Shown here piece by piece: positions 1-64,000 of a DNA stretch of 64,000 nt (positions within the stretch are counted from its first letter, which is position 1; the number at the start of each line of letters is the position of its first letter). The translations under genes were made by a program, and so were the position numbers. Origin of the DNA: an uncultured Rhodobacterales bacterium (lineage in GTDB: Bacteria > Pseudomonadota > Alphaproteobacteria > Rhodobacterales > Rhodobacteraceae); contig CAZYBG010000003.1 in the NCBI GenBank assembly GCA_964645155.1, forward strand, positions 7,093-71,092. Reading direction: 5' to 3'. The notes below the pieces were generated by a model that was given only the letters and a program-made list of their open reading frames with translations, searched no databases and had not been told where the DNA came from.

Positions 1-51
1 GAGCCGTGGCGCCGCGGAGCCCTCGCCTTGGGGCGCCGGGAAGCTGGGCGT

Positions 52-76
52 GGAACCTTCTTCCACCCCGACTGTT
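52..76 (+). promoter_or_regulatory. Weak EcfG-like promoter candidate upstream of levansucrase (GGAAC-N16-TGTT)
   Basis: GGAAC at 52-56 and TGTT at 73-76. The -10 element deviates from [C/G]GTT. Confidence 0.25.
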
Positions 77-87
77 CAACCAGTGAA

Positions 88-128
88 GCCCCTTACCCAA
101 CGGCAATCAGCCCCTTACCCGACGGCAA
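88..128 (+). repeat. Tandem 19-bp direct repeat (period 22 bp) just upstream of the levansucrase start
   Basis: gccccttacccAacggcaa (88-106) and gccccttacccGacggcaa (110-128), one mismatch. Confidence 0.8.
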
Positions 129-145
129 CCTGACGGGACCTCCGA

Positions 146-1582
146 ATGCGCAACCACTCCTCCACCCTTATGGCCGCCCTCGGGCTCGTGTTCACCACCG
201 CCGCGGCGGCCTCGCCCGGACCGGCGTGGGATAACAGCGCAGCCGCGTTCCAGCTTGCGCAGACCGAGCAACCGGAGCAGGAGCCCGCGACGACGGAGCC
301 TGCCGAGGGCAGCGAGGAGCCCGCCGTCGCCGAGGATCAGGAGGCGCTCGCCACGCCCGGCGCGTTCCGCTTCGACGGTGCGATGGCGGCGGAGTGGCCG
401 AAGGCGGTGGCCGCGGAGATCACTCAGGACGTGCATGTCACCGTGCCCCTGATGATCCACCCTCAGGAAGACTTCGACGAGGGCACCTATGTCTGGGACG
501 CCTGGCCGATCCGCGATGTCGACGGGTCGGTATCCGAGTTCGACGGGTGGGTCGTGATGGTGGCGCTCAGCGCCGGGTGGAACGAGGTCGAGGAGACCGG
601 GAACGCCTTCTATACGCTGTCCGAACTGCGCTACTGGTACACCCGCGACGGCGACTGGCGGCCCGGCGGCACGATCTTCTCGCGCGCCGACGGCCTGGGC
701 TCGCGCCAGTGGGCGGGATCGGCAGTCCACGACGCCGAGACCGGCGAGGTCACGTTCTACTACACCGCCGTCGGCGACCCCGAGGCGCCGGGCGTGGAGG
801 ACGATCCCGCGCCGCGCCCGGTCTCGATCTTCAACGAGGCGATCGGCCGGCCCTCGACGGTGCAGCGCCTGGCCGCGGCCACGGCAACCGTCGCGGTCAC
901 CGACGACGGCATCGCCTTCGAGAACGTCGGCAACCACCGCATCATCGGCGAGGCGGACGGGTTCTGGTACGACACCCACGACACCTACCTGATGGGCGAG
1001 GCGGTCTACGGGTTCCGCGATCCGGAATACTGGCGCAACCCGCGCACCGGCGAGGAGCACATCCTCTTCACCGGCAATGCGGCCGGCCTGCCCGGGCCCT
1101 ACAACGGTGCGGTCGGGCTGATGACGCGCAATGGCGACAACTGGGAACTGGAACCTCCGATCCTCGTCGCGAACGGGGTCAACTCCCAGCTCGAGCGGCC
1201 GCATGTGGTGACCCGCGACGACGGGCTCTACCTGTTCTTCTCGACGCACGACTTCACCTTCGCGCCCGATGTTGCAGGTCCGCGCGGCCTTTACGGCTTC
1301 CGCTCCGCCTCGGGCGATCTGAGGGGCCATCTCACGCCGCTCAACGGCCATGGCCTGGTGGCCGCGAACCCGGTGGAGGCGCCCGAGCAGGTCTATTCCT
1401 TCCTCGTCCTGCCCGACGGCCAGGTGATGAGCTATCTCAACGTGCTCTGGGGCTTCGGGCAGCGGCCAGAGTATGAGGGCCGCGAGATGTTCGGCGCCCC
1501 GGCGCCGCTGTTCCGCATCGCCCTCGACGACGACACCGCAGTGATCGACGGACACGACACGACGGCCGCGCGGGATGACTGA
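146..1582 (+). CDS. sacB: Levansucrase (glycoside hydrolase family 68), secreted
   Basis: 478-aa ORF. Signal-like N-terminus (LMAALGLVFTTAAAASP). GH68 blocks VWDAWPI (nucleophile Asp), FRDPEYW (RDP) and QLERPHVV (acid/base Glu block). Confidence 0.85.
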   Translation: MRNHSSTLMAALGLVFTTAAAASPGPAWDNSAAAFQLAQTEQPEQEPATTEPAEGSEEPAVAEDQEALATPGAFRFDGAMAAEWPKAVAAEITQDVHVTVPLMIHPQEDFDEGTYVWDAWPIRDVDGSVSEFDGWVVMVALSAGWNEVEETGNAFYTLSELRYWYTRDGDWRPGGTIFSRADGLGSRQWAGSAVHDAETGEVTFYYTAVGDPEAPGVEDDPAPRPVSIFNEAIGRPSTVQRLAAATATVAVTDDGIAFENVGNHRIIGEADGFWYDTHDTYLMGEAVYGFRDPEYWRNPRTGEEHILFTGNAAGLPGPYNGAVGLMTRNGDNWELEPPILVANGVNSQLERPHVVTRDDGLYLFFSTHDFTFAPDVAGPRGLYGFRSASGDLRGHLTPLNGHGLVAANPVEAPEQVYSFLVLPDGQVMSYLNVLWGFGQRPEYEGREMFGAPAPLFRIALDDDTAVIDGHDTTAARDD

Positions 1583-3644
1583 CCGCCGGCCGGTCGCGCA
1601 AGGGTGCGCGACCCTCGCGGCTGCCCTGCTCCTCGGCTGGCCCGCCGCTGCCGACATCCTCGCACTGGACGGGGCGCGGTTCACGCTCGGCCCGCTCGCG
1701 CTCTCGGCCCCCCATGCGCACCGCGCGCTTCTTCCCGTCGCTGGGCCGCCGGGAGGGTTCAGGTTCGACGGCAACTCGAACTGGCTCGAATCCGGCGGCC
1801 CGGTGACGCTCGACCCCGCCGCAGGCCTTGCCGCGGGCGCTTGGCTGGCGCTGGCCGCGCCGCCGGGCGACGACGCGGCGGTCATCCATCTGGCCGAGGG
1901 CGGCCTGTTCCTGGGGCTCAACCGCTGGCTCCAGCCCGAGATCCGGCTGGGTCCGCTCCGGGCCAAGGCGCAGGCACCGCTGCCGCTGTCGGACTGGGTG
2001 CACCTTGCGGGCGACTACGACGGGCAGACGCTGCGTCTGCGCGTGAACGGCGTGGTCGTCGCCGAGGCCGAGGGCGAGGTGCGCGCACCGCTCCGGGGCC
2101 GCCTCGCGATCGGCCGGGCCCTCGACGCGGGCTTCCAGGAAGGCATCCACCCGCTCGGCGCCCTCAACGGCATCCTCGGCAAGGTCACCCTGCGCCGCAG
2201 CGCGGACCCGGTCACCCCCGGCGCGGCCCCGGAGGATGCGCCCGATCTCGGCGCGCCGGAAGAATGGTATGCCGACGACCCCGACCGCCCGCGCATCCTC
2301 CCGCTCGGCGCGGCGGGCTGGACGAACGAGCCGCATGCCCTGACCTGGCGCGACGGCCTGTGGCACCTGTACTACCAGGCCAACCCCAACGGCGCCTATT
2401 GGCGGCACATCGTCTGGGGCCACCAGGTCTCGGCCGACCTCGTGACATGGCGGGGCCGGCCACCCGCGCTGATCCCCGGCACCGGGTTCGACCGCCGCGG
2501 CGTCTGGGTCGGAAACTGGATCCCCGGCCACGAGCCGCCGCGGGTCGTCTATACCGGCGTCAACGGCCAGTGGGCCGGGATCGGGCTGGCCGAGGCCGAC
2601 GGCAACGGCGCGCTGCGGCGGGTGCGGGTGATCGCCCACGACACGCCGAGCGCATACCAGGACATGCGCGACCCCTGGGTCATCCGCACCGGCGACGGCT
2701 GGCTCATGCTGATCGGCGCCGGGCGTCGCGATGCCGACGAGGCCTTCGTCTACAGCTACCGCTCCGACGACGGCGAAACCTGGGAGCCTTCGGGCCGCTT
2801 CGACACCGGCGGCGCGCGGATCCCCGGCGAGTACTGGGAACTGCCGATGCTGCTGCAGCTTGACGACCGCTGGCTGCTGTTCGGCACGCCGGTGGTGGCG
2901 GGCGTGCCGGCGCGGACGCTCTACTGGTTCGGCCAGTTCGACGGCAGCCGCTTCGTTCCCGACGACCCCGAGCCGCGGCAGCTCGACATCCTTGCCACCT
3001 ACCGCGCCCCGACGCTGGCCCGCGGCCCGGAGGGCGAGACGGTCTCTGTCGGCATCATCGCCGACGAGATCCGCGGCGAGCGGCAGCGGCATCAGGCCGG
3101 CTGGGTGCACGTGCTGACGCCGGCCACCGTCCTGAGCCGCTGTGCCGACGATCCCGCGGCCCTCTGCCAGCGCTTCGCCCCGGCGCTGTCCGCCGCCTTC
3201 GACCGCGAGGTCGCTGCCGCCGGCGACATGGCGGGCGGCACGACGCGGGCCCGCCTGCCGGCCGGCGACGCACCTGTCGTCCTTCGCGCCGAGGTCGCCG
3301 CGGCCGCAGGCGGCGCGGTCCGCCTCGGCTTCAGGGCCGCGCCGGGCGGCGGCCCGGTCGCCGAGCTGACCGTCGATGCAAGGACGGGGATGGTGCGCCT
3401 CGACTACACCGTCGGGCCGACGCTGCCGCTGCACCGCGCGGCGATCGTCGAGGGGAGGATCGCGCCGGCGGACCGGATCGAGATCGAGCTCCTGATCGAC
3501 GGCGCGGCGATCTTCGGCGCGGTGAACGGCCGGCCCCTCGGCTTCCTCGCCTTCGCCGGCACCCCACGTCGCGACCAGCTGCTGATCGAGTCCACGGGGG
3601 GCGCCGTGATCGAGAGGGCCGAACTCTCCGCCCGGCGCCGCTAG
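1575..3644 (+). CDS. Glycoside hydrolase family 32 (levanase/beta-fructofuranosidase-like) with N-terminal LamG/concanavalin-like domain
   Basis: 689-aa ORF overlapping the sacB stop by 8 nt. GH32 blocks WTNEPHALTW..WHLYYQANP, WGHQVSADLVTW, MRDPWVI, YWELPML. The first ~230 aa resemble a Laminin_G_3 lectin fold (TLRLRVNGVVV). Confidence 0.8.
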   Translation: MTDRRPVAQGCATLAAALLLGWPAAADILALDGARFTLGPLALSAPHAHRALLPVAGPPGGFRFDGNSNWLESGGPVTLDPAAGLAAGAWLALAAPPGDDAAVIHLAEGGLFLGLNRWLQPEIRLGPLRAKAQAPLPLSDWVHLAGDYDGQTLRLRVNGVVVAEAEGEVRAPLRGRLAIGRALDAGFQEGIHPLGALNGILGKVTLRRSADPVTPGAAPEDAPDLGAPEEWYADDPDRPRILPLGAAGWTNEPHALTWRDGLWHLYYQANPNGAYWRHIVWGHQVSADLVTWRGRPPALIPGTGFDRRGVWVGNWIPGHEPPRVVYTGVNGQWAGIGLAEADGNGALRRVRVIAHDTPSAYQDMRDPWVIRTGDGWLMLIGAGRRDADEAFVYSYRSDDGETWEPSGRFDTGGARIPGEYWELPMLLQLDDRWLLFGTPVVAGVPARTLYWFGQFDGSRFVPDDPEPRQLDILATYRAPTLARGPEGETVSVGIIADEIRGERQRHQAGWVHVLTPATVLSRCADDPAALCQRFAPALSAAFDREVAAAGDMAGGTTRARLPAGDAPVVLRAEVAAAAGGAVRLGFRAAPGGGPVAELTVDARTGMVRLDYTVGPTLPLHRAAIVEGRIAPADRIEIELLIDGAAIFGAVNGRPLGFLAFAGTPRRDQLLIESTGGAVIERAELSARRR

Positions 3645-3755
3645 CCGGCCTGCGGGCAGCTTCCGGTGGCCGGCCGGTCCTCGGCCATGCGCCGGGTGGA
3701 CCCGACACAAGGGACGTCGTCACCGGGCCGGCCGACCACGCCGGCTGGAGGCGCG

Positions 3756-5645
3756 TCAGTCACCCAGGCGATAGGCCACGACCTGATCGGCCACCTGCGG
3801 CTTCAGGATCGAGTTGCCGCCCGCCACGAAGGCCACGTAGTCGACCCCCTCGTGGGTATAGACCGCCGGGATCGCCACCGCGGGGGCGGCCACGAGGTCC
3901 GACCACAGTTCCTCGCCCGTCGCCGCGTCGAGCGCGCGGACGCGGGCGTCCATCGAGGCGCCGAGGAACACCACGCCCCCGGCCGTCACCACCGGACCGC
4001 CGAGCGTGGGCGAACCCCAGGACGACGGGCCGTAGAAGCCCCATTGCTGCGACCGGCCAAACGGCACCTCGTAGAGCCGCTCGCCCGTCGTGAGGTCGTA
4101 GGCCGAGAATGTCCCGTAGGGCGGCGCCCAGCAGGGCAGGCCCAGCCGGTTGCGCCATTCGGTCAGTTCAATCCCATAGGGCGCGCCTTCCTGCGGGTAG
4201 AAGCCCGCCTCGTTGCCGCTGCCGCCGTCCTCGTATTCGTCGCGCGGGATCAGGCGGACGATCTGCACCACGCGCATCGAGTTGACATAGAGGATGCCGG
4301 TGCGCGGATCGACCGCCGCGCCGCCCCAGTTGTTGGCGCCGGCTGTGCCCGGATACATGATCGTGCCCACCTCGGAGGGCGGGGTGAAGATGCCCTCGTA
4401 GCGGTACTGTTCGCGCTCGCGCGAGCACTGACCGAGGCTTGTCGTGTCGCCGAGCCAGCTTACCGCCGGCATCTCGAACGGGTCGTTCGTCGGCGGCGGC
4501 ACCAGCGCGAAGGGCTGGGTCTCGGCCGCGACCTCGCCGTCGGCGTCGCTCGGCGGCACCGGGCGGTCCTCGATCGGGAAGAGCGGCGTGCCGTCGCGGC
4601 GGTCGAGGACGAAGAGAAAGCCCTGCTTCGTCGTCTGCACCAGCGCCGGCACGATCTGCCCGTCGCGGGTGATGTCGACAAGCTGCGGCGCGGCCGACGT
4701 GTCGTAGTCCCAGATGTCGTGGCGGACATGCTGGAAGTTCCAGCGCAGCTCGCCCGTCGCGACATCGACCGCCGCAACCGACGTGGCGAGCGGGATCGGG
4801 TCGATCCGGTTGCCGCCCCAGTAGTTCGGCGAGGGCGACGAGACGGGGACGTAGACGAGGCCGAGTTCGGGGTCGGCGGCCATCGATGCCCAGATATTGG
4901 CGGTGCCGGTCACCGGGATCAGGTCCTCGGGGATGAAGCCGAGGTCCCAGAGCAGTTCGCCCGTGCGCGCGTCGATCGCCATGAGGTTGCCCGGCGGCGC
5001 CACGGAGTACTCCCAGTCCATCCCCGCCCAGCCGAGCAGCAGCGTGTCGCCCACCACGGTCGGCGGCTGCAGGAGCGAGAACGGAAAGCGCGTGTTCCGG
5101 GTGTTCCACTGGTTGACGTCGAGCACCCCGCCTTCGGCGAAATCGGCGCAGGGGGTGCCGGTATCGGCATCGACCGCATGCAACCTCGCATCCATCGTGC
5201 CGAGGTAGACCCGCTTCTCGCAGGCACCTTCGGCGCCGCTTTCCCAATAGGCCACGCCGCGGTTCTTCAGCGCCGGCTGGGTCAGCGGCTCGAGCGTCGA
5301 CTGGCTGTCGTAGCTCCACCGCTCCGCCCCGGTCGCGGGATCGAGCGCGAGGATGCGGTAGAACGGCGTGCCGAGGTAGAGCGTGTCGTTGGCGTAGATC
5401 GGCGTCGCCGACCAGACCGTCTCGGGCAGCTCGCCCGAACCGTCCGACACATCGCCCGTCCGCACCTCCCAGGCGCGTTCGAGGCGGCCGACGCTTTCCG
5501 GCGTGAAGCCTTCGACATCGGCGAACTTCGTCGCGGCGAGGTCGCCGTTGTAGGTGTCCCATACGGGCTGGTCGGCGCCAGCGGCGGATGCCGCGCAGAG
5601 AATGCCGAGGGCGAGCGGAACGGGCAGCAGGGGCCGGCAGCTCAC
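3756..5645 (-). CDS. PQQ-dependent (quinoprotein) dehydrogenase, periplasmic, glucose/quinate-dehydrogenase-like
   Basis: Start set at GTG 5645, which overlaps the stop of the upstream membrane-protein gene (GTGA). Sec signal LALGILCAASAAGA/DQP. Repeated propeller blocks ALDPATGAERW, AVDADTG, AIDARTGELLW, AVDVATGELRW, ALDAATGEELW. The 5' part of the 835-aa track ORF is Arg/Gly-rich off-frame sequence. Confidence 0.8.
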   Translation of the reverse strand: MSCRPLLPVPLALGILCAASAAGADQPVWDTYNGDLAATKFADVEGFTPESVGRLERAWEVRTGDVSDGSGELPETVWSATPIYANDTLYLGTPFYRILALDPATGAERWSYDSQSTLEPLTQPALKNRGVAYWESGAEGACEKRVYLGTMDARLHAVDADTGTPCADFAEGGVLDVNQWNTRNTRFPFSLLQPPTVVGDTLLLGWAGMDWEYSVAPPGNLMAIDARTGELLWDLGFIPEDLIPVTGTANIWASMAADPELGLVYVPVSSPSPNYWGGNRIDPIPLATSVAAVDVATGELRWNFQHVRHDIWDYDTSAAPQLVDITRDGQIVPALVQTTKQGFLFVLDRRDGTPLFPIEDRPVPPSDADGEVAAETQPFALVPPPTNDPFEMPAVSWLGDTTSLGQCSREREQYRYEGIFTPPSEVGTIMYPGTAGANNWGGAAVDPRTGILYVNSMRVVQIVRLIPRDEYEDGGSGNEAGFYPQEGAPYGIELTEWRNRLGLPCWAPPYGTFSAYDLTTGERLYEVPFGRSQQWGFYGPSSWGSPTLGGPVVTAGGVVFLGASMDARVRALDAATGEELWSDLVAAPAVAIPAVYTHEGVDYVAFVAGGNSILKPQVADQVVAYRLGD

Positions 5646-6049
5646 GATGCCGCCCTCCGGCGCGCGACCGCGGCGCCGAGCGCAACCGCCGCGGCAAGCA
5701 GCATCGCCCCGCACATCAGGAACTGCATCAGGAAGTAGGCGGCCAGCGCAGTCAGGAGCGCGCCGACCACCACCAGCACCTCCAGCAGCGTAAGAAGGCC
5801 GCCGCGCAGTGCGGGCACCGCCGCGAGGAGCGCGCCGAGCGCGACGGCCACTGCGCCGACCAAGGCGAGGAGCGCGCCCGGCGTACCGGTCACGCCCGTT
5901 TCCTCGACGAGGTAGGCCCAAGCACCAAGGCCGGCGCCAGCGAGCGCGGGCACGGCTGCGAGGGCGTGGAACCGGTGGACACGGCCTTCGTCCCGCCAGG
6001 CGGTGGTCGCCACCGCCTGTCGATGCGTCATCACCCGTGCTGCGCCCAT
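5642..6049 (-). CDS. Small integral membrane protein (about 4 TM helices), translationally coupled to the PQQ dehydrogenase
   Basis: 135-aa ORF with long hydrophobic stretches (ALLALVGAVAVALGALLAAV, LLEVLVVVGALLTALAAYFLMQFLM). Its stop overlaps the GTG start of the dehydrogenase. Confidence 0.55.
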   Translation of the reverse strand: MGAARVMTHRQAVATTAWRDEGRVHRFHALAAVPALAGAGLGAWAYLVEETGVTGTPGALLALVGAVAVALGALLAAVPALRGGLLTLLEVLVVVGALLTALAAYFLMQFLMCGAMLLAAAVALGAAVARRRAAS

Positions 6050-6091
6050 GACAAATCCCTTTCCGTCCGCTGCCTAGCCTGCTGCCGGACA

Positions 6092-6117
6092 AACCGCGCC
6101 GTGCAGGCCAAGGTTCC
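6092..6117 (-). promoter_or_regulatory. EcfG-type promoter candidate (GGAAC-N17-GGTT) toward the membrane-protein/PQQ-dehydrogenase genes
   Basis: Plus strand shows AACC at 6092-6095 and GTTCC at 6113-6117. The -10 lies about 43 nt upstream of ATG 6049. Confidence 0.5.
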
Positions 6118-6120
6118 CGC

Positions 6121-6145
6121 GGAACGATCTCGGCACCCGGACGTT
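6121..6145 (+). promoter_or_regulatory. EcfG-type promoter candidate (GGAAC-N16-CGTT) toward ctaG-like/HemJ-like genes
   Basis: GGAAC 6121-6125, 16-nt spacer, CGTT 6142-6145. Confidence 0.5.
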
Positions 6146-6147
6146 CC
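6123..6147 (-). promoter_or_regulatory. EcfG-type promoter candidate (GGAAC-N16-CGTT) on the opposite strand of the same palindrome
   Basis: The reverse complement of 6143-6147 is GGAAC and of 6123-6126 is CGTT. GGAACG (6121-6126) and CGTTCC (6142-6147) form an inverted repeat. Confidence 0.5.
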
Positions 6148-6298
6148 ACGCTGCGACACCCCCGACAGAGACCGCGGGTGGCACTGGAGCGATGGGCGGG
6201 CACATGGGCGATCGGCAGGCGGCAGCAGACCCGGGAGCGACCTCCGGCAGGATCTGCCGCCAACCCGGCTCACCGCGCGTGACCGCCGGCCACCGGCG

Positions 6299-7000
6299 AT
6301 GATCGCGCTCGAGGGCATCTATTGCGGCCCGGCGCCCCTGCCGTCGGAGCTCTGGCTCCGCTGGAACCTCGATCCCGTCCCGATCGCAGGCCTCGCTGCT
6401 CTGGTGTGGCTGGTGCGCGGATCGGTCGCCGGGCTTGCGGGGGTCTTCGTACTTGCGGTGGCGTTCATCTCGCCGCTCTGCGCGCTGTCGGCCGCGCTTT
6501 TCGCCGCGCGGGCCGCCCATCACGTCCTGCTGGTCGCCGTCGCGGCGCCGCTTCTGGCGCTCGCCTTGCCGGCATCGCGCCCGGTGGCCGCGGGGCTGCC
6601 GTTTCTCGCCGCGACGGCGGCGCTCTGGGCGTGGCACGCGCCGGCGGCCTACGACTTGGCCCTTGGCAACGTCGCGGCCTACTGGCTGATGCAGCTCACG
6701 CTGCTCGGGACCGGTGTCTGGTTCTGGCGGGCCACGCTCTCGCGCCCTGCAGGCGCCGGGGCGCTCTGGGTGCTCGGCGCCTACATGGCGATGGGGCTGC
6801 TCGGCGCGCTTCTCACCTTCGCGCCGGTGCCGCTCTACGCGATCCACCGCGTCGCTCCGCTCGACTGGGGGCTGCTCCCGCTCGCCGACCAGCAGCTCGG
6901 CGGGCTTCTGATGTGGGTGCCCGCGGCCCTGCCCTACGCGGTGATGGGTCTCGTCCTCGGGCGGCGGTCGTGGCGCGCGATGCAGGCCGGCGCGGCATGA
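6299..7000 (+). CDS. ctaG: Cytochrome c oxidase assembly factor, CtaG (caa3-type, COG3336)-like membrane protein
   Basis: ATG at 6299 (MIALEGIYCG..). Polytopic membrane protein containing AAHHVLLV and LADQQLGGLLMWVP blocks, typical of the Bacillus-type CtaG family. Located next to an oxidase operon. Confidence 0.6.
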   Translation: MIALEGIYCGPAPLPSELWLRWNLDPVPIAGLAALVWLVRGSVAGLAGVFVLAVAFISPLCALSAALFAARAAHHVLLVAVAAPLLALALPASRPVAAGLPFLAATAALWAWHAPAAYDLALGNVAAYWLMQLTLLGTGVWFWRATLSRPAGAGALWVLGAYMAMGLLGALLTFAPVPLYAIHRVAPLDWGLLPLADQQLGGLLMWVPAALPYAVMGLVLGRRSWRAMQAGAA

Positions 7001-7506
7001 TGGCGATCGAGCCCCTGGTCCCGCATCTGAAGGCGCTGCATATCGCCGCGCTCGCGATCTGGGTCGCGGCGCTCTTCGCGATCCCGGCGATGCTGGCGCG
7101 CCACGATCCGGCGATCGGCCAGGACGACTACGCCCGGATCCGCCGGGCGACGCATTTCAGCTACACCGCCTTGATGACCCCGGCCGCGGTCATCGCCGTC
7201 GCTTCCGGCACCCTCCTCATCTTCCTGCGGGGCGCGTTCTTTCCCTGGCTTATGGCCAAGCTGGTGCTCGTGGCCATGATGGTCGTCTTCCATGCGTGGC
7301 TCGGCCACACCCTCGTCAAGGTCGCCGAGACAGAGGGCGAACACGACCCGCCGGAGCCGCTGCTGCCCTCGCTCATCCTGACGGTGCTGGTGGCGGGCGT
7401 GCTCGGCCTGGTGCTGGCGAAACCGGAACTCGACGAGATCGCGATGCCGGACTGGCTGACCGAGCCGAGGGGAGGTCAGCTCCCCTTCGCGGTTCCCAGA
7501 CGGTAG
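6997..7506 (+). CDS. HemJ/CopD-like (UPF0093-type) membrane protein
   Basis: ATGA overlap with ctaG. The N-terminus LKALHIAALAIWVAALFAIPAMLARHD matches the HemJ-family pattern (LKA-H-I..W.A.LF..P....H). 4-5 TM helices. Confidence 0.45.
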   Translation: MMAIEPLVPHLKALHIAALAIWVAALFAIPAMLARHDPAIGQDDYARIRRATHFSYTALMTPAAVIAVASGTLLIFLRGAFFPWLMAKLVLVAMMVVFHAWLGHTLVKVAETEGEHDPPEPLLPSLILTVLVAGVLGLVLAKPELDEIAMPDWLTEPRGGQLPFAVPRR

Positions 7507-7991
7507 TCGAAGACGAGCTTGCCGCCATGCCAGCCGGTCACCGCCACCACCAGCACGTTGAAGCCCGAGAGCAGGATGCCCCACGGCAGGATCGCCGACT
7601 CGTAGCCGGTGAGCCGCCAGCCCCAGTTGAGGCCGAGGAGCGACAGCAGCAGGACGGCGATGATGAAGTGCGTCCAGGCCGCAGCCCGCGCGCGGATGCC
7701 CCGCACCATCAGCAGTTCCATGGTTCCCGAGGCCCCCGCCGCGAGGCCGAAGAGAAAGGCCGTGCCCGACGCCCAGAGCGCCGCCCAGGCCCATTGCTGG
7801 CTGCCCGACCACCAGTAGAGCGCATCAGCCCCGAAGGTGCAGAAGGTCAGCGCCACCGGGAACGCGACCGTCATGGCGTGGATCGGGTGGCCCCAGACGG
7901 CCAGCCGAGATTCCGTCTCGTGAAAGCCTTCGCGCATGCTGATCGGGTCGATCAGCGTCTCGTCGCGATCCTGCACCATCTTGTCGGCCAT
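7476..7991 (-). CDS. DUF2231-like integral membrane protein
   Basis: 171-aa ORF. WGHPIHAMTVAFPVAL motif followed by 4 TM helices. Converges on and overlaps the previous gene by 31 nt. Confidence 0.5.
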   Translation of the reverse strand: MADKMVQDRDETLIDPISMREGFHETESRLAVWGHPIHAMTVAFPVALTFCTFGADALYWWSGSQQWAWAALWASGTAFLFGLAAGASGTMELLMVRGIRARAAAWTHFIIAVLLLSLLGLNWGWRLTGYESAILPWGILLSGFNVLVVAVTGWHGGKLVFDYRLGTAKGS

Positions 7992-8681
7992 CGCCCTGCC
8001 CTTTACCCGTCCGCTGCCGCCCTAACGCTCACCGCGCTTTCCGGTTGCACCGAACGGCTGTCGGCCCTGCATCCGGCCGGACCGGCGGCGGCGACCATCG
8101 CGACCTTGTGGTGGATCCTGCTCGGCGGGGCTGCGCTGATCTTCCTGTTCGTGATGCTGCTCCTCGCGCTCGCGCTGCGGGCGCGGCCGGGTGCCGGCCG
8201 CGGCCCGGCGCAGGCGGGCGAGCGTGTCTGGCTCTGGGGCCTGGGGCTTGCCTTTCCGCTCGTCGTTCTGGCCGCGCTCACCGCCTACGGGCTGACGGTG
8301 GGCGAGCGGCTGCGGCCGCGCCCGTCGGACCGCGTGGTGACGGTCGGCGCCGAGGCCCGGCAATGGGCGTGGCGCTTTACCTATGCCGACGCGCCGGGGC
8401 TGGCGACCGAGGGCGTCCTCCATATCCCGGCGGGCCGGCCGGTCGATGTGCGGATCACCTCGCAGGACGTGATCCATTCCTTCTGGGTGCCGCGGCTCGC
8501 CGGTAAGCTCGACGCGGTACCGGGCCACGTGAACGTCCTGCGCATCGAGGCGGACCGGCCCGGCGAATATGCCGGCGTCAGCAGCGAATACAGCGGGCCG
8601 GGCTATCTCGACCACGGCTTCGCGGTGATCGCGCACGACCCCGCGCAGTGGCCGGCAGCACTGTCGGAGGCCACCCGATGA
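7920..8681 (+). CDS. Heme-copper oxidase subunit II, QoxA/CyoA-like (lipoprotein signal, CuA ligands lost)
   Basis: Lipobox and following block LTALSGC-TERLSALHPAGPAA resemble QoxA/CyoA (..GGC..LDPKGP.A). Two TM helices. Cupredoxin domain with DVIHSFWVP, but the CuA motif C-x-E-x-C-G-x2-H-x2-M reads SSEYSGPGYLDH. The start is uncertain: GTG 7920 is the nearest canonical start upstream of the lipobox, and TTG 8106 is the alternative. Confidence 0.7.
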   Translation: MKAFAHADRVDQRLVAILHHLVGHRPALYPSAAALTLTALSGCTERLSALHPAGPAAATIATLWWILLGGAALIFLFVMLLLALALRARPGAGRGPAQAGERVWLWGLGLAFPLVVLAALTAYGLTVGERLRPRPSDRVVTVGAEARQWAWRFTYADAPGLATEGVLHIPAGRPVDVRITSQDVIHSFWVPRLAGKLDAVPGHVNVLRIEADRPGEYAGVSSEYSGPGYLDHGFAVIAHDPAQWPAALSEATR

Positions 8682-11194
8682 CCGCGCTCCGCCGCCACCG
8701 GGCGCTGACGCGCATCTGGACCTCCGACCCGGGCTGGCGCGGCTGGCTCACGACGGTCAACCACACCGATGTCGGGCGGATGTTCCTCGTCACCTCGACG
8801 GTGTTCTTTCTGGTCGGCGGCATCCTGGCCATGCTGATCCGGGCGCAGCTCGCCTCGCCGCGATCGGCCTTCCTCGGCGCCGAGGCCTACGCGCAGGTCT
8901 TCACGATGCACGGCACCGTGATGATGTTCCTCTTTGCCATTCCGCTGATCGAGGGCCTCGCGCTCTACCTCCTGCCGAAGCTGCTCGGCAGCCGCGATCT
9001 CGCCTTCCCGCGCCTCTCGGCCTTCGGCTTCTGGTGCTACGCCTTCGGCGGCACGTTCCTCCTCGGCGCGATGGTGGCCGGGCTCGCCCCCGACGGCGGC
9101 TGGTTCATGTACCCGCCGCTGACCTCGTCGACCTACAGCCCGGGGATCAATGCCGATGTCTGGCTCCTGGGCGTCACCTTCGTCGAGATCTCTGCCGTCG
9201 CGGCGGCGGTCGAGATCACCGTGACGATCCTGCGCTTCCGCGCGGCCGGAATGGCGCTGTCGCGGATGCCGATCCTGGCCTGGTACCTGCTGGTGGTCGC
9301 GGTGATGATCCTCACCGCCTTCCCGCCGCTGATCCTCGGCTCGGTCCTGCTCGAGCTGGAGCGGGCCTTCGGCCTGCCGTTCTTCGACCCTACGCGCGGC
9401 GGCGACGCGCTGCTCTGGCAGCACCTGTTCTGGCTTTTCGGCCATCCGGAGGTCTACATCATCTTCCTGCCTGCCGCGGGCGTCGTCTCCACCGTCCTGC
9501 CGGTCATGGCGCGGACCGAACTCGTGGGCTACGGCTGGGTCGTGGCGGCCGCGATCGCGCTCGGCGTGCTCAGCTTCGGCATCTGGGTCCACCACATGTT
9601 CGCGACCGGCATCCCGCACATGGGCCTCGCCTTCTTCTCGGCGGCCTCGACGCTGGTCGCGGTGCCGACGGCGGTGCAGGTCTTTGCCTGGATCGGTACG
9701 CTCTGGCGCGGCGCGCCCGAACTGCGGCTGCCGATGATGTGGATCCTGGCCTTCTTCGCAACCTTCGTGATCGGCGGACTGACCGGCGTCATGGTGGCGG
9801 TGGTGCCGTTCGACTGGCAGGTGCACGACACCCATTTCATCGTCGCGCACCTGCACTACGTGCTGGTCGGCGGCTTCGTCTTCCCGATGCTCGCCGGGCT
9901 CTACCACTGGCTGCCGCACCTGACCGGCCGGCGCCGCTTCTTCAAGCTGGGCGAAGTGGCGTTCTGGCTGATCTTCGCCGGCTTCCACCTGACCTTCCTG
10001 CTGGTCCACTGGGTCGGGCTGATGGGCCAGCGGCGGCGTACCTTCACCTACGAACCGGGCCAGGGCTGGGAGGTCATCAACCTGATCGCCTCGGTCGGCG
10101 GCTTCGTGACCGCGATCGGCTTCGGCGTGGTGCTGCTCGACATCGTGCTGAACGCCGCGGTGGCGGTGCGCGGCCGCCGCAACCCCTGGCGCGCCGGAAC
10201 GCTCGAATGGGCGCAGCCGACACCGGCGCCGGCCTACAACTTCGCCTCGATCCCGTGCGTTCAGGGCCGCGAGCCGCTGGCGGACGATCCCGGTATCGGC
10301 CTCAGGATCGCGCGTGGCGAGTTCCTGCTCGGCGATACGGCGCGCGGCCGGCGCGAGACGCTGATGGTCAGCGTGGCAACGGGCCGGCCCGCGGCGGTCG
10401 TGGTCTTTCCCGGCAACACCGCGCTGCCGATGCTGCTTGCGGCGGTCACCGGCAGCTTCTTCGCCGGCGTGCTCTTCAAGCTCTACTGGCTCATCCCGCT
10501 TGCGGTGCTCGGCATCGCGGCGCTGGCGATGCACTGGGCCTGGCAGCTCGGCACCACCGCCGACGAGGGGCCGGTCGATGCCGGGATGGGCCTCCGTCTG
10601 CCGCTCGCCTCCGAGACGCCGGACCCGCCGGGCTGGTGGGGCTCGCTGTTCCTTCTGCTGGCCGATGCCGTGCTCTTCGGCGCGCTTCTCTTCGGCTATG
10701 CCTTCCTCTGGACGGTCGCCCCGAACTGGCCGCCGCCCGCCTATCCCGCGCCCGAGGCGCTGGGGCTCGCGCTCGCCGCGGCGGGTGCCGCGGCCGCGGC
10801 GGCGGGCCCCCGGCTTGCCGGCGGTGCCATCGCCCGCGGCGGCGGCACCCGGGCGGGGGCGGTTCGGGGGGCGGTCCGGGGGGCGTTTCCGGGGTTGGTC
10901 CTCGGGCTCGCCGGCTGCGGCGCGCTTTGCGGCGCGGCGGCGACGCTCGCGCTCGCCGCCGATCCGACCGGCCATGCGCATGGCGCGACGCTCTGGGCGA
11001 TCGCGGGCTACATCGTGCTCCACGCCGCGCTGGCGGGCCTGATGCACCTCTACCTCATCGCCCGGGTGGCGCGCGGCTACGCCTCGCCCGCACGGATCGG
11101 CGAGGCGCGGATCCTGCGGCTCTGGGCCGACTGGGCGGCCGTGACGGCGCTGGCGGGGCTTGCCGCCGGCTGGGCGCCGGGGGTCGCGGCATGA
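8678..11194 (+). CDS. Heme-copper oxidase subunit I fused to a subunit III-like C-terminal domain
   Basis: ATGA overlap with subunit II. Subunit I motifs are all present: FTMHGTVMMF, WLFGHPEVYIIFLPAAG, WVHHMFATG, HDTHFIVAHLHYV. The C-terminal ~290 aa carry subunit III-like helices (GWWGSLFLLLADAVLFGALLFGYAFLW). Confidence 0.85.
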   Translation: MTALRRHRALTRIWTSDPGWRGWLTTVNHTDVGRMFLVTSTVFFLVGGILAMLIRAQLASPRSAFLGAEAYAQVFTMHGTVMMFLFAIPLIEGLALYLLPKLLGSRDLAFPRLSAFGFWCYAFGGTFLLGAMVAGLAPDGGWFMYPPLTSSTYSPGINADVWLLGVTFVEISAVAAAVEITVTILRFRAAGMALSRMPILAWYLLVVAVMILTAFPPLILGSVLLELERAFGLPFFDPTRGGDALLWQHLFWLFGHPEVYIIFLPAAGVVSTVLPVMARTELVGYGWVVAAAIALGVLSFGIWVHHMFATGIPHMGLAFFSAASTLVAVPTAVQVFAWIGTLWRGAPELRLPMMWILAFFATFVIGGLTGVMVAVVPFDWQVHDTHFIVAHLHYVLVGGFVFPMLAGLYHWLPHLTGRRRFFKLGEVAFWLIFAGFHLTFLLVHWVGLMGQRRRTFTYEPGQGWEVINLIASVGGFVTAIGFGVVLLDIVLNAAVAVRGRRNPWRAGTLEWAQPTPAPAYNFASIPCVQGREPLADDPGIGLRIARGEFLLGDTARGRRETLMVSVATGRPAAVVVFPGNTALPMLLAAVTGSFFAGVLFKLYWLIPLAVLGIAALAMHWAWQLGTTADEGPVDAGMGLRLPLASETPDPPGWWGSLFLLLADAVLFGALLFGYAFLWTVAPNWPPPAYPAPEALGLALAAAGAAAAAAGPRLAGGAIARGGGTRAGAVRGAVRGAFPGLVLGLAGCGALCGAAATLALAADPTGHAHGATLWAIAGYIVLHAALAGLMHLYLIARVARGYASPARIGEARILRLWADWAAVTALAGLAAGWAPGVAA

Positions 11195-11493
11195 CGCTGA
11201 TCCTGCGCCTTTCGCTGCCGCTGTCGCTGTGGCTCGCCTGCTTCAGCGCCGTCTACGGGCTGCAGGGCCTGGCCTGCTCGCGCCACTGGCCGCCGGGGCT
11301 CGAGGCCCGCCCGGTGCTGGTCGGAGCCGCTGCGCTCGCGATCCTGCTGCAGCTCGGGCTGTTCCGGCTGGCTGCGCGGGACCCGGCCGGCGCCGACCCG
11401 GCCGCCAAGCTTGCGTTGCCGCTCTGGCTGACCGCGCTCGTTGCCTCCGGCTGGACGCTGCTGCCCACCGTCTTCACCACGATCTGCGGCTGA
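11191..11493 (+). CDS. Small membrane protein (possible oxidase subunit IV-like)
   Basis: 100-aa ORF with ATGA overlap to subunit I/III. Three hydrophobic segments. Position is equivalent to small subunits in oxidase operons. Confidence 0.45.
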   Translation: MTLILRLSLPLSLWLACFSAVYGLQGLACSRHWPPGLEARPVLVGAAALAILLQLGLFRLAARDPAGADPAAKLALPLWLTALVASGWTLLPTVFTTICG

Positions 11494-11565
11494 GCCGCCG
11501 GCCCGCCAGCGGGGCGCGGGTGCAGCCGCCCGGCGCGCGGCACGCCGGGGCGGCCGGCGGCAACG

Positions 11566-12723
11566 TCAGGCCAGGCGCTCGAGGATCGCGGCGACGCGGC
11601 CGGCCGCGGCGGGGCCGGGGCGCTGGGCATGGAACCTGGCGAGCCGCAGCGCGACCGCGCCGAGGCACCAGTCGAAGCCCGGTCCCGCAGCGGCCCGCAC
11701 CATGGCAGCGGCGGCCGCGACGGTCGCCGTCGGCAGCGCGCCGTCGGCCTCGGCCTGCCAGAGCCGCCCGTAAAGCTGCGCAAGGTCGTAGTCGGGCGGG
11801 CCGAGCGCGAGGCTTTCGGTGTCGATCAGCACGCTTCGCCGGCCGTCGAGGAACAGGTGCTCGAGCTTCATGTCGCCATGGATCGGCCGGAGGGCGAGGC
11901 GGGGCACGCGTGCCTCGAGGCGGGCGAGGATGGCCTTCATCGGCGCCAGCGCGGCGGGGACGGTGACGCGGGCGAGGTCGAGGCAGTCGCGCCCGCGGCG
12001 CAGGAGCGCCGCGGCACCGAGCGTGCGGACCGGGGTGACCCGTGCCCGCCAGAGCCGGGCGAGCGCGTCGATGGCCTGGCCCATCGGCGCGGGGTCGCCG
12101 GCGGCAGCAAGCGCTGCCTCGAGCGGGATGCCGGGCGCCGCACCGTAGCCGATGGCGGCCAGCGCGGCGTCGGTCCCGGTGACTGGCGCGACGCCCACGG
12201 GCGTGCGGCGCAGCGCATCGGCCAGCGCCGCGTTGACCTGCGCAAGCGCCTGCACCGGCTCGTCGCGGATCAGCTTGACGTAGGCGGCCGCACCATCGGC
12301 CCGGGCGCAGCGGAACGTGCAGGAGAGGCCCGGCCGGTAGCGAAGCAGGACCGGCACGCCGGCCGGCGCGCCGCCGATCAGGGCCGCACCGGCCTCGGGG
12401 TAGGTCTTGAGGAACGCGCGGATCTCGGGCATCCGGTGATCCTGCGGGAACGGCTCGAAAAGCGCGCGGGTGTCGCGGTCGAAGACTGCGGCGCGGTTCC
12501 GATCAGCCAGCCGGCTGGCCTTGTCGCCGGCGAAGAGCCAGAGCGTTCCCTGGCCGGCCACCCCCTGCCCCGGCCCGCCGATCGAGAGCTGGACGATCGC
12601 GCGCTGTCCGGCCCGATAGCGCAGCCGCATCACCTCCACCCGCTCGGCCGCCGCGATCCGGCGCAGCGCGGCGGCATCAAGGCGGCTCAGCCCGGGCAGC
12701 GCCGGGTCGTCAATCGCGATCAT
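11566..12723 (-). CDS. Protein-kinase-like fold phosphotransferase (APH / Kdo-WaaP-like), paralog 1
   Basis: ATG 12723 (MIAIDDPALPGL). Catalytic loop IHGDMKLEHLFL and metal-binding block LIDTESL. Last gene of the REC-GT operon, overlapping the upstream gene by 14 nt. Confidence 0.65.
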   Translation of the reverse strand: MIAIDDPALPGLSRLDAAALRRIAAAERVEVMRLRYRAGQRAIVQLSIGGPGQGVAGQGTLWLFAGDKASRLADRNRAAVFDRDTRALFEPFPQDHRMPEIRAFLKTYPEAGAALIGGAPAGVPVLLRYRPGLSCTFRCARADGAAAYVKLIRDEPVQALAQVNAALADALRRTPVGVAPVTGTDAALAAIGYGAAPGIPLEAALAAAGDPAPMGQAIDALARLWRARVTPVRTLGAAALLRRGRDCLDLARVTVPAALAPMKAILARLEARVPRLALRPIHGDMKLEHLFLDGRRSVLIDTESLALGPPDYDLAQLYGRLWQAEADGALPTATVAAAAAMVRAAAGPGFDWCLGAVALRLARFHAQRPGPAAAGRVAAILERLA

Positions 12724-13957
12724 CGCGCAGCGCCTCGCGCAGCAGGGAGCCGAGCACCGCATCGGACATCCCGGTGAAGGCATGGATCATGGCAAGCCGG
12801 AGGAGCGCCGCCCGCCGCCAGGGCCAGAGCCCCGGCCGCGCCCGGCGCGGCAGTGTGCCGGCGAGGGCGGCCGCGGCCGCAGCGGTATGGGTCCGGCCGA
12901 TCAGCCCGGCGAGGACAAGATGCGCCTGATAGTTCCCTGCGTCGAGCGCCGGATCGCCGAGGCAGAGCGTATCGAAATCGAGAACCCCGATGCGGCTCCG
13001 CGTCGCGCGGAGCTGCTTTTCGTGCAGGTCGCGGTGGCAAGGCGCGAGCGGACCCGCCGCCGCCAGCCGCGCCGAGACATCCGCCACCGGCCGGCGCAGC
13101 GCCACGGCCAAATCGGGAAAGGTCGCCGCCGTCCGCGCCAGCCACTGGCCGAGCAGCGCCGCCTCGTCGGTCCCCTGATGGCGCGGCAGGTCGCTGACCG
13201 GCAGCGCCTGCAGCGCCGCGATCGCCGCGCCGATCCGCGCGCCGGCAGCGGGGTCGAAGGCCGCGGGCGCCTGCCCCGGCAGTGCCGAGATCAGCGACAG
13301 CCCCAGTGTCTCGACCTGGCCCAGAGGCTCCGGGATGCGAAGCACCGGCGCGTCGGCCAGCGCGCGCCAGAGGGCGAGGTGCCGGTGCGCACGCGCGGCG
13401 GCCTCGCCGCACTTGACCGTGCGGAGCCGGGCATAGAGTACGCGGGCCCCCAGATCGAGCCGCAGCACCGCGCGCCTGCCCAGGCGGTGGGCGGCCAGCG
13501 TGACGCGCACCGGCCCCGGATCCCGGCCGAGAAGTGCCGCCAGAACCTCGCGCGCGAAGCCCGCGTCGTGCAGCAGCCGCAGCCCCGGCAGCCGCGCGTC
13601 GAGCCCCGGCCCGCGCAGGACCAGCCCGCGGGCCGGATCGGCGACGACCGGCGTCGCGGCCAGACCCTCGCGCTGGCCGTTGCGCCGCTTGCGAAGGCTT
13701 GCGGCCTCTTGCCGGGCATGGCCTTCGGGGTCGTCCGGCACATGCTCGGCAAGAACGATCCGCTGCTGCCCGTCACGCATCCGGGCGCGGAACTGGAACT
13801 GCACCGGGCGGTGGCCGGGAAAGTGCGTCCGCTCGAGGACCAGCCCGAGGGGCGCTTCGCCCAGATGCGCGGCGAGGCTTTCGGTCGAGGGCCCCTGCCG
13901 CAGGACGGTGGCGAGCGCGCCCTCGCCGCGGCGCCGACCGATGCAGGGCGCAGTCAT
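12710..13957 (-). CDS. Protein-kinase-like fold phosphotransferase (APH / Kdo-WaaP-like), paralog 2
   Basis: ATG 13957 in an ATGA overlap with the ABC gene stop. Catalytic loop CHRDLHEKQL and VLDFDTL block. N-lobe similar to paralog 1 (LPGL..L.DA). Confidence 0.65.
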   Translation of the reverse strand: MTAPCIGRRRGEGALATVLRQGPSTESLAAHLGEAPLGLVLERTHFPGHRPVQFQFRARMRDGQQRIVLAEHVPDDPEGHARQEAASLRKRRNGQREGLAATPVVADPARGLVLRGPGLDARLPGLRLLHDAGFAREVLAALLGRDPGPVRVTLAAHRLGRRAVLRLDLGARVLYARLRTVKCGEAAARAHRHLALWRALADAPVLRIPEPLGQVETLGLSLISALPGQAPAAFDPAAGARIGAAIAALQALPVSDLPRHQGTDEAALLGQWLARTAATFPDLAVALRRPVADVSARLAAAGPLAPCHRDLHEKQLRATRSRIGVLDFDTLCLGDPALDAGNYQAHLVLAGLIGRTHTAAAAAALAGTLPRRARPGLWPWRRAALLRLAMIHAFTGMSDAVLGSLLREALRDDRD

Positions 13958-15723
13958 GTCCCGACCTTCCGTGCCCCCTCGGGCGGGCGGTCGGCGAAGC
14001 GCCCGTCGCGCAGCTCCACGGCCCGGTCGGCCAGCGACAGCGACAGCGCGTCGTGGGCGACGAGCAGCGTGGTGCGCCCGGCCGCGGCCCGGCAGAGCCC
14101 GGCGAGCAGGCTCTGCGCGGTGGCGCCGTCGAGGCCGGTGAGCGGCTCGTCGAGGATGAGGATCGGCGCATCGCGCAGGATCGCCCGGGCGATGGCGATG
14201 CGCTGCCGCTGGCCGCCCGACAGCGTCTCGCCGCGTTCGCCGAGCACCGTCTCGTAGCCGTCGGGCAGCGCGCGGACAAAGCCGTCGGCCTCGGCCGCCC
14301 GCGCGGCGGCCACGATCTCCTCCTCGGTCGCGTCGAGGCGACCGTAGGCGATGTTGTCGCGCACCGTCGTGCCGAACAGAACGCTGTCCTGCAGCACGAC
14401 CGAGATGTTGTTGCGCAGGCTGTCGAGCGTAAAGTCGCGCAGATCCCGCCCGTCGATCCGCACGCTGCCCGCCGCGGGGTCGTAGAACCGCATCAGGAGC
14501 CGCGCGACGGTCGACTTGCCGGCGCCGCTGGGGCCGACCAGCGCCACGACTTCGCCGGGGCGGACCTCCAGGCTTGCGCCCCGCAGGACCGGCGCACCGC
14601 CGGGATAGGCGAACGTCACGTCGTCCACCTTCACGCGGCCCTCGAACCGCGGCGCGGCGACGGCGTCGGGGCGTTCGGCCACGTCGGGCGCGAGGTCGAA
14701 GATCTCGAGCAGGCGCTCGCCAGACGCGGTTGCCTTCGCGACCCGCGCCATCATCGCCGCCATCTTGCGGACCGGCTTGTAGAGCGTCGCGAGATAGGCG
14801 GTGAAGACCAGCAGGTCGCCGGGGCTGATCGCGCCGCCGCGGACCCGCATCACGCCGTACCACAGCACCAGCGCGGTCCCGAGCGCCAGGAGTACCTGCG
14901 TCACCCGGTCCATGTTCGCGGCAAGCTTGGTCGTCACGACCCCGGCTTCGGCCGAGGAGTTGTTCTGCCGGGCGAAGCGTTCCTCCTCGTGCGCCTCGCG
15001 CGCGAAGCCCTTCACCACGTTGATCGCCGAGATGCCCTCGGTCATCACCACCGCGATCTTCCCCTCCTTTCGGCGCTGCCGGCGCGCCGCGCCTCGGATC
15101 CGCGTGCCGAAATGGCGCGCGACCAGCCACAGCGCCGGCAGGATCGCCAGCGCAGCCAGCGTCAGCCGCCAGTCGAGCCAGGCCATCACCGCGACTGTCA
15201 ACCCGATCACCAGCGTCCGGGCGGCGAAAAACACCGCCGCGTCGATCAGCAGGTCGCGCATCATCCGAACGTCGCCGGTCAGCCGCGAGATGATATCCCC
15301 CGAAGAGGCCGTGTCGTGGAACGAATGCGACAGCCGCTGCACGTGCCGGTAGAGGTCGAGCCGGATCTCGGCCACGACCTTCTGGCCGACGGCGGCGATG
15401 AGGTATGCCTGCGCGAAGCCCGCCGCGCCCGCGACGAGCGCGATGGCGAGAATCGCGCCGGCCGAGGCCGCAAGCAGGCCGTCCCCGGCGCCGAAAGTCG
15501 CGATCATCCAGCCGGTCACCGGGTCGGGCTGCGGTTGCGGAAGCAGGATCCCGTCGAACACGACCTTGAGCGGCCAGGGCCGCAGCACCTCGGCGACGGC
15601 GACCGCGATCATTGCGAGGAATCCCAGCGCAAGCTTCCTCCGGTGGGGGCGCAGATGCGGCCCCATCCGGCGAAAGAGGCGCACCAGCGCCCCGGCTTCG
15701 ACCGCGCGCCGCCGGCCGCTCAT
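13954..15723 (-). CDS. ABC exporter, fused permease/ATPase (MsbA/NdvA-type)
   Basis: 589 aa. Six-TM N-terminal domain followed by Walker A GPSGAGKST, signature LSGGQRQRIAIARAIL and Walker B LILDEP. Confidence 0.85.
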   Translation of the reverse strand: MSGRRRAVEAGALVRLFRRMGPHLRPHRRKLALGFLAMIAVAVAEVLRPWPLKVVFDGILLPQPQPDPVTGWMIATFGAGDGLLAASAGAILAIALVAGAAGFAQAYLIAAVGQKVVAEIRLDLYRHVQRLSHSFHDTASSGDIISRLTGDVRMMRDLLIDAAVFFAARTLVIGLTVAVMAWLDWRLTLAALAILPALWLVARHFGTRIRGAARRQRRKEGKIAVVMTEGISAINVVKGFAREAHEEERFARQNNSSAEAGVVTTKLAANMDRVTQVLLALGTALVLWYGVMRVRGGAISPGDLLVFTAYLATLYKPVRKMAAMMARVAKATASGERLLEIFDLAPDVAERPDAVAAPRFEGRVKVDDVTFAYPGGAPVLRGASLEVRPGEVVALVGPSGAGKSTVARLLMRFYDPAAGSVRIDGRDLRDFTLDSLRNNISVVLQDSVLFGTTVRDNIAYGRLDATEEEIVAAARAAEADGFVRALPDGYETVLGERGETLSGGQRQRIAIARAILRDAPILILDEPLTGLDGATAQSLLAGLCRAAAGRTTLLVAHDALSLSLADRAVELRDGRFADRPPEGARKVGT

Positions 15724-16892
15724 GCCGCGGCGCTTTCGGCGGCGGCGAGCCGCAGGACCGCCCGGGCGTTGCGGGTCCAGTCATGCCGCGCGCCCTCGGC
15801 GGCGGCGGCGCGGGCCATCCGGCGGCATGCGGCCGGGCTGCGCGAGAGGCGCAGCATCTCGGCCGCGAGTGCGCCGGCATCGCCCGGCGGCAGGAGGACC
15901 GCGGCGGCCGAGCCGCTGAGCAGTTCCGACGTCTGGCCGATGTCGCTGGCCAGCACCGGCCGGCCCATGGCGAGGTATTCGTAGAGTTTGAGCGGCGAGA
16001 AATAGTGCGTCTCCGATGCGGGATAGGGCGCGGTCGCCACATCCATCCGCGCGATCAGCGGCGGCAGGGCGGCGTGGTCGACCCACCCCGCCAGTGTCAT
16101 CGCCCCGGCGATTCCCGCGCCGGCGACGAAGCCCTCGATCCAGCCGCGTTTCGGCCCGTCGCCGAGGACGAGGAGATGCGCCCGCGGCTCGGCCGCGCGA
16201 AAGCCGCGGAACGCCTCCATCAGCACATCGACGCCGTGCCACATCTTCAGCGATCCGGTGAAGCCGACGACAAAGGACCCCGCGGGGATGCCCGGCAGAT
16301 CGGCCGGCGCCACATCGGGGCGGAAATGCGCGGTGTCGACCGCGTTGCCGACCACATGGACGCGGCCCGCCGCCGCGCCGGCGCCGAGCAGCCAGTCCGC
16401 GACCTGCCCCGAGACGGCGACAAGCGCGCTTGCCCCGGCGATGACCTCGGCCTCGATCGCCGCGGCCTCGGCCTCGCAGACGAGGCTCCGGAACGCCGCC
16501 TGCTCGAGGCGGAGCGGCGCGTTGACCTCGACCACCGCCGGCACGCCCAGCCGGCGCCCGGCGCGAATGCCCGCGGCCGACCAGAGCGAGTAGCGTTCGT
16601 AGATCAGGTCGAAGGGCCACTCCGCATGCAGCGCCACCAGGCGCGCCGCGATCGCGTCGGCCTGCGCGATCGCGGCGCGTTCCTTGTCGCCGCGGCCGGC
16701 TCCGGCGACGGTCTGGCCGACTTCCTCGACGATCAGCCCGCGGGGCAGCCCCTCGCCGCGACGCGCGGCGACGGCGCGCGCCTCGTGGCCAAGCGCCGCG
16801 AAGGCGCGCATCATCTCCTGGACGTGGATCGAGGCGCCCTTCTCGCCGAAGACCGGGATGCCGCGATCGGCGCTGACATAGGCGATGCGCAT
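15720..16892 (-). CDS. Glycosyltransferase family 4
   Basis: Start MRIAYVSADRGIPVFGEKGASIHVQE. C-terminal GT-B block FSPLKLYEYLAMGRPVLAS. ATGA overlap with the ABC gene and 1-nt TGATG overlap upstream. Confidence 0.8.
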   Translation of the reverse strand: MRIAYVSADRGIPVFGEKGASIHVQEMMRAFAALGHEARAVAARRGEGLPRGLIVEEVGQTVAGAGRGDKERAAIAQADAIAARLVALHAEWPFDLIYERYSLWSAAGIRAGRRLGVPAVVEVNAPLRLEQAAFRSLVCEAEAAAIEAEVIAGASALVAVSGQVADWLLGAGAAAGRVHVVGNAVDTAHFRPDVAPADLPGIPAGSFVVGFTGSLKMWHGVDVLMEAFRGFRAAEPRAHLLVLGDGPKRGWIEGFVAGAGIAGAMTLAGWVDHAALPPLIARMDVATAPYPASETHYFSPLKLYEYLAMGRPVLASDIGQTSELLSGSAAAVLLPPGDAGALAAEMLRLSRSPAACRRMARAAAAEGARHDWTRNARAVLRLAAAESAAA

Positions 16893-18106
16893 CAGGCGGC
16901 CTCTCCCTCGAGGATCAGCGCGGGGTTCAGCAGAAGCCGCCGCAGCACGCCCGCATTGGCTTGGAGATCGAAGAGCAGTTCGGCCCGCGCCCGGCCGGCG
17001 CATCCCATGGCCCGTGCCCGGGCCGGATCGGCGAGCACGATTGTCAGCACGTTGGCCAGCGCCTCGGCATCGCCCGGCGGGCAGAGCTGCCCGGTCACGC
17101 CGTCCTCGACGATCTCGGGCCCGCCCGAGACCGTGGTGGTGACGACCGGCAGCGCGCAGGCCATCGCCTCCAGCAGCACGGTCGGCAGCCCGTCGCGGTC
17201 GCCGGTATCGGTCACGACGCAGGGCAGGACGGCGGCCTCGGCCCGCGCCATGCGCCCGGCCAGCACCTCCTGCGGCAGCGGCGGCTCCAGGGTGATCCGG
17301 TGCTGCAGCCCCAGCGCGACGATCCGCGCGCGCAGGTCGGCTTCGCCCGGCCCGCCGCCAATCAGCGCCAGCCGGAACTCCACGCCCCGCGCCGCCAGGA
17401 TGGCGCAGGCCTCGACCAGCACCTCGAAGCCCTTCTTCGGCACCAGCCGGCCCACCGCGATCAGTTGCCCCCGCCGGCGGGTGCGGGCCGGGGCGAAGGC
17501 CCCGAGGTCGATCCCGTTGTAGAGCCGCACGATCCGCGCCTCGGGGCAGAGCGCGCGCAGGTGGCGCGCATTGTAGTCGGACACGGTGACGACGAAGGCG
17601 GCCTGCCGCAGCTTCGCCCGGCGCATCGCCGCGTCGGCCTCGGGCGTGACATAGGTGTGGTAGATGTCCCTGGCATGCGCGGTAAACGAATAGGTGCCGC
17701 CGATGGCCCGCGCGGCGAGGCAGGCCACGGTGGTCGCGTCCGAGCCGAAATGCGCGTGCAGATGGCTGATGCCGCGTGCGCGCGCGGCCTCGGCGACCGC
17801 CTCGGCCTTCGCCAGCAGCGCCGCGGTCTCGCGGGGCGTCTTGCCCGAGAACAACGCGGCATCGCCCGGCGCAGGCGTCCCGCCGGCGTCCCGCGCGGCG
17901 TTCTTCAGCACGATGACCTCGGCCTTCAGGTCGGCGAGGCGGGCGTGGCGCGGTTCGTCCGGCGGCTGCAGCAGCGAGAACACATGCGCCTCGGCCCCCG
18001 CCGCCTCGTGGGCGAGCAGCTCGTTCAGGATGAAGGTCTCGCTGAACCTCGGAAACCGCTTGAGCACATAGCCGATGCGGCGGCTGGCGTCAGAGGGCGC
18101 GGGCAT
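16892..18106 (-). CDS. Glycosyltransferase family 4 (WcaL-like)
   Basis: Start MPAPSDASRRIGYVLKRFPRFSETFILNE. GT4 block GDRDGLPTVLLEAMACALPVVTT. Overlaps the upstream gene by 17 nt. Confidence 0.8.
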   Translation of the reverse strand: MPAPSDASRRIGYVLKRFPRFSETFILNELLAHEAAGAEAHVFSLLQPPDEPRHARLADLKAEVIVLKNAARDAGGTPAPGDAALFSGKTPRETAALLAKAEAVAEAARARGISHLHAHFGSDATTVACLAARAIGGTYSFTAHARDIYHTYVTPEADAAMRRAKLRQAAFVVTVSDYNARHLRALCPEARIVRLYNGIDLGAFAPARTRRRGQLIAVGRLVPKKGFEVLVEACAILAARGVEFRLALIGGGPGEADLRARIVALGLQHRITLEPPLPQEVLAGRMARAEAAVLPCVVTDTGDRDGLPTVLLEAMACALPVVTTTVSGGPEIVEDGVTGQLCPPGDAEALANVLTIVLADPARARAMGCAGRARAELLFDLQANAGVLRRLLLNPALILEGEAA

Positions 18107-19664
18107 GGGGTGCCTCCTCGCCGGCCTGAGGATCGCTCTCGCGCAGCAGCGATGCCAGCACGCCGGCGGCACGGGTCACGCCGTCGAGATCGGGCAGCGC
18201 GCGCGGGACGGGCGGCGGGGTCCGCATCAGCCGGGCCAGCGCCTCGGCGGACAGCGCCTCGCGGTCGAGATGCCGGGCGAGGCCGTGCGCCGCCAGCGCC
18301 TCGGCGCGCATCCGCTGCTCGGCCGACGGGCCGAGCCGCGGGACGGTGACGATCGGGCAGCCGACGGCGAGCGCCTCGTTGATCGTGTTATAGCCGGTCA
18401 TCGTGATGAGAAGGTCGGCCTCGGAGAGGAGCGCGGGGAAATCGGCGACGTGCCGGCGCAGGTCGATCCCGGCGGCGCGCGCGCGCCCCTCCGCCTCGTC
18501 CTGCAGCTCGCTGTCCATCAGCGGGCCGGTCACCACGGTGACCTGCGGGCGGCCGCGCCGGGGAAGCCGGGAGACGGCCCCGATCGCCGCCTCGATCAGC
18601 GGGAACGCGTCGCGCCCGCCGCCACCCGAGACAACGACCCGCCGCGGTGCGCCCTGCCCGGCCGGGCGCGTCCTGCCGCGGCGGGCGGTGGTGACGATGC
18701 CGCAGGGCGTGACCCGGCCTGGCAGCAGCGCGTCGAGCCCGTACGCCGCGGCGGTGGGGAAGAAGCCCGCATCACCATAGACGAGGACGCGGTCGTAGAG
18801 CGACGTGATCGCCCGGTCGGTGCCGGCGGCGGCCCAGGCGGCGCGCAGCCGCCCGGGCTCGTCGAGGATGTCGCGCAGGCCGAGCACGGTACGCGTCCGC
18901 CCGTCGTCGCGGAGGCGCTCGAGCACCGGCCGCAGCTCTCCCATCGCGCCCAGGGGCTCGTGGTCCACCAGAAAGAGGTCGGGGCGGAAGGCGCCGATCA
19001 CGCCGTCGATCACGCCCATGCGCATCGCCCGCGTCGTGGCGGCATCGAGCCGGAGCGAGCCGGCCTGGAACCGGTGGCGGCCGAGCTTCGCCAGCGACGG
19101 CAGCTTGACGTAGTCGACGCCGGGCACCGGGTCGAACATCATGCCGGCGGCGCAGCCGACGAGCATCAGCACCGAAAGGCCCGGCACCTGCGCCGCCAGC
19201 CGGGCGGCGATGGCCGAGTTCCGCCGCATGTGGCCAAGCCCGATGGTGTCGTGCGAGTACATCACGACCGAGGGCCCGGACCGCGGCCGCCCGACCGGCG
19301 GCCCGGCCTCGTTCAGCAGCGCCGCAGCGAGTTCCCGCAGGCGCGACAGCGCGAAGGGCTTGGCGAGGAAGGCCGCCACGGTCAGCTCCTCGGCGCGGGC
19401 GCGGCTTGCCACGCTGTCCTGCCCGGTCATCACGATGACCGGAACCTGCGCCAGGCACTCGGCGGCCTCGCCGATCACGCTCAGGCCGTTGCCGTCGCCA
19501 AGCGAGATGTCGATGATCACGAGGTCGAACCGCCCGGCGGCCAAGGCGGCGCGGGTCGCAGCGGCGGTGGGCGCGTGCACCAGGTGCACGCCCTCTCCCG
19601 CCAGGGCGCGGGCGATGTTGCGGGCCAGCACCGGTTCGTCTTCGGAAAGCAGGATGCGTTTCAT
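18090..19664 (-). CDS. Response-regulator receiver domain fused to a MurG-like (GT28 / Glyco_trans_1_3) glycosyltransferase
   Basis: ATG 19664 (MKRILLSEDEP). REC residues are intact (DE pair, VIIDISLGDGNG phospho-Asp, VMTG, AKPF). After a Pro/Gly linker comes a GT-B domain: HDTIGLGHMRR, VVVSGGGG, LLITMTGYNTINEAL. Confidence 0.8.
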   Translation of the reverse strand: MKRILLSEDEPVLARNIARALAGEGVHLVHAPTAAATRAALAAGRFDLVIIDISLGDGNGLSVIGEAAECLAQVPVIVMTGQDSVASRARAEELTVAAFLAKPFALSRLRELAAALLNEAGPPVGRPRSGPSVVMYSHDTIGLGHMRRNSAIAARLAAQVPGLSVLMLVGCAAGMMFDPVPGVDYVKLPSLAKLGRHRFQAGSLRLDAATTRAMRMGVIDGVIGAFRPDLFLVDHEPLGAMGELRPVLERLRDDGRTRTVLGLRDILDEPGRLRAAWAAAGTDRAITSLYDRVLVYGDAGFFPTAAAYGLDALLPGRVTPCGIVTTARRGRTRPAGQGAPRRVVVSGGGGRDAFPLIEAAIGAVSRLPRRGRPQVTVVTGPLMDSELQDEAEGRARAAGIDLRRHVADFPALLSEADLLITMTGYNTINEALAVGCPIVTVPRLGPSAEQRMRAEALAAHGLARHLDREALSAEALARLMRTPPPVPRALPDLDGVTRAAGVLASLLRESDPQAGEEAPHARAL

Positions 19665-19736
19665 CTGGGCCTCGTCCGATTGCCCCGACCCTGCCTGATC
19701 GCAGGCCGGGACGGGACCGTCCAGACGGGCGGGGCT

Positions 19737-19748
19737 GGGGCAAATGCC
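19737..19748. promoter_or_regulatory. GGGGCAAATGCC element, copy 1 (REC-GT / histidine kinase divergent region)
   Basis: The identical 12-mer recurs at 24254-24265. Related GGGGCATATCC (19760-19770) and GGGAATATGCC (19788-19798) lie nearby. Confidence 0.4.
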
Positions 19749-19881
19749 GGGCACCTTCTGGGGCATATCCCCCAGGGCTGGCGGACCGGGAATATGCCGC
19801 CGGCCCAATCGTATACCTCAGGGTGAGGGCAGGCCGCCTGTGCCTTCCGTTGATTGCGCGAGCTCGCGCCGGGGTCTAAAC

Positions 19882-21291
19882 ATGAGCCGGGGACGGACCA
19901 CAGTCATGGGATTGCTCGACGTGTCGACCATCCTCGCGCTGCGGCACTCGCCGCACTACACCAAGGTGCTGTCGCTCTTCGTGGTCACGAGCTTCGTCGC
20001 GATCTTCGCGACGACCAGTCTGCTCAGCGGATACCTGGCCAACTACATGACCCGCCACATGATGCAGCGCGATGCCGAGGTGACGATGGAGTTCCTCAAC
20101 TCCATCATCCGGGCCGAGGACGCCAGCGACGACTTCTTCGGCGACACGGCCGACATCCGCGCCCCGGCGACGGCGGAGTTCTTCGCCCGCGTCGCGCGGC
20201 TGCCGCATGTGTTCCGCGCCAACGTCTACTCGAGGAGCGGCCGGGTGCTCTGGTCCAGCGATGCCGAGATGATCGGCCGGACCTTCGCCGACAACGCCGA
20301 GCTTGCCGCCACGCTGAAGGGCGAGCTGCACCCCGAGATCGTGGCGGTGGAGCCCGTCGGGAAGGACGAGCATGTCGGCCTGCCCGACACGGTCGAGGAG
20401 TTCATCACGTTCCACATCCCGATCTGGTCACGCGACGGCAGGATCGTGGTCGGCGCGGTCGAGGTCTACAAGGCGCCGCAGAGCCTGCTCGACGCGATCC
20501 GCGGGATCGAGCGGCTGGCGTGGATCGATGCGCTCATCGCCGGCGCGGTCCTGTTCGCGCTGCTGGTGGCGGTCGTTGCCTATTCCACCCGGATCCTGCG
20601 CCGGCAGGAAGCGCGCCTCGTCGAGGCCGAGCGCCTCGCAGTGGTGGGCGAGATGGCGTCCGCCGTCGCGCACGGGCTGCGGAACCCGCTGGCCGCGATC
20701 CGCTCCTGCGCCGAACTGCTGGCCGAGGACGATCTGCCCGACAGCAGCCGCCGCGGCATGCTGGACATCATGAACCAGGTCGACCGGCTCGAGACGTGGA
20801 TCCGCTCGTTCCTCAAGCGGACCCGCGAGGCGCCCGCCTCGGCATCCGACATCGCCCATGTCGACTTGGTCCTGCAGCGTTGCATCCAGGGTTTCCAGAC
20901 GCAGCTCAGAAAGCGCGGGATCCGGGTCGAGATCAGCGGGTCGACCGACACGCCGGTCGTCGCCGCCCGCTCGGAGGAGCTGGAGCAGATCCTCAACACC
21001 ATCCTGTCGAACGCGGTCGAGGCGATGAAGACGGGCGGCGTGCTCTCGCTCGGCTGGCACGCGGTGCCGGGCGGGCGCGTTGCCATCGACATCGCAGACA
21101 CCGGCCCGGGCGTGAGCGACGAGCAGATGAAGCGCCTGTTCGTGCCGTTCCAGACCGGCAAGGCGGCGGGCCTCGGCGTCGGGCTCGCGCTCGGCCGGCG
21201 CATCGCCGAACGGATCGGCGGCACGCTCGACCTGAAGAACCGCCCCGATCGCGGGGTGGAAGTGACGCTGACCGTTCCTGCGAGGGCCTGA
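19882..21291 (+). CDS. Sensor histidine kinase (two TM helices, periplasmic loop, HisKA + HATPase_c)
   Basis: ATG 19882. H-box EMASAVAHGLRNPLAAI, N-box ILSNAVEAM, G-boxes DTGPGV and GLGVGLAL. Divergent from the REC-GT operon. Confidence 0.85.
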   Translation: MSRGRTTVMGLLDVSTILALRHSPHYTKVLSLFVVTSFVAIFATTSLLSGYLANYMTRHMMQRDAEVTMEFLNSIIRAEDASDDFFGDTADIRAPATAEFFARVARLPHVFRANVYSRSGRVLWSSDAEMIGRTFADNAELAATLKGELHPEIVAVEPVGKDEHVGLPDTVEEFITFHIPIWSRDGRIVVGAVEVYKAPQSLLDAIRGIERLAWIDALIAGAVLFALLVAVVAYSTRILRRQEARLVEAERLAVVGEMASAVAHGLRNPLAAIRSCAELLAEDDLPDSSRRGMLDIMNQVDRLETWIRSFLKRTREAPASASDIAHVDLVLQRCIQGFQTQLRKRGIRVEISGSTDTPVVAARSEELEQILNTILSNAVEAMKTGGVLSLGWHAVPGGRVAIDIADTGPGVSDEQMKRLFVPFQTGKAAGLGVGLALGRRIAERIGGTLDLKNRPDRGVEVTLTVPARA

Positions 21292-21292
21292 C

Positions 21293-22510
21293 ATGAGTGA
21301 CATCCTGATCGTTGAAGACGAAACCGTCCTGGCGCGGTCGATGGTGAGCTTTCTGGAACGGCGCGGCTTCTCCGCGGTCTATGCGGTCGATGCGGCCTCG
21401 GCCCGGACGCTGGCCGAGCGGGAACGCCCGCGGCTCGCCATCCTTGACTACAAGCTGAACGACGATGACGGCCTCGATCTCCTGGCCTGGATGCGCGCCG
21501 CCGACCCGCGGGTGCAGGTGGTCATGATGACCGGCCACGGCGATGTCGCGGTCGCGGTCGAGGCGATGAAGCGCGGCGCCCGGGACTTCCTGGTGAAGCC
21601 GACGCCGCTGGCCGCCATAGCGTCGATCGCGCGCGAGCTGATGCTGGACGAGTTCCAGGGCGGGCTCGACCGCACCGGCGCGGAGCGGATCGTCGGCCGG
21701 TCCTCGGCGGCCAACGCGCTGCGCACCTCGGTCCGCAAGCTCGGCCGGCCCGCGCCGAACGGCGCCCGGGCCGGCGTGCTGGTCGTCGGCCCGCAGGGCG
21801 CCGGCAAGACGCTCGCCGCCACCGCGCTGCACGAGGAGGGCGCGCCCGATAGCCCGCTTGTCGTCCTCGACTGCGCACTCGCTGTCGGCGACATCGGTGA
21901 CGCCGTGGCCCGCGCAGGGCGCGGCACGCTTCTGCTGCGCCATGTTGCCGCGCTCCGCACCGAGGAACAGGCGGCGCTTCTCGGCGCGCTCGAGGCAGCC
22001 GAGCATCCGCCCGCGCTGATCGCCACGACAACCGGGCACCTGACGCCCGGGCCGGAGTTCCTGCCGGGCCTGCTCTATCGCATCCAGGTGGGCTGGATCG
22101 ACATCCCGCCGCTGGTCGATCGCGCCGCCGACGTGCTGCCGATCGCCGACATCTTAGCCCGCCGCATCGCGCGCGACCGCGGCGAAGCGCGGCCGCGGTT
22201 CAGCGCCGCCGCCCGGGCGCGGCTGGTCGAGCATGACTGGCCGGGCAACGTGGCGGAACTCGCGAACTGCATCGGGCGCGCCATGCTCCTGCAGTCGGAC
22301 GGCACGATCGAGGCCGACCATGTCCGGCTGATCGGCCGTGGGCCGGGGGACGAGGACGGGATGCCGACCCTGCACGCGCTCGAGGTCAGCGCGATCACCC
22401 GCGCGCTCAGTCGGACCGGGGGCAACGTCTCGCGGGCGGCCGAGCTCCTCGGGATCAGCCGCGACACGCTGCGCTACCGGATGGAGAAGTTCGAGGTGCC
22501 ACGGCACTGA
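21293..22510 (+). CDS. NtrC-family response regulator with degenerate AAA+ domain (no GAFTGA) and Fis-type HTH
   Basis: REC domain (ILDYKLNDDDG, MMTGH, VKP). Walker A-like GPQGAGKT. The region where ESELFGHEKGAFTGA..LFLDEI normally sits reads LDCALAVGDIGDAVARAGRGTLLLRHV. WPGNVAEL block and C-terminal HTH GNVSRAAELLGISRDTLRYRM. Confidence 0.8.
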   Translation: MSDILIVEDETVLARSMVSFLERRGFSAVYAVDAASARTLAERERPRLAILDYKLNDDDGLDLLAWMRAADPRVQVVMMTGHGDVAVAVEAMKRGARDFLVKPTPLAAIASIARELMLDEFQGGLDRTGAERIVGRSSAANALRTSVRKLGRPAPNGARAGVLVVGPQGAGKTLAATALHEEGAPDSPLVVLDCALAVGDIGDAVARAGRGTLLLRHVAALRTEEQAALLGALEAAEHPPALIATTTGHLTPGPEFLPGLLYRIQVGWIDIPPLVDRAADVLPIADILARRIARDRGEARPRFSAAARARLVEHDWPGNVAELANCIGRAMLLQSDGTIEADHVRLIGRGPGDEDGMPTLHALEVSAITRALSRTGGNVSRAAELLGISRDTLRYRMEKFEVPRH

Positions 22511-23180
22511 GGACGCCGAGCACCTCGGCCGCGAAATCGGGGCGCCCGGCCCCCCGCAGCTTGAGGTGCCGGCGGATCAGCGCGAGCCGCAGCAGCCGCG
22601 CGAAGCGGGCGGCATCGCAGGCGCCGCCGAGCGCCCGCCATGCGGCCGGCACGGCGGCCCGCCAGTGGTCGAGCCGTCCGCGGAACGAGGGGCCCGCCCA
22701 GGCGCTGGTGGCGAGATGCGCGACGAAGTTCGCGAGATCGGCCTCGGCCGGGCCCAGCGCCATGTCGTCGAGATCGACGATCCAGACCTCGCCGCCGGGG
22801 CTGGCGACAAGCTGTCCGAGGTGAAAGTCGCCGTGCAGCGTCGCCGCCCCGGTCGGGACCGGTCTGTCGAGCGCCCTTGCGATGGCGGGCGGCACCGCCC
22901 CCTCGAGCCGCGGCCTGATCCGCAGTGCGGGGTCGTAGGCCGGCAGCCCCGGCACCACCGCCCGCTGCAGCGCGAGCAGCGGCGCAAGCAGGTCGGCGAG
23001 CGGCAGGGTCACGATGCCCGGCCCGCTGCCGCCCTCGATCCGGGCGAAGATCACGGCACCGGGCGCCGCGCCCCGCCACGCCTCGGGCGTCGCCACCCCC
23101 TGGGCGCGAAGCACCCGGCTCCGCCGCAGCGCCTCGGCGGCCCGGGCGGGGCTGTCGTGGTGCTTGGCGAAGCCGGTCAT
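22455..23180 (-). CDS. Short protein-kinase-like fold phosphotransferase (APH-like), paralog 3
   Basis: ATG 23180 in an ATGA overlap with the upstream GT gene. Catalytic loop LHGDFHLGQLV and IVDLDD block. Its 3' end overlaps the convergent NtrC-like gene by 56 nt. Confidence 0.6.
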   Translation of the reverse strand: MTGFAKHHDSPARAAEALRRSRVLRAQGVATPEAWRGAAPGAVIFARIEGGSGPGIVTLPLADLLAPLLALQRAVVPGLPAYDPALRIRPRLEGAVPPAIARALDRPVPTGAATLHGDFHLGQLVASPGGEVWIVDLDDMALGPAEADLANFVAHLATSAWAGPSFRGRLDHWRAAVPAAWRALGGACDAARFARLLRLALIRRHLKLRGAGRPDFAAEVLGVLSAVAPRTSPSGSAACRG

Positions 23181-24175
23181 GCCCGGCCCAGGATCTGGCC
23201 CAGGATCAAGGCCGCCGCCCGCGCAGCGCCATCTGGGCCGAGGTCCACCGGGGCACGCCGCCGCGGCCGTGCGACCTGCCCGACAAGCCAGTCCGCCGCC
23301 GCGTGCACCTGCGCCGGGTCGAGCGCGTGGCCAAGCCGCGGCCCCCAGAGCCGCGCCCGTGCCGCCTGATCGTCGAGGCTCCGCGGGATCGCCGCGAGCA
23401 GGGCGGGGGTGTCGGTGCTCGCCAGTTCCAGCACCGAATTGTAGCCGGCGGTAGAGATCGCGAGATCGGCGGCGCGGAACACCGCATCGAGATCGGGGCC
23501 GGGGTCGAAGACCTCGTCGGCCTCGCCCAGCGCGGCGCCGGCGGCCCGCGGCCCGAGCGCCTGCCGCACGTAGAGGGCGCCGTCGAGCTGCGCGCGGGCC
23601 AGCGCGATGACCCGGTCGAGCAGCGGGTAGAGCGCCGCGCGGCTCTGCTCGGTGCCGCCGCCGCCGGTGGCCAGAACGACGCCGCCGGGCTGCGCGCCGG
23701 GGCCGCGGACACCGGCCCGCCGCGCGATCCAGCCCACCGCCTCGACCGTCCGCGCGAAGCCGGGACCGGCGGGCGGCATCCAGTGACCGGGCGGGTTCGG
23801 CACGATCACCGCATCCCACGGCCGGCCGCCGCCCCGGCGGAACCCCTCGATGCTGGCCGCCGGCGTCTCCCGCAGGACCTGGATCATCGGCAGGTCGAGC
23901 GTGGCGGCATCGGGCAGCCGCAACGTGTCGAGCACCGCGGCGGCCGCCCCGCAGTCGCGCAGCGCCGCGGCCATCGCGCTGCGGGGCACGACGAGGATCG
24001 CCTGGAACGCCGCCCGATCGGCATCGGTCAGCCCGTCGGGTTCTGCGTTGCAGAGCAGGATCGGCCGCGCCGCGCCGGACGCCGCGCGCACCGCCCGGGC
24101 GATGGCGGCGGCCCGGCGGAGATGCCCAAGGCCGGACCGGCCCGTGGCAAGGAATGCGATGGGGCGGTTCGTCAT
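23177..24175 (-). CDS. MurG-like (GT28 / Glyco_trans_1_3) glycosyltransferase, paralog of the GT domain of the REC-GT fusion
   Basis: Start chosen at ATG 24175, which has AGGA 4 nt upstream; the track start GTG 24214 lacks an RBS. Motifs GRSGLGHLRR, VVLATGGGG and LAISTAGYNSVLEL parallel those of the REC-GT protein. Confidence 0.7.
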   Translation of the reverse strand: MTNRPIAFLATGRSGLGHLRRAAAIARAVRAASGAARPILLCNAEPDGLTDADRAAFQAILVVPRSAMAAALRDCGAAAAVLDTLRLPDAATLDLPMIQVLRETPAASIEGFRRGGGRPWDAVIVPNPPGHWMPPAGPGFARTVEAVGWIARRAGVRGPGAQPGGVVLATGGGGTEQSRAALYPLLDRVIALARAQLDGALYVRQALGPRAAGAALGEADEVFDPGPDLDAVFRAADLAISTAGYNSVLELASTDTPALLAAIPRSLDDQAARARLWGPRLGHALDPAQVHAAADWLVGQVARPRRRAPVDLGPDGAARAAALILGQILGRA

Positions 24176-24253
24176 CGTCCTGCCTGCACCAGAGGTCCCG
24201 GCGACAGTTGCCACAACCCGGCGCCCGGCGCGACCGCCACAGCCGCGGCGACC

Positions 24254-24267
24254 GGGGCAAATGCCCC
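24254..24267. promoter_or_regulatory. GGGGCAAATGCCCC palindromic element, copy 2 (upstream of the GT28-like/kinase operon)
   Basis: Arms GGGGCA / TGCCCC around AA. Followed by the ATGCC-AGTC-GGCAT inverted repeat at 24295-24308. Confidence 0.4.
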
Positions 24268-24331
24268 GCGAGACGCGCCCGACGGAATCAGGAAATGCCA
24301 GTCGGCATCACGTGATAGAGTGCGCCTTGCG

Positions 24332-25888
24332 ATGCGAGCGCCGGACCGTGACAAAAGCTACCTGAACGCCCTTGGCGCGGGCATCGTCCTGTCGCTTTCC
24401 GGTGCCGTGGGCTGGGGCTGGCTGGCGTGGCAGCAGACCTGGGACGAGGCGGAGCGGACGGCCCATGACCGCGCCGTCATCGTGGCCAACTATGTCGAGC
24501 GGCTGATCCAGACGCAGACCGCGACCCACGTCTTCGCCGAGGCCGGCGCGCAGTCGCGGGCCAGGGGCTGGCTGCGGTCGCGCGACTTCCACCGGATCCT
24601 CGCGGCGACCGACGACGCGCAGCCCTTCACCATCGGCACCGCGGTGGTCGGCTTCGACGGCGAGATCGTAGCGTCAAGCCGGCTCTATCCCGTCGAGGGG
24701 CAGAGGTTCGGGTCGCGGGACTATCTCGACGCGATCCGCGGCGGCGCGGTGATCTTCGTCGACCGCATCCGGACCGAGCCGAACGGCGTCGACGCCCTTG
24801 TCATCGCCAGCCGTTTCCGCACGCCCGAAATCGAGGGCGCGATCGTCTCGGCGATCGAGACGACCATCCTGCGCGACTTCCTCAGGCAGACTGCCCCGGG
24901 CCCGCAGGAGGCCGCGTCGCTGATGACCGAGGCGGGAAAGCTGCTCGTCCGCAGTATTCCGTCCGAGCCGACCTGGCTGGCGCCCGGCCCGTGGACCGTG
25001 GCGGTCGAGGACGGCTACATGCAGACCCGCGTCCGGGCGCAGACCGACGGGGTCGAGCGGCTCTATACCACCATGCGGGTCGGCGACCTCCCGCTCTACG
25101 CGACGTTCGGCGTGCCGGTCTCGGCCATCACCTCGGCCTGGCTGCGGTCAGCAGCGCTGGTCTGGGCGATCCTCCTCGGGTCGATCCTGCTGATGACGGT
25201 GCTCAGCGTCATGGCCCGGCGGCGGATGCAGCACGAATACGAACTCCGGCTGTCGCAGCAGGAGGCCGACTTCGCCCGGCGCACCGCGCGCCATCAGGCC
25301 GAGTTGCTCAAGGAAGCCCATCACCGGATCAAGAACAACCTCGCGCTCGTGGTGTCGATGATCGGCATCCAGCAGCGGCTGAAGGGAAAGCTCGACGCGG
25401 TGGACCTGCGTGCGCGGATCGGGGCGATCGCCGAGATGCACGACCTGCTCTACCGCTCGGCGACGGGCGGCGATGTCGACCTCGCGCTTCTGCTGAACCG
25501 CGTCCTCGACAGCCCGGCCATGGTTCCCGCCGAAAGCGGCATTGCCGTCCGGCGCCGTCTGGACGGCCCGGTCAGCATCTCCGCCCGCATCGCCGCGCCG
25601 GTCGCGCTGGTTGCGATCGAGCTTGTCGCCAACGCAGTGAAACACGCGTTTCCGGGCCGCGCGCCCGGCACGGTCGAGGTCGCCCTTGCCCGCACCGCCG
25701 ATGGCGCCGTGCTGACGGTCAGCGACGACGGCGTAGGCATCGGGGCGACCGACCGCCATTCCGGGCGGTCGATCGTCGATGCCCTCGTCGAGCAGGTCGA
25801 CGGCACGCTGGCCCAGACCAGCCCGGCGGGCGACGGCACGACCTGCGAGCTGCGCTTTCCCATCCGGGCGCCCGATCCGGCGGGCTGA
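24332..25888 (+). CDS. Sensor histidine kinase, HisKA_2/HWE-type, with periplasmic Cache-like domain
   Basis: ATG 24332 (MRAPDRDKSY). TM helix, ~260-aa extracytoplasmic region, TM helix. H-box EAHHRIKNNLALV and an HATPase region (ELVANAVKHAF, DDGVGI). Confidence 0.8.
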   Translation: MRAPDRDKSYLNALGAGIVLSLSGAVGWGWLAWQQTWDEAERTAHDRAVIVANYVERLIQTQTATHVFAEAGAQSRARGWLRSRDFHRILAATDDAQPFTIGTAVVGFDGEIVASSRLYPVEGQRFGSRDYLDAIRGGAVIFVDRIRTEPNGVDALVIASRFRTPEIEGAIVSAIETTILRDFLRQTAPGPQEAASLMTEAGKLLVRSIPSEPTWLAPGPWTVAVEDGYMQTRVRAQTDGVERLYTTMRVGDLPLYATFGVPVSAITSAWLRSAALVWAILLGSILLMTVLSVMARRRMQHEYELRLSQQEADFARRTARHQAELLKEAHHRIKNNLALVVSMIGIQQRLKGKLDAVDLRARIGAIAEMHDLLYRSATGGDVDLALLLNRVLDSPAMVPAESGIAVRRRLDGPVSISARIAAPVALVAIELVANAVKHAFPGRAPGTVEVALARTADGAVLTVSDDGVGIGATDRHSGRSIVDALVEQVDGTLAQTSPAGDGTTCELRFPIRAPDPAG

Positions 25889-25946
25889 CCGCGCCGGCGC
25901 GCTCCCGCCTGCGCCTCGCGAGCGCGCGGCGGTCCAGGCGTCCGCA

Positions 25947-25971
25947 GGAACAATCCGCGGCGTTCCCGGTT
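25947..25971 (+). promoter_or_regulatory. EcfG-type promoter candidate (GGAAC-N16-GGTT) upstream of the stress trio
   Basis: GGAAC 25947-25951 and GGTT 25968-25971, about 53 nt before GTG 26024. Confidence 0.6.
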
Positions 25972-26023
25972 CGGTCGGTTCTCATGGCGCCCGGATCGGG
26001 CGCGCCAAAGGCAGGAGGACGCG

Positions 26024-26503
26024 GTGGCGAGATCGAGCGACGAGAAAATGAAGGCCGGCAGCGGCGCGGCCGACGACGCCAAAGCCGCGACCGAGAACAT
26101 GGGCGAGGCGGCCGCAGGGGCCGGCGCCGAAGTGCGCAAGCGGGTCGGATCGGCCGCGGCGGCCGTCCAGCAGGATGCCATGAAGCGCGCCGAATCCGCG
26201 CGCGAGGGCGTCGCGGAAGACGTCGACGCGATCGCGCGCGCGCTTCAGCGCGGCGGCGAGGAGTTGCGTCCGGACTCGCCTCAGGCACGCGCCTGGGGGG
26301 GCCTCGCGGACCGCGTCGGCATCGCCGCCGAGGCGCTGCGAAGCCAGGACCTGCCCACCATGGCGAAGACCGTCGGAGCCTTCGCGCGCGAGAATCCGAC
26401 GACCTTCCTCGTCGGCGCGGCACTGATGGGTTTCGTGGCGAGCCGCTTTGCCCTTGCGACAGACCAGCGCGAGGCGGAGCCCCGGCGGGGGGACTGGGCA
26501 TGA
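26024..26503 (+). CDS. Stress-associated hypothetical protein with C-terminal membrane anchor (nutrient-deprivation-induced-protein-like)
   Basis: GTG start with [10 protein letters not shown]. Ala/Glu-rich helical protein ending in ENPTTFLVGAALMGFVASRFAL. Preceded by a GGAAC-N16-GGTT motif. Confidence 0.55.
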   Translation: MARSSDEKMKAGSGAADDAKAATENMGEAAAGAGAEVRKRVGSAAAAVQQDAMKRAESAREGVAEDVDAIARALQRGGEELRPDSPQARAWGGLADRVGIAAEALRSQDLPTMAKTVGAFARENPTTFLVGAALMGFVASRFALATDQREAEPRRGDWA

Positions 26504-26904
26504 CCGATCCCGAAATCCAGCCGGCCGGCCGCGGCATCGCAGACCTCCTCGGCGACGCCACGCAGCACCTGTCGACACTCGTCCGGAAGGAGTTCGACCT
26601 GCTGCGCGCCGAGATGTCGGAGAAGGCCGGGGAACTCTCCAGCTCTGCGATGATGCTGGGCGTCGGCGCCATCATGGCGCTGGTGGCGCTCAACGTCCTC
26701 GCGATCGCGGCGGTGATCGGCCTGACCGAAAGCGGCCTCGAGCCGGGCTGGGCGGCGCTGATCGTGGGCGGCGCGGTCGCGCTCCTGGCGGTCGTGCTGA
26801 TCGGCATCGGCATGTCGGGGCTGAAGGCGAAGAACCTGGTGCCAAGGCGCACCGCACGGTCGCTGGAAAAAGACGCGACCACCATCGGGAGAGCAGCACG
26901 ATGA
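26500..26904 (+). CDS. Holin-X / DUF1469-family membrane protein
   Basis: ATGA overlap. LSTLVRKEFDLLRAEMSEK followed by two TM helices. This is the typical partner of the flanking genes. Confidence 0.6.
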   Translation: MTDPEIQPAGRGIADLLGDATQHLSTLVRKEFDLLRAEMSEKAGELSSSAMMLGVGAIMALVALNVLAIAAVIGLTESGLEPGWAALIVGGAVALLAVVLIGIGMSGLKAKNLVPRRTARSLEKDATTIGRAAR

Positions 26905-27986
26905 CTGACGAACGCAGCAGCGCCGAGATCGAACGCGAGATCGAGGCCGAACGTGGCGCCCTGGCCGGAACGCTCCGCGACATCCGCGAGAGCGTTTCGG
27001 TGGAAGCGGCGGTCCAGCGGATCGCCGAGAGCCTGCGCAGCAACAGCGGCGAGATCGCCGGGGCGGTGGGCCGCCAGGTGCGGGCCAACCCGCTCGGCGT
27101 CGCGCTCACGGGCATCGGGCTCGCATGGCTGATGATGGGGCCTCACACCCCGGATGCCGGCCGCGGAATGTCGGCGTCGGGCCGGCGCTTTGACGATGAC
27201 GACGATGACGACTGGGCCGTCGGCCGCTCGGACGTGGCCGACCGGGGCGCCTACCGGCCTTCGCCCGGCCTTGGCTTCGAAGACAGCATGTATGCCGGCG
27301 AAGAGCTGGGCGGCATGGATGCCGGGGCCCGGGACGGCGACGAGGCCGACCAGGGCAACGGCAGCACCGGGGCCGGCTGGACCGGGTCGGGCGCCGGCAG
27401 CGCCGCCCGGCGTCTGCGCTCGCGCAGCGCCGATCTGCGCAGCCGCATGCAGCACGGTCTCGAGGACCTCTCGGGCGCGGCGCGCGAGCGGGTGCTCGCC
27501 GCGCGGCGGGCGGCCGTCCATGCCCGGCAGCGGGCCGAAAGCATCGCGCGCCGCGGCACCCGGCGGGCGGCCGGCTTCTACCACGAGGCGCCGCTGGTAT
27601 CGGGCGCGGTCGCGATGGCAGTCGGCGCGGCGGTCGGCGCGCTTCTGCCCCGGACGCGAACCGAGGACGACCTGATGGGCGCCGAGTCGGACCGGTTGAT
27701 GGACGAGGCCCGGCGCATCTACGACGAGGAGAAGTCGCGGCTGGCGGATGCGGGTCGGGCCGTCGTCGAGACCGGGCGCGAAGCCGCGGGCGAGATCGCC
27801 GACGCGGCCGGCAAGGCGCTGACATCGGCCGGCCAGCGGATGGACGATCGCGAGCCGGGGCAGACCGGCAGCGATGATGGAACAGATGGAAGCGGGATGG
27901 ACCGTCCGCCGCCGGACGAGCCCGATCGCGACCTGCCGGGCACGATGCCTCCGATGCGCGGACCTTCGGGGCGCAGCATCGGCTGA
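26901..27986 (+). CDS. DUF3618-domain protein
   Basis: ATGA overlap. N-terminus ERSSAEIEREIEAERGALAGTLRDI is characteristic of DUF3618. Acidic low-complexity centre and a TM segment. Confidence 0.6.
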   Translation: MTDERSSAEIEREIEAERGALAGTLRDIRESVSVEAAVQRIAESLRSNSGEIAGAVGRQVRANPLGVALTGIGLAWLMMGPHTPDAGRGMSASGRRFDDDDDDDWAVGRSDVADRGAYRPSPGLGFEDSMYAGEELGGMDAGARDGDEADQGNGSTGAGWTGSGAGSAARRLRSRSADLRSRMQHGLEDLSGAARERVLAARRAAVHARQRAESIARRGTRRAAGFYHEAPLVSGAVAMAVGAAVGALLPRTRTEDDLMGAESDRLMDEARRIYDEEKSRLADAGRAVVETGREAAGEIADAAGKALTSAGQRMDDREPGQTGSDDGTDGSGMDRPPPDEPDRDLPGTMPPMRGPSGRSIG

Positions 27987-28026
27987 CCGGCGCCCGGCGC
28001 AGGCACGGACGACGACGTGAAGCAAC

Positions 28027-28056
28027 GAACGCCTCCGGCCCCGGCCGGAGGCGTTC
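28027..28056. terminator. GC-rich hairpin between convergent genes (possible bidirectional terminator)
   Basis: gaacgcctccggcc / ggccggaggcgttc forms a perfect 14-nt inverted repeat centred at about 28041, followed by ttcttcc. Lies between the stops at 27986 (+) and 28081 (-). Confidence 0.45.
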
Positions 28057-28080
28057 TTCCGTCGAAGCAATGCCGCAGGG

Positions 28081-28482
28081 TCAGCGCTCCTCGGGCTCCA
28101 GTTCGGGTCCCAGCACGACCGCCTCGATCCGGTTGCCCTCGGGGTCGCGGACGAAGGCGGCATAGTAGTCGGACCCGTATTCGGGCCTGAGGCCGGGCGC
28201 CCCGTCATCGGCGCCCCCGGCGCCCAGCGCCGCGTCGTGGAACGCGCGGACCGCTGCCCGCGAAGGCGCGCGAAACGCATGGTGCGTCTGCGACGGCGCG
28301 TTGGGAACGTCGACGGCGCTGATCAGGGTGAAGTCGTCGCGGCCGTCGCGCTGGAAGCTCGCGGTGCGGCCATTGGCCTCGCCCGGCACGATCCCGAGCG
28401 GCCGGAACGCGGCCTCGTAGAAGCGCCGGGCGCGGTCGAGGTCCGTCACCGCGAGCGTCACATGGTCGATCATCGAAGTCAT
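28081..28482 (-). CDS. VOC/glyoxalase-family protein
   Basis: 133 aa. IDHVTLAVTDLDRARRFYEAAF is the typical glyoxalase/bleomycin-resistance fold N-terminus. Confidence 0.8.
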   Translation of the reverse strand: MTSMIDHVTLAVTDLDRARRFYEAAFRPLGIVPGEANGRTASFQRDGRDDFTLISAVDVPNAPSQTHHAFRAPSRAAVRAFHDAALGAGGADDGAPGLRPEYGSDYYAAFVRDPEGNRIEAVVLGPELEPEER

Positions 28483-28571
28483 GGCAGGGTTCCCTTCCTG
28501 GCGTCGGGCAGGGGCGCGCCCGGGCCCCTCTCTGCGGCCGTCGCGGGCTTGGTTCGATCCGGGCCTGTCTC

Positions 28572-28596
28572 AACCGGCGAGGCGGGCAGACGTTCC
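28572..28596 (-). promoter_or_regulatory. EcfG-type promoter candidate (GGAAC-N16-GGTT) toward the VOC gene
   Basis: Plus strand AACC 28572-28575 and GTTCC 28592-28596, about 90 nt upstream of ATG 28482. Confidence 0.55.
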
Positions 28597-28662
28597 CGAG
28601 CGGCCCTCGGCGCGCGGCCGGGCGCGACCCCGGCTTCCGCCCGGCGGGATGGGCCGCAAGGG

Positions 28663-28687
28663 GGAACATGTGCCGCCCTGCCCGGTT
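28663..28687 (+). promoter_or_regulatory. EcfG-type promoter candidate (GGAAC-N16-GGTT) toward Mn catalase
   Basis: GGAAC 28663-28667 and GGTT 28684-28687, 33 nt before ATG 28720. Confidence 0.6.
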
Positions 28688-28719
28688 GCAGGGCCTCCCG
28701 GCAAGACAGAGGAGCCGAC

Positions 28720-29556
28720 ATGTTCCACCATTCTTCGAAACTTCAGTACGAGGTGCGGGTCGACCGCCCGAACCCCGTCTTCGCCAAGTGCCTCCAGCAG
28801 GCCATCGGCGGGATCGAGGGCGAGATCCGCGTGGCCATGCAGTACTTCTTCCAGGCGATGGGCGCGCACGGCGACGCCCGGTACCGCGACATGCTGATGA
28901 TGACCGCGACCGAAGAACTGTCGCATATCGAGTTCCTCGGCCACGCCGTTGCACTGAACCTCGACGGTGCGCCGGTGTCGATGCAGGACGAGGCCGCGCA
29001 GGACCCCGTCGTTCATGCGATCCTCGGCGGCATGAACCCGCGGCATCTCCTGTCCGCCGGCCTCGCGGCGATGCCGGTCAACGCGAACGGGGTGCCGTTC
29101 GACATGAGCCATGTCTATGCCACCGGCAACATCGGTGCCGACATGCTGGCCAACGCCACCGCCGAGGCCGGTGGCCGCGTCCTCGCCAGCCGGCTCTACA
29201 ACATGACTGACGATGCCGGCATGAAGGACATGCTGTCGTTCCTGATCGCGCGCGACACGATGCACCAGCAGCAATGGCTCGCCGTGCTGGAGGAGCTGGG
29301 CGGTTGGCAGGCGCAGCTGCCGATCCCGAACGCGACGCCGCCCGAGCACGAGGCGACCGAGCACAGCTACTACTTCCTGAACACCTCGCTCGACGCGCCG
29401 ACGCCCGAGGGCCGCTGGACCTCGGGGCCGTCGCTCGACGGGCGGGCGGAGTTCTCGGTGCGCGAGCGGGTGGAACCGCTGGGGCAGCAGGCGAGCCTCG
29501 GCCACGCCCGGCCGCAATCCGGGGCGCAACGCGAGCAGATCGGAAAGGGAGCATGA
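28720..29556 (+). CDS. Manganese catalase family protein
   Basis: ATG 28720 with GAGGAG RBS. KLQYEVRVDRPNPVFAKCLQQAIGGIEGEIRVAMQYFFQA and EELSHIEFL motifs. Confidence 0.85.
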   Translation: MFHHSSKLQYEVRVDRPNPVFAKCLQQAIGGIEGEIRVAMQYFFQAMGAHGDARYRDMLMMTATEELSHIEFLGHAVALNLDGAPVSMQDEAAQDPVVHAILGGMNPRHLLSAGLAAMPVNANGVPFDMSHVYATGNIGADMLANATAEAGGRVLASRLYNMTDDAGMKDMLSFLIARDTMHQQQWLAVLEELGGWQAQLPIPNATPPEHEATEHSYYFLNTSLDAPTPEGRWTSGPSLDGRAEFSVRERVEPLGQQASLGHARPQSGAQREQIGKGA

Positions 29557-29783
29557 AGATGGACGAGATCGACCGCGAGGAGCATGTCCGCCGGCGCGCC
29601 TATCAACTCTGGGAGCAGGAGGGCCGGCCCGAAGGCCGCGACACCGCGCACTGGAGCCAGGCCGAGGCCGAACTCGAGGTCGCGCCGGTGCGCGGCGACG
29701 GTGTCGCCGGCGATGGCGCGGACAACTCTGGCACCCGCCCGTCGCGGGCGCCAGCGCGGAACGCGCGTCGGGCCGAAGCCTGA
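29553..29783 (+). CDS. DUF2934-domain protein
   Basis: ATGA overlap with the catalase gene. RRRAYQLWEQEGRPEGRDTAHWSQAEAEL is the DUF2934 signature. Confidence 0.7.
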   Translation: MKMDEIDREEHVRRRAYQLWEQEGRPEGRDTAHWSQAEAELEVAPVRGDGVAGDGADNSGTRPSRAPARNARRAEA

Positions 29784-29921
29784 AAGCGCCACCGCCTGCC
29801 CCGAAGCACATGCAGGCAGGGCAGGCGACCGGCCGTCGGGCGCAACCGGACCGCTGGCCCCCGGGACAATCCCGGGATCATCCGGTGGGCATGGCCGCGC
29901 CGCTGCGCCGGACGCGCGACC

Positions 29922-30917
29922 TCATTCGGCCGCGGTCGGCGCGGCGCGGTCCGGCGGCCCGTCGCGGTAGAGCGCGAACCAGGCCGCCGTTTCGGCCAGG
30001 CCACGGTCGAGCGGCACGAGGGGCTGCCAGCCGAGGCAGTGCCGCGCCCGCGAGATATCGGGCCGCCGGCGCCGGGGGTCGTCGGCCGGCAGCGGCCGGA
30101 ACAGGATTTCGGACCGTGTCGGGATCATGCGCTGCACCATCCGCGCCAGGTCGAGAACGGTCACCTCGACCGGGTTGCCGAGATTGACCGGTCCGGGCGG
30201 GCGCTCCTCCACCTCCATGAGGGCGAGGAGCCCGCGCACCAGGTCGGAAACATAGCAGAACGACCGCGTCTGCCGCCCGTCGCCGTAGACGGTGAGAGGC
30301 CGGCCATCCAGCGCCTGCACGATCAGGTTCGAGACGATGCGCCCGTCGTCCGGCCGCATCCTGGGCCCGTAGGTGTTGAAGATCCGCGCCACCCGGACAT
30401 CGACATTGCCGGCGCGCAGGTAGTCGAAGCACAGCGTCTCGGCCGCGCGCTTGCCTTCGTCGTAACAGGCCCGTGTCCCGATCGGGTTGACATGGCCCCA
30501 GTAGTCCTCTGCCTGCGGATGCTGCTCGGGGTCGCCGTAGACCTCGCTCGTCGAGGCCTGCACGTACCGTGCGCCGTGCCGCCCGGCGAGTTCCAGGAGC
30601 CGCCCGGTTCCCACCACGTTGGTCATCATCGTGCGGATCGGCTCGGCCTGATAGTGCGGCGGGGAGGCCGGCGAGGCGAGGTTGTAGAGAAAGTCGATCC
30701 GCTCGGCCGGAAGGGCGTCGGTCGCGACATCAGCGCGCCAGAGGCGGAAGTTCCGGTCGTTCCGGAGCGGCCCGACATTGGCGGGGCGGCCGGTCTGGAA
30801 GCTGTCGACGCAGATCACGCGATGGCCGCGGGCGAGGAGCGCATCGCACAGATGCGATCCGACAAAGCCCGCACCGCCCGCGACGAGGGCGGTCTTCGGG
30901 AAGGACGCGACATTCAT
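29922..30917 (-). CDS. uxs: UDP-glucuronate decarboxylase (UDP-xylose synthase)
   Basis: 331 aa. GGAGFVGSHLCD, STSEVYGDP, YDEGKRAAETL, ARIFNTYGPRM. Last gene of the operon. Confidence 0.85.
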   Translation of the reverse strand: MNVASFPKTALVAGGAGFVGSHLCDALLARGHRVICVDSFQTGRPANVGPLRNDRNFRLWRADVATDALPAERIDFLYNLASPASPPHYQAEPIRTMMTNVVGTGRLLELAGRHGARYVQASTSEVYGDPEQHPQAEDYWGHVNPIGTRACYDEGKRAAETLCFDYLRAGNVDVRVARIFNTYGPRMRPDDGRIVSNLIVQALDGRPLTVYGDGRQTRSFCYVSDLVRGLLALMEVEERPPGPVNLGNPVEVTVLDLARMVQRMIPTRSEILFRPLPADDPRRRRPDISRARHCLGWQPLVPLDRGLAETAAWFALYRDGPPDRAAPTAAE

Positions 30918-31996
30918 GGTGTGACCTCCGTTGCAGTCGGGATACGGGCGAGCGCCACCGCAAGCTCCTCGGCACGCGCCGGTCCGGTATGTCGCGACAG
31001 AACGATGGCGCGCGCGCGGGCCGCCATGCGCCGGCGCTCCGCCTCGGGCATCGCAAGTGCGGCGACGACGTCGTCGCCGCTGTCGGCGATGGCGATCGCC
31101 TCGCCTTCCGGAAAGAGGTCAGCAAGTCCGTTCCAACGGTCCGACAGGACGGGCGTTCCGCAGGCTGCGGCCTCGAACAGCCGGACCGACGGCGCGTGCC
31201 CCGACCGGCGCATCGCCGCACGGGTCAGGTTCAGCGTGAAGCGCTGTCGGCCGTAGAAGGCGGCATGCTCGGCCGGCGGCAGATGCTCGATCCGCTCGAC
31301 ATTCGGCGGCCAGGCGATGCCTTCGGGATATTGCGCGCCGGCGACGACGAAGCGCGCCTGCGGCATCCGGCGCGCCGGATCGAGGAGCAGCGCCTCGAGC
31401 CCCGGCTGCCGGTCGGCACTGTAGGTGCCGAGGTAACCCAGATCCCACGACGGCACGAGCCCCTCCGGCCGGTAGAGATCGGGATCGACCGCGCAGAAGA
31501 GCGCCTCGGCGCGCCGCGCGCCGAGGCGCTCCAGCGTCTTCAGCGCGGCCCCGCCGGCGAACGAGAGGTAGAGGTCGAACGCGGCAAGCTGCCGCGGCAG
31601 GAGGTGGCTCGAGCCGCCGGCCGCGAGCTGTTCGAGCGTCACCGGCGTGTCGATGTCGTAGAACACCAGCCGCGCCGGGCGCTCCCGGATCAGCAGGTCG
31701 ATCAGCGCCGCGCCCTCGGGCACGCAGGAGCCGACGATCACCGCGTCGGCCCGCCGCAGCCGGGGGCGGAAAGCGGCGAGCCCGCCCAAATCGTCGTAGA
31801 GCGCGAAGTCGCAGAAGTCCGGCCGCGGCAGGTCGCGGTGCGCGGCGTACCAGGGCTGGTCGCGCTCCAGGAACAGCACCCGGTGGCCCCCGGCGGCGAG
31901 GCCGCGCAGCAGCGCGCGCCAGGTCGTGGCATGGCCATTGCCCCACGACGACGAGAGCGACAGGCCGAAGACCACGATGTCGAGCGGGCGAGTCAT
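30914..31996 (-). CDS. CgeB-family (Glyco_trans_1_2 / DUF3880-like) glycosyltransferase, paralog A
   Basis: ATGA overlaps at both ends. FGLSLSSSWGNGHATTWRALLRGLAAGGH and VRLFEAAACGTPVLSD. Confidence 0.65.
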   Translation of the reverse strand: MTRPLDIVVFGLSLSSSWGNGHATTWRALLRGLAAGGHRVLFLERDQPWYAAHRDLPRPDFCDFALYDDLGGLAAFRPRLRRADAVIVGSCVPEGAALIDLLIRERPARLVFYDIDTPVTLEQLAAGGSSHLLPRQLAAFDLYLSFAGGAALKTLERLGARRAEALFCAVDPDLYRPEGLVPSWDLGYLGTYSADRQPGLEALLLDPARRMPQARFVVAGAQYPEGIAWPPNVERIEHLPPAEHAAFYGRQRFTLNLTRAAMRRSGHAPSVRLFEAAACGTPVLSDRWNGLADLFPEGEAIAIADSGDDVVAALAMPEAERRRMAARARAIVLSRHTGPARAEELAVALARIPTATEVTP

Positions 31997-33072
31997 GCGG
32001 TCTCCCTCCGGGCAAGTATGCCGAGGCGCTCGACGACCTGTTCGGCGCGGTGGGCATAGGTGTGCTGGGCGAGCACCCGGGCGCGGGCCGCGGCGCCGAT
32101 CCGCGCCGCCGCCTCGGCCGACAGGCCGGCGAGGATCTCGGCGACGTCCCGACCGTCGCGCGCGACGAGGATCTCGGCGCCCGGCTCGAGAAAGAGCGGG
32201 ATCCCCTCCCAGGCGTCGGTGATCAGGCAGGCGCCGGCGCCCGCGGCCTCGAACACCCGGGTCGCGGGCGAGAAGCCGACCTCGGCCATGCTGTCGCGCG
32301 CCACGTTCAGGACCGCGCGGGGCGTGCAGTTGAAGGCGTTGTGGTCGGCCGTGCCGACATGGCCGAGCGCCAAGACATTGGCCGGCAGGCCCTCGCCCCA
32401 GCCGGACCCGCCGAGAAGGAACCGGTCGGCGGGCCTGAGGCGGGCCGGGCGGAGGAAGAACTCGGCCGCCCGCGCCTCGCGGTCCGGCAGCCGGTTCGCG
32501 AGGAACCCCAGATCGGCGGCGAACCGTGGGTTCGGGGCAACCGGGTGATGGGTGTCGGGGTCGAGCGCGTTGTAGACCGGGACGCAGTCGCGCGCGCCCA
32601 GGGCGCGGTAGCCGAGGACCACCGGCGCGCCGCCGCCATAGGTCAGGATCAGATCGAAGGCGGGAAGCTGCTGCCGGAGCGGATGCGCCGAATCGGCGCG
32701 CATCGCGGCCAGCGTCGCCGGCGCGTCGACATCCCACCAGAGCCGGAGCGCGTCGGGACGCGCCTGCGCCAGCACCGCCTCGCGCAGCCGGTCGTCCTCG
32801 AACCCGATGCCGGAGGCCACGACGACGGCGTCGGCGGCCCCGGCGCAGGCCGCGGCCGAGGCAAGACCGGCCGACGTGCCGGGCCAGACGTTGACGCGGC
32901 ACCAGTCGGGCATCGCGATGTCGCGGTGCTGCCGACGCTCCCACACGTCGGGCTCGTGGAAGGTGATCTCGAAGCCGCGCGCCGCGAGGGCCCGGAGCAG
33001 GCCGCGGTAGTAGGTGGCGGCGCCGTTCCAGTACGAGGACAGCAGGCTCGAGCCGTAGAACGCGAGCTTCAT
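31993..33072 (-). CDS. CgeB-family glycosyltransferase, paralog B
   Basis: YGSSLLSSYWNGAATYYRGLLRALAARG and TRVFEAAGAGACLITD. ATGA overlaps at both ends. Confidence 0.65.
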   Translation of the reverse strand: MKLAFYGSSLLSSYWNGAATYYRGLLRALAARGFEITFHEPDVWERRQHRDIAMPDWCRVNVWPGTSAGLASAAACAGAADAVVVASGIGFEDDRLREAVLAQARPDALRLWWDVDAPATLAAMRADSAHPLRQQLPAFDLILTYGGGAPVVLGYRALGARDCVPVYNALDPDTHHPVAPNPRFAADLGFLANRLPDREARAAEFFLRPARLRPADRFLLGGSGWGEGLPANVLALGHVGTADHNAFNCTPRAVLNVARDSMAEVGFSPATRVFEAAGAGACLITDAWEGIPLFLEPGAEILVARDGRDVAEILAGLSAEAAARIGAAARARVLAQHTYAHRAEQVVERLGILARRETA

Positions 33073-34178
33073 TCGGCGGCCTCCCGCACGCCGGCCCCGA
33101 GCAGGCGCAGGAGCCCGAGAAGCTGTTCGGCCCGGTGCCGGCAGGTATGGCGCGCGGCGATCGTCGCGAGACCGTTCGCGGCGAGCTCTCCGGCGAGCGA
33201 CGGGTCGCCGAGCACGGCCGCAAGATGGCGCTCCATCGCGGCGCCGTCGCGGGCGATCAGGAAGTCCTTCTCAGGCCGGAACAGGCCCTCGACGTCGTCC
33301 CACGGCGCCGAGACCAGCGGTATCCCGCAGGCCAGCGCCTCGAAGACGCGGATCGTGGGGATGCCGGGCAGCGCCTCCACATAGGGCTGCCGCGGCACGT
33401 GGACGGTGACGCGGTGGCGGGCAAATACCTCTGGCACGCAGGCATTGGCGACCCAGCCGCGATAGGCGATCCCGGCCCGGGCCAGCCGCTGCCGCACCGC
33501 ATCGGGGTAGCGCACGCCGCACACCTCGGCGGCGAGACCGAGCCGGGCGACCGGGCCGGTCAGGTAGTCCTCCAGTTCCCGCGCCCGTTCGCCGTCGCCC
33601 CAGTTGCCGATCCAGACGAGATCGCCCTTGCGCGCGATGTCGGGGCGCGGGCGGAACAGCGTGTCGTCGGCCGCCTCGTGCCAGGTGAAGACCTGCCGGC
33701 CCCAGCCGGCGGCAAGGTAGCGCTCGCGCAGCGCCTCGCCGAACGCCAGCACGGCGTCATAGCCCGAAAGGTCGAGCCCGGCGATCTCGCGGTCGGCCGA
33801 GACGGCACGATGATGGGTGTCGTGGAAGAGCAGGCGGAACCGCGCGCCCCGCGCCCGGCAGCGGCCGAGCCGGCGGACGATCGCCGGATCGGTCCATTCG
33901 TGGACGACGACGACATCGGCCCCGGTGACGCGGTCGGCCACGTCTTCGGCGCCGTGGTGGAGTTCGGTCCGCAGGTCGGGAAACGCCCGGCCGAAGGCGA
34001 CGAGCGCCGCGGCGCCGGCCTCGGCGATGAGGTTCCCGCGCGACCACGATGCGGCGGGTTCGATCGCGCGGCAGGTATGCCCCAGCGCCTGCAGCGCCCG
34101 CATGACGCCACGCTGGAAATGCGCGTTGCCGTGGTTCCAGTCAGAGACCAGCGAATGGGTGAGAAAGACGAACTGCAT
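33069..34178 (-). CDS. CgeB-family glycosyltransferase, paralog C
   Basis: LTHSLVSDWNHGNAHFQRGVMRALQALGH and IRVFEALACGIPLVSA. ATGA overlap downstream. Confidence 0.65.
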   Translation of the reverse strand: MQFVFLTHSLVSDWNHGNAHFQRGVMRALQALGHTCRAIEPAASWSRGNLIAEAGAAALVAFGRAFPDLRTELHHGAEDVADRVTGADVVVVHEWTDPAIVRRLGRCRARGARFRLLFHDTHHRAVSADREIAGLDLSGYDAVLAFGEALRERYLAAGWGRQVFTWHEAADDTLFRPRPDIARKGDLVWIGNWGDGERARELEDYLTGPVARLGLAAEVCGVRYPDAVRQRLARAGIAYRGWVANACVPEVFARHRVTVHVPRQPYVEALPGIPTIRVFEALACGIPLVSAPWDDVEGLFRPEKDFLIARDGAAMERHLAAVLGDPSLAGELAANGLATIAARHTCRHRAEQLLGLLRLLGAGVREAAE

Positions 34179-34181
34179 CGG

Positions 34182-35258
34182 CTATTCCGCCGCCTGCCGG
34201 ACGGTGAGCCGCCGGTAGAGGGCCAGCATGTCGTCGGCCTGCCGCTCGGGCGCGAACCGAAGTGCCCGCGCCTGCGCCGCGGCGCCGCGGCGCGCCCGCT
34301 CCTCGGGGTCGTCGGCAAGCCGGTCGAGAAGCGCGGCGAGCGCCACGGGATCGCGCGGGTCGAAGAAGGCCGCCGCCCCCTCCCACAGCTCGCGATAGGT
34401 CGGGATGTCGCTCAGCACCAGCGGGCGGCCGAGCCGCGCAGCCTCGAGGGCGGCAAGGCCGAAGGGCTCGTAGAGCGAGGGCGACACAAAGATCGCGGCC
34501 TCGCGCATGGCGGCGATCGCCGCGGCGTGCGGAACCGGCCCGAGAGCGCGTGCGGGGGCGGGGTGCAGGCGCTGGCCGTCATACGCTTCGGTGGCGCCCA
34601 CGAGAGTGACCGGCACGCGGGAGAGCCGCGCCGCGGCGACGAGGACCGCGCCGTTCTTGCCGCGGTCCCACCACCGGCCGCAGGCGATGGCGCCGCGGCC
34701 GCCGCCGGGAGCGCCCGTCTCCACCCGGCTCGTGTTCGCGACCGCCGCCACGTCGGCAAGGCCGTAGACCTCGGCGGTCTCGCGGGCGTGGGCGCGGCTC
34801 GGCGCCACCACCGCGGCCGCCCGCGCCAGGCCGCGGCGCGCCAGGGCCTCGTGCCAGGCGAAGCCGGCCGGTGCCGGCCGGCCCTCGACCGCACGGAACC
34901 AGGTCCCGAGGCACGAATGGCAGACCGCCACGATCGGCTTGCCGATCGCCAGGTCGGCCGCCTGCGTCGGCAGGTTGACCTGGACGAGATCGGGGCGGTG
35001 CATCCTGACGAGCAGCGCCAGCCAGCGTCCGACGCCGGCAAGATCGCCCGGACGGCGCGCGCGCCAGTCCAGCGGCAGATCGCCCCAGACCAGCATCCCG
35101 GCGGCCGCGGCCTCGGCGACCTGGGCGCCCGACGGGCGGGGGCCGAGGCCGGCGAAGACGATCCGGCAGCCACGATCGGCCAGTGCCCCGCCGAGATCTA
35201 TCGCGTAGCGCCAGATCCCACCGACCGCATCGACGGTCATCAGCACCGCCGTGCTCAT
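34182..35258 (-). CDS. Glycosyltransferase family 4
   Basis: ATG 35258 in an ATGA overlap with the upstream gene. GGIWRYAIDLGGAL and LYEPFGLAALEAARLGRPLVLSD. Confidence 0.75.
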   Translation of the reverse strand: MSTAVLMTVDAVGGIWRYAIDLGGALADRGCRIVFAGLGPRPSGAQVAEAAAAGMLVWGDLPLDWRARRPGDLAGVGRWLALLVRMHRPDLVQVNLPTQAADLAIGKPIVAVCHSCLGTWFRAVEGRPAPAGFAWHEALARRGLARAAAVVAPSRAHARETAEVYGLADVAAVANTSRVETGAPGGGRGAIACGRWWDRGKNGAVLVAAARLSRVPVTLVGATEAYDGQRLHPAPARALGPVPHAAAIAAMREAAIFVSPSLYEPFGLAALEAARLGRPLVLSDIPTYRELWEGAAAFFDPRDPVALAALLDRLADDPEERARRGAAAQARALRFAPERQADDMLALYRRLTVRQAAE

Positions 35259-37240
35259 GCGCTCACCCTCTCCGCCGCAACCGGCAGCCGATGTTCTGCG
35301 AGCCAGCCGGCCAGGCGCCGCAGCCCCGGCCGCCAGCCGACACGCGGCGCCCAGCCCGTTGCGGCGCGGAGTGCCGCCGTGTCGGCCACGAACCACGCCT
35401 GGTCGCCCGGCCGCCAGTCGGCCTGGCGCACCTCCATCGGGCCGCCGGTGATGCGGCCGATCTCGTCGATCACATGGCGCAGGCTGACCGCGTTCGCCGG
35501 CCCGCCGCCGAGGTTGAAGGCACGGCCCCCGACGGCGGCGAAGCGCGCCATGGCGAGGCGGTAGGCGGCGACCGCGTCGGACACCTCGCACACGTCGCGG
35601 ACCTGGCGGCCGGTGCCGTAGACGGTGATCGGCCGCCCCGCAAGGGCCGCGATCAGGAAATGCGCCACCCAGCCCTGGTCCTCGGTGCCGAACTGGCGCG
35701 GCCCGTAGATGCACGACATCCGCAGCACCGCCGCCGGCAGCCCATAGCTCTTGGCGTAGTCGAGCACGTACTGGTCGGCGACCCCCTTCGAACAGCCATA
35801 GGGCGTGCAGAAGGCAAGCGGCGCACGCTCGTCGATGCCCATCGCCAGCGCGGGGTCGGTCGGGGCGCAGGCGGCCTCGGTCTCGACGATCGCCAGATCG
35901 GAGAGGTCGCCGTAGACCTTGTTGGTGGATGCGAAGATCAGCGGGATCTCCCGCCCGCTGGCGCGGACCGCCTCGAGAAGGTTCAGCGTGCCGCGCGCGT
36001 TCACCTCGAAATCCTCGACCGGCGCCGCGAGGCTCGTCGTCACCGCGGTCTGGGCGGCGAGGTGATAGATCTCGCCGGCGTTCCGCACCGCCGCGGCAAG
36101 CGCCCGATCGTCCCGCAGGTCGGCGAGAACCGGGTGCACGCGGCGCGGGTGCCGCGCTGTCAGCCAGGCGAGGTTCTCCTCCACCCCCGGGCGCGACAGG
36201 TTGTCGAGCACGACGACGTCGCGCGCATCGGCCGCAAGGCTGTCGACGAGGTTCGAGCCGACGAAACCCGCCCCGCCGGTGACCACCACCGGCCGGGCCG
36301 CCGGGCCGAGCGCCGGGGCGGCGAGGCCCGCGACCTCGCGCAGCCGGTCGAGGCCGCCGTCGCAGAGCATCCTCGCCAGCAGTTTCGGCTGGTTGTCGGA
36401 CGTGACCGCACCGAGGTGATAATGGCGCGGATCGAACCAGAGCCCGTCCTGCGTCGCTACGTCGGGAGCGAGGTCGCGCCAGCCGTACCAGTAGAGCCGG
36501 TCGGCGGGCGCCGCGAGCGCGCTCACGAACCGGCGCGCCTGTTCGACCTGATCGTTGCGCCAGGTGGAATAGCCGGCCTCGGTGATCCAGATCTGCGCGG
36601 CCGGGTTGTGCCGGTCGAGCACCGCGCGCATCTCGCCCAGGTGCAGGTCCCAGCCCGACCAGTGGCCGGCCTCGCTTTCCCAGGTGCCGGGAAAGCCGTG
36701 GAACCCCACCGCATGCATCAGCGCCAGAAGCCCGCGCCGGCCCATGAGATCGAGCCAGAGCGGATCGAACGGGCACGGACCGCCCAGCACGGGCTTCCAG
36801 CCGCGATGCCGCGCCCAGTGCGCCGCCATCCCGATCATCTCGCAGAACAGGTCGAAATCGGGGTCGGCCCGCCAGTCCCAGTCGAGCAGGTTGTTGGGCT
36901 CGTTCCAGAGCTCGACATGCTCGAAATGGTCACCGTGGCGGGTCAGCACCAGGTCGATGAAGTCGGCGAAGTCCTGAAGCCGCTCGGGCGGGCCGGAGCT
37001 GCGCCCGGTGCGCGACAGCGAGGGCGGCGTGTAGTGGATGCAGGGCATCAGCTCGATCTCGGCGGCAAGGCGCGGGATCAGCCAGTCGAACCACTCCCGC
37101 CCGCCGGGAGCGTGGTATTCTGCCCACGAAAGATGCGTGCGCAGCCACGCGGCGCCCGAACCGGTCAGGCCCGGCATCACCGCCTCCACATGCGCGCGGT
37201 CGCCGGGGCGGAACCACTCGACAAAGCCGAAGGCGGTCAC
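35255..37240 (-). CDS. Fusion: clan GH-A-like TIM-barrel glycosidase domain + CDP-paratose/tyvelose 2-epimerase-like SDR domain
   Basis: GTG 37240 in a GTGA overlap. N-terminal half has ELWNEPN (acid/base-like) and IWITEAGYS (nucleophile-like). C-terminal half has VTGGAGFVGSNL, DNLSRPG, STNKVYGDL, PYGCSKGVADQY, DQGW, GRQVRDV. Confidence 0.7.
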   Translation of the reverse strand: MTAFGFVEWFRPGDRAHVEAVMPGLTGSGAAWLRTHLSWAEYHAPGGREWFDWLIPRLAAEIELMPCIHYTPPSLSRTGRSSGPPERLQDFADFIDLVLTRHGDHFEHVELWNEPNNLLDWDWRADPDFDLFCEMIGMAAHWARHRGWKPVLGGPCPFDPLWLDLMGRRGLLALMHAVGFHGFPGTWESEAGHWSGWDLHLGEMRAVLDRHNPAAQIWITEAGYSTWRNDQVEQARRFVSALAAPADRLYWYGWRDLAPDVATQDGLWFDPRHYHLGAVTSDNQPKLLARMLCDGGLDRLREVAGLAAPALGPAARPVVVTGGAGFVGSNLVDSLAADARDVVVLDNLSRPGVEENLAWLTARHPRRVHPVLADLRDDRALAAAVRNAGEIYHLAAQTAVTTSLAAPVEDFEVNARGTLNLLEAVRASGREIPLIFASTNKVYGDLSDLAIVETEAACAPTDPALAMGIDERAPLAFCTPYGCSKGVADQYVLDYAKSYGLPAAVLRMSCIYGPRQFGTEDQGWVAHFLIAALAGRPITVYGTGRQVRDVCEVSDAVAAYRLAMARFAAVGGRAFNLGGGPANAVSLRHVIDEIGRITGGPMEVRQADWRPGDQAWFVADTAALRAATGWAPRVGWRPGLRRLAGWLAEHRLPVAAERVSA

Positions 37241-38343
37241 GACACGAGCCCCCGCGCTTCCAGTTCGCGCCGCATCGCTGCGCCGCGGTCGGTGCCGGGC
37301 GCGCCGCGCACCCAGTCGGCGAAATCTGCCAGCGCGTGCTCGAGCGGATGTTCGGGCACGAAGCCGAGCAGCGTCTCCGCGCGGCCGATATCGGCAAAGC
37401 AGTTGCGGATGTCGCCGGCACGGAACCGGCCGAGAATCTCGGGCTCGATCCCGGGCCTGCCCATCGCGCCGGCCAGAAGTTCGGCGACCTGGCGGATCGA
37501 GTAGGCGCGCCCCGAGCCGACATTGATCGCCTCGCCCGCCACGCCGTCGCGTTCGAGCGCGAGGCGGAAGGCGCGCGCCACGTCGCGGACATGCACGAAG
37601 TCGCGCCGCTGCCGGCCGTCCTCGAAGATCGTCGGGCGCGCCCCGGCCCCGATCCGCGCGGCGAAGTTGGCCAGCACGCCGGTATAGGGGTTAGAAAGCG
37701 CCTGCCCGGCCCCGAAGACGTTGAAGAGCCTGAGCGCGACCGCCGGAATGTCGTAGGCCGCGCCGAAGATCAGCACCGCCCTTTCCTGGGCGTACTTGGT
37801 CAGCGCGTAGATCGAGGCGAGGTCCGGGCGCTTGGCTTCGTCGGTGGGCAGCGGCGTCAGCGCCGCGCCGTCGGGACCGACCGGGTCCCAGCGTCCGCCG
37901 CGCAGGTCCCGCACGGACCGGCGCGCGCCGGCGAACAGCGCGCCGCCGGGCAGCGCGTAGCGGCCCTCGCCGTAGATGCTCATCGAGGAGGCAACCACGA
38001 TCCGGTCCACCGGATGCTCGGCGATGGCCTCGAGCAGCACCGCCGTCCCGAGGTCGTTCGCGCCGACATAGCGGGCGATCTCGTACATCGACTGGCCGAC
38101 ACCGACCTCGGCGGCGAGGTGGATCACCGCGTCGCATCCGCGCAGCGCGTCCCCGAGGCGGCCGGCGTCGCGGACATCGCCGCGGACGACCTCGGCGCCG
38201 TCCGGAACTTCCGGCGCATTGCCGCCATGGACCTGGTCGATCATCGCGTCGTAGAGGCGCACCTCGTGCCCTGCGGCAAGCAGTTCGGCGGCGACGTGGC
38301 GGCCGATGAAGCCGCAGCCGCCGGTGATCAGGACATGGGACAT
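37237..38343 (-). CDS. NAD-dependent epimerase/dehydratase (SDR)
   Basis: 368 aa. ITGGCGFIGRH, HLAAEVGVGQS, ALTKYAQE (YxxxK). First gene of the operon. Confidence 0.8.
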   Translation of the reverse strand: MSHVLITGGCGFIGRHVAAELLAAGHEVRLYDAMIDQVHGGNAPEVPDGAEVVRGDVRDAGRLGDALRGCDAVIHLAAEVGVGQSMYEIARYVGANDLGTAVLLEAIAEHPVDRIVVASSMSIYGEGRYALPGGALFAGARRSVRDLRGGRWDPVGPDGAALTPLPTDEAKRPDLASIYALTKYAQERAVLIFGAAYDIPAVALRLFNVFGAGQALSNPYTGVLANFAARIGAGARPTIFEDGRQRRDFVHVRDVARAFRLALERDGVAGEAINVGSGRAYSIRQVAELLAGAMGRPGIEPEILGRFRAGDIRNCFADIGRAETLLGFVPEHPLEHALADFADWVRGAPGTDRGAAMRRELEARGLVS

Positions 38344-38379
38344 GGGCGGGGCTCCTCGACGCGTTTCGCGAGGTTCCGG

Positions 38380-38404
38380 AACCGGAGGTGGTCGGGTTTG
38401 TTCC
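38380..38404 (-). promoter_or_regulatory. EcfG-type promoter candidate (GGAAC-N16-GGTT) toward the SDR..CgeBx3..uxs operon
   Basis: Plus strand AACC 38380-38383 and GTTCC 38400-38404. The -10 lies 37 nt upstream of ATG 38343 and overlaps the 12-bp palindrome GGTTCCGGAACC (38372-38383). Confidence 0.55.
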
Positions 38405-38601
38405 CGGCTTTCCAGCGACTTCGGCGGAAGCGGGGGCGGAAGCGGGCCGGTTCTTCAACTTCATCAATGACTTCCGTGGAGACCGCCGGCAGCCGGTCGG
38501 GCGCCGCCGGCGGCACGGCAGCCGCGACCGGGAACAAAGCGCCGGCAGCGCCGGTTCGCCCCCCGCGCCGCGTCCCGGCGCGACCAACCCCGGGGGCTGC
38601 A

Positions 38602-39585
38602 ATGGATGGTGGACGGATCGGCGCGCGGCTCGAGGCGGCCCAGGTCACCGGGCCCGGCCGGGTCGCGGTCGTGGAACTGCCGCTGCCGGAGCCGGGCCCC
38701 GACGAGGTGCGGGTGCGGATCGAGGGCTGCGGCGTCTGCGCCTCGAACCTCGGCCCCTGGTCCGGCCCGCCATGGATGAGCTTTCCGCTGCCGCCGGGTG
38801 CGCTCGGCCACGAGGCCTGGGGGCGGATCGACGCGGTCGGCGCAGCGGTGAGCCCGGCGCGCCGGGGCGAGCGCGTGGCGATCCTCGGCTTCCACGGCTA
38901 TGCAAGCCACGACATCGTTCCGGCCGACGCGGCGCTGCCGCTGCCCGCCGCGCTCGAGGGGCAGGCCGTGCCGGCCGAGGCGATCGGCTGCGCGATGATG
39001 ATCTTCGGCCGGACCCGCATCCAGCCCGGCGAAATCGTTGCCATAGTCGGCATCGGCTTTCTCGGGGCGCTCCTGACGCGGCTCGCCGCCGCCGCGGGTG
39101 CGCGGGTCATCGCGCTCTCGCGGCGCGCCAGCAGCCTCGCCCTCGCCCGCCGCTGCGGTGCGTCCGAGACGATCGAGATGGCCGACCACGGCGCGATCCT
39201 CGCCCGTCTTGCCGAGCGGACCGGCGGCCGCGCCTGCGATGTCGCAATCGAGTGCACCGGGCACCAGTGGCCCCTCGACCTCGCGGCCGAAGCCCTGCGG
39301 GAAGGCGGGCGGCTGGTGATCGCGGGCTACCACCAGGACGGCCCGCGGCAGGTCAACATGCAGCTCTGGAACTGGCGCGCCCTCGATATCGTCAACGCCC
39401 ATGAGCGCGACCGCGGCAAGCTGCTGGCGGCGATGCGCGACGGGATCGCCGCCGTCGCCGACGGGCGGCTCGAACTCGCACCGCTGCTGACGCACCGCTA
39501 TTCGCTCGGCCGCCTCGCAGCCGCGCTCGACGCCACGCGCGACAAGCCCGAAGGTTTCGTCAAGGCGCTGGTGGTGCTGCGATGA
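38602..39585 (+). CDS. Zinc-type medium-chain alcohol dehydrogenase (MDR family)
   Basis: ATG 38602. GCGVCASNL, GHEAWGRI, Rossmann motif VGIGFLG. Confidence 0.75.
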   Translation: MDGGRIGARLEAAQVTGPGRVAVVELPLPEPGPDEVRVRIEGCGVCASNLGPWSGPPWMSFPLPPGALGHEAWGRIDAVGAAVSPARRGERVAILGFHGYASHDIVPADAALPLPAALEGQAVPAEAIGCAMMIFGRTRIQPGEIVAIVGIGFLGALLTRLAAAAGARVIALSRRASSLALARRCGASETIEMADHGAILARLAERTGGRACDVAIECTGHQWPLDLAAEALREGGRLVIAGYHQDGPRQVNMQLWNWRALDIVNAHERDRGKLLAAMRDGIAAVADGRLELAPLLTHRYSLGRLAAALDATRDKPEGFVKALVVLR

Positions 39586-40664
39586 CCCGGCCCGCGATGG
39601 CCCGGCCGCGCGTCGGCTTCCTCGGTCTCGGCTGGATCGGGCGGCACCGGTTCGAGGCGCTGGCCGGCACCGGCGCGATCGACGTCGTCGCCCTTGCCGA
39701 TACCGCGCCCGAGGCGGTCGCGGCCTGCGCCGGCGCCTGCCCCGGCGCCCGGCTCGGATCGACGCTCGACGATGTCCTCGCCGCACGCCCGGAAGGCGTG
39801 GTGATCGCGACCCCGTCGGCGCTGCATGCGGCGCAGGCCGTCGCGGCGCTCGAGGCCGGGGCGGCGGTGTTCTGCCAGAAGCCGCTCGGCCGGAACGCGG
39901 CCGAGACGCGGGCGGCCGTCGCTGCGGCGCGCCGGGCCGACCGGCTGCTTGCCGCCGACCTCTCCTACCGCCACACCGCCGGCATGGTGGCGATCCGGCA
40001 GGCGGTGGAGGGTGGCCGCATCGGCCGCCCGCTGGCGCTCGACCTGACGTTTCACAACGCCTACGGGCCGGACAAGCCCTGGTTCCACGACCGCGCGCTT
40101 TCGGGTGGCGGATGCGTGATCGACCTCGGCGTGCATCTGGTCGACCTCGCGCTGTGGCTGACCGGATGGCCCGGCCTGCGCTGCACCTCGGCGCAGCTCT
40201 TCTCCGGCGGGGCGAGGCTCTCCGTCGGCGACCCGGCGGTCGAGGACTTCGCGATGGCCACGCTCGAGACCACGGCAGGCGGTGTCGTCCGCATCGCCTG
40301 TTCGTGGAACCTGTCCGCCGGCTGCGATGCGGTGATCCGCGCCGAGATCCATGGCGACCGCGGCGGCGCCGTCCTCGCCAATGTCGGCGGCTCGTTCTAC
40401 GATTTCGAGGCCCATCTCCTCCACGGCCGCGAGCGGCAACTGCTGGCGGTTCCGCCGGACGACTGGGGCGGCCGCGCAGCGGTGGCCTGGCTGGAGCAAC
40501 TCGCCAATGGCGCCGGCTTCGACCCGGCCTGCGAGGGCCTCGTCACGCTCGCCGAGGCTCTGGACGCAATCTACGGTCACTCGCCCGGCGCGGCGGTGTC
40601 GGCGCCGCGCGGTGCGGCGGCCTCCCTCGGCGCCCGCAGGAAGGCGGCAGGGCCCTTGCGGTAG
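39582..40664 (+). CDS. Gfo/Idh/MocA-family oxidoreductase
   Basis: ATGA overlap. VGFLGLGWIGRHR N-terminal Rossmann motif and FCQKPL block. Confidence 0.8.
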   Translation: MTRPAMARPRVGFLGLGWIGRHRFEALAGTGAIDVVALADTAPEAVAACAGACPGARLGSTLDDVLAARPEGVVIATPSALHAAQAVAALEAGAAVFCQKPLGRNAAETRAAVAAARRADRLLAADLSYRHTAGMVAIRQAVEGGRIGRPLALDLTFHNAYGPDKPWFHDRALSGGGCVIDLGVHLVDLALWLTGWPGLRCTSAQLFSGGARLSVGDPAVEDFAMATLETTAGGVVRIACSWNLSAGCDAVIRAEIHGDRGGAVLANVGGSFYDFEAHLLHGRERQLLAVPPDDWGGRAAVAWLEQLANGAGFDPACEGLVTLAEALDAIYGHSPGAAVSAPRGAAASLGARRKAAGPLR

Positions 40665-40721
40665 CGAAACGCGCCGGGGCCGCAATCGCGCGCCCCGGCA
40701 CTGCAGTATCAGGCGGCGGTC

Positions 40722-41225
40722 TCAGGCGGCCATCCGGTTCAGCCGCTCCTCGGCGACGCGCGAAAGCTTGGCGTCGGCCGCCTTCTCCTCCTCCAGCGTC
40801 TGCTTCAGAAGCTCGGCGCAATCGGTCCGGCCGAGTTCCTGCGACCAGGCGATCAGGGTTCCGTAGCGGGTGATCTCGTAGTGCTCGACCGCCTGCGCGG
40901 ACGCGGCGATGGCGGCATCGAGGACGCTCGAATCCTCGACCTCGCTGGCGATCTCCTCGGCTTCCTTGATGATGCCGTCGATCGCCGGGCAGTTGGTTCC
41001 GCCGGCTTCCTCACCCAGCAGCGCGAACACCTGCTCCAGCCGCTCGACCTGCCGCTCGGTCTCGTGCAGGTGCGCCTGCAGTCCGTCGCGCAGCGCCCCT
41101 TCCGAGGCCTTGTCGATCATCTTCGGCAGGGCGTTCACGATCTGCTTCTCGGCGTAGTAGATGTCGCGAAGCTGGTGCATGTAGAGGTCGTCCATCGACT
41201 GGATGTCATAGGAAAAAAGCGCCAT
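40722..41225 (-). CDS. DUF892 (YciE/YciF-like) ferritin-like stress protein
   Basis: 167 aa. LYMHQLRDIYYAEKQIVNALPKM and AVEHYEITRYGTLIAW are signature blocks. Confidence 0.85.
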   Translation of the reverse strand: MALFSYDIQSMDDLYMHQLRDIYYAEKQIVNALPKMIDKASEGALRDGLQAHLHETERQVERLEQVFALLGEEAGGTNCPAIDGIIKEAEEIASEVEDSSVLDAAIAASAQAVEHYEITRYGTLIAWSQELGRTDCAELLKQTLEEEKAADAKLSRVAEERLNRMAA

Positions 41226-41324
41226 TCATGGCCTCCTGACTTCGGGTTGCGTCGTTCATGGGGCGGGGTCGATCGCCAGCTCGGTGACCACTGCCAACCG
41301 TCTGTCGCCCCTCAGGGCAGGGGC

Positions 41325-41349
41325 AACCGCAGCGCCCGCCGATTGTTCC
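41325..41349 (-). promoter_or_regulatory. EcfG-type promoter candidate (GGAAC-N16-GGTT) toward the DUF892 gene
   Basis: Plus strand AACC 41325-41328 and GTTCC 41345-41349, about 100 nt upstream of ATG 41225. Confidence 0.55.
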
Positions 41350-41389
41350 CCGATCGGCGGCCCGGCCACGGCCCGGTCCGATGGCACAG

Positions 41390-41875
41390 TCAGATCGCCC
41401 GGTCGCCGAGTTCCGCCATCACCATCGCGCGGGCGCGGTTCACGCGGCTCTTGATCGTGCCGACCTCGCAGCCGCAGATGCGGGCCGCCGTCTCGTAGCT
41501 TTCGCCCATCATCACGACCAGGACGAGCGTCTCGCGGTAGTGGTTCGGCAGGCGCTGAACCACCCTCATCAGCTCGCCGCCGCGCACCACCCACTCCTGG
41601 GTCGAGGCGCTCGATGCCGTGCCCGACACGCAGTCCTCCGAACCGGTGCGCTCGCGCTTGGTCTTGGCCAGCGTGTTGAAGAACGAATTGCGCATGATCG
41701 TGAATAGCCACGCCCGCAGCCGCGTGCCCGGGGTGAAGCTGTCGATGTTCGCCAGCGCCCGCACCAGCGTGTCCTGGACAAGATCATCGGCATCGGGGCG
41801 GTTGCGGCACAGGACATAGGCATAGGCCCTGAGCGCCGGCAGGAGCGCCACGACATCGGCCCGGACATCCGGCAT
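41390..41875 (-). CDS. ecfG: ECF sigma factor, EcfG/RpoE2-type (general stress response)
   Basis: ATG 41875. LPALRAYAYVLCRNRPDADDLVQDTLVRALANIDSFTPGTRLRAWLFTIMRN and ICGCEVGTIKSRVNRAR closely follow the S. meliloti RpoE2 pattern as I recall it. Confidence 0.8.
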   Translation of the reverse strand: MPDVRADVVALLPALRAYAYVLCRNRPDADDLVQDTLVRALANIDSFTPGTRLRAWLFTIMRNSFFNTLAKTKRERTGSEDCVSGTASSASTQEWVVRGGELMRVVQRLPNHYRETLVLVVMMGESYETAARICGCEVGTIKSRVNRARAMVMAELGDRAI

Positions 41876-41951
41876 GTTCCTTGCTGCTTCGACCACGTGT
41901 TGCGAACCCGTCGACAGAGACGATACCCCCGAGCGGGGGCGTTGCGCGCAT

Positions 41952-41977
41952 AACGCCGTTGTCGCGACAGCAGTTCC
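41952..41977 (-). promoter_or_regulatory. EcfG-type promoter candidate (GGAAC-N17-CGTT), autoregulatory position upstream of ecfG
   Basis: Plus strand AACG 41952-41955 and GTTCC 41973-41977. Lies between the NepR-like ORF stop (42019) and the ecfG ATG (41875). Confidence 0.6.
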
Positions 41978-42018
41978 GGAGCTTTCCAACCCCCGGTAGA
42001 GCCGGGCGGCGGCGGCGC

Positions 42019-42204
42019 TCAGCCCTTCGGGCGGGCGCGATCCGATCCCCGGTTCACCTGACAGATCGCATCGTCGAGGCGGCGGGCGAGGTCGACGATC
42101 TCGGCAGGCGCGCCGCTGCGTTCGAAGGCCTGCAGGAGTTCGGAGAAGGCGGCGGCCAGCTCTTCATCCACGCGGGAGGGATCGGATTTGGGGTCGCCTG
42201 ACAT
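42019..42204 (-). CDS. nepR: Small NepR-like anti-sigma factor candidate
   Basis: 61-aa ORF directly upstream of ecfG. Helical segment ELAAAFSELLQAFERSGAPAEIVDLARRLDDAI loosely fits the NepR pattern. Weak call. Confidence 0.4.
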   Translation of the reverse strand: MSGDPKSDPSRVDEELAAAFSELLQAFERSGAPAEIVDLARRLDDAICQVNRGSDRARPKG

Positions 42205-42453
42205 CGCTGGGGCTGCACCATGCTCGAATGTTTGTCGGTTGCCGGAGAAACTAGCGGCGGCGCGGGATGACGCCAAGTGCGGCCAACAGCCCGGGGCCCC
42301 GGCGGCACCGACCTGTGGCATTCCCCCCGCAGTACGGCAGGGCCGCCACCGCAGCGATGGCGTCATCACGCCCCGGTGCCGCCGGACCACGGAGAACGCA
42401 ATTTCGTTCGGTGGAAAGACATGCTTTCCTGTCCCGAGCCAGGGAGAGCGCAG

Positions 42454-42837
42454 ATGCCGGACCGGTTCGCTACAGGAACGAAAACCCGCCGTGCGGTGCT
42501 CGGCGATGCCCATGTCGACGCGGCCGAGGCCGCCCAGACTGACTTCGACGCGCCGTTCCAGCGGCTGATCACCGAAGGCGCCTGGGGCACCGTCTGGTCC
42601 GACGACACGATCACCCGGCGCGAGCGGTCGATGCTGACGCTGGCATTGCTGGCCGCCACCGGCAACTTCGAGGAGATACCGATGCACGTGCGCGCCACGC
42701 TGAACACCGGCGCGAGCCGGGCGGACGTGATGCAGGCCTTCCTGCACGTGGCGATCTACGCCGGCGTGCCGCGGGCGAACCACGCGATCCGGCTGGCCCG
42801 CGAGACCTATTCCAGGATCGAGGAGGACGGCACATGA
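42454..42837 (+). CDS. pcaC: 4-carboxymuconolactone decarboxylase
   Basis: ATG 42454 with [26 protein letters not shown] and [11 protein letters not shown] motifs. ATGA overlap with pcaH. Confidence 0.8.
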
Positions 42838-43562
42838 CGGCGCCGGCCGACTACTACCAGCGCGACCGGACCCGGCATCCGCCGGCGCTGACGCCGGACT
42901 ACAAGACCTCGGTCGCACGCGCGCCGCGCCAGGCGCCGGTCAGCCTGGAGAACGCGTCGGGCGAGATCACCGGGCCGGTCTTCGGCCATGGCGACATCGA
43001 CCCGCTCGACCGCGACCTCATCCACAACTATGCCCGGCCGGGCGAAAGCGCGATCGGCGAGCGGATCATCCTTCACGGCCGGGTTCTCGACGAGAACGCA
43101 CGGCCGGTGCCGAACACGCTGGTCGAGGTCTGGCAGGCGAATGCGGGCGGCCGCTACCGGCACAAGAAGGACACCTATCTTGCCCCGATCGACCCGAACT
43201 TCGGCGGCTGCGGCCGGACGCTGACCGACGCGAACGGCTCCTATTGCTTCCGCACCGTCAAGCCCGGCGCCTATCCCTGGCGCAACTGGGTGAACAACTG
43301 GCGCCCGGCGCATGTCCACGTCTCGGTCTTCGGCAGCGCGTTCGTGCAGCGGCTCATCACCCAGTGCTATTTCGAGGGCGACCCGTTGATCCGCCACTGC
43401 CCGATCGTGCGGACGATCCCCGATCCGGCGGCGGTCGATCAACTCGTCGCCGCGCTCGACCTCAACGCGACGATCCCGTTCGACGCGGTCGCCTACAAGT
43501 TCGACATCGTGCTGCGCGGTCGCCGCTCCACGCTGTTCGAGAACCGCCTTCAGGGGAACTGA
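42834..43562 (+). CDS. pcaH: Protocatechuate 3,4-dioxygenase beta subunit
   Basis: 242 aa. [28 protein letters not shown]. Confidence 0.9.
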
Positions 43563-43565
43563 GCG

Positions 43566-44186
43566 ATGCCGCAGGCGCTGCACTATCTCCGCGAGTCGCC
43601 CTCGCAGACCGCCGGGCCGTATGTCCATATCGGGCTCGCGCCGGGCGCGGCGGGGTTCGACATCTACCGGCACGAGCTTGGCCACGACATCGCGGGGCCG
43701 CACGCGCGGGGCGAGCGGATCCGGGTCGAGGGCCTGGTGATCGACGGCATGGGCGCGCCGGTAAGGGATGTGCTGATCGAGGTCTGGCAGGCCAATGCCG
43801 ACGGGCACTACGCCCATCCCGAGGACGGCCGGCCAGTCGAGGAGGGCTTCCGCGGCTGGGGCCGCGTCATCACCGATTTCGCGACCGGCGCCTGGGGGTT
43901 CGACACGGTGAAGCCCGGCCCCACGGCGGGCCGCACCGCCACCATGCAGGCGCCGCACCTGAACCTCTGGCTGGTGGCGCGCGGCATCAATCTCGGGCTG
44001 AACACGCGGATGTACTTCGCCGACGAGGCTGCGGCGAACGCCGCCGACCCGGTCCTGAACCTGATCGAGTGGGAACACCGTCGCGCCACGCTGGTCGCAG
44101 CCCGCGGGATGCGCGGCGATACGCCCGTCTACCGTTTCGACATCCGCCTCCAGGGCGAGGGCGAAACCGTGTTCTTCGACGTCTGA
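43566..44186 (+). CDS. pcaG: Protocatechuate 3,4-dioxygenase alpha subunit
   Basis: 206 aa. SPSQTAGPYVHIGL, LIEVWQANADGHYAHP. Confidence 0.9.
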   Translation: MPQALHYLRESPSQTAGPYVHIGLAPGAAGFDIYRHELGHDIAGPHARGERIRVEGLVIDGMGAPVRDVLIEVWQANADGHYAHPEDGRPVEEGFRGWGRVITDFATGAWGFDTVKPGPTAGRTATMQAPHLNLWLVARGINLGLNTRMYFADEAAANAADPVLNLIEWEHRRATLVAARGMRGDTPVYRFDIRLQGEGETVFFDV

Positions 44187-44201
44187 AGGCAAGGAGCACC
44201 C

Positions 44202-45038
44202 GTGGCGAAGCCCTGCATCATCTGTGTCGCGATCACCGGCTCGCTGCCGACCAAGGCGGACAATCCGGCGGTGCCGATCGCCGTTGCCGAGCAGGTCGAG
44301 TCGACGCACGCGGCCTTCGAGGCCGGCGCAAGCATCGTGCATTGCCACGTCCGCAACGACGACCAGACGCCCTCGTCCGACCCCGAGAGGTTCGCGCGGC
44401 TGAAGGAGGGGCTCGAGAGGCACTGCCCGGGCCTCATCATCCAGTTCTCGACCGGCGGGCGCTCGGGCGCCGGGCGGGCGCGGGGCGGGATGCTGCCGCT
44501 GCGCCCCGACATGGCCTCGCTCTCGGTCGGGTCGAACAACTTCCCGACCCGCGTCTACGAGAATCCGCCGGATCTGGTCGACTGGCTCGCGGCCGAGATG
44601 CGCACCTACGAGGTGGTGCCCGAGGTCGAGGCGTTCGACCTCAGCCACATCCTTCAGGCGATCGCGCGGCACCGGGCCGGCGGCCTCTACGGCAAGCTCT
44701 ACGTCCAGTTCGTCTTGGGCGTGAAGAACGCCATGCCGGCCGACAGGACGGTGTTCGACTTCTATGTCGAGACGATGCGGACGCGCGCGCCAGAGGCCGA
44801 ATGGTGCGCGGCCGGCATCGGGCCAAGCCAGATCGTCGTCAACGAATGGGCCATTGCGGCGGGCGGGCATACGCGCACGGGCCTCGAGGACAACGTGCGC
44901 CTCGACCGCGACCGCCTCGCGCCGTCGAACGCCGCGCTGGTGCGGCGGGCGGTCGGGCTCTGCGAGAAGCACGGCCGCCCGGTCGCGACGTGGCGCGAGG
45001 CGCGGGCGATGCTGGGCCTGCGCCCGGTCGCGGCCTGA
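44202..45038 (+). CDS. Beta-keto acid cleavage enzyme family (BKACE / DUF849; 3-keto-5-aminohexanoate cleavage enzyme-like)
   Basis: GTG start. CVAITGSLPTK, IVHCHVRN, GGHTRTGLEDN motifs. Confidence 0.8.
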   Translation: MAKPCIICVAITGSLPTKADNPAVPIAVAEQVESTHAAFEAGASIVHCHVRNDDQTPSSDPERFARLKEGLERHCPGLIIQFSTGGRSGAGRARGGMLPLRPDMASLSVGSNNFPTRVYENPPDLVDWLAAEMRTYEVVPEVEAFDLSHILQAIARHRAGGLYGKLYVQFVLGVKNAMPADRTVFDFYVETMRTRAPEAEWCAAGIGPSQIVVNEWAIAAGGHTRTGLEDNVRLDRDRLAPSNAALVRRAVGLCEKHGRPVATWREARAMLGLRPVAA

Positions 45039-45054
45039 GGCAGGCCGCGCCGGC

Positions 45055-45951
45055 CTACCGCAGATGCGTCTCGAAGAAGCCGAGCGTGCGGTCCCAGGCG
45101 AGTGTCGCGGCCGCCTCGTCGTAGCGCGGCGTCGTGTCGTTGTGAAAGCCGTGGTTCACATCGGGATAGAAGTGCACCGTATAGTCCTTCCCGTGCTCCT
45201 GCAGCGCCGCCTCGAACGCCTCCCAGCCGGCATTGATGCGCTCGTCGAGCGCGGCGTAGTGGATGAGGAGCGGCGCCGCGATCCGCGGCACGTCCTCGAC
45301 CGCGGGCTGGCGGCCGTAGAACGGCACCGAGGCCGCAAGATCGGGATAGGCGACCGCGAGCGCATTGCAGACGCCGCCGCCGTAGCAGAAGCCGACGGCC
45401 CCGACGCTGCCGGTCGAGCCGTCGTGGTCGCGCAGGAACTCGAAGCCGGCGAAGAAGTCCTCCATCAGCTTTGCCGGATCGAGCTGGCCCTGCAGTTCGC
45501 GGCCTTGCTCGTCGTTGCCGGGATAGCCGCCGAGCGGGCTGAGGCCGTCGGGGCCGAGGGCGAGGTAGCCCGCCTTCGCGGTGCGGCGCACCACATCCTC
45601 GATATAGGGGTTGAGGCCGCGGTTCTCGTGCACCACCAGCACCGCCGGCAGCGGCCCCGCGGCCCCCGCCGGGCGCGCCATCAGGCCGCGGATCGTGCCA
45701 TGGCCCTCGGGGCTCTGGTACTCGATCGTCTCGGTCTCGATCCCGGGGTCATCGGGGGCGACCTGCTGCGCCCAGGCGTAGTTCGGCTGCAGCTGCTCGA
45801 GGATCATCGCGCCGGTGACACCGGCCGCGGCGTAGCGGCCCGCCTGCGCGATGAACGCGCGCTTGGAGATCTTGCCGTGCACGTAGCCGTCGAAGATCTC
45901 GAGGATGCGCGGATCGAAGTCGGATGCGCGTTTGCGGGCAGGCGTTGTCAT
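45055..45951 (-). CDS. Dienelactone hydrolase family protein
   Basis: 298 aa. [29 protein letters not shown]. Confidence 0.8.
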
Positions 45952-46151
45952 GGTCCGGGTCTCCCTTCTGGATCACTGTTGCGCCGGGATTGCCCCGACA
46001 CTGGGATGCGTGTGGGGCATCGCCGCCGATCAGGTGGTGCCCGGGCGTGCCGCCGACACGCGGGGCAAGTCTCGGCAGGATCGCCGGCCCGGCGGCATCG
46101 CGCAACCCCTCCACGAGGGAGCGGCCACGCGATGCCGCGCGCCGCGCGGTC

Positions 46152-46676
46152 TCAGTTGCCGGTTCCGGGGCGCTGCAGGGTCAGCGTTCCGTCGCCGTCG
46201 CGGTCGAGCCGCTCGACGGTCCGTGCGATCCGGGTGGCCATCTCGGCGGCGCTGATCGCGCCGTCGCCATCGGCGTCGAGGTCCTGGAAGGCGTCGACCA
46301 TGCGGGAGCGCGTCAACTCGCGGTAGAGCGTCTCGAACTCGTCGATCGAGAGCGCGCCGTCGCCCGAGGCATCGACCTCGTCGAGTTTCGCGGCACGGTA
46401 GGCGTCAATCTCGTCCTGTGTGACGGCGCCGTCGCCGTTGGCATCGACAGTGTCGAAGATTGTCCGGAGCATCTCGCCGCCGCGGCCGCCGAAATGGCCG
46501 CCGCCCCGGTGGCCGCGCCCGCCACGGTCGCCGCGGGCATCGACCCGCTCGGCCTGGGCCGCGGCGGCCGGGGCCTCGGGAACGACGGGGGTGGTCTGGG
46601 CGGTGGCGACCATCGCGCCTGCAGCGGCCAGGATCACGGCGGCGAAGCCGGCCGGGAGGAGTTTCGAGCTGTTCAT
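46152..46676 (-). CDS. Secreted EF-hand calcium-binding protein
   Basis: ATG 46676. Signal peptide. Four DxDxDG loops (DANGDGAVTQDE, DASGDGALSIDE, DADGDGAISAAE, DRDGDGTLT). Confidence 0.8.
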   Translation of the reverse strand: MNSSKLLPAGFAAVILAAAGAMVATAQTTPVVPEAPAAAAQAERVDARGDRGGRGHRGGGHFGGRGGEMLRTIFDTVDANGDGAVTQDEIDAYRAAKLDEVDASGDGALSIDEFETLYRELTRSRMVDAFQDLDADGDGAISAAEMATRIARTVERLDRDGDGTLTLQRPGTGN

Positions 46677-46776
46677 TGCCTCATCCTTTCGTTCTTGGGC
46701 AAGCGGAGGCAGGATCGCCTCCGATGCCGGGGATATGCACGATCCCCGCCCGCGATGTGTGTCGGCGCGAGGCCGG

Positions 46777-46827
46777 TTTTGTCGCGACCTGTCGCGGCGC
46801 CCGGCCGTGATACGACTTGCGACAAAA
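46777..46827. promoter_or_regulatory. TGTCGC(G/A) repeats: two direct copies (period 10) plus one inverted copy, within a TTTTGTCGC / GCGACAAAA inverted repeat
   Basis: TGTCGCG at 46780-46786 and 46790-46796. Inverted TGTCGCA at 46818-46824. Outer arms at 46777-46785 and 46819-46827. Lies between the EF-hand gene and the OmpR-type regulator. Confidence 0.45.
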
Positions 46828-46919
46828 AGAACCCGGGCGCGCCGATGGCGGGGCTGGGAAAAGCGGCGGAAGTGCCCGTAGATCGGCGGGCGAGACCCGA
46901 AGCGCGAGGACCCTGGCGC

Positions 46920-47633
46920 ATGGAGCCGGCCGAGCCGCAGATCCTGATCGTCGACGATGCCCGCGACATCCGCGAACCGCTCGGGCAGTACCTGCGCAAG
47001 CAGGGCTTCCGCACGCGCCTTGCGGCCAATGCCGGCGAGGCGCGCCGCGCGGTCGAGGAGGGCGCCTTCGCGCTGGTCGTGCTCGACGTCATGATGCCGG
47101 GCGAGGACGGGCTCAGCCTCTGCCGATGGCTCGTCGGGCGGCCCGGCCCGCCGGTGATCCTGCTGACAGCGATGGCCGACGAGACCGACCGCATCGTCGG
47201 GCTCGAGCTTGGCGCCGACGACTACGTGGTGAAGCCGTTCAACCCGCGCGAGCTGCTGGCGCGCATCCGCGCCGTGCTGCGCCGCGCGCCGCCGCCCGAA
47301 CCGAGGATCGCGTCGGGCCGGCGGCGGTTCGGTCGCTGGACCCACGATCCGGCCACCCGGACGCTCGACCACGACGACGGACGCCGCGTCACCCTGACCT
47401 CCGGCGAAAGCCGCCTTCTGGGCGTGCTGCTCGACCACCCGTTCACGGTCCTCGGGCGGGACCGGCTGCTCGACCTGACCGCCGGGCGCGACGCGAAGGC
47501 CTACGACCGCGCCATCGACAACAGCGTGAGCCGGCTGCGCCGCAAGATCGAGGATGACCCCGGAAGGCCGCGCCTGATCATCACCGAATGGGGCGGTGGC
47601 TATCGGCTCGCCGCCGGCGTGGCAGAGGCATGA
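46920..47633 (+). CDS. OmpR/PhoB-family response regulator
   Basis: ATG 46920. LDVMMPGEDG, GADDYVVKPF, winged-helix C-terminus (ITEWGGGYRL). Confidence 0.85.
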   Translation: MEPAEPQILIVDDARDIREPLGQYLRKQGFRTRLAANAGEARRAVEEGAFALVVLDVMMPGEDGLSLCRWLVGRPGPPVILLTAMADETDRIVGLELGADDYVVKPFNPRELLARIRAVLRRAPPPEPRIASGRRRFGRWTHDPATRTLDHDDGRRVTLTSGESRLLGVLLDHPFTVLGRDRLLDLTAGRDAKAYDRAIDNSVSRLRRKIEDDPGRPRLIITEWGGGYRLAAGVAEA

Positions 47634-48967
47634 GACGCCTCGTCCCCGATGGGCTGGCCGGCCGCTTCGCCCTGCTGCTGACGCTGGCGCTTGTCGCTGC
47701 GAACCTCATCGCGCTCGGCATCCTCAGCCTCGAGCGCGGCCGGCTCGACCGGCTGGCCCGCGAGGCGCGCGAGATCGAGCGGGTGCTGTCGCTCGTCCCC
47801 GCGATGGAGGCGGTCGATCCGCGGGCGCGCCGGCAGATCGCCCGCAACGCATCGACCCGGTTCTCGCGGGTTTCGGTCGATGCCGCGCCGGTGGTGGAGG
47901 AGGTGCCGGCCGCCCCACGCTCGGCCGCCTTGACCCGCGATCTGGCCGCGGCGCTGCCCGACCGCGAGTTGCGGGCCGCGGTCCTGGTCCGCGGCCGCGG
48001 GCCGCCGTCCGACGGGCGCGGCACCGGCGAGACGATCGCGGTGTCGGTGCGCCTTGCCGCGGACGGGGCGCCGCAATGGCTCAACTTCGTCTCGCGCAGT
48101 CCGGAGGCGCGGCCGCCCGGCATCGAGGAGGAGGTGTTCCTCGTCGTCCTCGGCCTTTCGCTCGCCGCGGTGCTGGGCGTCGGGCTTGTCTTCGTGCGGC
48201 GTCTCACGCGGCCGCTCGGCGCGCTTGCCGAAGCCGCCCGCGCGGCCGGGCAGGGCGACAGGACGGCGCGGGTGGCCGAGGAGGGGCCGCGCGAAATGCG
48301 CGCCGCAGCCGCGGCCTTCAACGACATGCAGTCGCGGATCGAGGGCTTCGAGGCCGAGCGGATGCGGACGCTCGCCGCCGTCGGCCACGACCTCCGCACG
48401 CCGATCACCTCGCTGCGCATCCGGGCCGAGCTGCTCGACGAGGCCGAGGCCAGGCCGATGATCCGCACGCTCGACGAGATGAAGGTCATGGCCGACGGCC
48501 TCGTCGCCTATGCGCGGGGCGCGGGCGACAGCGAGGTCGCGCAGGCGGTCGATCTCGGACCCATGCTCGCACGCCTCTGCGCCGAACGCGGCGTCGCGTT
48601 CGACGCCGGCAGCGACGCCAGGGTCGCCGCCCGTCCGGTGGCACTCGGCCGGGCCATCGGCAACGTGATCGACAACGCGGCCAGATACGGCGCAGGCACC
48701 CGGGCCCGCGTGTCGCTGGCGGGAGGGGAGGCGCTGATCGTCGTCGAGGACGAGGGCCCCGGCATGCCGCAGGAGGACCTCGAGGCGATGTTCCAGCCCT
48801 TCGTCAGGGGCGAGAGCAGCCGCAGCGCCGAGACCGGCGGCGCCGGGCTGGGCCTGGCCATCGCGCGCAACATCGTCACCGCCCATGGCGGCGCCATCAG
48901 CCTCGAGAACCGTTCCGGCGGCGGCCTCCGGGCGACGATCCGTCTGCCGCTTCGGCAGGGGGGCTAG
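47630..48967 (+). CDS. EnvZ-type sensor histidine kinase
   Basis: ATGA overlap with the regulator. HAMP region. H-box LAAVGHDLRTPITSL and G-box GAGLGLAIARNIV. Confidence 0.85.
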   Translation: MRRLVPDGLAGRFALLLTLALVAANLIALGILSLERGRLDRLAREAREIERVLSLVPAMEAVDPRARRQIARNASTRFSRVSVDAAPVVEEVPAAPRSAALTRDLAAALPDRELRAAVLVRGRGPPSDGRGTGETIAVSVRLAADGAPQWLNFVSRSPEARPPGIEEEVFLVVLGLSLAAVLGVGLVFVRRLTRPLGALAEAARAAGQGDRTARVAEEGPREMRAAAAAFNDMQSRIEGFEAERMRTLAAVGHDLRTPITSLRIRAELLDEAEARPMIRTLDEMKVMADGLVAYARGAGDSEVAQAVDLGPMLARLCAERGVAFDAGSDARVAARPVALGRAIGNVIDNAARYGAGTRARVSLAGGEALIVVEDEGPGMPQEDLEAMFQPFVRGESSRSAETGGAGLGLAIARNIVTAHGGAISLENRSGGGLRATIRLPLRQGG

Positions 48968-48971
48968 CGCC

Positions 48972-49889
48972 ATGCGCCGATCGCTCGCGCTCGCCGCCGG
49001 CCTGCTGCTGCTGGCGGGCCTCCTCGTCGGCTGCCAGCACCTGCGGCTCGGGGCGGGCCCGGCACTGGCGCCCCCCGGTCCCGGTACCGTGCGGGTCGCC
49101 ACCTGGAACGTCCACTACATCCTGCGCAACCAGCCGGAAGGGCGCTGGGGGCTTGCCGGATGGGAGGAGCGCAAGGGCCCGCTCGATGCGACGTTCCGCG
49201 CCATCGGCGCTGACATCGTGGCGTTCCAGGAGATGGAGACCTTCGCCGGCGGCAACGACGACAGCTTGAACCTCGCGCGGGAGTGGCTTCTCGCCAACAA
49301 CCCGGGCTACGCGGCCGCGGCTATCGGCGACTGGCGCAGCTTTCCCTCGACCCAGCCGATCCTCTACCGCCGCGACCGTTTCGAGGTTCTGGACCAGGGC
49401 TGGTTCTTCTTTTCCGACACGCCCGACCTGATCTACTCGCGCACCTTCAACGGCTCGTATCCTGCCTTCGCCTCGTGGGCGCGGCTGCGCGACCGGCAGG
49501 GCGGTTCGGAGATCCGGGTGCTGAACATGCATCTCGACTACGCGAGCCGCGAGAATCGGCGCCGCTCGGTCGACCTCGTGGTGGGGCGGATCGCCCCTTG
49601 GATCGCGGCCGGCGAGAGGGTGGTCCTTGCGGGCGACCTCAACGCGCTTGCCGGCTCGGGCCTGCACCGGCGGCTGCGGGCGGCGGGGCTCCGCTTCGTC
49701 GCGGTCGACGGCGCCACCTATCACCTCGACAGGGGGCTCAACCTCTTCGGCGCCATCGACCACATCGGCTTTGCCGGCCCGATCGCACCGGTCCGCCCGC
49801 CGGTCGTGTTCCGGGACCGGCTGGGGCCGGTCTGGCCGTCGGACCACTATCCGCTGATCGCCGATTTTGCGCTGCAGGGCGGCGGCTGA
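48972..49889 (+). CDS. Endonuclease/exonuclease/phosphatase (EEP) family lipoprotein
   Basis: ATG 48972. Lipobox LLVGC. VATWNVHY and WPSDHYPL motifs. Confidence 0.75.
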   Translation: MRRSLALAAGLLLLAGLLVGCQHLRLGAGPALAPPGPGTVRVATWNVHYILRNQPEGRWGLAGWEERKGPLDATFRAIGADIVAFQEMETFAGGNDDSLNLAREWLLANNPGYAAAAIGDWRSFPSTQPILYRRDRFEVLDQGWFFFSDTPDLIYSRTFNGSYPAFASWARLRDRQGGSEIRVLNMHLDYASRENRRRSVDLVVGRIAPWIAAGERVVLAGDLNALAGSGLHRRLRAAGLRFVAVDGATYHLDRGLNLFGAIDHIGFAGPIAPVRPPVVFRDRLGPVWPSDHYPLIADFALQGGG

Positions 49890-49897
49890 CGCCCGCC

Positions 49898-50782
49898 TCA
49901 GCCCGCCGCGCCAAGGAGCCGCATCGCGTTCTCCTTCAGGATCAGCGGGCGCACCTCGTCGCGGAAATCCGCGGCCGCGAAGTCGGCGAGCCAGCGGTCG
50001 GGCGTCAGCGCGGGCCAGTCCGAGCCGAACAGCATCTTCCGCTTCAGGATGGTGTTGGCATACTGCACGAAGAGCGGCGGGAGATACTTCGGCGACCAGC
50101 CGGACATGTCGACATAGACGTTCGGCTTGTGCTGGGCGACGGCGAGCCCCTCCTCGGTCCAGGGAAACGACGGGTGGGCCAGGACGATCGGCATGTCGGG
50201 GAAGTCGACGGCCACATCGTCGACATGGATCGGGTTCGAATACTTCAGCCGCATGCCCATGCCGCCCCGCATTCCCGAGCCCACGCCGGTCTGCCCGGTG
50301 TGGAAAAGGGCGATCGCGCCCGCCTCGGCGATCGCCTCGTAGAGGACGTAGGCGCCGCGGTCGTTCGGGAAGAAGCCCTGCATCGTCGGGTGGAACTTGA
50401 AGCCCCGCACGCCGAAGTCGCGCACAAGCCGCCGCGCCTCGCGGGCCCCCGCCCTGCCCTTGTGCGGGTCGATCGACGCAAACGGAATCAGGATGTCGGC
50501 ATTCTCGGCACAGATCGCCGCCACCTCCTCGTTGCCGTAGCGGCGAAAGCCGGTCTCGCGCTCAGCATCGACGGGGAAGATCACCGCGGCGATGTTGCGG
50601 GCGCGGTAGTAGGCCGCGGTATCCCCGACCGTCGGCAGCATCCCCTCGGCCCCCGCGGGGTTGCGGAAATAGGCCGCCATGCCGGCCTGGAATTCGTTGT
50701 AGCCATCGTCGCGCGCGTGGTTGCACGGCTCCTCGGCATGGGTGTGGAAGTCGATCGCGCGAACGGCCGAGAAATCGACCAA
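49898..50782 (-). CDS. Amidohydrolase_2-family enzyme (CouO / beta-keto-acyl-CoA cleaving-type candidate)
   Basis: 294 aa. AIDFHTHA, GFKFHP and HTGQTG metal-ligand blocks. Sits within a hydroxycinnamate gene cluster. Confidence 0.65.
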   Translation of the reverse strand: MVDFSAVRAIDFHTHAEEPCNHARDDGYNEFQAGMAAYFRNPAGAEGMLPTVGDTAAYYRARNIAAVIFPVDAERETGFRRYGNEEVAAICAENADILIPFASIDPHKGRAGAREARRLVRDFGVRGFKFHPTMQGFFPNDRGAYVLYEAIAEAGAIALFHTGQTGVGSGMRGGMGMRLKYSNPIHVDDVAVDFPDMPIVLAHPSFPWTEEGLAVAQHKPNVYVDMSGWSPKYLPPLFVQYANTILKRKMLFGSDWPALTPDRWLADFAAADFRDEVRPLILKENAMRLLGAAG

Positions 50783-50878
50783 GGCTGCCTCCCGTCACGG
50801 TTCGGGACGATGCATACCACGATGATCGCTACACAGCATAACGTTTTTAGCATATAACGATTTCGAATCGGGCGCAGC

Positions 50879-51685
50879 ATGGATGGTCGGGGCAGCAGCG
50901 CGATGGCGGACGGCGCGAGAGGGCAGGACGTCGCGCGCATCGAGCGCCACGGCGACGTCGCCGTGATCGTGTTCGACCGGCCCGACAAGCGCAACGCCAT
51001 GAACGACGATCTGGTCGATTCGCTCGACCGGTTCTTTTCCAGCCCGCCCGAGAATGTGCACGCCGTCGTGCTGGCCGGGTCGGGTGGCCACTTCTGCGCC
51101 GGGCTCGACCTTTCGGAGCACCGCGCCCGCTCGCCCGAGGAGACCGTGCGGCATTCGCGCAACTGGCATCGGGTCGCCGACCTGATCGAGTTCGGCGGGC
51201 TGCCGGTCGTGTCGGCGCTGACCGGCGCGGTGATCGGCGGCGGGCTCGAGATCGCGGCGGCGACGCATGTGCGGATCGCCGAGCCCTCGGTCCGCTTCCA
51301 GCTTCCCGAGGGGCGGCGCGGCATCTTCGTCGGCGGCGGCGCGACGGTGCGGGTCGGCCGCCTGATCGGCGCCGACCGGCTGCGCGAGATGATGCTGACC
51401 GGCCGAAGCTACGGCGCCGGGGAGGGGTTGCAGCTGGGGCTCTGCCACTACGCCGTCGCCGAAGGCGAGGCGCTGCCCCGGGCGCTGGAGATCGCGCGCG
51501 ACATCGCGGGCAACGCCCCGTTCTCGAACTACCTGATGTTGCAGGCGATCGGCCGCATCGGCGACATGTCGCGCGGCGACGGCCTGTTCACCGAGAGCCT
51601 CGCCGCGGCGATGGCGCAGACGACCGACGGCGCGCGCGAGGGGCTCAGCGCGTTTCTCGAAAAACGCCCGCCGCGCTTCAGGTAG
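50879..51685 (+). CDS. Enoyl-CoA hydratase/crotonase family
   Basis: VAVIVFDRPDKRNAM, FCAGLDLSE, GGGLEIAAATH. An alternative start is ATG 50903. Confidence 0.8.
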   Translation: MDGRGSSAMADGARGQDVARIERHGDVAVIVFDRPDKRNAMNDDLVDSLDRFFSSPPENVHAVVLAGSGGHFCAGLDLSEHRARSPEETVRHSRNWHRVADLIEFGGLPVVSALTGAVIGGGLEIAAATHVRIAEPSVRFQLPEGRRGIFVGGGATVRVGRLIGADRLREMMLTGRSYGAGEGLQLGLCHYAVAEGEALPRALEIARDIAGNAPFSNYLMLQAIGRIGDMSRGDGLFTESLAAAMAQTTDGAREGLSAFLEKRPPRFR

Positions 51686-51729
51686 GCTAGGATGGCGCCG
51701 GGCAAGGCTGCACTTCAGGGAGGACGGAC

Positions 51730-52767
51730 ATGGACAGACGCACACTTCTCTTCTCGGTCGCGCCGGGCGCGGCTGCGCTCGCGGTGCTGCCGGGGCGCGC
51801 AGGGGCGCAGGCCACCAGCCTCAGGCTGCACCAGTTCCTGGCCCCGGTCGCGACGCTGCCCTCGAAGGTGCTGAAGCCCTGGGCCGAGACGCTCGCGGCG
51901 GCGAGCGATGGCAGGCTGACGATCGAGCACTTCGACGCGATGGCGCTGGGCGGCCGTCCCGGCGACCTGATGGATCAGGCGCGCGACGGAATCGCCGACC
52001 TGTCGATGACGCTGACCGGCTACACGCCTGGCCGGTTTCCGCGCAGCGAGGTCTTCGAGCTGCCGTTCATGATGACCGATCCGGTCGCCACCTCGCTGGC
52101 GTTCTGGGAGATGGTCGAGACCGACTTCCAGGACAGCGAGTTCGGCGACGTAAAGATCCTTGCCGCCTGGGTGCACGGCCCGGGGCTGATCCATTCCTCG
52201 GAACCGGTCGCCAGTCTCGAGGACATGGCCGGCAAGACGATGCGTGGGCCGACCCGGATCATCAACGAGCTGCTCTCGGAGCTCGGCGCGACGCCGGTCG
52301 GGATGCCGCTGCCGGCGGTGCCCGAGGCGCTGTCGAAGGGCGTCGTCACCGGCACCGTCATCCCGTGGGAGGTCACCCCCTCGATCCGGCTGACCGAGCT
52401 TGTCACCAACCACACCGAGTTCAGCGGGGCCGAGGCGCTCTACACCTCGACCTTCGTGCTGGCGATGAACCGGGCCAGGTACGACGCGCTGCCCGACGAC
52501 CTGCGCGCCGTGCTCGACGCCGAGGCCGGCGCCAAGCTCTCGGGGTTCGCGGCGACGATCATGGCCGAGAACGACGCCCCGGCGCGGCAGATCGCTGTCG
52601 ATGCGGGCAACAACATCGTCGCCCTCGACGAGGCCGAGGTCGCCCGCTGGAAGGCGGCCGCGCAGCCGGTCGTCGACCGCTGGATCGCCGAGATGCAGGG
52701 CCAGGGCATCGACGGCCGGGCGCTGATCGACCAGGCCCGGGCGCTGATCGCCGCCAAGGCCGCCTGA
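51730..52767 (+). CDS. dctP: TRAP transporter substrate-binding protein
   Basis: ATG 51730 with GGGAGGA RBS. Tat/Sec-like signal. LRLHQFLAP..WAETL pattern of the DctP family. Confidence 0.8.
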   Translation: MDRRTLLFSVAPGAAALAVLPGRAGAQATSLRLHQFLAPVATLPSKVLKPWAETLAAASDGRLTIEHFDAMALGGRPGDLMDQARDGIADLSMTLTGYTPGRFPRSEVFELPFMMTDPVATSLAFWEMVETDFQDSEFGDVKILAAWVHGPGLIHSSEPVASLEDMAGKTMRGPTRIINELLSELGATPVGMPLPAVPEALSKGVVTGTVIPWEVTPSIRLTELVTNHTEFSGAEALYTSTFVLAMNRARYDALPDDLRAVLDAEAGAKLSGFAATIMAENDAPARQIAVDAGNNIVALDEAEVARWKAAAQPVVDRWIAEMQGQGIDGRALIDQARALIAAKAA

Positions 52768-52837
52768 TGCAGCGGCCGGGGCCCCAGGAGTTTTGTCCCG
52801 GGGCTCCCGGCGGCCCAAGCCGGGAAGTCCGTTGCCG

Positions 52838-53353
52838 ATGTATGCGCCGCTCTCGCGCCTCGCCTACCTGACGGCCTACGGCATGGCGCTGGCGGGCGGC
52901 GCGGTGCTGATCGCGCTCGTGGTGATGACCTGCATCTCGATCGCCGGCCGCGCTCTGGTTCCCCTCGGGCTCGCGCCGGTCAAGGGCGACTTCGAGTGGA
53001 TCGAGTTCGGCGTCGGCTTCGCGATCTTCGCATTCCTGCCCTGGTGCCAGCTGCAGCGCGCGCACGCGGCGGTCGACCTGCTGCAGCCGGCCTTTCCGCC
53101 GGCTATGAACCGGGCCATCGACGTCGTCGTCGACCTGGCGATGCTGGCCGCCGCGGCGGTGATCGCCTGGCGGCTGTGGCTCGGCATGCTCGACAAGCGC
53201 CGCTACGCCGAGACGACGTTCATCCTGCAGATCGAGATCTGGCAAGCCTACCTCGCCTGCCTGGTCGGCGCGCTGGCCTTCGTGCTGGTCGCGGCGTTCT
53301 GCGTGCTGCGGAGCGGCGGCGCCTTGCTGCGGCCGGGCAGGCACCATTCCTGA
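52838..53353 (+). CDS. dctQ: TRAP transporter small permease
   Basis: ATG 52838 preferred over TTG 52793. Four TM helices. 1-nt TGATG overlap with dctM. Confidence 0.7.
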   Translation: MYAPLSRLAYLTAYGMALAGGAVLIALVVMTCISIAGRALVPLGLAPVKGDFEWIEFGVGFAIFAFLPWCQLQRAHAAVDLLQPAFPPAMNRAIDVVVDLAMLAAAAVIAWRLWLGMLDKRRYAETTFILQIEIWQAYLACLVGALAFVLVAAFCVLRSGGALLRPGRHHS

Positions 53354-54675
53354 TGTCGAACATCGACCTCGCCCTCTGGTCGTTCCCGGTTCTGCTCGCC
53401 GTCATCTTCCTGCGCGTGCCGATCGCGCTTGCCATGCTGGGGGTGGGCTTTGGCGGGGCATGGCTCGTCACCGGCTCGTCCGCGATGATGATGAACCAGC
53501 TCAAGACGCTCACCTTCGGGACGTTCTCGAGCTACTCGCTCTCGATCATTCCGCTGTTCCTGCTGATGGGCCAGTTCGCGACGCTGTCGGGGATGTCGGC
53601 GTCGCTGTTCCGGGCGGCCGAGAGCTTCCTCGGCCATCGGCGGGGCGGCGTCGCGATGTCGGCGATCGGCGCCTGCGCGGGCTTCGGCGCGATCTGCGGC
53701 TCGTCGCTCGCCACCGCGGCCACGATGGGCCAGGTCGCCCTGCCCGAGCTGCGCCGCTGCGGCTATCCGGGGGCGCTCGCGACCGGGACGCTCGCGGCCG
53801 GGGGAACGCTGGGCATCCTGATCCCGCCCTCGGTCATCCTGGTGATCTACGCGATCCTGACCGAACAGAACATCGCCAAGCTGTTCGTCGCTGCGCTGGT
53901 CCCCGGCATCCTCGCCGCGCTCGGCTACATCCTCGCCATCGCGGTCTGGGTACGGCTGTCGCCCAACGCAGCCACGATCCGCCCCCGCGTGCCGTGGGGC
54001 GAGCGGATGCGGACCCTGGCGGCGACCTGGCCGGTCCTGACGATCTTCCTGACGGTCGTCGGCGGGATCTACCTGGGCATCTTCACGCCCACGGAAGCGG
54101 CCGCGGTGGGCGCCGCCGGCACCGGCCTCGCCGCCGTCCTGTCCCGGCAGCTCGGCATCGAAAGGCTCAAGGTCGCGATCCTGGCGACCGCCGCCTCGAC
54201 GGCAATGATCTTCTTCATCGTGCTCGGCGCCGGCGTCTACAACAGCTTCCTCGCGCTGACGCAGCTGCCGCAGGTCGCCGCCGCCTGGGTGTCGGACCAG
54301 GGCTTTTCGGCGTGGCTGGTGCTGACCGTGGTGCTGCTGCTCTATCTCGTCTTCGGCTGCGTGATGGACTCGCTCTCGATGGTGCTGCTCACGGTGCCGA
54401 TCATCTATCCGGTGATGCTGGCGCTCGACTTCGGGCTCAGCCCCGAGGAGTTCGGGCTCTGGTTCGGCATCCTCGTGCTGATCGTGGTCGAGGTCGGGCT
54501 GATCACCCCGCCGGTGGGGATGAACCTCTTCATCATCAACAGCATGGCGCGCGACATCCCGATGGGGCAGACCTATCGCGGCGCGCTGCCCTTCGTGCTG
54601 ACCGACATCGTGCGGGTGGCGATCCTCGTCGCCTTCCCGGCGATCACGCTGGCGCTCGTCTGGGCGATCTACTGA
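53353..54675 (+). CDS. dctM: TRAP transporter large permease
   Basis: 440 aa, polytopic. SLSIIPLFLLMGQF and GSSLATAATMG blocks. Confidence 0.85.
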   Translation: MSNIDLALWSFPVLLAVIFLRVPIALAMLGVGFGGAWLVTGSSAMMMNQLKTLTFGTFSSYSLSIIPLFLLMGQFATLSGMSASLFRAAESFLGHRRGGVAMSAIGACAGFGAICGSSLATAATMGQVALPELRRCGYPGALATGTLAAGGTLGILIPPSVILVIYAILTEQNIAKLFVAALVPGILAALGYILAIAVWVRLSPNAATIRPRVPWGERMRTLAATWPVLTIFLTVVGGIYLGIFTPTEAAAVGAAGTGLAAVLSRQLGIERLKVAILATAASTAMIFFIVLGAGVYNSFLALTQLPQVAAAWVSDQGFSAWLVLTVVLLLYLVFGCVMDSLSMVLLTVPIIYPVMLALDFGLSPEEFGLWFGILVLIVVEVGLITPPVGMNLFIINSMARDIPMGQTYRGALPFVLTDIVRVAILVAFPAITLALVWAIY

Positions 54676-54694
54676 AAGGGCGGGCGCCCTCCCT

Positions 54695-56479
54695 TCAGAC
54701 CACGATCACCTCGTCGCCCCCGGCATAGAGACGCGCGATCAGCTCCGCGTTCGCGGCGCGCATCCCGCACTGGTTCAGCGAACCCTTCTCGGTCACTTCG
54801 CCCCGGTCGAAGCTGGGCGGGCGGGTCAGGATCGCGGCGCGGCGCACCCGCGCGGCCGAACCGGTCGCCGCCTTCGCCGCTGCGGCGAGCCTTTCGCGCA
54901 GCAGTCCGGAGCGCGCGGCCGGGTCCATCGCCTTCGCCGGTTCGGCAAGCAGGAGGAGTGCACCGAGCTCGGCCTCGTTCTCACCGACGATCACCGCATC
55001 GCGCACCAGCCCGCCCAGCGCATCGACCAACGCCGCCCGGACTGCGCCCACAGCGACCCAGGTGCCGCTCGCCAGCTTGAAGTTCTCGGCCACCCGGCCA
55101 TCGAAGAAGAACCCCTTGCCGAAGTCCCGCGGATCGGCCGGGCGCAGCGCGTCGCCGAGGCGATAGAAGCCCTCCTCGTCGAACGCTTCCGCCGTGCGCC
55201 CGGGCTCGCCGAGGTAGCCGGGCGTGATCGTCGGGCCCTTGAGCCGCGCCTCGAGCTTGCCGCCCGCCGGCACCAGCTTGAGCGTGAGCCCGCGCGCCGG
55301 GACGCCGACATTGCCGGCCCTCTCCTGCCGATCGGTGCAGGCGAGCGCGAAGGGCGAGGTCTCGGTCGCCCCGAGACCCGTGGCGATCAGGACATCGTGC
55401 CCGGTCGTCGCCCGGCCGACGGCGGCCAGACGGTCCCAGGTGTGCTGCGCCATCCCGGCGCCCGCATAGAACAGCATCCCGAGGCGCGCGAAGAACATCC
55501 GGGCGAGGTCGGCATCGGCCTCGAGCGCGTCGGCCAGCATGTCGTAGCCGAGCGGCACGTTGAAGTACCAGGTCGGCGAAACTTCCCGCAGGTTGCGCAG
55601 CGTCTCGCCGAACCGCTCCGGCGTCGGGCGGCCGTCGTCGATGTAGTAGGTGCCGCCGTTCGTCAGCGCGAGGTAGCTCGACTTGTTGCCGGCGGCGGTA
55701 TGGTTCCAGGGCGCCCAGTCGACAAGAACAGGCGGTTCGCGGGCGATGTATCGGTAGCAGTCGCGGACCATCGCTTGGCTGGCGCAGATCATCCGGTTGG
55801 TGTTGATCACCGCCTTCGGCGCGCCGGTCGACCCCGAGGTGAAGAGATACTTCAGCACCGTGTCCGGAGTAAGCCCGCGCCGCGCGGTGTCGGCGGCATC
55901 TGGCGCGGCGGCGCGCAGGGCATCGAACCGGCTTGCACCCGCCGGCGGGTCGCGCACGACGATCACGTGCCGGCCGCTGCCGATCGCGGCAAGCGCCGGA
56001 GCGAAGGCGGCGCCGTCGTCGGCGAAGATCGCGCCCGGGCGAAGCGTCGCCGCGATCTCGCGCAGCTTGCCATGGTCCTGCGAGACCAGCGAATAGGCGG
56101 GCGAGACCGGGGCGAAGGGCACCCCGACATAGGCGCAGGCAAGGCCGAGGAGCGCGTGCTCTAGGCTGTTTCCGGACAGGATCAGCAGCGGCCGCCGCGG
56201 CCCGAGCCCGAGGCCGACCAGCGCCGCGCCGATCCGCCGGGCGGCGGCCCGGCCCTCTGCATAGGAGATCCCCCGCCAGGCGCCGGAACCGTCGCGCCTT
56301 GCGATCCACGTGCGGTCCGGTGCGGCATCGGCCCAGTGGTCGATGTGATCGGCAAGCACCGGCGGGTGGTCGCCCAACGCTGCTCGCTGCCACATCAGCA
56401 CCGTGCCGTCGGCGCGGTGCTCGTAGTCGAACTCCGGCGTCCAGAAGCGGTCGGCCCCGGCGGCGGCGGTCGTCGTCAT
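54695..56479 (-). CDS. fcs: Feruloyl/hydroxycinnamoyl-CoA synthase (AMP-dependent ligase)
   Basis: 594 aa. AMP-binding motif YLFTSGSTGAPKAV. N-terminus FWTPEFDYEHRADGT is typical of feruloyl-CoA synthases. Confidence 0.75.
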   Translation of the reverse strand: MTTTAAAGADRFWTPEFDYEHRADGTVLMWQRAALGDHPPVLADHIDHWADAAPDRTWIARRDGSGAWRGISYAEGRAAARRIGAALVGLGLGPRRPLLILSGNSLEHALLGLACAYVGVPFAPVSPAYSLVSQDHGKLREIAATLRPGAIFADDGAAFAPALAAIGSGRHVIVVRDPPAGASRFDALRAAAPDAADTARRGLTPDTVLKYLFTSGSTGAPKAVINTNRMICASQAMVRDCYRYIAREPPVLVDWAPWNHTAAGNKSSYLALTNGGTYYIDDGRPTPERFGETLRNLREVSPTWYFNVPLGYDMLADALEADADLARMFFARLGMLFYAGAGMAQHTWDRLAAVGRATTGHDVLIATGLGATETSPFALACTDRQERAGNVGVPARGLTLKLVPAGGKLEARLKGPTITPGYLGEPGRTAEAFDEEGFYRLGDALRPADPRDFGKGFFFDGRVAENFKLASGTWVAVGAVRAALVDALGGLVRDAVIVGENEAELGALLLLAEPAKAMDPAARSGLLRERLAAAAKAATGSAARVRRAAILTRPPSFDRGEVTEKGSLNQCGMRAANAELIARLYAGGDEVIVV

Positions 56480-56514
56480 CCCCCCTCCTCTGCCACCTCG
56501 CGCCGGTCGCGGCG

Positions 56515-57282
56515 CTAGCGCGGCGCCATGCGGATCGCCCCGTCGAGGCGGATGACCTCGCCGTTCAGCATCGGGTTGGCGACGATGTGGCAGACGAGGT
56601 CGGCATATTCCGACGGGCGGCCGAGCCGCGGCGGGAACGGCACCTGCGCGCCGAGCGACTCCTGCACATCCTGCGGCAGCCCCTCGAGAAGCGGGGTCAG
56701 GAACAGCCCCGGCGCGATCGTGCAGACGCGGATGCCCTTGTCGGCCAGATCGCGCGCCATCGGCAGCGTCATGCCCGCGATCCCGCCCTTCGATGCCGCG
56801 TAGGCCGCCTGTCCGACCTGGCCGTCATAGGCCGCGACCGAGGCGGTGTTGACGATGACGCCCCGCGCGCCGTCTGGGCCGAGCGGGTCGGCGGCGACCA
56901 TCCGCGCCGCGGCGTGGCTCGCGCAGAAGAAGCTGCCGAGCAGGTTGATCCGGATCACCTTCTCGAACAGCGCCGGATCGTGCGGCGCGCCGCGCGAGAC
57001 GGTCTTGGCCGCCGGCCCGATGCCGGCGCAGTTGACGAGGATGCGGGGAATGCCCAGCGCCGCCTCGACCGCTGCGATGCCGGCCGCCACGCTTGCCGGA
57101 TCGGCGACGTCGACGCGCCGGAAGAGGCCGCCCATCGCTGCCGCATGGGCGGCGCCGGCGGCCTCGTTCAGGTCGAACACGGCCACCCGCACTCCCCGCG
57201 CCGCGAGTGCCGCGGCCGTGGCAGCGCCGAGGCCCGACGCACCGCCGGTGACGATGGCGGCGGTATCCCTCCAGTGGTCCAT
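56515..57282 (-). CDS. 3-hydroxyacyl-CoA dehydrogenase-type SDR
   Basis: 255 aa. VTGGASGLGAAT and YAASKGG (YxxxK). Confidence 0.8.
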   Translation of the reverse strand: MDHWRDTAAIVTGGASGLGAATAAALAARGVRVAVFDLNEAAGAAHAAAMGGLFRRVDVADPASVAAGIAAVEAALGIPRILVNCAGIGPAAKTVSRGAPHDPALFEKVIRINLLGSFFCASHAAARMVAADPLGPDGARGVIVNTASVAAYDGQVGQAAYAASKGGIAGMTLPMARDLADKGIRVCTIAPGLFLTPLLEGLPQDVQESLGAQVPFPPRLGRPSEYADLVCHIVANPMLNGEVIRLDGAIRMAPR

Positions 57283-57764
57283 CAGCCTTCGCCTTCCTCG
57301 GCCTTCCTGACTTTCCTGAGCAGCGCCAGCAGGGCCGCGCGTTCATCGGCGCTCAGGACCCCAAGGATGCGGTCCTCGTGCGCCTCGACCGCGGCCAGCG
57401 TGGCGGCGAAGGCGGCGGCGCCGGCGGCTGTCGGCTGCAGCGACTGCACGCGCCGGTCGCCCGGCACCGGCCGCCTGGCCAGATAGCCCCGCGCCTCCAG
57501 ATCGTCGACGATGGCAACGAGGCCCGAGCGTTCGACCCCGAGGATGCGGGAGAGGTCGCTCTGCGTGATGCCGGGCGTGCCGGTCACCAGCGACAGGGCC
57601 GAGAACGCCCGCGGCGTCAGGCCGTCGGGCCCGAGCGTTTCGCGGAAATCGGCGCGGATCAGCATGTAGACCCGCTTGAGGTTGTAGCCGACGAGGCGCT
57701 CGACCGGGCTTTCGGCCACGGGATCGCTCTCGACCGGTGCCTTGGCTGCCGCCGCGCGCGTCAT
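57282..57764 (-). CDS. MarR-family transcriptional regulator (HcaR/CouR-like candidate)
   Basis: 160 aa. Winged HTH ITQSDLSRILGVERSGLVAIVDDLEARGYLARRP. 1-nt overlap with the downstream SDR gene. Confidence 0.8.
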   Translation of the reverse strand: MTRAAAAKAPVESDPVAESPVERLVGYNLKRVYMLIRADFRETLGPDGLTPRAFSALSLVTGTPGITQSDLSRILGVERSGLVAIVDDLEARGYLARRPVPGDRRVQSLQPTAAGAAAFAATLAAVEAHEDRILGVLSADERAALLALLRKVRKAEEGEG

Positions 57765-57955
57765 CGGATCATCATCTCTCGCCCTGCCCAGTCACCCTGC
57801 CCGATCGAGCCTACCGTCGGGCCGTTTCGTTTACAACGTGAACGGTTCGGCGACCGAAGGATAGTGCCGGCGGGGGGCTTGCGCCCCCCGCCCGACGCGG
57901 CTTGACCATGGCCGCACGGCTTGCGAGGCAGGCACGGCGCAGCGACGGGGGCCGG

Positions 57956-58651
57956 ATGGAGACCTATGTCAGATATGCGGTCTACTACGTCCCGCCGCCG
58001 GGGCCGCTCGCCGATTTCGGTGCGGCCTGGCTCGGCCATGACATTGCCCGCGGGACGCCGGTGCCGCAGATGACGCTGCCTGGCCTCGACATCGGTGTGC
58101 TGACGGCCGGCGCGCGACGCTATGGGTTTCACGCCACGCTGAAGCCGCCCTTCCGCCTCGCCCGCGATGCGACGGCGGCGGCGCTGCGCGCGGCGGTGGC
58201 CGACCTCGCCCGCAGCGCCGCCCCGGTACGGCTAAAGGGCCTGGTCCTCGGCCGGCTCGGGGGCTTTCTCGCCCTGCTGCCGGCGGGCGCCACCGCGGAC
58301 CTCTCCGCGCTGGCGGCGCGGATCGTGGCCGATCTCGACGGGTTCCGCGCGCCGGCCGACGGCGACGAGATGGCGCGCCGCCGCGGCGCTGGCCTGACGC
58401 CCGCGCAGGAAGCGCACCTCGCCCGCTGGGGCTATCCCTATGTGATGGAGGAATTCCGCTTCCACATGACCCTCACCGGCCGCCTCGACGACCCCGCGCC
58501 GCCGGAGCAGGCGCTCGGCCGCTGCCTCGCCCCGCTCCTGCCCGCGCCGTTCGCGCTCGACCAGTTCGCGCTCGTCGGCGAGCGCGAGGGCGGCGCATTC
58601 GTGCTTCTCGACCGCCATGCCCTGACTGGCAACGGCCCGGCAGAGCGGTAG
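57956..58651 (+). CDS. DUF1045 / 2H-phosphoesterase-superfamily protein (putative phosphonate-metabolism-type)
   Basis: ATG 57956. RYAVYYVPP N-terminus and two H-x-T-L motifs (HATLKPPF, HMTLTG). Confidence 0.65.
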   Translation: METYVRYAVYYVPPPGPLADFGAAWLGHDIARGTPVPQMTLPGLDIGVLTAGARRYGFHATLKPPFRLARDATAAALRAAVADLARSAAPVRLKGLVLGRLGGFLALLPAGATADLSALAARIVADLDGFRAPADGDEMARRRGAGLTPAQEAHLARWGYPYVMEEFRFHMTLTGRLDDPAPPEQALGRCLAPLLPAPFALDQFALVGEREGGAFVLLDRHALTGNGPAER

Positions 58652-59050
58652 ACGGCACCCGCGGACGACAGCAGGCCCGATCCTGCGCCCGAAGGTCCGT
58701 CCGAACGTGCCGTGCCGCCCCAATCGCGGCGGCGCAGGCTGCAGGAACAAGAGCGTCGCCTTGCGTGTTGTCGCGGCATGAGATTCGTGTCCCGCGCCGG
58801 CAAGCCTCGTCGGCGGGCACGGATGGCCCGCCGGCGACCGTCCCTTCGCCGGCGGGCCGCTTTCGGGATTGACATATCCGAGTGAATCTGTCGACATTAG
58901 TGCGCCACCAAGCCACCCCAGCGGGAAGCCCGGTTTCGTCCTGCGACGCGAGGAGAAAGCGATGCCCGCGAGTCCGCCATCGGCACCAGAAACGAACCGG
59001 CCAGACGCCGCCACGGCGTGCGCCACCGCCGTCCCGACAGGGAGGCCGGC

Positions 59051-59221
59051 ATGAACGCTCACGCCCATCCCATGCGCCGGCCGATCGACGCCGCGCCGCC
59101 GTTTCCGCTCTACGACGCGCGGGAACTGACCGGCGATGGCGTCTGCGCCCAGATCGCCCTCGACGGGCAGATCTACACGCTCCGCATCACCCGCGCCGGC
59201 AAGCTCATCCTGACGAAGTAG
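59051..59221 (+). CDS. hemP: Hemin uptake protein HemP
   Basis: 56 aa ending [22 protein letters not shown], the HemP family C-terminal signature. Confidence 0.75.
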   Translation: MNAHAHPMRRPIDAAPPFPLYDARELTGDGVCAQIALDGQIYTLRITRAGKLILTK

Positions 59222-60584
59222 CGCCCGGCTCCGGCCCGACCGCGTCGCGCCACGCGCGGGCATAGGCCCGCAGGGCGGCGCCGTCGCCGGTCAACCGATG
59301 TGCCGTCAGCGCGGGCGGCCGGGGGTCGGCGGCGCCGAGAAGGGCCGCGCCGATGCTGGTGCCCGTCGCCGTGGCCGAGGTGAAGACCGGCCGGCCGGTG
59401 GAGGCGGCCAGCATGTCGAGGAAAAGCGCGTTCCGGCCGAACGGCCCTTCCACGACGATCCGCCCCACGGCGCCGATCAGCGCAAGGCACTCTGCCGTCA
59501 TCAGCGCAAGGTAGAAGGCCAGCGCCGCGCCCTTTTCGCCCGGCGCGGCGGCCTGCATGCTCCAGCCGCCGCGCTGGCCGGGAAACGGGCCCGACGCGCC
59601 CTCGACCGAGGGCAGCAGGAAGCACCGCCCGGCAAGGGCCGCGGCCACGTCGTCCGCGCCGGGAGGCGCGGTCTCGCCGCGCAGGAGTTCGAACGCGCGG
59701 CCGCCCATGAAACGCGCCGACGGCGTCGGCGCACCGAACGCATCGACATTGACCAGCGTGTCGCGCGCCGGATCGAGCGGCGGCGCACCGGCGCCGACGG
59801 CCATCGCGACCACCCAAGTCCCGGTCGAGACGACCGCGAAGGGCCCATCGCGGGCCAGGAGGTGGGGCAGCAGCGAGGCGTTGGAATCGTGGATGCCGCA
59901 GTGAACGGGCGTGTCGGCGGGCAGGCCCGTCGCCGCCGCGACCTCGGGCAGGAGGGGGCCCAGCCGCGCCGCGGCCCGCTCGAGCGGCGCCATGCTCGGG
60001 CCGAGGCCGAGCCGGTCAACCAGCGTGCTGAAGGTTCCGGCATGGGGGTTCCAGAGGTCGGTGTGGCAGCCGAGCGAGGTGCATTCGCAGTGCCACGGGC
60101 CGGCGAGGCGGCCCGACCAGAACTGCGGGTAGGTCACGATCCGGCCAAGCCGCGCCGCAAGGCCCGGCTGCGTCTCGAGCAGCCAGTGGAGTTGTGCGCC
60201 CGCGTTCAGCCCCAGGGGCAGCCGCGGCGAGCCGGTCTCACCGAACGGCGGGCGCAGCCGGCCATAGGCCGCGGCGAGGCGATCGGGCCCGTCATGCTCG
60301 TAGTCGAGCACCGGGCAGGCGAGGCCCCCGTCGCGATCGAGCAGGACGAGCGCTGCGCCATGCGTGGTGACGCTGATCGCGTCGAGCCCGTGCCGGCGGT
60401 GCAGCGCCCCGAGCCCGTCGCACAGGAAGGCCCAGATCCCGTCGATGTCGAAATGCGGGTAGGGACCGTCATGCAGGGGCCGGTTGGGGCGGGTCAGCAC
60501 GTCGATCTCGGCCATCCGGTCGGTGTCGACAACGGCGAGCTTGGCGTTGGTCTTGCCGATATCGACGACCGCAACCCGGCTCAT
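59205..60584 (-). CDS. rhaK: FGGY-family carbohydrate kinase, RhaK-like (rhamnose locus)
   Basis: ATG 60584 in an ATGA overlap with the mutarotase stop. [17 protein letters not shown]. Its position after rhaM(U) matches the Rhizobium rhaSTPQUK order. Confidence 0.65.
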
Positions 60585-60898
60585 GGCATGTGGAACACGG
60601 TCCGGAGCGGCACCGCGACCGGTTCGTTGCCGGGCCCGGTCTCCATGATGTCGGCCATGTGGGCCCACCAGCGCTGCATCACCGGATGCGCGGGAAGCCC
60701 GGCCATGCCGTGATCGGCCGTACGCCAGAGGACGGCGAAGAGGCTGTGCGTCTCCTCGTCGAGATGGATCGAGTAGTCCGAGATGCCGGCCGCGCGCAGC
60801 AGATCGGCAAGCTCGGGCCAGATCGCGTCGTGCCGGCGCCGGTATTCCTCGGCGCAGCCGGGATTAAGCCGCATCCGGAAGGCGTATTTCTCGCTCAT
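60581..60898 (-). CDS. rhaM: L-rhamnose mutarotase
   Basis: 105 aa. [26 protein letters not shown] and [15 protein letters not shown]. Confidence 0.85.
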
Positions 60899-61878
60899 CG
60901 CCGCACCATCGCCCAGAGCCGCGGCAACGCGATCACCCCGATCAGCAGGAGCCCGACGAAGATCGACATGACGATTCCGGGCACGTTCAGGAGCCCCAGC
61001 CCGAAGGTGACGAGCCCCATCACGAAGGCCGCGATCACCACCCCGGGGATCGAGCCCGAACCGCCGAGGATGCTGACCCCGCCGAGGACCACCATCGTCA
61101 CCACCTCGAGCTCGAGCCCGGTGGCGATCGACGGCCGCGTCGAGCCGAGGCGCGAGGTCAGGCAGATGGCCGCAACGCCAGACATCAGGCCGGTCATCAG
61201 GAACAGGAGGAATTTCACCCGGCCGACGCGGATGCCCGAGAACAGCGCGGCGGTCGGGTTGTTGCCGATCGCATAGACCGCGCGGCCGAAGTTCGTCCGG
61301 TGCAGCAGAACGCCGTAGGCGCCGGCGAGCAGCGCGAAGAGCACGAGCTCGAAGCTGACGACCCACCAGACATAACCCTGCCCGAAGAACGCGAAGCCCG
61401 GCGGATAGCCGGTATAGGCCTTGTCGCCGAGGACGATATACGAGATCCCGCGGAAGAGGCTCATCGTGCCGATCGTCACGACGATCGAGGGCAGCCCCAT
61501 CCCGGTGACGAGCACGCCGTTGATCGCGCCGCAGATCAGGCCGACGGCGAGGCCGATCAGCACAAGCTCCGGCACCCCCGCCCCGACCTGCGCCGCCGCG
61601 CCCATCGCCGTGGAGGCGAGCGCGATGATCGAGGCGACCGAAAGGTCGATCTCGCCCGCGATGATGAGGAGCGCCATCGCGAAGGCGATCATCGCCTTCT
61701 CGGTGAAGTTGAAGGTGGCGTCGGACAGGTTCCAGGCGTTGAGGAAGTAGGGCGAGGCGAGGCTGTTTGCGATGAAGATCGCGATCGCGACGGCAAGCAG
61801 CAGGCTTTCCCACCGCGCCATGAGGCGCATCGCGGGCGATGCCAGCCGGTCGGGAACCTGCCGGGCGGCGTCGGTCAT
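60895..61878 (-). CDS. rhaQ: Sugar ABC transporter permease (RhaQ-like)
   Basis: 327 aa, AraH/RbsC-type permease ([23 protein letters not shown]). ATGA overlaps at both ends. Confidence 0.75.
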
Positions 61879-62855
61879 GCCTGGCCCTCGGCGCGCCGCA
61901 GGATGATCCGCCCCCTGCTCCGCCCGGCGCGCGCGTTGAAGGCGACGGCCACCACGATGGCGCTGCCCGAGATCGCGAGCTGCCAGAACGGCGAGACGTT
62001 GACGACCGGCAGCGCGTTCTTGATGACGCCGAGGAAGATCGCGCCGAGGAGGGCGCCGACGGCCGTTCCCGCGCCGCCGGCGATGGCGATGCCGCCGATC
62101 ACGCAGGCGGCCACCACCTCGAGCTCGAACCCGCCGGCGATGTCGACATAGGCGACCGCGTAGCGGGCGACCCAGAGATAGCCGGTCAGGCCGGCGAGCG
62201 TTCCCGACAGCACGAAGGCCCAGAACTGCGTACGCCCGACATCGATGCCGGCATAGACGGCCGCCCGCGGGTTGCCGCCCACCGCGTAGAACGCGCGCCC
62301 GAGCGCCGTCCGCGTCGTCACGACGTGGAACAAGACCGCGACCAGCACGGCGATCCAGCCGAGCACCGGAAGGCCCAGCACGACGGTCCGCGGAAAGCCG
62401 GTGAAGGCGGCGGTCATCTCGTGGCTGTTCACCCACTGGCCGTCGGAGATCAGGAAGATGATGCCCCGGTAGATCGTCATGGTGCCGAGCGTCACGACGA
62501 TCGGCGGGATCGAGAGGGTCCAGACCAGGAGCCCGTTCACCGCGCCCATCAGCGCGCCGAGGGCGAGGGCGAGCGCGATCGTCACCGCCACCGGCAGCCC
62601 CGGCATCGCGACGTTCAGCATGGCGACGACCATCCCGGTCAGCGCGAGGTTCGCAGCGACCGAAAGGTCGATGCAGCGGGTCAGGATCACCACCGTCTGG
62701 CCCAGCGCGAGGATGACGAGCGGCGCGGTATCGTTGAACACGCGAAGCAGGTTCGGCGGCGCGACGAAGGCCGGAAACCGCGTGGCGATCAGCGCCAGCA
62801 GCGCCAGGATCACCGCGACGAGCAACGCTTCGCGCGATTTCAGGACCTGCATCAT
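61875..62855 (-). CDS. rhaP: Sugar ABC transporter permease (RhaP-like)
   Basis: 326 aa ([24 protein letters not shown]). ATGA overlaps at both ends. Confidence 0.75.
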
Positions 62856-64000
62856 GCGGGCGCGCCCCCGATGCCCGCGGCGTGGCGGACGAGGGTCTCG
62901 GGCGTCAGCCCCGCGCCCGAGAGTTCGGCCACGACCAGCCCCTCGCGCATCACGATCACCCGGTCGGACATGCCGAGGATCTCGGGGATCTCCGAACTGA
63001 CCATGATGACGGCAAGCCCACCGGCCGCGAGTTCGGCCATGAAGGCGTGCACCGCGGCCTTCGAGCCGATGTCGATGCCCTTGGTCGGCTCGTCGAGGAT
63101 GATGACGCGCGGCCGGGTGGCGAGCCACTTGGCGATCACCACCTTCTGCTGGTTGCCGCCCGAGAGGGTGCCGACATCCTGGTCGAGCGCGGCCGCGCGC
63201 AGCTCGAGCCGCGAGGTGTAGTCACGGGCAAGACGGAACTCTTCGGCGAGCCGGAGGAAGCCCGCCCGCGACGTGGTGCCGAGCGAGGGCAGCGTGACGT
63301 TCTGGTAGATCGGCAGGCCGATGACGGCGCCCTGGCGGCCGCGGTCCTCGGGGACATAGACGATGCCGCTCGCGATGGCGTCGGCGGGGGCGCGGATGCT
63401 GCAGGGCGCGCCGTCGATGCGGATCGTTCCCGCCGAGGCGCGGGTGACGCCGAAGATCGCCTGCATCAGCTCGGAACGGCCGGCGCCGACCAGGCCGTAG
63501 AAGCCGAGGATCTCGCCGGCGCGCAGGGTGAAGGTGATTCCGTCGAACTCGGTCGGGTGGGCCAGCCCCTCGACCGACAGCACCTCGCGCCCGGCGGCCG
63601 GGGCGCCGGCACGGGCGCGGGCCGGGAAGATCTGGTCGACCGGGCGGCCGACCATCATGCGGACGAGCTCGTCCTCGGTCACGTCCGACATCCGGCCGGA
63701 GCCGACATGGCAGCCATCGCGGAACACGGTGTAGCGGTCGGCGATCCGGAAGATCTCGTCGAACTTGTGCGAGATGAAGAGGATCGCCCGCCCTTCGGCC
63801 TTGAGCCGCGCGACGAGGTCGTAGAGCTCCTCGATCTCCTTCTGGCTGAGGGCGGCGGTCGGCTCGTCCATCACCACCACGCGGGCATCCACCGACAGGG
63901 CGCGCGCGATCGCGACGAGGTGGCGGTTGGCGATGCCGAGTTCCTTCAGCGGCGCGTCGGGATCGAGCCGTGCGTCGATGCGTTCGAGGATCGCGGCGGC
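62852..64000 (-). CDS. rhaT: Sugar ABC transporter ATP-binding protein with two ATPase domains (RhaT-like), 5' end outside the window
   Basis: The reading frame stays open to position 64000 (..GIANRHLVAIARALSVDARVVVMDEPTAALS..). The second domain has LSGGNQQKVVIAKWL and ILDEPTKGID. Confidence 0.8.
   Translation of the reverse strand, partial: AAAILERIDARLDPDAPLKELGIANRHLVAIARALSVDARVVVMDEPTAALSQKEIEELYDLVARLKAEGRAILFISHKFDEIFRIADRYTVFRDGCHVGSGRMSDVTEDELVRMMVGRPVDQIFPARARAGAPAAGREVLSVEGLAHPTEFDGITFTLRAGEILGFYGLVGAGRSELMQAIFGVTRASAGTIRIDGAPCSIRAPADAIASGIVYVPEDRGRQGAVIGLPIYQNVTLPSLGTTSRAGFLRLAEEFRLARDYTSRLELRAAALDQDVGTLSGGNQQKVVIAKWLATRPRVIILDEPTKGIDIGSKAAVHAFMAELAAGGLAVIMVSSEIPEILGMSDRVIVMREGLVVAELSGAGLTPETLVRHAAGIGGAPA

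What the first reader, a model, noticed from the sequence alone, without database searches (positions are those of the whole stretch)
18090..19664. Receiver domain fused directly to a MurG-like glycosyltransferase
The 524-aa protein starts with a complete CheY-like receiver: acidic pair SEDE, phospho-acceptor context VIIDISLGDGNG, then VMTG and AKPF. After a Pro/Gly-rich linker it continues into a GT-B glycosyltransferase (GLGHMRR, VVVSGGGG, TGYNTINEAL). A stand-alone paralog of that GT domain is encoded at 23177-24175. The cognate-looking histidine kinase is divergently adjacent and also has a conventional DNA-binding partner. One sensor would therefore control both transcription and, post-translationally, a glycosyltransfer step. 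Enzyme-output receivers are well known for cyclic-di-GMP enzymes and methylesterases, but I know of no characterised REC-glycosyltransferase.
Basis: partly seen in the sequence, partly recalled or inferred. Interest (0 to 1): 0.75.

Follow-up and report, generated by a model that had tools for sequence, protein, structure and literature searches.

The report
Receiver domain fused to a glycosyltransferase
The gene really does encode a two-component receiver joined to a sugar-transferring enzyme, but it is a widespread, uncharacterised family that opens a conserved sugar-assembly gene cluster in marine Rhodobacterales, so it is a good test case for direct phospho-control of a glycosyltransferase rather than a one-off oddity.

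Summary
ORF 18090-19664(-) encodes 524 aa: a complete CheY-like receiver, a variable 14-residue linker and a GT-B glycosyltransferase of the GT1/GT28 (MurG/OleD-like) kind. It is not a frameshift artefact. At least 120 homologue clusters (50-70% identity, about 520 aa) carry both domains, and the receiver is as conserved as the enzyme. It is not unique either; databases already list these proteins as "response regulator" or "predicted glycosyltransferase".

The gene opens a translationally coupled operon: REC-GT, GT4, GT4, MsbA-like ABC exporter and two APH-like kinases. A histidine kinase and an NtrC-family regulator are divergent from it. A second operon encodes a remote GT relative and a third APH-like kinase. 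This layout recurs in 20 other loci. A palindrome, TGGGGSAWWTSSCCCA, lies about 100 bp upstream of REC-GT in all 17 loci scanned and upstream of the second operon in most of them.

Sister cassettes keep the same GT-GT4-GT4-ABC-APH order with a receiver-less first enzyme. The receiver is therefore a lineage-specific addition to the first enzyme in the gene order.

Phosphotransfer from the adjacent kinase, the effect on catalysis and the product are inferred. The "paralog" is only a remote relative, and the partner regulator lacks the σ54-contact motif. I found no characterised REC-GT-B. Verdict: new variant of a known kind, moderate interest.

The parts
18090..19664 (-). REC-GT: receiver (aa 1-117), variable linker (118-131), GT-B glycosyltransferase (132-~510). 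First gene of the operon.
   Evidence: Pfam REC and PF04101. 55-sequence alignment with invariant E8 D9 E10 D52 F99 K102 P103 and the GT motifs. AF2 model pLDDT 87.7, pTM 0.84. Foldseek matches to GT1 enzymes and MurG.
16892..18106 (-). GT4 glycosyltransferase a. Its start overlaps the REC-GT stop by 17 nt.
   Evidence: Pfam Glycos_transf_1 and Glyco_transf_4. Syntenic in the related loci that extend far enough.
15720..16892 (-). GT4 glycosyltransferase b, with a 1-nt overlap with the gene upstream.
   Evidence: Pfam. Start MRIAYV taken from homology.
13954..15723 (-). Fused TMD-NBD ABC exporter of the MsbA, HepA and NdvA type.
   Evidence: ABC_membrane plus ABC_tran. It scores below every NCBIfam cut-off; the best is MsbA_rel at 422 bits against 780.
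12710..13957 (-). APH-family kinase B (415 aa).
   Evidence: PF01636 E 2e-16. Weak LxmK-like similarity.
11566..12723 (-). APH-like kinase A (385 aa), the last gene of the operon.
   Evidence: Weak APH(6) and LxmK hits. Orthologues are annotated PF01636. Syntenic.
19759..19774 (.). Palindromic operator TGGGGCATATCCCCCA in the REC-GT/kinase divergent intergenic region. A weaker half-site copy lies 23 bp nearer to REC-GT (about 19736-19750).
   Evidence: A site is centred 87-109 bp upstream of the REC-GT ATG in all 17 loci scanned.
19882..21291 (+). Sensor histidine kinase: two predicted TM helices flanking an extracytoplasmic domain of about 170 aa, then HisKA and HATPase_c.
   Evidence: Pfam. 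AtoS/ZraS-like, below cut-offs. TM segments read from the sequence.
21293..22510 (+). NtrC-family response regulator: REC, shortened and degenerate AAA+, lid and Fis-type HTH. It lacks GAFTGA and the Walker B DE.
   Evidence: Pfam. Sequence read directly. Contrast with the intact σ54 activator in sister locus L031.
22455..23180 (-). Short APH-like kinase C (241 aa). Its 3' end overlaps the regulator gene convergently by 56 nt.
   Evidence: PF01636 E 5e-8. Syntenic.
23177..24175 (-). Remote GT-B relative ('GT28p'), with GLGHLRR, GGGG and GYNS motifs. ATG 24175 has an AGGA ribosome-binding site.
   Evidence: Syntenic.
24253..24268 (.). Second copy of the operator (CGGGGCAAATGCCCCG), centred 85 bp upstream of the GT28p ATG.
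   Evidence: Equivalent sites upstream of GT28p in 10 of 15 loci.

Best explanation
REC-GT is an enzyme-output response regulator.

Shown:
- It is a real, conserved fusion of a receiver with intact phospho-chemistry residues and a GT-B enzyme that keeps the nucleotide-sugar motif.
- It is the first gene of a conserved, translationally coupled cassette: REC-GT, GT4, GT4, ABC exporter and two APH-like kinases.
- The cluster has its own kinase and regulator pair and a cluster-specific palindromic operator at each of its promoters.

Inferred:
- The membrane kinase phosphorylates D52 of REC-GT as well as the co-operonic NtrC-family regulator.
- The regulator binds the palindrome and sets transcription of both operons.
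- Phospho-D52 switches the conserved α4-β5-α5 face of the fused receiver. This changes the activity of the attached GT, by relief of autoinhibition or by dimerisation; which of the two, and in which direction, is unknown.
- The switch would gate the first glycosyl transfer from a UDP-sugar, probably UDP-glucose. The resulting cytoplasmic glycoconjugate would then be extended by the GT4 enzymes, phosphorylated by the APH-like kinases and exported by the ABC transporter.
- The result would be two-tier control of one pathway by one sensor: gene expression plus enzyme activity.
For: Fusion and domains.

Receiver chemistry. E8, D9, E10, D52, F99, K102 and P103 are invariant and position 80 is T or S in 55 orthologues. 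The α4 segment TGQDxxxNRxRAE is almost invariant, which is unusual for receivers. The receiver is as conserved as the enzyme: mean pairwise identity 0.62 against 0.67 and 0.56 for the two GT halves, while the linker is 0.31.

Fold. The AF2 model has pLDDT 87.7 and pTM 0.84, with (βα)5 topology followed by two Rossmann-like halves. Foldseek gives E 4e-14 to 8e-12 to Kcn28, OleD, CalG1 and MurG. The donor motif ITMTGYNTINEAL...VPRLGPSAEQRMRAE aligns to OleD and to P. aeruginosa MurG.

Operon. Gene overlaps of 1-17 nt link all six genes.

Synteny. The kinase, the regulator and REC-GT are conserved together in 17 genome loci and 3 further contigs.

Operator. It lies 87-109 bp upstream of REC-GT in 17 of 17 loci. 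It is also found upstream of GT28p and of galU. Of 50 matches in 310 kb, 47 fall in the cluster's intergenic (promoter) regions.

Donor. A galU gene sits directly upstream of REC-GT in 8 loci, and other family members are fused to NAD-dependent sugar epimerases.

Sister cassettes. They keep the same gene order with a receiver-less first GT. At least two further, apparently independent fusions exist in the family, a REC-GT and a REC-PAS-GT.
Against: - No phosphotransfer, GT activity or product has been measured.
- The two receivers are only 34% identical. The fused receiver scores no better against its neighbour (40 bits) than against generic solved receivers (up to 45 bits).
- Co-variation of α1 kinase-contact residues between the two receivers was seen in Denitrobaculum (both VLGR). 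It was absent in L028, L029 and L030. Kinase sharing therefore rests on adjacency alone.
- Some sister-clade REC-GTs have lost the acidic pocket or have K replaced by R (P0124, P0128, P0129, P0140). In those lineages the receiver must work without phosphorylation.
- I could not read the model coordinates or the PAE, so the REC/GT interface is not described.
- Binding of the regulator to the palindrome is an assumption.
- There is no priming transferase, Wzx/Wzy or outer-membrane component, and the acceptor is unknown.
Confidence: 0.55

Rival explanations
1. Phosphate sink or competitor. REC-GT's receiver mainly drains or buffers phosphoryl groups from the kinase and so tunes the output of the NtrC-like regulator. 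GT activity is constitutive and insensitive to the state of the receiver.
For: One kinase sits with two receivers in every locus. Single-domain receiver sinks are well known in alphaproteobacterial systems (own knowledge).
Against: A sink does not need to be covalently fused to the first enzyme of the pathway it accompanies. The near-invariant α4 output face and the repeated independent REC fusions to this GT family point to intramolecular coupling.
Confidence: 0.12
2. Phosphorylation-independent receiver. The REC acts as a constitutive dimerisation, localisation or scaffold module for the GT, or senses something other than the adjacent kinase, such as acetyl phosphate or another kinase.
For: Related REC-GT clades have degenerate phospho-sites. 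The α1 specificity residues do not co-vary with the neighbouring regulator. In the window a second, HWE-type kinase lies next to the cluster.
Against: In the orthologue group that contains the window, all five phospho-chemistry positions and the aromatic switch are invariant or nearly so across 55 sequences. The HWE kinase is not conserved in other loci.
Confidence: 0.15
3. The GT-like domain is a sensor rather than an enzyme. It binds a nucleotide sugar or pathway intermediate and feeds back on phosphorylation of the receiver or on the kinase, so the protein is a metabolite-responsive signalling adaptor.
For: No activity has been shown. The protein scores far below every curated GT equivalog model.
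Against: The catalytic-type motifs are invariant: GLGH in the N-terminal half, and the GGGG loop, GYNxxxE and EQxxRA in the C-terminal half. Receiver-less homologues occupy the same first position in sister cassettes, where a GT is expected. Other members are fused to sugar epimerases.
Confidence: 0.08
4. Assembly or annotation artefact: two adjacent genes, a stand-alone receiver and a GT, merged by a frameshift or sequencing error.
For: None beyond the prior possibility. At 72% GC, long spurious ORFs are common.
Against: At least 120 independent homologue clusters from isolates and metagenomes have the same single ORF of about 520 aa. Third-position GC is 0.91, as expected for a real gene. 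The linker is in frame in all 55 aligned sequences.
Confidence: 0.01

Closest known systems
Enzyme-output response regulators (CheB methylesterase; PleD and WspR REC-GGDEF; RpfG REC-HD-GYP; PorX REC-PglZ)
   Same: An N-terminal CheY-like receiver with a full phospho-acceptor set is joined by a flexible linker to a catalytic domain, and a kinase is encoded nearby. The expected logic is the same: phosphorylation relieves inhibition or drives oligomerisation.
   Different: The output here is a GT-B glycosyltransferase acting directly in a biosynthetic pathway, not a signalling enzyme. No member has been studied experimentally, and I found none in PDB or in the held literature.
REC-GT2 fusion MTH_548 of Methanobacteriaceae (Galperin census, PMC5847659)
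   Same: One or two receivers fused to a glycosyltransferase. It is known only from sequence.
   Different: That enzyme is a BcsA-like GT-A/GT2 synthase (PF13641) in archaea. This one is a soluble GT-B of the GT1/GT28 kind in Alphaproteobacteria, with a different fold and mechanism class and an independent origin.
MurG (GT28) and GT1 natural-product or macrolide glycosyltransferases (OleD, CalG1, Kcn28, YjiC)
   Same: GT-B fold with two Rossmann-like halves, an N-terminal GxGH loop, a glycine-rich loop, and the C-terminal xGxxxxxE...Q..(N/R)A donor motif.
   Different: Sequence identity is 12-21%. It scores far below the MurG and MGT curated cut-offs (35 against 250, and 43.5 against 260). It has family-specific invariant motifs (YSHDTIGLGHMRRN, VDHEP, LGLRDILD). 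It is not in a cell-wall or antibiotic context, and none of those enzymes carries a receiver.
STAS-glycosyltransferases All4160 and XssP of cyanobacteria (bioRxiv 10.64898/2026.04.08.717354)
   Same: A phosphorylatable signalling domain is fused to a polysaccharide glycosyltransferase, giving post-translational control of a glycan pathway alongside two-component regulators.
   Different: Those use a STAS domain phosphorylated on Ser by a partner-switching kinase and phosphatase, not an Asp-phosphorylated receiver. They have a different GT type and a transmembrane segment.
Vibrio fischeri syp regulation: a sensor-kinase relay feeding SypG (σ54 activator) and SypE (own knowledge; Morris & Visick 2013 is cited)
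   Same: One sensory input is split between a transcriptional NtrC-family regulator and a second receiver protein that controls polysaccharide output post-translationally.
   Different: SypE acts through a kinase/phosphatase on SypA, not by being the biosynthetic enzyme itself. SypG is a true σ54 activator, whereas the regulator here lacks GAFTGA.

Membership tests
CheY-like receiver domain (PF00072) | Profile match above the curated threshold | tested here: met
   60.6 bits against a cut-off of 30.2, residues 4-112.
CheY-like receiver domain (PF00072) | Acidic pocket after β1, phospho-acceptor Asp at the end of β3, Thr/Ser at the end of β4, Lys-Pro at the end of β5, and an aromatic switch residue | tested here: met
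   E8, D9, E10, D52, T80 (T or S in homologues), K102-P103 and F99 are invariant or nearly invariant in 55 orthologues.
CheY-like receiver domain (PF00072) | (βα)5 fold | tested here: met
   AF2 secondary structure is β1α1β2α2β3α3β4α4β5α5 over residues 2-117, with pLDDT 75-98.
CheY-like receiver domain (PF00072) | Is actually phosphorylated by a histidine kinase | not testable with these tools
   Only conserved adjacency. The α1 co-variation test was inconclusive.
GT-B glycosyltransferase, GT1/GT28 clan (PF04101 C-terminal domain) | Profile match above the curated threshold | tested here: met
   42 bits against a cut-off of 22, residues 344-478.
GT-B glycosyltransferase, GT1/GT28 clan (PF04101 C-terminal domain) | Two Rossmann-like halves; structural similarity to solved GT-B enzymes | tested here: met
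   Foldseek probability 1.00, E 4e-14 to 1e-9, target-normalised TM-score 0.55-0.64 to Kcn28, OleD, CalG1, MurG and YjiC.
GT-B glycosyltransferase, GT1/GT28 clan (PF04101 C-terminal domain) | Conserved nucleotide-sugar binding signature | tested here: met
   GYNxxxE430 and E449-Q450-xx-R453-A454 are invariant and align to the OleD and MurG donor motifs.
GT-B glycosyltransferase, GT1/GT28 clan (PF04101 C-terminal domain) | Catalyses glycosyl transfer | not testable with these tools
MurG orthologue (TIGR01133) | Equivalog score above the cut-off, and a cell-wall (mur/fts) gene context | tested here: not met
   35 bits against a cut-off of 250. The context is GT4, ABC and APH genes, not dcw. It is MurG-like in fold only.
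σ54-dependent NtrC-type activator (the partner regulator, 21293-22510) | Full AAA+ σ54-interaction domain with a GAFTGA loop and Walker B DE | tested here: not met
   PF00158 matches only profile positions 12-60 of 168. PF14532 scores 45.6 bits. There is no GAFTGA, and Walker B reads LLLRHV. The intact L031 homologue has GAFTDA and LLLDEIGE.
Close paralogue of the REC-GT catalytic domain (23177-24175) | Full-length similarity, including the family-specific motifs | tested here: not met
   28% identity over 186 aa, E 1e-4. 33 bits to the family HMM, matching only the GLGHxRR loop and the C-terminal donor region. It lacks VDHEP and LGLRDILD.

The most novel reading that the evidence does not exclude
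A single membrane sensor runs a two-tier feed-forward circuit on one glycan pathway. It phosphorylates a degenerate, σ54-independent NtrC-like regulator that binds the cluster-specific palindrome. In parallel it phosphorylates a receiver built into the first glycosyltransferase, switching catalysis on or off within seconds. This would be the first demonstrated case of a GT-B enzyme controlled directly by Asp phosphorylation. It would also uncover an unknown exported, phosphorylated gluco-conjugate of marine Rhodobacterales.
Probability: 0.35. Interest if true: 0.7.

Novelty: new variant of a known kind. Interest (0 to 1): 0.5.

Why it matters
Bacterial glycan output is usually controlled through transcription or through second messengers such as c-di-GMP binding to synthases. 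A glycosyltransferase that is itself a response regulator would remove those intermediate steps. It would give a compact, genetically isolated system for asking how a receiver can gate a GT-B enzyme, a fold whose activity depends on inter-domain closure.

The system has one kinase, two receivers, one operator and one cassette. The conserved cassette (GT, GT4, GT4, ABC exporter, APH kinases) has no assigned product. The REC fusion, the dedicated sensor and the operator mark it as an environmentally switched envelope or exported glycoconjugate in abundant marine Rhodobacterales.

The finding is not a unique oddity. That lowers the surprise, but many natural variants are available for testing, including receiver-less and pseudo-receiver forms.

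Tried and rejected
1. Frameshift or artefact: rejected, because more than 120 independent full-length homologues exist.

2. Co-variation of α1 kinase-contact residues between the two receivers, as evidence for a shared kinase. Both are VLGR in Denitrobaculum L014. The pattern fails in L028, L029 and L030, so I do not count it as evidence.

3. Origin of the fused REC by duplication of the neighbouring regulator's REC. There is no support: 34% identity and 40 bits, no better than generic solved receivers.

4. Naming the organism or finding curated names. An exact look-up of the 558-aa call (P0001) found no contig. Two cluster look-ups gave no organism or informative names. The genome scan did not return the source genome, and the nearest loci are 67-68% identical, in Rhodophyticola and an uncultured alphaproteobacterium.

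5. Plasmid origin: there is no meaningful match in PLSDB.

6. RiPP or lanthipeptide reading, prompted by weak LxmK-like hits of the APH kinases. I saw no precursor-like small ORF where I looked, at 24150-24480. The scores are far below cut-off, so I dropped it.

7. Literature searches for COG4671, MJ1255/VC2487, 'REC-GT' and receiver plus GT-B found nothing relevant. Two Galperin reviews could not be opened.

8. A σ70 promoter scan of the divergent region found nothing. By eye I saw no clean σ54 promoter (GG-N10-GC) there.

9. A second protein search with the GT domain alone returned the same fused orthologues and added no diversity.

10. The REC/GT interface could not be analysed, because the model coordinates and PAE are not exposed.
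Full report

Yes. The minus-strand ORF 18090-19808 has its conserved start at ATG 19664, preceded by GGACGAGG. All 54 aligned homologues begin at the same methionine.

The 524-aa product has third-position GC of 0.91, typical of genuine genes in this 72% GC window. Pfam finds Response_reg at residues 4-112 (E 2e-16) and Glyco_tran_28_C at 344-478 (E 1.3e-10), both above the curated cut-offs.

The would-be refutation, a frameshift at the junction, is excluded by independent data. The best 120 database homologues are 50-70% identical, 516-558 aa long, and come from isolates and metagenomes. Nearly all carry both domains in one polypeptide.

**2. Anatomy of the protein**

I aligned 55 orthologues.

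- *Receiver residues.* The full set is invariant or nearly so: E8-D9-E10 (acidic pocket), D52 (acceptor), T/S80, F99 (aromatic switch) and K102-P103.
- *α4 helix.* The segment TGQDxxxNRxRAE (residues 80-92) is also nearly invariant, which is unusual for receivers. Together with β5 and α5 it forms the classical output face. I read this as evidence for a specific intramolecular or partner contact (inference).
- *Conservation by region.* Mean pairwise identity is 0.62 for the receiver, against 0.67 and 0.56 for the two GT halves. The 14-residue linker is 0.31.
- *GT invariant blocks.* These are YSHDTIGLGHMRRN, VDHEP, LGLRDILD, SGGGGRD, GYNxxxE and PRxGPSxEQRxRA.
- *Structure.* The AlphaFold2 model has pLDDT 87.7 and pTM 0.84. 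It shows a (βα)5 receiver followed by two Rossmann-like halves.
- *Fold matches.* Foldseek against PDB gives GT1 natural-product and macrolide transferases (Kcn28, OleD, CalG1) and MurG at E 4e-14 to 8e-12.
- *Donor motif.* The C-terminal signature aligns residue for residue with the nucleotide-sugar motifs of OleD and of P. aeruginosa MurG.

"MurG-like GT-B" is therefore a fair description of the fold. The protein is not a MurG orthologue, since it scores 35 bits against a cut-off of 250. No PDB entry combines a receiver with a GT-B.

**3. Genomic context**

REC-GT is the first gene of a six-gene operon whose members overlap by 1-17 nt. The order is REC-GT, GT4, GT4, a fused TMD-NBD ABC exporter of the MsbA, HepA and NdvA type, and two APH-family kinases, down to 11566.

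Divergent from it are the membrane histidine kinase (19882-21291) and, 2 nt after its stop codon, an NtrC-family regulator (21293-22510). Convergent with the regulator is a second small operon. It encodes a remote GT-B relative (23177-24175) and a short APH-like kinase (22455-23180).

This layout recurs in 17 genome loci. Sixteen are from Rhodobacterales or unclassified alphaproteobacterial MAGs: Silicimonas, Rhodophyticola, Albidovulum, Marivita, Pseudaestuariivita, Tropicibacter, Primorskyibacter and MAGs. One is from Denitrobaculum. Protein identities run from 37% to 81%. It also recurs on three further contigs that carry 55-57% identical REC-GTs.

In eight loci there is an extra gap of about 1.2 kb between the kinase and REC-GT. 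In the one I examined, Marivita L010, it holds a galU gene (UTP-glucose-1-phosphate uridylyltransferase) directly upstream of REC-GT. This points to UDP-glucose as a donor. That last step is an inference.

**4. A conserved operator**

Aligning the divergent intergenic regions revealed a 16-bp palindrome, TGGGGSAWWTSSCCCA.

- In the window it occurs exactly once without mismatch, at 19759-19774, between REC-GT and the kinase.
- It occurs once more with two mismatches, at 24253-24268, centred 85 bp upstream of the second operon's ATG.
- That makes 4 strand-matches in the window, against 0.6 expected by chance.
- Across the 17 loci, a site is centred 87-109 bp upstream of the REC-GT start in every locus. 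In about half of them (9 of 17) a weaker copy lies 23 bp downstream of it.
- Further copies lie upstream of the GT28p operon and of galU.
- Of 50 matches in 310 kb, 47 fall in the cluster's intergenic (promoter) regions.

The cluster is therefore a self-contained regulon. The obvious candidate binder is the cluster's own Fis-type HTH regulator. That is an inference and has not been tested.

The regulator is not a conventional σ54 activator. Its AAA+ domain is short, it lacks GAFTGA, and its Walker B reads LLLRHV. A sister locus has a bona fide σ54 activator with GAFTDA and LLLDEIGE.

**5. Where the fusion sits in evolution**

I searched 1.84 billion cluster representatives with the GT domain alone. 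This gave 736 clusters at E ≤ 1e-30 and 2514 at E ≤ 1e-10.

Of the 150 best, about 22 carry an N-terminal receiver. Most of the rest are stand-alone proteins of about 400 aa. A few are fused to NAD-dependent sugar epimerases, duplicated in tandem, or built as REC-PAS-GT.

The receiver-bearing forms mostly have each other as nearest neighbours. P0209 (REC-GT) and P0238 (REC-PAS-GT) sit among receiver-less relatives, which suggests at least two further independent fusions.

Stand-alone relatives at 41-44% identity open the same cassette, GT-GT4-GT4-ABC-APH(-APH). In one case the cassette sits beside a σ54-type regulator. In another it sits beside an AlgE-like outer-membrane porin. The biosynthetic cassette is therefore older and broader than the fusion, and the receiver is a lineage-specific addition to its first enzyme.

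Some sister clades have degenerate receivers, with the acidic pair lost or K replaced by R. In those lineages the domain must act without phosphorylation.

**6. Mechanism**

The best-supported reading is an enzyme-output response regulator. The kinase phosphorylates D52. The α4-β5-α5 face changes, and this alters the activity of the tethered GT-B, by relief of autoinhibition or by dimerisation. The first glycosyl transfer of the pathway is thereby gated. The co-operonic regulator sets transcription through the palindrome.

- *Shown:* the architecture, residue conservation, fold, operon structure, synteny and the operator.
- *Inferred:* phosphotransfer, the direction and size of the effect on catalysis, regulator-operator binding, the donor and acceptor, and the nature of the exported product.

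I tried to test kinase sharing through co-variation of the α1 contact residues of the two receivers. Both changed from VLAR to VLGR in Denitrobaculum. In three other informative loci the REC-GT residue changed while the regulator's did not. I treat this as inconclusive. The two receivers are only 34% identical.

The rival readings are a phosphate sink, a phosphorylation-independent scaffold, and a GT-like sensor domain. They are listed with their tests in the rivals section.

**7. Comparison with what is known**

Response regulators with enzymatic outputs are well established: CheB, PleD, WspR, RpfG and PorX. A receiver fused to a GT-A/GT2 synthase (MTH_548) was catalogued in archaea (PMC5847659). 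Cyanobacterial STAS-glycosyltransferases are a recent example of phospho-control of a fused GT (bioRxiv 10.64898/2026.04.08.717354).

I found no paper that characterises a receiver-GT-B fusion. The held library is incomplete, and two Galperin reviews could not be opened. Databases already label these proteins "response regulator" or "predicted glycosyltransferase/CheY-like". The architecture has therefore been noticed by annotation pipelines but not studied.

**8. Verdict**

It is a new, uncharacterised variant of a known kind (enzyme-output response regulators), not categorically new and not unique to this genome. Its value lies in being a compact, conserved and testable system with natural receiver-less and pseudo-receiver controls, attached to a cassette whose product is unknown. 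Interest 0.5.

Noticed in passing
window 19759-19774 and 24253-24268; L002-L019: The cluster-specific 16-bp palindrome TGGGGSAWWTSSCCCA sits at a fixed distance (about -100) from REC-GT in all 17 loci scanned. It is also found upstream of the GT28p operon and of galU. It is a likely operator of the cluster's regulator.
   Followed up: yes
window 21293-22510: The NtrC-family regulator has a shortened AAA+ domain with no GAFTGA and a degenerate Walker B (LLLRHV). It is probably σ54-independent and not an ATPase.
   Followed up: partly
L010 8978-9874 (and, by gap size only, L002, L006, L007, L009, L011, L016, L017): A galU (UTP-glucose-1-phosphate uridylyltransferase) gene is inserted between the kinase and REC-GT in Marivita L010. 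Seven other loci show the same gap of about 1.2 kb, which I did not inspect. Most of these loci have a palindrome copy in the kinase-proximal part of the gap.
   Followed up: partly
L031 5936-16451; L032 3826-14521; L033: Sister cassettes (GT-GT4-GT4-ABC-APH) have a receiver-less first GT. One sits next to an intact σ54 activator. Another sits next to an AlgE-like outer-membrane porin (PF13372) and a 657-aa APH protein.
   Followed up: partly
P0124, P0128, P0129, P0140: More distant REC-GT clades have degenerate receivers, with the acidic pair lost or the conserved Lys replaced by Arg. These are probable pseudo-receivers fused to the same GT family.
   Followed up: no
P0166, P0181, P0249, P0121, P0176, P0238: Other fusions occur in the same GT family: NAD-dependent sugar epimerase-GT, tandem GT-GT, and REC-PAS-GT.
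   Followed up: no
window about 24333-25888 (+): An HWE/HisKA_2 histidine kinase with a Cache-like N-terminal region (PhyK-like, below cut-off). It shares the 157-bp intergenic region containing the second operator with GT28p. It is not conserved next to the cluster in other genomes.
   Followed up: partly
window 22455-22510: The 3' ends of the regulator gene and the APH_C gene overlap convergently by 56 nt. The overlap is 37 nt in Silicimonas L001.
   Followed up: no
window 134-1582 and 1545-3644 (+): Adjacent GH68 levansucrase-like and GH32 (plus LamG-like) genes, a fructan synthesis and degradation pair.
   Followed up: no
window 8507-11194 (+): A cytochrome c oxidase subunit I homologue of 895 aa. 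It is much longer than the 504-position model it matches and has an unassigned C-terminal extension of about 300 aa.
   Followed up: no
REC-GT residues 187-205 (window about 19050-19106): A loop rich in invariant basic residues (K187, K193, R196, R205) is the only internal segment with pLDDT below 50. It could be a membrane-binding or acceptor-binding loop of the GT N-terminal half.
   Followed up: no

Follow-up and report, generated by a model that had tools for sequence, protein, structure and literature searches.

Oriented GGAAC-N16/17-NGTT motifs across a 64-kb window point to a local EcfG-type general-stress regulon

The stretch of DNA analysed here (64 kb, hereafter the window) carries a dense set of GGAAC-N16/17-[C/G]GTT motifs. 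The question is whether these are promoters for an EcfG-type sigma factor, which acts as master regulator of the general stress response in alphaproteobacteria. An earlier note had listed nine such sites and proposed a local EcfG regulon. A direct check of coordinates and strands found all nine, although they amount to eight independent elements, 6121-6145(+) and 6123-6147(-) being the two strands of one palindrome. Scanning both strands of the whole window gave 11 matches. The exact matches 38531-38556(+) and 31135-31159(-) had been overlooked, and the span of 25947-41977 assigned to the set in that note leaves out the 6.1-kb sites it lists. Allowing variant boxes adds TGTT sites at 52-76(+) and 58744-58769(+), and a GCAAC-N16-CGTT site at 8024-8048(-).

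We considered whether such matches could be a product of chance, or a composition or repeat by-product in GC-rich intergenic DNA, devoid of promoter function. Following 100 dinucleotide-preserving shuffles of the window, 0.91 ± 1.16 matches were expected (maximum 5), which agrees with the previous estimate of about one chance match per 64 kb. A self-trained codon-usage caller identified 62 genes in the window, and the intergenic DNA (4,605 nt, 7.2% of the window) contains 10 of the 11 matches (binomial P = 4e-11). Shuffled intergenic segments yielded a mean of 0.085 matches versus the 10 observed, in line with the prior expectation of well below one. Every intergenic match has a start codon 33-154 nt downstream and is correctly oriented, including the four to five sites located between co-directional genes, all of which are in the productive orientation.

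The signal is also specific to spacers of 16 and 17 nt. Control spacers (N12-15 and N18-22) gave 0-3 matches each, with a single intergenic match among all controls. When TGTT is allowed, 10 matches are found for N16 and 4 for N17, 13 of these being intergenic, and of the 18 GGAAC pentamers in intergenic DNA, 13 have a [C/G/T]GTT box at N16/17. Similarity among flanks and spacers (0.29-0.33) does not exceed that of random 72% GC DNA (0.30), hence the sites do not belong to a repeat family. A chance origin can draw on one exact match being intragenic (31135-31159), on two match pairs being strand mirrors of single elements, and on the self-complementary AAC-N18-GTT core, which inflates relaxed counts. 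Set against this, the motif is kept before orthologues across orders and an experimental transcription start exists at an orthologous Sinorhizobium meliloti site (both described below). The shuffle, spacer, flank and conservation controls together effectively refute an origin by chance, composition or repeats, which we consider extremely improbable.

Several of the targets are classic general-stress genes. A site at 25947-25971(+) precedes a trio encoding apolipoprotein-like, Holin-X (PF07332) and DUF3618 proteins (26048-27986, +), and homologous Holin-X trios in three other loci (L005, L030 and L058) likewise have an upstream motif. A glyoxalase/VOC gene (28081-28473, -) lies behind the site at 28572-28596(-), while the site at 28663-28687(+) faces the Mn catalase and DUF2934 genes (28720-29783, +), and that at 41325-41349(-) faces a DUF892 (YciF-like) gene (40722-41225, -). 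All four sites have a GGTT -10 box. In the case of the Mn catalase, a comparison of 80 alphaproteobacterial orthologue loci revealed GGAAC-N16/17-NGTT within 300 nt upstream in 41, and within 100 nt in 38 of those 41, where approximately 0.5 would be expected. About half of the orthologue loci lack a strict motif.

A further unit is an 8.4-kb glycan operon (38343 to 29922, -) encoding epimerases/dehydratases and glycosyltransferases, with a GGTT-type site at 38380-38404(-); the mirror reading of this element, 38378-38402(+), has a TGTT box. On the other side of the same intergenic region, an N17 site with GGTT at 38531-38556(+) lies 46 nt before divergent Zn-dehydrogenase and Gfo/Idh/MocA oxidoreductase genes (38602-40664, +). 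The operon and the oxidoreductase pair are orthologous and syntenic with S. meliloti SMb20239-SMb20247, and the same divergent promoter pair occupies the same intergenic position in S. meliloti pSymB and Paracoccus pAK1. At the place of the oxidoreductase-pair promoter, syntenic loci L082 and L083 have plus-strand motifs. Over-expression of rpoE2 induces SMb20239-SMb20247, including the glycan genes SMb20239-45, with log2 changes of 5.82 for SMb20246 and 2.61 for SMb20247, and a mapped start assigned to an RpoE2 promoter (SMb_TSS0411) lies behind GGAACAC-N13-AGGTTT (PMC3616915 supplement), a site also found in L082. Published experiments on the orthologous locus thus provide both the RpoE2 dependence of this module and its transcription start, which by analogy would apply to the window copy. 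The intragenic match at 31135-31159(-) lies inside a glycosyltransferase gene; approximately 0.85 chance matches are expected in coding DNA, and no counterpart was found in syntenic loci L082 and L083. It probably arose by chance, although it could possibly serve the final gene of the operon as an internal promoter.

The 6.1-kb region contains an N17 site with GGTT at 6092-6117(-), ahead of a split membrane-bound PQQ dehydrogenase (genes g4-g3; 3756-6049, -). Among 60 PQQ-dehydrogenase homologue loci, 24 have the motif before the g4-like ORF, and in close relatives it is found at a fixed position, -346 to -387 from the PQQ dehydrogenase start. Approximately half of these homologue loci lack a strict motif. 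Next to this site is the palindromic element GGAACG-N15-CGTTCC (6121-6147, both strands), the two readings of which face different genes: 6121-6145(+) the CtaG-like and UPF0093 genes g5-g6 (6299-7506), and 6123-6147(-) the dehydrogenase genes. In relatives L088 and L089, g4-g3-g5-g6 form a single operon behind one motif, and in L092 a motif of its own lies ahead of g5. Conservation at homologous loci therefore upholds inclusion of the PQQ dehydrogenase, the oxidase-assembly genes and the glycan operon, which had been put forward as less expected targets.

Such palindromes raise the alternative that the GGAAC...GTT elements, and GGAAC-N17-GTTCC in particular, are sites for a dimeric transcription factor as opposed to promoters. 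Full palindromes are indeed present in two divergent intergenic regions (6121-6147 and 38378-38404), with similar ones in L083, L084 and L086. However, the frequency of CC following GTT is no higher at spacer 16 (10/126) than at control spacers (18/230; Fisher P = 1), most sites lack symmetry and point strictly toward genes, and the spacing fits a -35/-10 geometry. With palindromy not above chance, we disfavour dimeric-factor sites and give them very little credence.

The GCAAC-N16-CGTT site at 8024-8048(-) lies 33 nt before a DUF2231 membrane protein gene (7476-7991, -) and has near-identical counterparts before the orthologues in four other loci (Paracoccus L025 and L030; metagenome L088 and L089). 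In Sphingopyxis granuli, GCAAC ranks second in frequency among -35 boxes (PMC7083833). The candidate promoter at 52-76(+), GGAACCTTCTTCCACCCCGACTGTT, is intergenic, has the TGTT variant and lies 70 nt before levansucrase (GH68) and GH32 genes. A weaker candidate (N17, TGTT) at 58744-58769(+) is 249 nt before hemP, an atypical distance, and may be a chance match. EcfG motifs elsewhere mostly lie no more than 100 bp from the coding start (PMC6599016), and in-vitro transcription has verified the EcfG consensus along with its -10 flexibility, including GGTT and TGTT boxes and a GCAAC -35 (PMC7083833). It had also been proposed that the window reflects a lineage-specific preference for GGTT. An excess of G is indeed seen (7 of 11 sites versus approximately 21% elsewhere, P ~0.0025), but GGTT is an already documented variant that is transcribed in vitro (PMC7083833), and this position varies between genomes. 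As the sample is small and the effect confounded with the 72% G+C content, the excess is only suggestive, and a lineage preference is weakly indicated.

A sigma factor that might read these promoters is encoded in the window itself. The 161-residue protein encoded at 41390-41875(-) matches Pfam Sigma70_r2, PhyR_sigma2 (54 bits, cutoff 27) and Sigma70_r4_2. Its best PDB match is 5UXX_A (E 1.8e-31; next ECF sigma 2e-18), from a sigma-NepR complex in which chain B is named 'Anti-sigma factor NepR'. These matches identify it as EcfG-type (ECF15-like). An N17 site with CGTT at 41952-41977(-) lies directly before the gene, implying that the gene is controlled either by its own product or by a master EcfG. 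A motif likewise precedes the orthologous genes of Cereibacter (L086/L087), Salipiger (L084) and the MAG locus L006. This promoter is located between the sigma gene and a 61-residue ORF (42019-42204, -), for which a Pfam search gave no match. A profile including four small ORFs adjacent to sigma orthologues placed the NepR chains 2LFW_B, 5UXX_B and 4QIC_B among its top five PDB matches, at weak E values (0.17-0.28), and the ORF is therefore tentatively viewed as a NepR-like candidate anti-sigma factor. No phyR was found in the window or within 10 kb to its right; coverage of the left flank reached approximately 2 kb. A histidine kinase with Pfam HisKA_2 and HWE_HK domains is encoded at 24320-25888(+); its best NCBIfam match is PhyK, under the curated cutoff. 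The HWE/HisKA_2 family is the one that controls PhyR, and this protein is a possible general-stress sensor.

The proposal that ecfG itself is a target holds insofar as the sigma factor is EcfG-type with its own motif, but its status as the canonical copy is less certain. Given the lack of a nearby phyR, a promoter that separates the NepR-like ORF from the sigma gene, and scores that fall short of the curated cutoff for each specific NCBIfam sigma model, it may be a non-canonical or secondary EcfG copy. The promoters could accordingly be genuinely ECF-type yet read mainly by another sigma factor, either a phyR-linked EcfG encoded elsewhere or a member of another ECF group with overlapping specificity. 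In the former case, the window sigma would be a downstream secondary paralogue with few or distinct targets, comparable to S. meliloti RpoE5 or Caulobacter crescentus SigU. The absence of an adjacent phyR fits this alternative, as does a GSR-type promoter following the NepR-like ORF, resembling that of the RpoE2-dependent rpoE5 (PMC6180224). Furthermore, approximately half of alphaproteobacterial genomes have non-canonical EcfG copies (PMC3892343), GGAAC...GTT-type boxes are common to some other ECF groups, and S. meliloti RpoE6 (ECF26) overlaps the RpoE2 regulon (PMC6180224). However, Rhodobacterales orthologues of the window sigma are likewise stand-alone and flanked by NepR-like ORFs, and the arrangement may therefore be normal for the lineage. 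We regard reading by another sigma as a realistic if tentative possibility, and one that refines the main reading rather than contradicting it, as the regulon stays EcfG/GSR either way.

We thus favour the motifs being promoters for RNA polymerase containing an EcfG-type (group ECF15) sigma factor, with a probability of roughly 0.88. The analysis directly showed that the motifs exist, that their positions and orientations are non-random, that they recur before orthologues in many genomes and that the sigma factor is of the EcfG type, and statistics, target identity and cross-genome conservation alike back the local general-stress regulon put forward previously. Each promoter would combine a GGAAC -35 box (once GCAAC) with a [G/C/T]GTT -10 box 16-17 nt downstream, and would stand approximately 30-150 nt upstream of the leading gene in a stress-protection unit. 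The predicted units are Mn catalase with DUF2934, VOC/glyoxalase, DUF892, the Holin-X/DUF3618 membrane trio, the glycan operon with its divergent oxidoreductase pair, the split PQQ dehydrogenase, the CtaG-like and UPF0093 genes, DUF2231 and the sigma gene itself. If the system works as in studied species, HWE/HisKA_2 kinases activated by stress would phosphorylate PhyR, which in this form would titrate the anti-sigma factor NepR and free EcfG. The freed sigma would then jointly induce all units in this organism, with positive feedback via its own promoter. With about a dozen independently placed EcfG-type promoters before stress-protection genes, the window offers a sound, if unexceptional, instance of a known system.

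The EcfG regulons of S. granuli TFA and Sphingomonas melonis Fr1 similarly have a near-invariant GGAAC -35 box with GCAAC second, a flexible -10 box with frequent functional TGTT and GGTT variants of a CGTT consensus, and motifs within approximately 100 bp of the coding start; their targets also include catalases, glycosyltransferases, Zn-dehydrogenases and regulators (PMC7083833, PMC6599016). GGTT is a minority box in these species, in contrast to the window, where it forms the majority, and their primary ecfG is part of a nepR-ecfG operon adjacent to phyR, whereas in the window the NepR-like ORF and the sigma gene are separated by a promoter, with no phyR nearby. Non-canonical EcfG paralogues (Rhizobium etli EcfG2, S. 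meliloti RpoE5 and C. crescentus SigU) resemble the window sigma in being stand-alone ECF15-type factors without an adjacent phyR and in having a GSR-type promoter before the sigma gene (PMC3892343, PMC6180224); unlike these, the window sigma and its Rhodobacterales orthologues adjoin a NepR-like ORF. The closest counterpart of the glycan module is the S. meliloti RpoE2 module SMb20239-45/SMb20246-47 on pSymB, which has measured RpoE2 induction and a mapped start, whereas EcfG control of the window module is predicted. The window host also differs from S. meliloti in its 72% G+C content and in having its closest protein relatives in Rhodobacterales, and the window operon is without the terminal TIGR04290 methyltransferase present in L082 and L083. 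The two modules nevertheless share gene order and approximately 72% DNA identity, with divergent GGAAC-N16-NGTT boxes in the same intergenic region and a glycan box that is of the GGTT type in both.

A scan of the whole window for GGAAC-N16/17-[C/G]GTT returned 11 exact matches, compared with a chance level of 0.91 ± 1.16 (maximum 5) in 100 dinucleotide-preserving shuffles of the window. Raw ORF lists were useless given the G+C content of approximately 72%, and a gene caller based on self-trained codon usage was therefore built. It yielded 62 genes and left 4,605 nt (7.2% of the window) as intergenic DNA; one COX2-like gene (approximately 8106-8680), omitted by the caller, was spotted by eye and confirmed in public gene calls. 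Of the 11 matches, 10 fall within this intergenic DNA (binomial P = 4e-11), while shuffled intergenic segments contain a mean of 0.085 matches. Every intergenic match is productively oriented, with a start codon 33-154 nt downstream. The earlier note had predicted an EcfG (general stress) regulon from nine such sites, proposing intergenic enrichment and orientation as a genome-wide test; all nine sites were recovered at the same positions and strands, and both properties were observed within the window. Two exact matches absent from that list were added. The first (38531-38556, +) lies ahead of a Zn-dehydrogenase and Gfo/Idh/MocA pair (38602-40664). The second (31135-31159, -) is intragenic, and one match of this kind would be expected at random over 59 kb of coding sequence.

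The spacing is specific, with only 0-3 matches for each of the spacers N12-15 and N18-22 and a single intergenic match across all of them. When TGTT was also allowed, 10 matches were found with N16 and 4 with N17, 13 of these being intergenic, and 13 of the 18 intergenic GGAAC pentamers carry [C/G/T]GTT at the right distance. The TGTT sites include 52-76, upstream of a levansucrase gene, and 58744-58769, upstream of hemP at an atypical 249 nt. No GGAAC site with a CATT or AGTT box occurs in the window. A chance origin of the matches as a whole was rejected on the basis of the shuffles, the intergenic bias and the spacer specificity. Identity between the flanks and spacers of different sites is 0.29-0.33, with 0.30 expected at random, and the sites are therefore independent rather than copies of a repeat, which rules out an origin from repeats or mobile elements. 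The overall density is about 12 sites in the 64-kb window. The presence of an EcfG-type motif cluster is confirmed and extended.

Two of the nine sites originally listed, 6121-6145(+) and 6123-6147(-), are real matches but represent opposite strands of a single palindrome, and 38380-38404(-) is likewise mirrored by a TGTT reading at 38378-38402(+). Each true site, both in the window and in the comparison loci L002-L087, gives a degenerate mirror match on the opposite strand, with only the GG prefix and the base preceding GTT being directional. When the -35 box was relaxed (NGAAC/GNAAC), five of six intergenic matches were true sites read from the opposite strand, a consequence of the self-complementary AAC-N18-GTT core; relaxed scans for GGAAC...GTT must allow for this. 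Only GCAAC-N16-CGTT at 8024-8048(-), located 33 nt upstream of a DUF2231 gene, was new. We also considered whether the palindrome GGAAC-N17-GTTCC might be a bidirectional promoter or a site for a dimeric regulator. The arrangement is seen in several loci but shows no enrichment over control spacers (10/126 versus 18/230, P = 1), and the idea was rejected.

The first base of the -10 box in the 11 independent intergenic sites is G in seven cases, C in two and T in two, and the sites also have an A/T-rich dinucleotide following GGAAC and a C preceding the -10 box. The earlier note had correctly counted six GGTT boxes among its nine sites, and had suggested a lineage-specific -10 preference. When 83 other loci were tallied at spacer 16, the counts above background were 37 for T, 31 for C, 19 for G and 5 for A; the G bias of the window is nominally significant against this reference (P about 0.0025), based on only 11 sites and confounded with the 72% G+C content. 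GGTT is moreover a known variant. Sphingopyxis granuli promoters combine an almost invariant -35 box with a flexible -10 box, for which TGTT, CATT and GGTT are the commonest alternatives and are transcribed in vitro (PMC7083833); the S. melonis promoter is given as GGAAC-N17-20-GTT (PMC6599016). An orthologous S. meliloti promoter itself has AGGTT as its -10 box. Given the few sites and the G+C confounding, a lineage preference for GGTT is possible but unproven.

Annotation of the targets by Pfam and NCBIfam bore out the gene identities previously proposed. The targets comprise a Mn catalase with DUF2934 (28720-29783), a VOC/glyoxalase protein (28081-28473), an apolipoprotein-like/Holin-X/DUF3618 trio (26048-27986), a DUF892 protein (40722-41225), an ECF sigma factor (41390-41875), an 8.4-kb operon encoding three SDR epimerases/dehydratases and four glycosyltransferases (29922-38343), a PQQ dehydrogenase (3756-5645) with a small membrane ORF ahead of the gene, and CtaG-like and UPF0093 genes (6299-7506). 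Directly upstream of the Holin-X trio promoter lies an HWE/HisKA_2 histidine kinase gene (24320-25888, +), whose best NCBIfam match is PhyK, below cutoff. Neither a strict nor a relaxed motif was found upstream of this kinase, of an EF-hand Ca-binding protein gene (46152-46676, -) or of the COX2-COX1 operon in the window; in S. granuli, an EF-hand protein is a GGTT-box target of the general stress response (GSR) (PMC7083833). The window holds a further glycan cluster, encoded on the minus strand (11566-22510), that also has no EcfG motif. This cluster contains a response-regulator::GT28 fusion (18090-19664) along with a pair of GT4 genes, APH-like kinases and an ABC exporter, and a histidine kinase and sigma-54-type activator (19906-22510) are divergent from it.

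To assess conservation of the Mn catalase site, we compared 80 alphaproteobacterial loci encoding an 80-89% identical protein. GGAAC-N16/17-NGTT is present at most 300 nt upstream of the catalase gene in 41 of these (within 100 nt in 38), and a further six carry it at -500 to -600; the chance expectation is about 0.5. The Holin-X trios of loci L005, L030 and L058 are also preceded by a motif. When all window proteins were searched against the catalase-centred loci by tblastn, the motifs lay almost exclusively ahead of genes homologous to the predicted first genes. The Mn catalase, the Holin-X/DUF3618 trio, the CtaG-like/UPF0093/DUF2231/COX block and a stand-alone EcfG-type sigma gene are recurrent neighbours in L005, L006, L025, L030, L042 and the window, spanning several Rhodobacterales and unclassified alphaproteobacteria. 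The neighbourhood has the look of a 'stress island', either mobile or conserved.

The 8.4-kb glycan operon had been listed among the less expected targets. Together with the oxidoreductase pair it is syntenic with clusters on S. meliloti pSymB (L082) and Paracoccus sp. AK26 pAK1 (L083), both of which contain divergent motif pairs in the corresponding intergenic region. The S. meliloti 1021 counterparts, SMb20239-SMb20245 (glycan) and SMb20246/47 (oxidoreductases), are upregulated by log2 2.2-5.8 on rpoE2 over-expression, and a transcription start (SMb_TSS0411) has been mapped in that intergenic region, behind the annotated RpoE2 promoter GGAACAC-TCCCGCGAAAGAG-AGGTTT (PMC3616915 supplement). 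This promoter is the exact motif site located in L082. The induction and mapped start make the operon an experimentally established EcfG target in the orthologous locus, and its inclusion in the predicted regulon is supported. In L083, GSR-type motifs at 14094-14118(-) and 1650-1674(+), ahead of genes for a ClpP protease subunit and a DUF2934 protein, adjoin the syntenic glycan module, and an EcfG-like sigma factor 55% identical to that of the window is encoded at the edge of the locus.

For the PQQ dehydrogenase, 24 of 60 metagenomic homologue loci with usable upstream sequence have a motif within 900 nt upstream. In relatives that are 64-84% identical, its position is fixed at -346 to -387 relative to the first codon of the dehydrogenase gene, just ahead of an ORF resembling g4, the small membrane ORF. 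The membrane-bound dehydrogenase is split (3756-6049, -), with g4 encoding a 123-135-aa transmembrane protein and overlapping the 629-aa propeller (g3) by 4 nt; the propeller aligns to TIGR03074 positions 152-782. The split arrangement is conserved, a g4 homologue being found in 17 metagenome loci. The closest relatives, L088 and L089, have the single-strand order motif, g4, g3, g5 (CtaG-like), g6 (UPF0093), which indicates that the CtaG-like and UPF0093 genes belong there to the motif-driven operon of g4-g3. The window has the g4-g3 half turned round with respect to g5-g6, with a site for each half; the resulting divergent pair has three motif readings in its 250-nt gap. The DUF2231 orthologue of L088/L089 retains a near-identical GCAAC...GAGCGTT site, present too in Paracoccus loci L025 and L030. 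The COX2-like cupredoxin gene (8106-8680, +; 191 aa, PF00116 in the public call) terminates at the ATG that opens a COX1 gene of 838 aa (8678-11194), downstream of which lies a 100-aa ORF. The CuA region of the COX2-like protein reads SSEYSGPGY, without Cys or His ligands, and therefore suggests a quinol-oxidase-type subunit II.

The 161-aa sigma factor (41390-41875) contains sigma-2 and sigma-4 domains (PF04542 and PF08281) and clears the Pfam threshold for PhyR_sigma2 (PF22029; 54 bits versus a cutoff of 27). Its top PDB match is 5UXX_A (E 1.8e-31), other ECF sigmas scoring 2e-18 or weaker. Chain B of this entry, which we identified by its chain names, is 'Anti-sigma factor NepR', and the structural relative is therefore a NepR-bound EcfG-type sigma. 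The nearest named homologues are Rhodobacterales proteins (62-68% identity), all with the same Pfam signature. The sigma gene has its own predicted promoter 77 nt upstream (41952-41977, -; GGAAC-N17-CGTT), as expected for autoregulation, and a motif is also found upstream of the orthologues in L006 (a MAG locus), L084 (Salipiger) and L086/87 (Cereibacter). Upstream of the sigma gene, a 61-aa ORF (42019-42204) gave as a single sequence no family match, to NepR or otherwise, in Pfam or NCBIfam, and only designed helical repeat proteins in the PDB. It resembles small ORFs beside orthologous sigma genes that bear the NepR signature (...PVPxxLLxLARRL...), and a five-sequence profile combining it with these neighbours placed three NepR chains among the top five PDB matches, with weak E values of about 0.2. 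This is suggestive of a NepR-like candidate. The sigma promoter sits downstream of this ORF, in front of the sigma gene alone, as opposed to upstream of a nepR-ecfG operon.

The earlier note had taken the sigma gene to be ecfG itself. The EcfG type and the upstream motif stand, but the gene may be a non-canonical copy and not the master regulator, since the canonical copy by published definition adjoins nepR and phyR, with extra copies occurring in about half of alphaproteobacterial genomes (PMC3892343). No PhyR-type gene (sigma-like domain plus receiver) was found among the 62 window genes or in the 10 kb of right flank, the left flank being covered for approximately 2 kb further. The gene could in that case be analogous to S. 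meliloti rpoE5, which is RpoE2-dependent (PMC6180224). However, the Salipiger and Cereibacter orthologues also stand alone without an adjacent phyR, and the arrangement may simply be normal for the lineage; phyR adjacency defines the canonical EcfG copy, not the EcfG family.

A more far-reaching proposal, which we consider rather unlikely, is that the GSR of this lineage and its relatives controls a conserved, self-contained respiratory module. Together with the promoter placement between nepR and ecfG, this would represent a branch of the EcfG regulon and a circuit variant that have not been described before. The split membrane-bound PQQ sugar dehydrogenase would be co-transcribed with the CtaG-like and UPF0093/HemJ-like assembly genes, with DUF2231 and the CuA-less COX2/long COX1 oxidase as neighbours, and stress would switch on a periplasmic sugar-oxidation-to-oxygen shunt. 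The promoter between nepR and ecfG would uncouple sigma feedback from anti-sigma feedback. Our literature search found nothing relevant linking EcfG to PQQ, DUF892 or YciF, and the S. meliloti supplementary tables have no PQQ, quinoprotein, glucose dehydrogenase or glyoxalase entries.

The sites have both boxes of the published consensus at 16-17 nt, the placement and orientation near gene starts, typically within about 100-150 nt, and the conservation upstream of orthologues that are expected of EcfG-dependent promoters. They are read as predicted EcfG promoters, for which initiation just downstream of the -10 box and EcfG dependence are indicated indirectly, by the mapped RpoE2-dependent start at the orthologous S. 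meliloti site; the original regulon interpretation is supported, with refinement as to the rank of the sigma factor and the meaning of GGTT. The result is a regulon predicted cleanly and with good controls in a high-G+C alphaproteobacterium that has not been studied. The glycan/oxidoreductase module, the split PQQ-dehydrogenase/CtaG-like operon and DUF2231 recur with the Mn catalase, Holin-X trio and sigma factor in several genomes. Targets usually deemed species-specific, namely the pSymB-type glycan operon with its divergent oxidoreductases, the split PQQ dehydrogenase operon and DUF2231, emerge as EcfG targets conserved across orders, which is of some value in delimiting the core general-stress regulon and indicates that remodelling of envelope glycans and oxidation in the periplasm are conserved outputs of the stress response. 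These comparative results introduce no new mechanism and leave the picture of how the system works unchanged. The regulon would operate through the established EcfG/NepR/PhyR partner switch; this circuit, the promoter type and the -10 flexibility are all known already, and the window adds a new instance in an unstudied organism.

Follow-up and report, generated by a model that had tools for sequence, protein, structure and literature searches.

We analyzed a 64,000-nucleotide stretch of DNA from an uncultured Rhodobacterales bacterium (referred to as the window here), in which nine genes between positions 29922 and 40664 form a conserved glycan module that is very probably governed by the general stress response (GSR). 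The locus sits in what its sequence motifs mark as an island of EcfG-type general-stress promoters, and this regulatory context, which is absent from an earlier sequence-only reading of the same DNA, is its most informative feature. In the most likely reading, which we hold with about even confidence, the module would be induced by stress and would make, in the cytoplasm, a defined oligo- or polysaccharide that contains xylose, or a glycoside.

To set the gene boundaries, we plotted GC3 by frame and scanned for start codons. The module consists of seven translationally coupled minus-strand genes (29922–38343) and two divergent oxidoreductase genes (38602–40664), listed here with the putative regulatory elements.

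g1, 37237–38343, minus strand, 368 aa, first gene of the operon: extended SDR, GalE/UDP-sugar 4-epimerase-like (Pfam Epimerase/GDP_Man_Dehyd)
g2, 35255–37240, minus strand, 661 aa: two-domain protein
g2 N-terminal domain, 36296–37240, minus strand, aa 1–315: predicted clan GH-A (beta/alpha)8 barrel, PslG/GH39-like, without a signal peptide
g2 C-terminal domain, 35255–36295, minus strand, aa ~318–651: CDP-tyvelose 2-epimerase-like extended SDR
g3, 34182–35258, minus strand, 358 aa: GT4 family glycosyltransferase, GT-B fold, EX7E motif (Pfam Glyco_transf_4 and Glycos_transf_1)
g4, 33069–34178, minus strand, 369 aa: CgeB-type GT-B transferase, paralog 1 (PF13524, 118.8 bits)
g5, 31993–33072, minus strand, 359 aa: CgeB-type GT-B transferase, paralog 2 (PF13524, 132 bits)
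g6, 30914–31996, minus strand, 360 aa: CgeB-type GT-B transferase, paralog 3 (PF13524, 133.8 bits)
g7, 29922–30917, minus strand, 331 aa, at the operon's end in this genome: UDP-glucuronate decarboxylase (UDP-xylose synthase; Pfam Epimerase/GDP_Man_Dehyd, UXS1 match)
g8, 38602–39585, plus strand, 327 aa: short MDR, zinc-type alcohol/polyol dehydrogenase-like (Pfam ADH_N and ADH_zinc_N)
g9, 39582–40664, plus strand, 360 aa: Gfo/Idh/MocA sugar or cyclitol oxidoreductase (Pfam GFO_IDH_MocA)
EcfG-type motif for g1–g7, 38380–38404, minus strand: GGAAC-N17-GTT, its GTT end 36 nt before the g1 ATG; putative promoter, judged by the motif
EcfG-type motif for g8–g9, 38531–38556, plus strand: 45 nt before the g8 ATG
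second, distal motif on the g8–g9 side, 38378–38402, plus strand: shares sequence with the putative g1 promoter, the two forming a GGAAC...GTTCC palindrome
neighboring ECF sigma factor gene, 41390–41896, minus strand: EcfG type (Pfam Sigma70_r2, PhyR_sigma2 at 54 bits, Sigma70_r4_2)
motif before the ECF sigma gene, 41952–41977, minus strand: GGAAC-N18-CGTT

Read directly in the sequence, g1 and g2 join in a GTGA overlap, the pairs g2/g3, g4/g5, g5/g6, g6/g7, and g8/g9 join in ATGA overlaps, and g3 and g4 are separated by a 3-nt gap; the divergent spacer between g1 and g8 spans 258 bp. These junctions and coordinates agree with the sequence-only reading, which had described seven minus-strand genes joined in this way and two divergent oxidoreductases.

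Hundreds of species of alphaproteobacteria have kept the module, among its carriers being S. meliloti (SMb20239-47), R. etli (p42b), and C. sphaeroides, and relatives of the GH-A domain occur in the genomes of at least 579 species. We fetched 84 loci, and the order g1–g7 is kept in nearly every complete one, a recurrence showing that the gene arrangement is not due to chance. A rearranged copy on a Xanthomonas sacchari plasmid carries all nine genes and a methyltransferase in one co-directional string, with g8 inside the operon. Flanking genes vary between genomes, the only recurrent neighbor being a TIGR04290 methyltransferase (36 loci) that is not present in this genome. The fixed order, the co-directional string in Xanthomonas, and the varying flanks support a single pathway, and the claim that the gene set is co-conserved stands. 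The composition is nevertheless not rigid: the S. meliloti version has no GH-A domain, so that trimming is not essential everywhere; g7 is missing from some loci (L067-70, L073, L075, L079, and L080), so that xylose may not be an obligatory component; and in variant loci a B12-binding radical SAM gene takes the place of g8/g9. We found no publication on the cluster and no open-access paper that treats the orthologs in its main text, and the earlier description of the locus as uncharacterized is therefore fair. To our knowledge, the cluster appears in the literature solely as rows of supplementary tables.

Residues 8–314 of g7 match human UXS1 (2b69, 4gll) with 381 bits (E 5e-113; next family, 136 bits), and the protein carries the motifs GGAGFVGSH, TSE (122–124), and YDEGKR (152–157); the UDP-glucose dehydrogenase needed to feed it is absent from the locus. 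g1 shows GxxGxxG and YxxxK (Y179–K183) motifs, has 6wjb/6wj9, MoeE5 (6kv9), and GalE as its closest PDB sequences, and contains an insert of ~40 aa (residues ~127–165), the Pfam Epimerase match being split into two stretches. For the N-terminal domain of g2, Pfam and PDB sequence searches gave no match, and its assignment comes from an AF2 model (pLDDT 94.4), for which Foldseek returned PslG (4zn2/5bx9/9g17; E 1e-16, TMq 0.74) ahead of GH5 and GH30. Across 42 homologs of this barrel, WNEP (112–115) is invariant and TE (220–221) is conserved at ≥90%. The domain shares with PslG of the P. aeruginosa psl operon, a GH39 enzyme, the retaining clan GH-A catalytic Glu pair; both are also encoded within a glycan biosynthesis operon. 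The two differ in that identity is just 17 to 18%, in that a bare 315-residue barrel is compared with a PslG of ~413 residues (TMt 0.58), and in that the g2 barrel is predicted to be cytoplasmic, is fused to an SDR epimerase, and is missing in S. meliloti. The second half of g2 (Pfam Epimerase/GDP_Man_Dehyd on residues 318–651; YxxxK present as YGCSK) matches, over its own full length, the CDP-tyvelose 2-epimerases of Thermodesulfatator (TaTyvE, 9rl0; 249 bits) and Salmonella (1orr; 248 bits), with the next family at 132 bits. TaTyvE epimerizes CDP-glucose to CDP-mannose and interconverts the two (PMC13098431). g2 departs from these enzymes in its fusion to a glycoside-hydrolase-like domain, and no CDP-sugar pathway genes lie nearby.

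Among the transferases, g3 (EX7E stretch EPFGLAALE) shows the lowest conservation in the module, with 41 to 60% identity to its orthologs. The PF13524 (Glyco_trans_1_2) matches of g4–g6 have E values of 2e-34 to 6e-39, and the columns R259/R272/E275 are invariant and common to all three. g4 is 25 to 28% identical to g5 and g6 and 57 to 69% identical to its own orthologs, and g6 is 36 to 37% identical to g5. The AF2 model of g5 (pLDDT 92.6) has a complete GT-B fold, with BshA (TMq 0.76), MshA, PglA, GlgM, and sucrose-phosphate synthase as the nearest structures and PimA also a neighbor. Pfam and these structural neighbors thus bear out one GT4 and three CgeB-type transferases as first proposed; likewise upheld are the UDP-xylose synthase (UXS1 score, TSE and YDEGKR motifs) and the GH-A::epimerase fusion (invariant WNEP, near-invariant TE, the PslG match of the AlphaFold model, and the CDP-tyvelose 2-epimerase-like half). 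For the oxidoreductases, PDB neighbors of g8 are sorbitol dehydrogenase and ketose reductase, and those of g9 are inositol 2-dehydrogenase, 1,5-anhydrofructose reductase, and DgpA; the top NCBIfam match of g8 is IolM and the top curated-family match of g9 is IolG, both scoring far under the cutoff.

The case for GSR control begins in the window, where GGAAC-N15-18-GTT occurs 14 times versus 2.6 expected. These occurrences precede genes for a Mn catalase, a glyoxalase, and DUF892, a holin-X/DUF3618 operon, and the ECF sigma gene itself, and they are present on either side of the g1/g8 spacer. The motif is short, and its −10 element at the module reads GGTT or TGTT where the canonical one is CGTT. 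It is conserved across the class: on inspection, the orthologous spacers of C. sphaeroides and R. etli contain matching motifs, and of 82 loci, 68 have an EcfG-type motif before g1 on its strand and 61 have one facing away from g1, against 0.033 expected per locus and strand in either case. A 17-nt spacer is present in 62 of these 68 loci, with a median distance of 43 nt to the g1 ATG; the exact motif before g1 is missing in the other 14 loci, in some of which g8 precedes g1. Upon RpoE2 overexpression in S. meliloti, all of the orthologs were upregulated, SMb20238-45 by log2 0.78 to 1.62 and SMb20246/47 by log2 2.54 and 2.56 (Lang et al. 2018, PMC6180224, Data Set S1). Speaking against stress regulation, the eight-gene operon of S. 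meliloti responds modestly, with an induction of ~2- to 3-fold. The module resembles the EcfG/RpoE2 regulon in promoter motif and position, in the RpoE2 induction of its orthologs, and in regulon-type neighbors (Mn catalase, DUF892, Ku in C. sphaeroides, HWE kinase, and ECF sigma), a likeness that concerns regulatory membership and says nothing of the module's function. The ECF sigma factor at 41390–41896 is a candidate for local regulation of the module; in 10 other loci, an ECF sigma gene likewise lies close to it. Nearby genes also encode several small, uncharacterized GSR proteins.

Regarding location, none of the nine proteins has a predicted transmembrane helix in a 19-residue Kyte-Doolittle scan, since the highest mean (2.14) falls in the Rossmann region of g8, and no signal peptide is apparent by eye at any of the nine N termini, in keeping with the sequence-only reading that all are cytoplasmic. 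Soluble GT4 enzymes can act on lipids at the membrane surface, so that missing transmembrane helices are no proof of a soluble product. As also noted earlier, export genes are lacking: our Pfam and neighbor survey found no exporter, flippase, polymerase, or polyprenyl-phosphate transferase within 29922–40664, and an ABC exporter (13954–15723) belongs to a separate glycosyltransferase cluster 14 kb away, without which the module occurs in other genomes. Among the loci compared, the module is accompanied neither by a transporter or priming gene nor by a gene for a conserved candidate acceptor protein. The modeled structure of g5 lends support to a cytoplasmic reading, as BshA, MshA, GlgM, and sucrose-phosphate synthase are soluble GT4 enzymes with small cytoplasmic acceptors. 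By analogy, a set of transferases that comes with a hydrolase and a methyltransferase but no exporter would parallel the cytoplasmic mycobacterial MMP pathway (ManT, MeT1, MeT3, MmpH) and MGLP, with their soluble transferases, chain-processing glycoside hydrolase, and O-methyltransferases (PMC9883506, PMC2674218); this likeness is one of gene types, and the module differs in its UDP-xylose supply, optional methyltransferase, regulator, and taxon. A cytoplasmic soluble glycan is a product that we propose somewhat tentatively. The sequence-only reading had put forward glycosylation of an intracellular target, glycosylation of proteins, and the making of a compatible solute or oligosaccharide, a range of options that the present results narrow.

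An envelope glycan or glycolipid is less likely. Here, g3–g6 would build a short glycan at the inner membrane face, with a lipid as its anchor (for example, diacylglycerol, a lipid A/core intermediate, or undecaprenyl phosphate that an unlinked enzyme has primed), and export by housekeeping machinery encoded elsewhere would let stress remodel the cell surface. PslG, the closest structure to the GH-A domain, processes exopolysaccharide and acts on the exported polymer, which also counts against a cytoplasmic product, and PimA, among the g5 neighbors, is a GT4 acting on a membrane lipid. Gu et al. are said to have reported in 2011 that rhizobia make xylose- and arabinose-containing surface glycans. 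The sole such system documented here is the Sinorhizobium uxs1-uxe-apsS-apsE-apsH cluster (SMb20458 onward), which is likewise rhizobial and begins from UDP-xylose synthase; it is a separate locus (uxe is SMb20459) under c-di-GMP/CuxR and MucR rather than GSR control, yields an arabinose-containing, Congo-red-binding exopolysaccharide (PMC12560781), and has no CgeB-type genes, GH-A::Tyv fusion, or MDR/Gfo pair. Against the envelope reading, neither a priming transferase nor a flippase, polymerase, ABC exporter, or outer-membrane component accompanies the module in any of ~80 genomes or on the Xanthomonas plasmid, the GH-A domain without signal peptide is fused to a cytoplasmic NAD enzyme, and cross-order conservation of the transferases is very high (60 to 70%; g3, 41 to 60%), which is unusual for surface-antigen loci.

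Still less probable is cytoplasmic protein glycosylation, in which the CgeB-type enzymes would O-glycosylate one or more stress proteins and extend the glycan, altering protein solubility or stability in dormancy or desiccation. The PF13524 domain of g4–g6, the NCBI label "CgeB family protein" on orthologs, including those of g5, and the small GSR proteins nearby would fit. In B. subtilis spore-crust glycosylation (cgeAB), CgeB is proposed to act on CgeA at Thr112 as a UDP-sugar-dependent transferase, within a compartment that is topologically cytoplasmic, although its own activity is weakly supported (PMC13577073). The two systems share the domain, the GT-B fold, and, on the predictions for the module, a cytoplasmic compartment without membrane anchoring and expression for a dormant or stress-resistant state. 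The module differs in having neither a CgeA-like acceptor gene nor sporulation, in its three ancient paralogs (25 to 37% mutual identity) plus a GT4, and in its ties to enzymes of nucleotide-sugar supply, to a hydrolase, and to oxidoreductases. Neither the hydrolase domain nor the MDR/Gfo pair would have an obvious part in glycosylating proteins, and the absence of a conserved acceptor gene among flanks where the methyltransferase alone recurs weakens this option. Least probable of all, in our view, is a natural product of the glycoside or cyclitol type, a small specialized metabolite whose main role would not be osmoprotection, with a cyclitol or polyol aglycone tailored by the MDR/Gfo pair, or by the B12-radical-SAM enzyme in variant loci, before glycosylation and O-methylation. 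The IolM and IolG matches, an RpoE2-induced myo-inositol-1-phosphate synthase adjoining the S. meliloti module, the radical SAM replacement, and the likeness of g5 to BshA and MshA point in this direction, but the inositol link consists of subthreshold matches and one genome's neighborhood, the synthase is not a recurrent neighbor, and a simple glycoside would be expected to need fewer than four transferases.

Under the cytoplasmic glycan reading that we prefer, starvation or osmotic, oxidative, or desiccation stress would release sigma-EcfG, which would fire two back-to-back promoters in the g1/g8 spacer, one driving g1–g7 and the other g8–g9. In the cytoplasm, g7 would convert UDP-glucuronate to UDP-xylose, while the 4-epimerase-type SDR g1 and the 2-epimerase-type, Tyv-like half of g2 would each provide a further nucleotide-sugar isomer, and the g8/g9 pair may oxidize or reduce a sugar or cyclitol serving as acceptor or product residue. 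The four soluble GT-B transferases g3–g6, each of which is strongly conserved and therefore probably makes one specific linkage, would join sugars into a defined product that contains xylose, be it a hetero-oligosaccharide, a glycoside, or a short polymer, to be trimmed or transglycosylated by the PslG-like barrel of g2 and, in many genomes other than this one, capped by the TIGR04290 methyltransferase. The product would remain intracellular and protect against stress, a role like that of trehalose, sucroglucans, or mycobacterial methylated polysaccharides, and the locus would be a self-contained glycan-building module within the GSR regulon of alphaproteobacteria.

The main new result of our analysis is the predicted EcfG-type regulation of a nine-gene glycan module, which consists of a minus-strand operon (g1, SDR; g2, GH-A::epimerase fusion; g3, GT4; g4 to g6, CgeB-type glycosyltransferases; g7, predicted UDP-xylose synthase) and a divergent plus-strand pair (g8, MDR; g9, Gfo/Idh/MocA oxidoreductase). 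Raw ORF lists were noisy because of the high G+C content of the window (∼72%), and genes were called with a third-position GC frame plot and a start-codon scan, which placed the outer genes of the operon and the divergent pair as follows.

37237-38343, minus strand: g1, first gene of the seven-gene set
29922-30917, minus strand: g7, last gene of the seven-gene set
38602-39585, plus strand: g8
39582-40664, plus strand: g9

Read directly from the sequence, the minus-strand junctions comprise one GTGA overlap, four ATGA overlaps, and one 3-nt gap, and g8 and g9 are joined by an ATGA overlap. Together with the gene calls, these junctions show that the coordinates and the translational coupling proposed in the sequence-only reading are correct. 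Scans of the window against Rfam and for tRNAs found nothing, and scans of the locus for σ70 promoters and intrinsic terminators gave no signal beyond shuffled expectation.

The neighbors of the locus encode an Mn catalase, a glyoxalase, a DUF892 protein, a holin-X/DUF3618 operon, an HWE/HisKA_2 kinase, and an ECF σ factor with a PhyR_sigma2-type region 2. Such genes typically belong to the general stress response (GSR) of Alphaproteobacteria, a response under the σ factor σEcfG (RpoE2 in Sinorhizobium meliloti). The window contains 14 copies of the motif GGAAC-N15-18-GTT, versus 2.6 expected, and these promoter calls, which are motif matches, lie before the neighboring stress genes, before the ECF σ gene, and on both strands of the spacer between g1 and g8, where the -10 elements read GTT with no leading C. 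The stretch from 25947 to 41977 can be described as a general-stress “island.” Its features are listed here together with the kinase.

23303-25888: HWE/HisKA_2 kinase
26024-27986: operon (apolipoprotein-like, holin-X, DUF3618), EcfG-type motif ahead
28081-28482: glyoxalase, EcfG-type motif ahead
28720-29556: Mn catalase, EcfG-type motif ahead
38380-38404, minus strand: EcfG-type motif, 36 nt before g1
38531-38556, plus strand: EcfG-type motif, 45 nt before g8
40722-41225: DUF892, EcfG-type motif ahead
41390-41896: ECF σ gene, EcfG-type motif ahead

At 38378-38404, the g1 motif and a distal g8-directed motif overlap in a palindrome, GGAAC-N17-GTTCC, a 27-bp element that matches an EcfG-type promoter on both strands. 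Cereibacter sphaeroides has two such elements (8714-8740 and 8829-8855 in its locus L001), and the arrangement is found in 6 of 82 loci. Just upstream of the ECF σ gene lies a 61-amino-acid ORF (42019-42204, minus strand) that is acidic, helical, and by eye similar to the anti-σ factor NepR; we rejected the NepR reading, which has no Pfam support, and the promoter motif of the σ gene lies between both genes.

The orthologous spacers of C. sphaeroides and Rhizobium etli likewise carry an EcfG-type motif in both directions. Among the 82 loci with enough upstream sequence, the motif was present on the g1 strand in 68 and on the opposite strand in 61, compared to an expectation of 0.033 per locus and strand; its spacer on the g1 strand was 17 nt in 62 of the 68, and the median distance from the GTT to the ATG was 43 nt. 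In S. meliloti, where the module is located on pSymB, overexpression of RpoE2 raised SMb20238-SMb20245 by log2 0.78-1.62 and SMb20246/47 by log2 2.54 and 2.56 (Lang et al. 2018, PMC6180224 Data Set S1), together with neighboring genes that include myo-inositol-1-phosphate synthase. The pSymB stretch that corresponds to the island, SMb20236-52, is RpoE2 induced as a block. These data are independent experimental support for the regulation of the orthologs, and we consider it very likely that this is a conserved glycan module under GSR control.

Homologs of g2 and g5 with 65-78% identity occur in Rhodobacterales, Hyphomicrobiales (Rhizobiales), Sphingomonadales, and Acetobacteraceae. The best relative is an uncultured Salipiger (77%). 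An alignment scan with one genome per species found relatives of the g2 barrel in at least 579 genomes, of which the best 80 are all Alphaproteobacteria. When the nine proteins were compared by tblastn with the fetched loci, the order g1-g2-g3-g4-g5-g6-g7 was kept in essentially every complete locus, bearing out the co-conservation on which the sequence-only reading depended, and g8-g9 were divergent and upstream of g1 in most of them. C. sphaeroides has the same nine genes in the same divergent layout, adjoining two Ku genes (L001/L002 4945-6639); a Ku promoter of Sphingomonas melonis has been examined as a candidate for direct control by EcfG (PMC6599016). On plasmid p42b of R. etli CFN42, the nine genes (RHE_RS22255-22295) are followed by a TIGR04290 methyltransferase gene. 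Such a gene is not present in the window; 36 loci have a methyltransferase gene after g7.

Several loci depart from this layout. The g2 ortholog of S. meliloti (SMb20244, “tyv”; 5633-6694 in its pSymB locus, L004) consists of the epimerase half only, and no GH-A barrel was found in the S. meliloti operon. In L050, L064, L081, and L083, g8-g9 are codirectional with the operon, and g7 is missing from L067-70, L073, L075, L079, and L080. Loci without g8 and g9 (L063, L067-70, and L087) have a gene for a B12-binding radical SAM protein inserted between g2 and g3 (about 11995-13290 in L069; 12023-13135 in L087), which may tailor the same product by a different chemistry. On plasmid NZ_CP010410.1 of Xanthomonas sacchari (L085, 487-12265), the genes form a single codirectional string, g7-g1-g2-g8-g9-g3-g4-g5-g6, followed by genes for a hypothetical protein and a methyltransferase, which argues that g8 and g9 are part of the same pathway. 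This gammaproteobacterial copy adjoins a σ54-dependent regulator gene and implies horizontal transfer with a change of regulator. The module travels intact from one replicon to another and has even entered a gammaproteobacterium in this way, and its flanking genes otherwise vary from genome to genome.

Turning to the enzymes, g7 matches human UXS1 over its whole length with 381 bits (next SDR family, 136 bits) and contains the NAD site GGAGFVGSH (GxxGxxG) as well as TSE (residues 122-124) and YDEGKR (residues 152-157), motifs that we take to be the UXS signature; PGAP names its R. etli ortholog “UDP-glucuronic acid decarboxylase family protein.” It is a predicted UDP-glucuronate decarboxylase (UXS) that would convert UDP-GlcA to UDP-Xyl, and no UDP-glucose dehydrogenase gene is present in the locus. 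The C-terminal half of g2, in which the YxxxK motif reads YGCSK, matches CDP-tyvelose 2-epimerases with 249 bits (9rl0) and 248 bits (1orr), with the next family at 132, and is predicted at the family level to be a CDP-tyvelose 2-epimerase-like SDR. The top match, TaTyvE (9rl0), interconverts CDP-glucose and CDP-mannose (PMC13098431); the locus contains no genes for CDP-sugar synthesis.

Residues 1 to 315 of g2 are modeled by AlphaFold (pLDDT 94.4) as alternating strands and helices forming a (β/α)8 barrel, for which the best Foldseek match is PslG of GH39 (E, 1e-16; TMq, 0.74), followed by GH5 and GH30, and the top matches are all barrels of these three families. With 17-18% identity to PslG and no match to Pfam or to PDB sequences, the barrel does not fall into GH39 by sequence; a few of its homologs gave faint GH1 (PF00232) matches. 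In an alignment of 42 homologs, N113-E114-P115 is invariant within an invariant W-N-E-P, and T220-E221, ∼107 residues after it, is at least 90% conserved, suggesting the Glu of N-E-P as the predicted acid/base and the Glu ∼100 residues on as the predicted nucleophile.

Among the transferases, g3 is a GT4 enzyme with an EX7E motif, and g4, g5, and g6 score 118.8, 132.1, and 133.8 bits against PF13524 (cutoff, 25). The latter three are old paralogs with a mutual identity of 25-37%. The model of g5 (pLDDT 92.6) is a complete GT-B fold of two Rossmann domains with a TMq of 0.66-0.76 to GT4 structures, the closest of which are the soluble enzymes BshA, MshA, PglA, GlgM, and sucrose-phosphate synthase. 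Of the remaining proteins, g1 is a GalE/UDP-uronate-4-epimerase-like SDR with an insert of ∼40 residues, g8 is a short MDR near sorbitol dehydrogenases, and g9 is a Gfo/Idh/MocA protein near inositol 2-dehydrogenase, anhydrofructose reductase, and DgpA. None of the nine proteins reached an NCBIfam equivalog cutoff, and substrate assignments other than UXS are at the family level only. The sequence-only reading had named g7 as a UDP-xylose synthase, g3 as a GT4, and g4 to g6 as CgeB-like transferases, all of which agree with these scores, motifs, and the g5 model, and its assignment of g2 to GH-A is supported at the clan level by the structural matches and the Glu motifs. It had also seen neither transmembrane helices nor export genes, and both observations hold: a hydropathy scan, with which signal peptides were also judged (otherwise by eye only), found no transmembrane-compatible hydrophobic stretch in any of the nine proteins; no polyprenyl-phosphate transferase, flippase, ABC exporter, or polymerase/synthase is among the nine genes; and the flanks of about 80 loci show no recurrent gene for transport, priming, or polymerization.

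Judged by its gene content, the module has no means of polyprenol-carrier initiation or membrane crossing. In the pathway that we propose, g7 would supply UDP-xylose, and g1 (4-epimerase-like) and the SDR half of g2 (2-epimerase-like) would each provide a further nucleotide-sugar isomer. The four soluble transferases would then form four linkages; each of g3 to g6 is 45-70% identical across orders, which suggests that these linkages are fixed rather than those of a variable antigen. The g2 barrel would act in the pathway as a retaining-type hydrolase or transglycosylase domain, with the g8/g9 oxidoreductase pair and, often, an O-methyltransferase completing the module. The simplest reading, which we infer as plausible if still short of probable, is that stress induces the cytoplasmic synthesis of a defined oligosaccharide, glycoside, or short polymer that contains xylose and remains in the cytoplasm. 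Functionally, it would be closest to stress-induced compatible-solute glycosides and to the methylated polysaccharides that mycobacteria make in their cytoplasm; the mycobacterial MMP pathway likewise employs methyltransferases alongside transferases and a hydrolase that cleaves the chain (PMC9883506, PMC2674218).

Alternatively, the module could make an envelope glycan or glycolipid that unlinked machinery exports, in line with the resemblance of the g2 barrel to PslG and with the action of some GT4 enzymes on membrane lipids; we regard such a product as unlikely. PslG has the same fold as the barrel but differs in sequence family, location, and architecture. One candidate for the export route, an ABC exporter at 13954-15723, was discounted, since it is part of a separate glycosyltransferase cluster and has no synteny with the module elsewhere. 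CgeB, in turn, has the Pfam domain of g4 to g6 in a different context and has been proposed to glycosylate Thr112 of CgeA (PMC13577073). Cytoplasmic protein glycosylation of this kind seems quite unlikely here, however, given that no conserved acceptor gene comes with the module: no conserved small-protein gene that could encode a CgeA-like acceptor adjoins it. The hosts of the module are non-sporulating Alphaproteobacteria. A cyclitol-based specialized glycoside, toward which the subthreshold IolM/IolG similarities, the inositol-phosphate synthase next to the S. meliloti module, and the radical SAM variant loci point, is in our view improbable, next to the cytoplasmic xylose-containing product. 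An anti-phage defense system, raised by weak GT4-conflict Pfam matches, was excluded, as the PF20706 matches are below the Pfam cutoff and none of the nine proteins has a PADLOC match.

The characterized rhizobial UDP-xylose locus, uxs1-uxe-apsS-apsE-apsH (SMb20458 onwards), is under c-di-GMP/CuxR and MucR control, makes an exopolysaccharide, and is different from the present cluster; the identification of g7 with SmUxs1 was rejected, the characterized uxs1/uxe pair being SMb20458/59. Given the differences from this locus, CgeB, and PslG, we class the cluster as a variant of the nucleotide-sugar and glycosyltransferase operon that is set apart by its regulator, by having no export functions, and by its triple CgeB-type set and GH-A::2-epimerase fusion. 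Its description as uncharacterized also stands: a full-text search for the S. meliloti locus tags SMb20236-49 returned no paper, and the tags are absent from the main texts of the open-access papers searched. Lang et al. (PMC6180224) do not discuss the cluster, and it is unmentioned in the R. etli EcfG, R. etli RNA-seq, S. melonis regulon, and Rhodobacter sphaeroides PhyR papers. Searches found no link of CgeB to GSR or rhizobial literature and no mention of TIGR04290, and a paper on bacterial UDP-apiose proved unrelated.

Elsewhere in the window, an EcfG-type motif (52-76) precedes a levansucrase gene and a GH32 gene, suggesting that in this genome stress may also control fructan metabolism. 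A second, unrelated glycan cluster (11566-19766, minus strand) includes a receiver domain fused to a glycosyltransferase, which is unusual, and an ordinary aromatic-catabolism block (42496-45038) marks the end of the stress island.

146-1582: levansucrase (GH68)
1575-3644: GH32 protein with lectin-like domain
11566-12762, minus strand: 398-amino-acid protein, no Pfam match
12710-13957, minus strand: APH-type kinase
13954-15723, minus strand: fused ABC exporter
15720-16892 and 16892-18172, minus strand: two GT4 genes
18090-19766, minus strand: response-regulator::GT28-C fusion
Within 42496-45038: CMD-family protein
42834-44186: protocatechuate 3,4-dioxygenase beta- and alpha-like subunits
44202-45038: BKACE enzyme

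In rhizobial inoculants, phyllosphere bacteria, and pathogens, the alphaproteobacterial GSR confers protection from desiccation, salt, and starvation, and the module is among the larger coherent biosynthetic units of its regulon. Its conservation is striking, with transferases that reach 60-70% identity between orders. On a tentative, broader view, it may produce a previously unrecognized, class-wide “stress glycan,” i.e., a cytoplasmic oligo- or polysaccharide of defined structure that contains pentose, or a cyclitol glycoside, carrying O-methyl groups in many species, made only under σEcfG by a self-contained nine-gene module and constituting one missing effector of GSR-dependent desiccation and osmotic tolerance. 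If the product were a minor surface decoration, this would be merely another glycan operon with an interesting regulator; if the “stress glycan” reading is true, the three CgeB-type enzymes would establish a function of their family outside sporulation. Genetically tractable models carry the module (S. meliloti SMb20238-47, R. etli p42b, and C. sphaeroides), and knowing its product would provide the first defined non-spore chemistry for the CgeB/PF13524 family, assign a role to the glycoside-hydrolase::2-epimerase fusion, and directly test whether a dedicated intracellular glycan aids stress survival.
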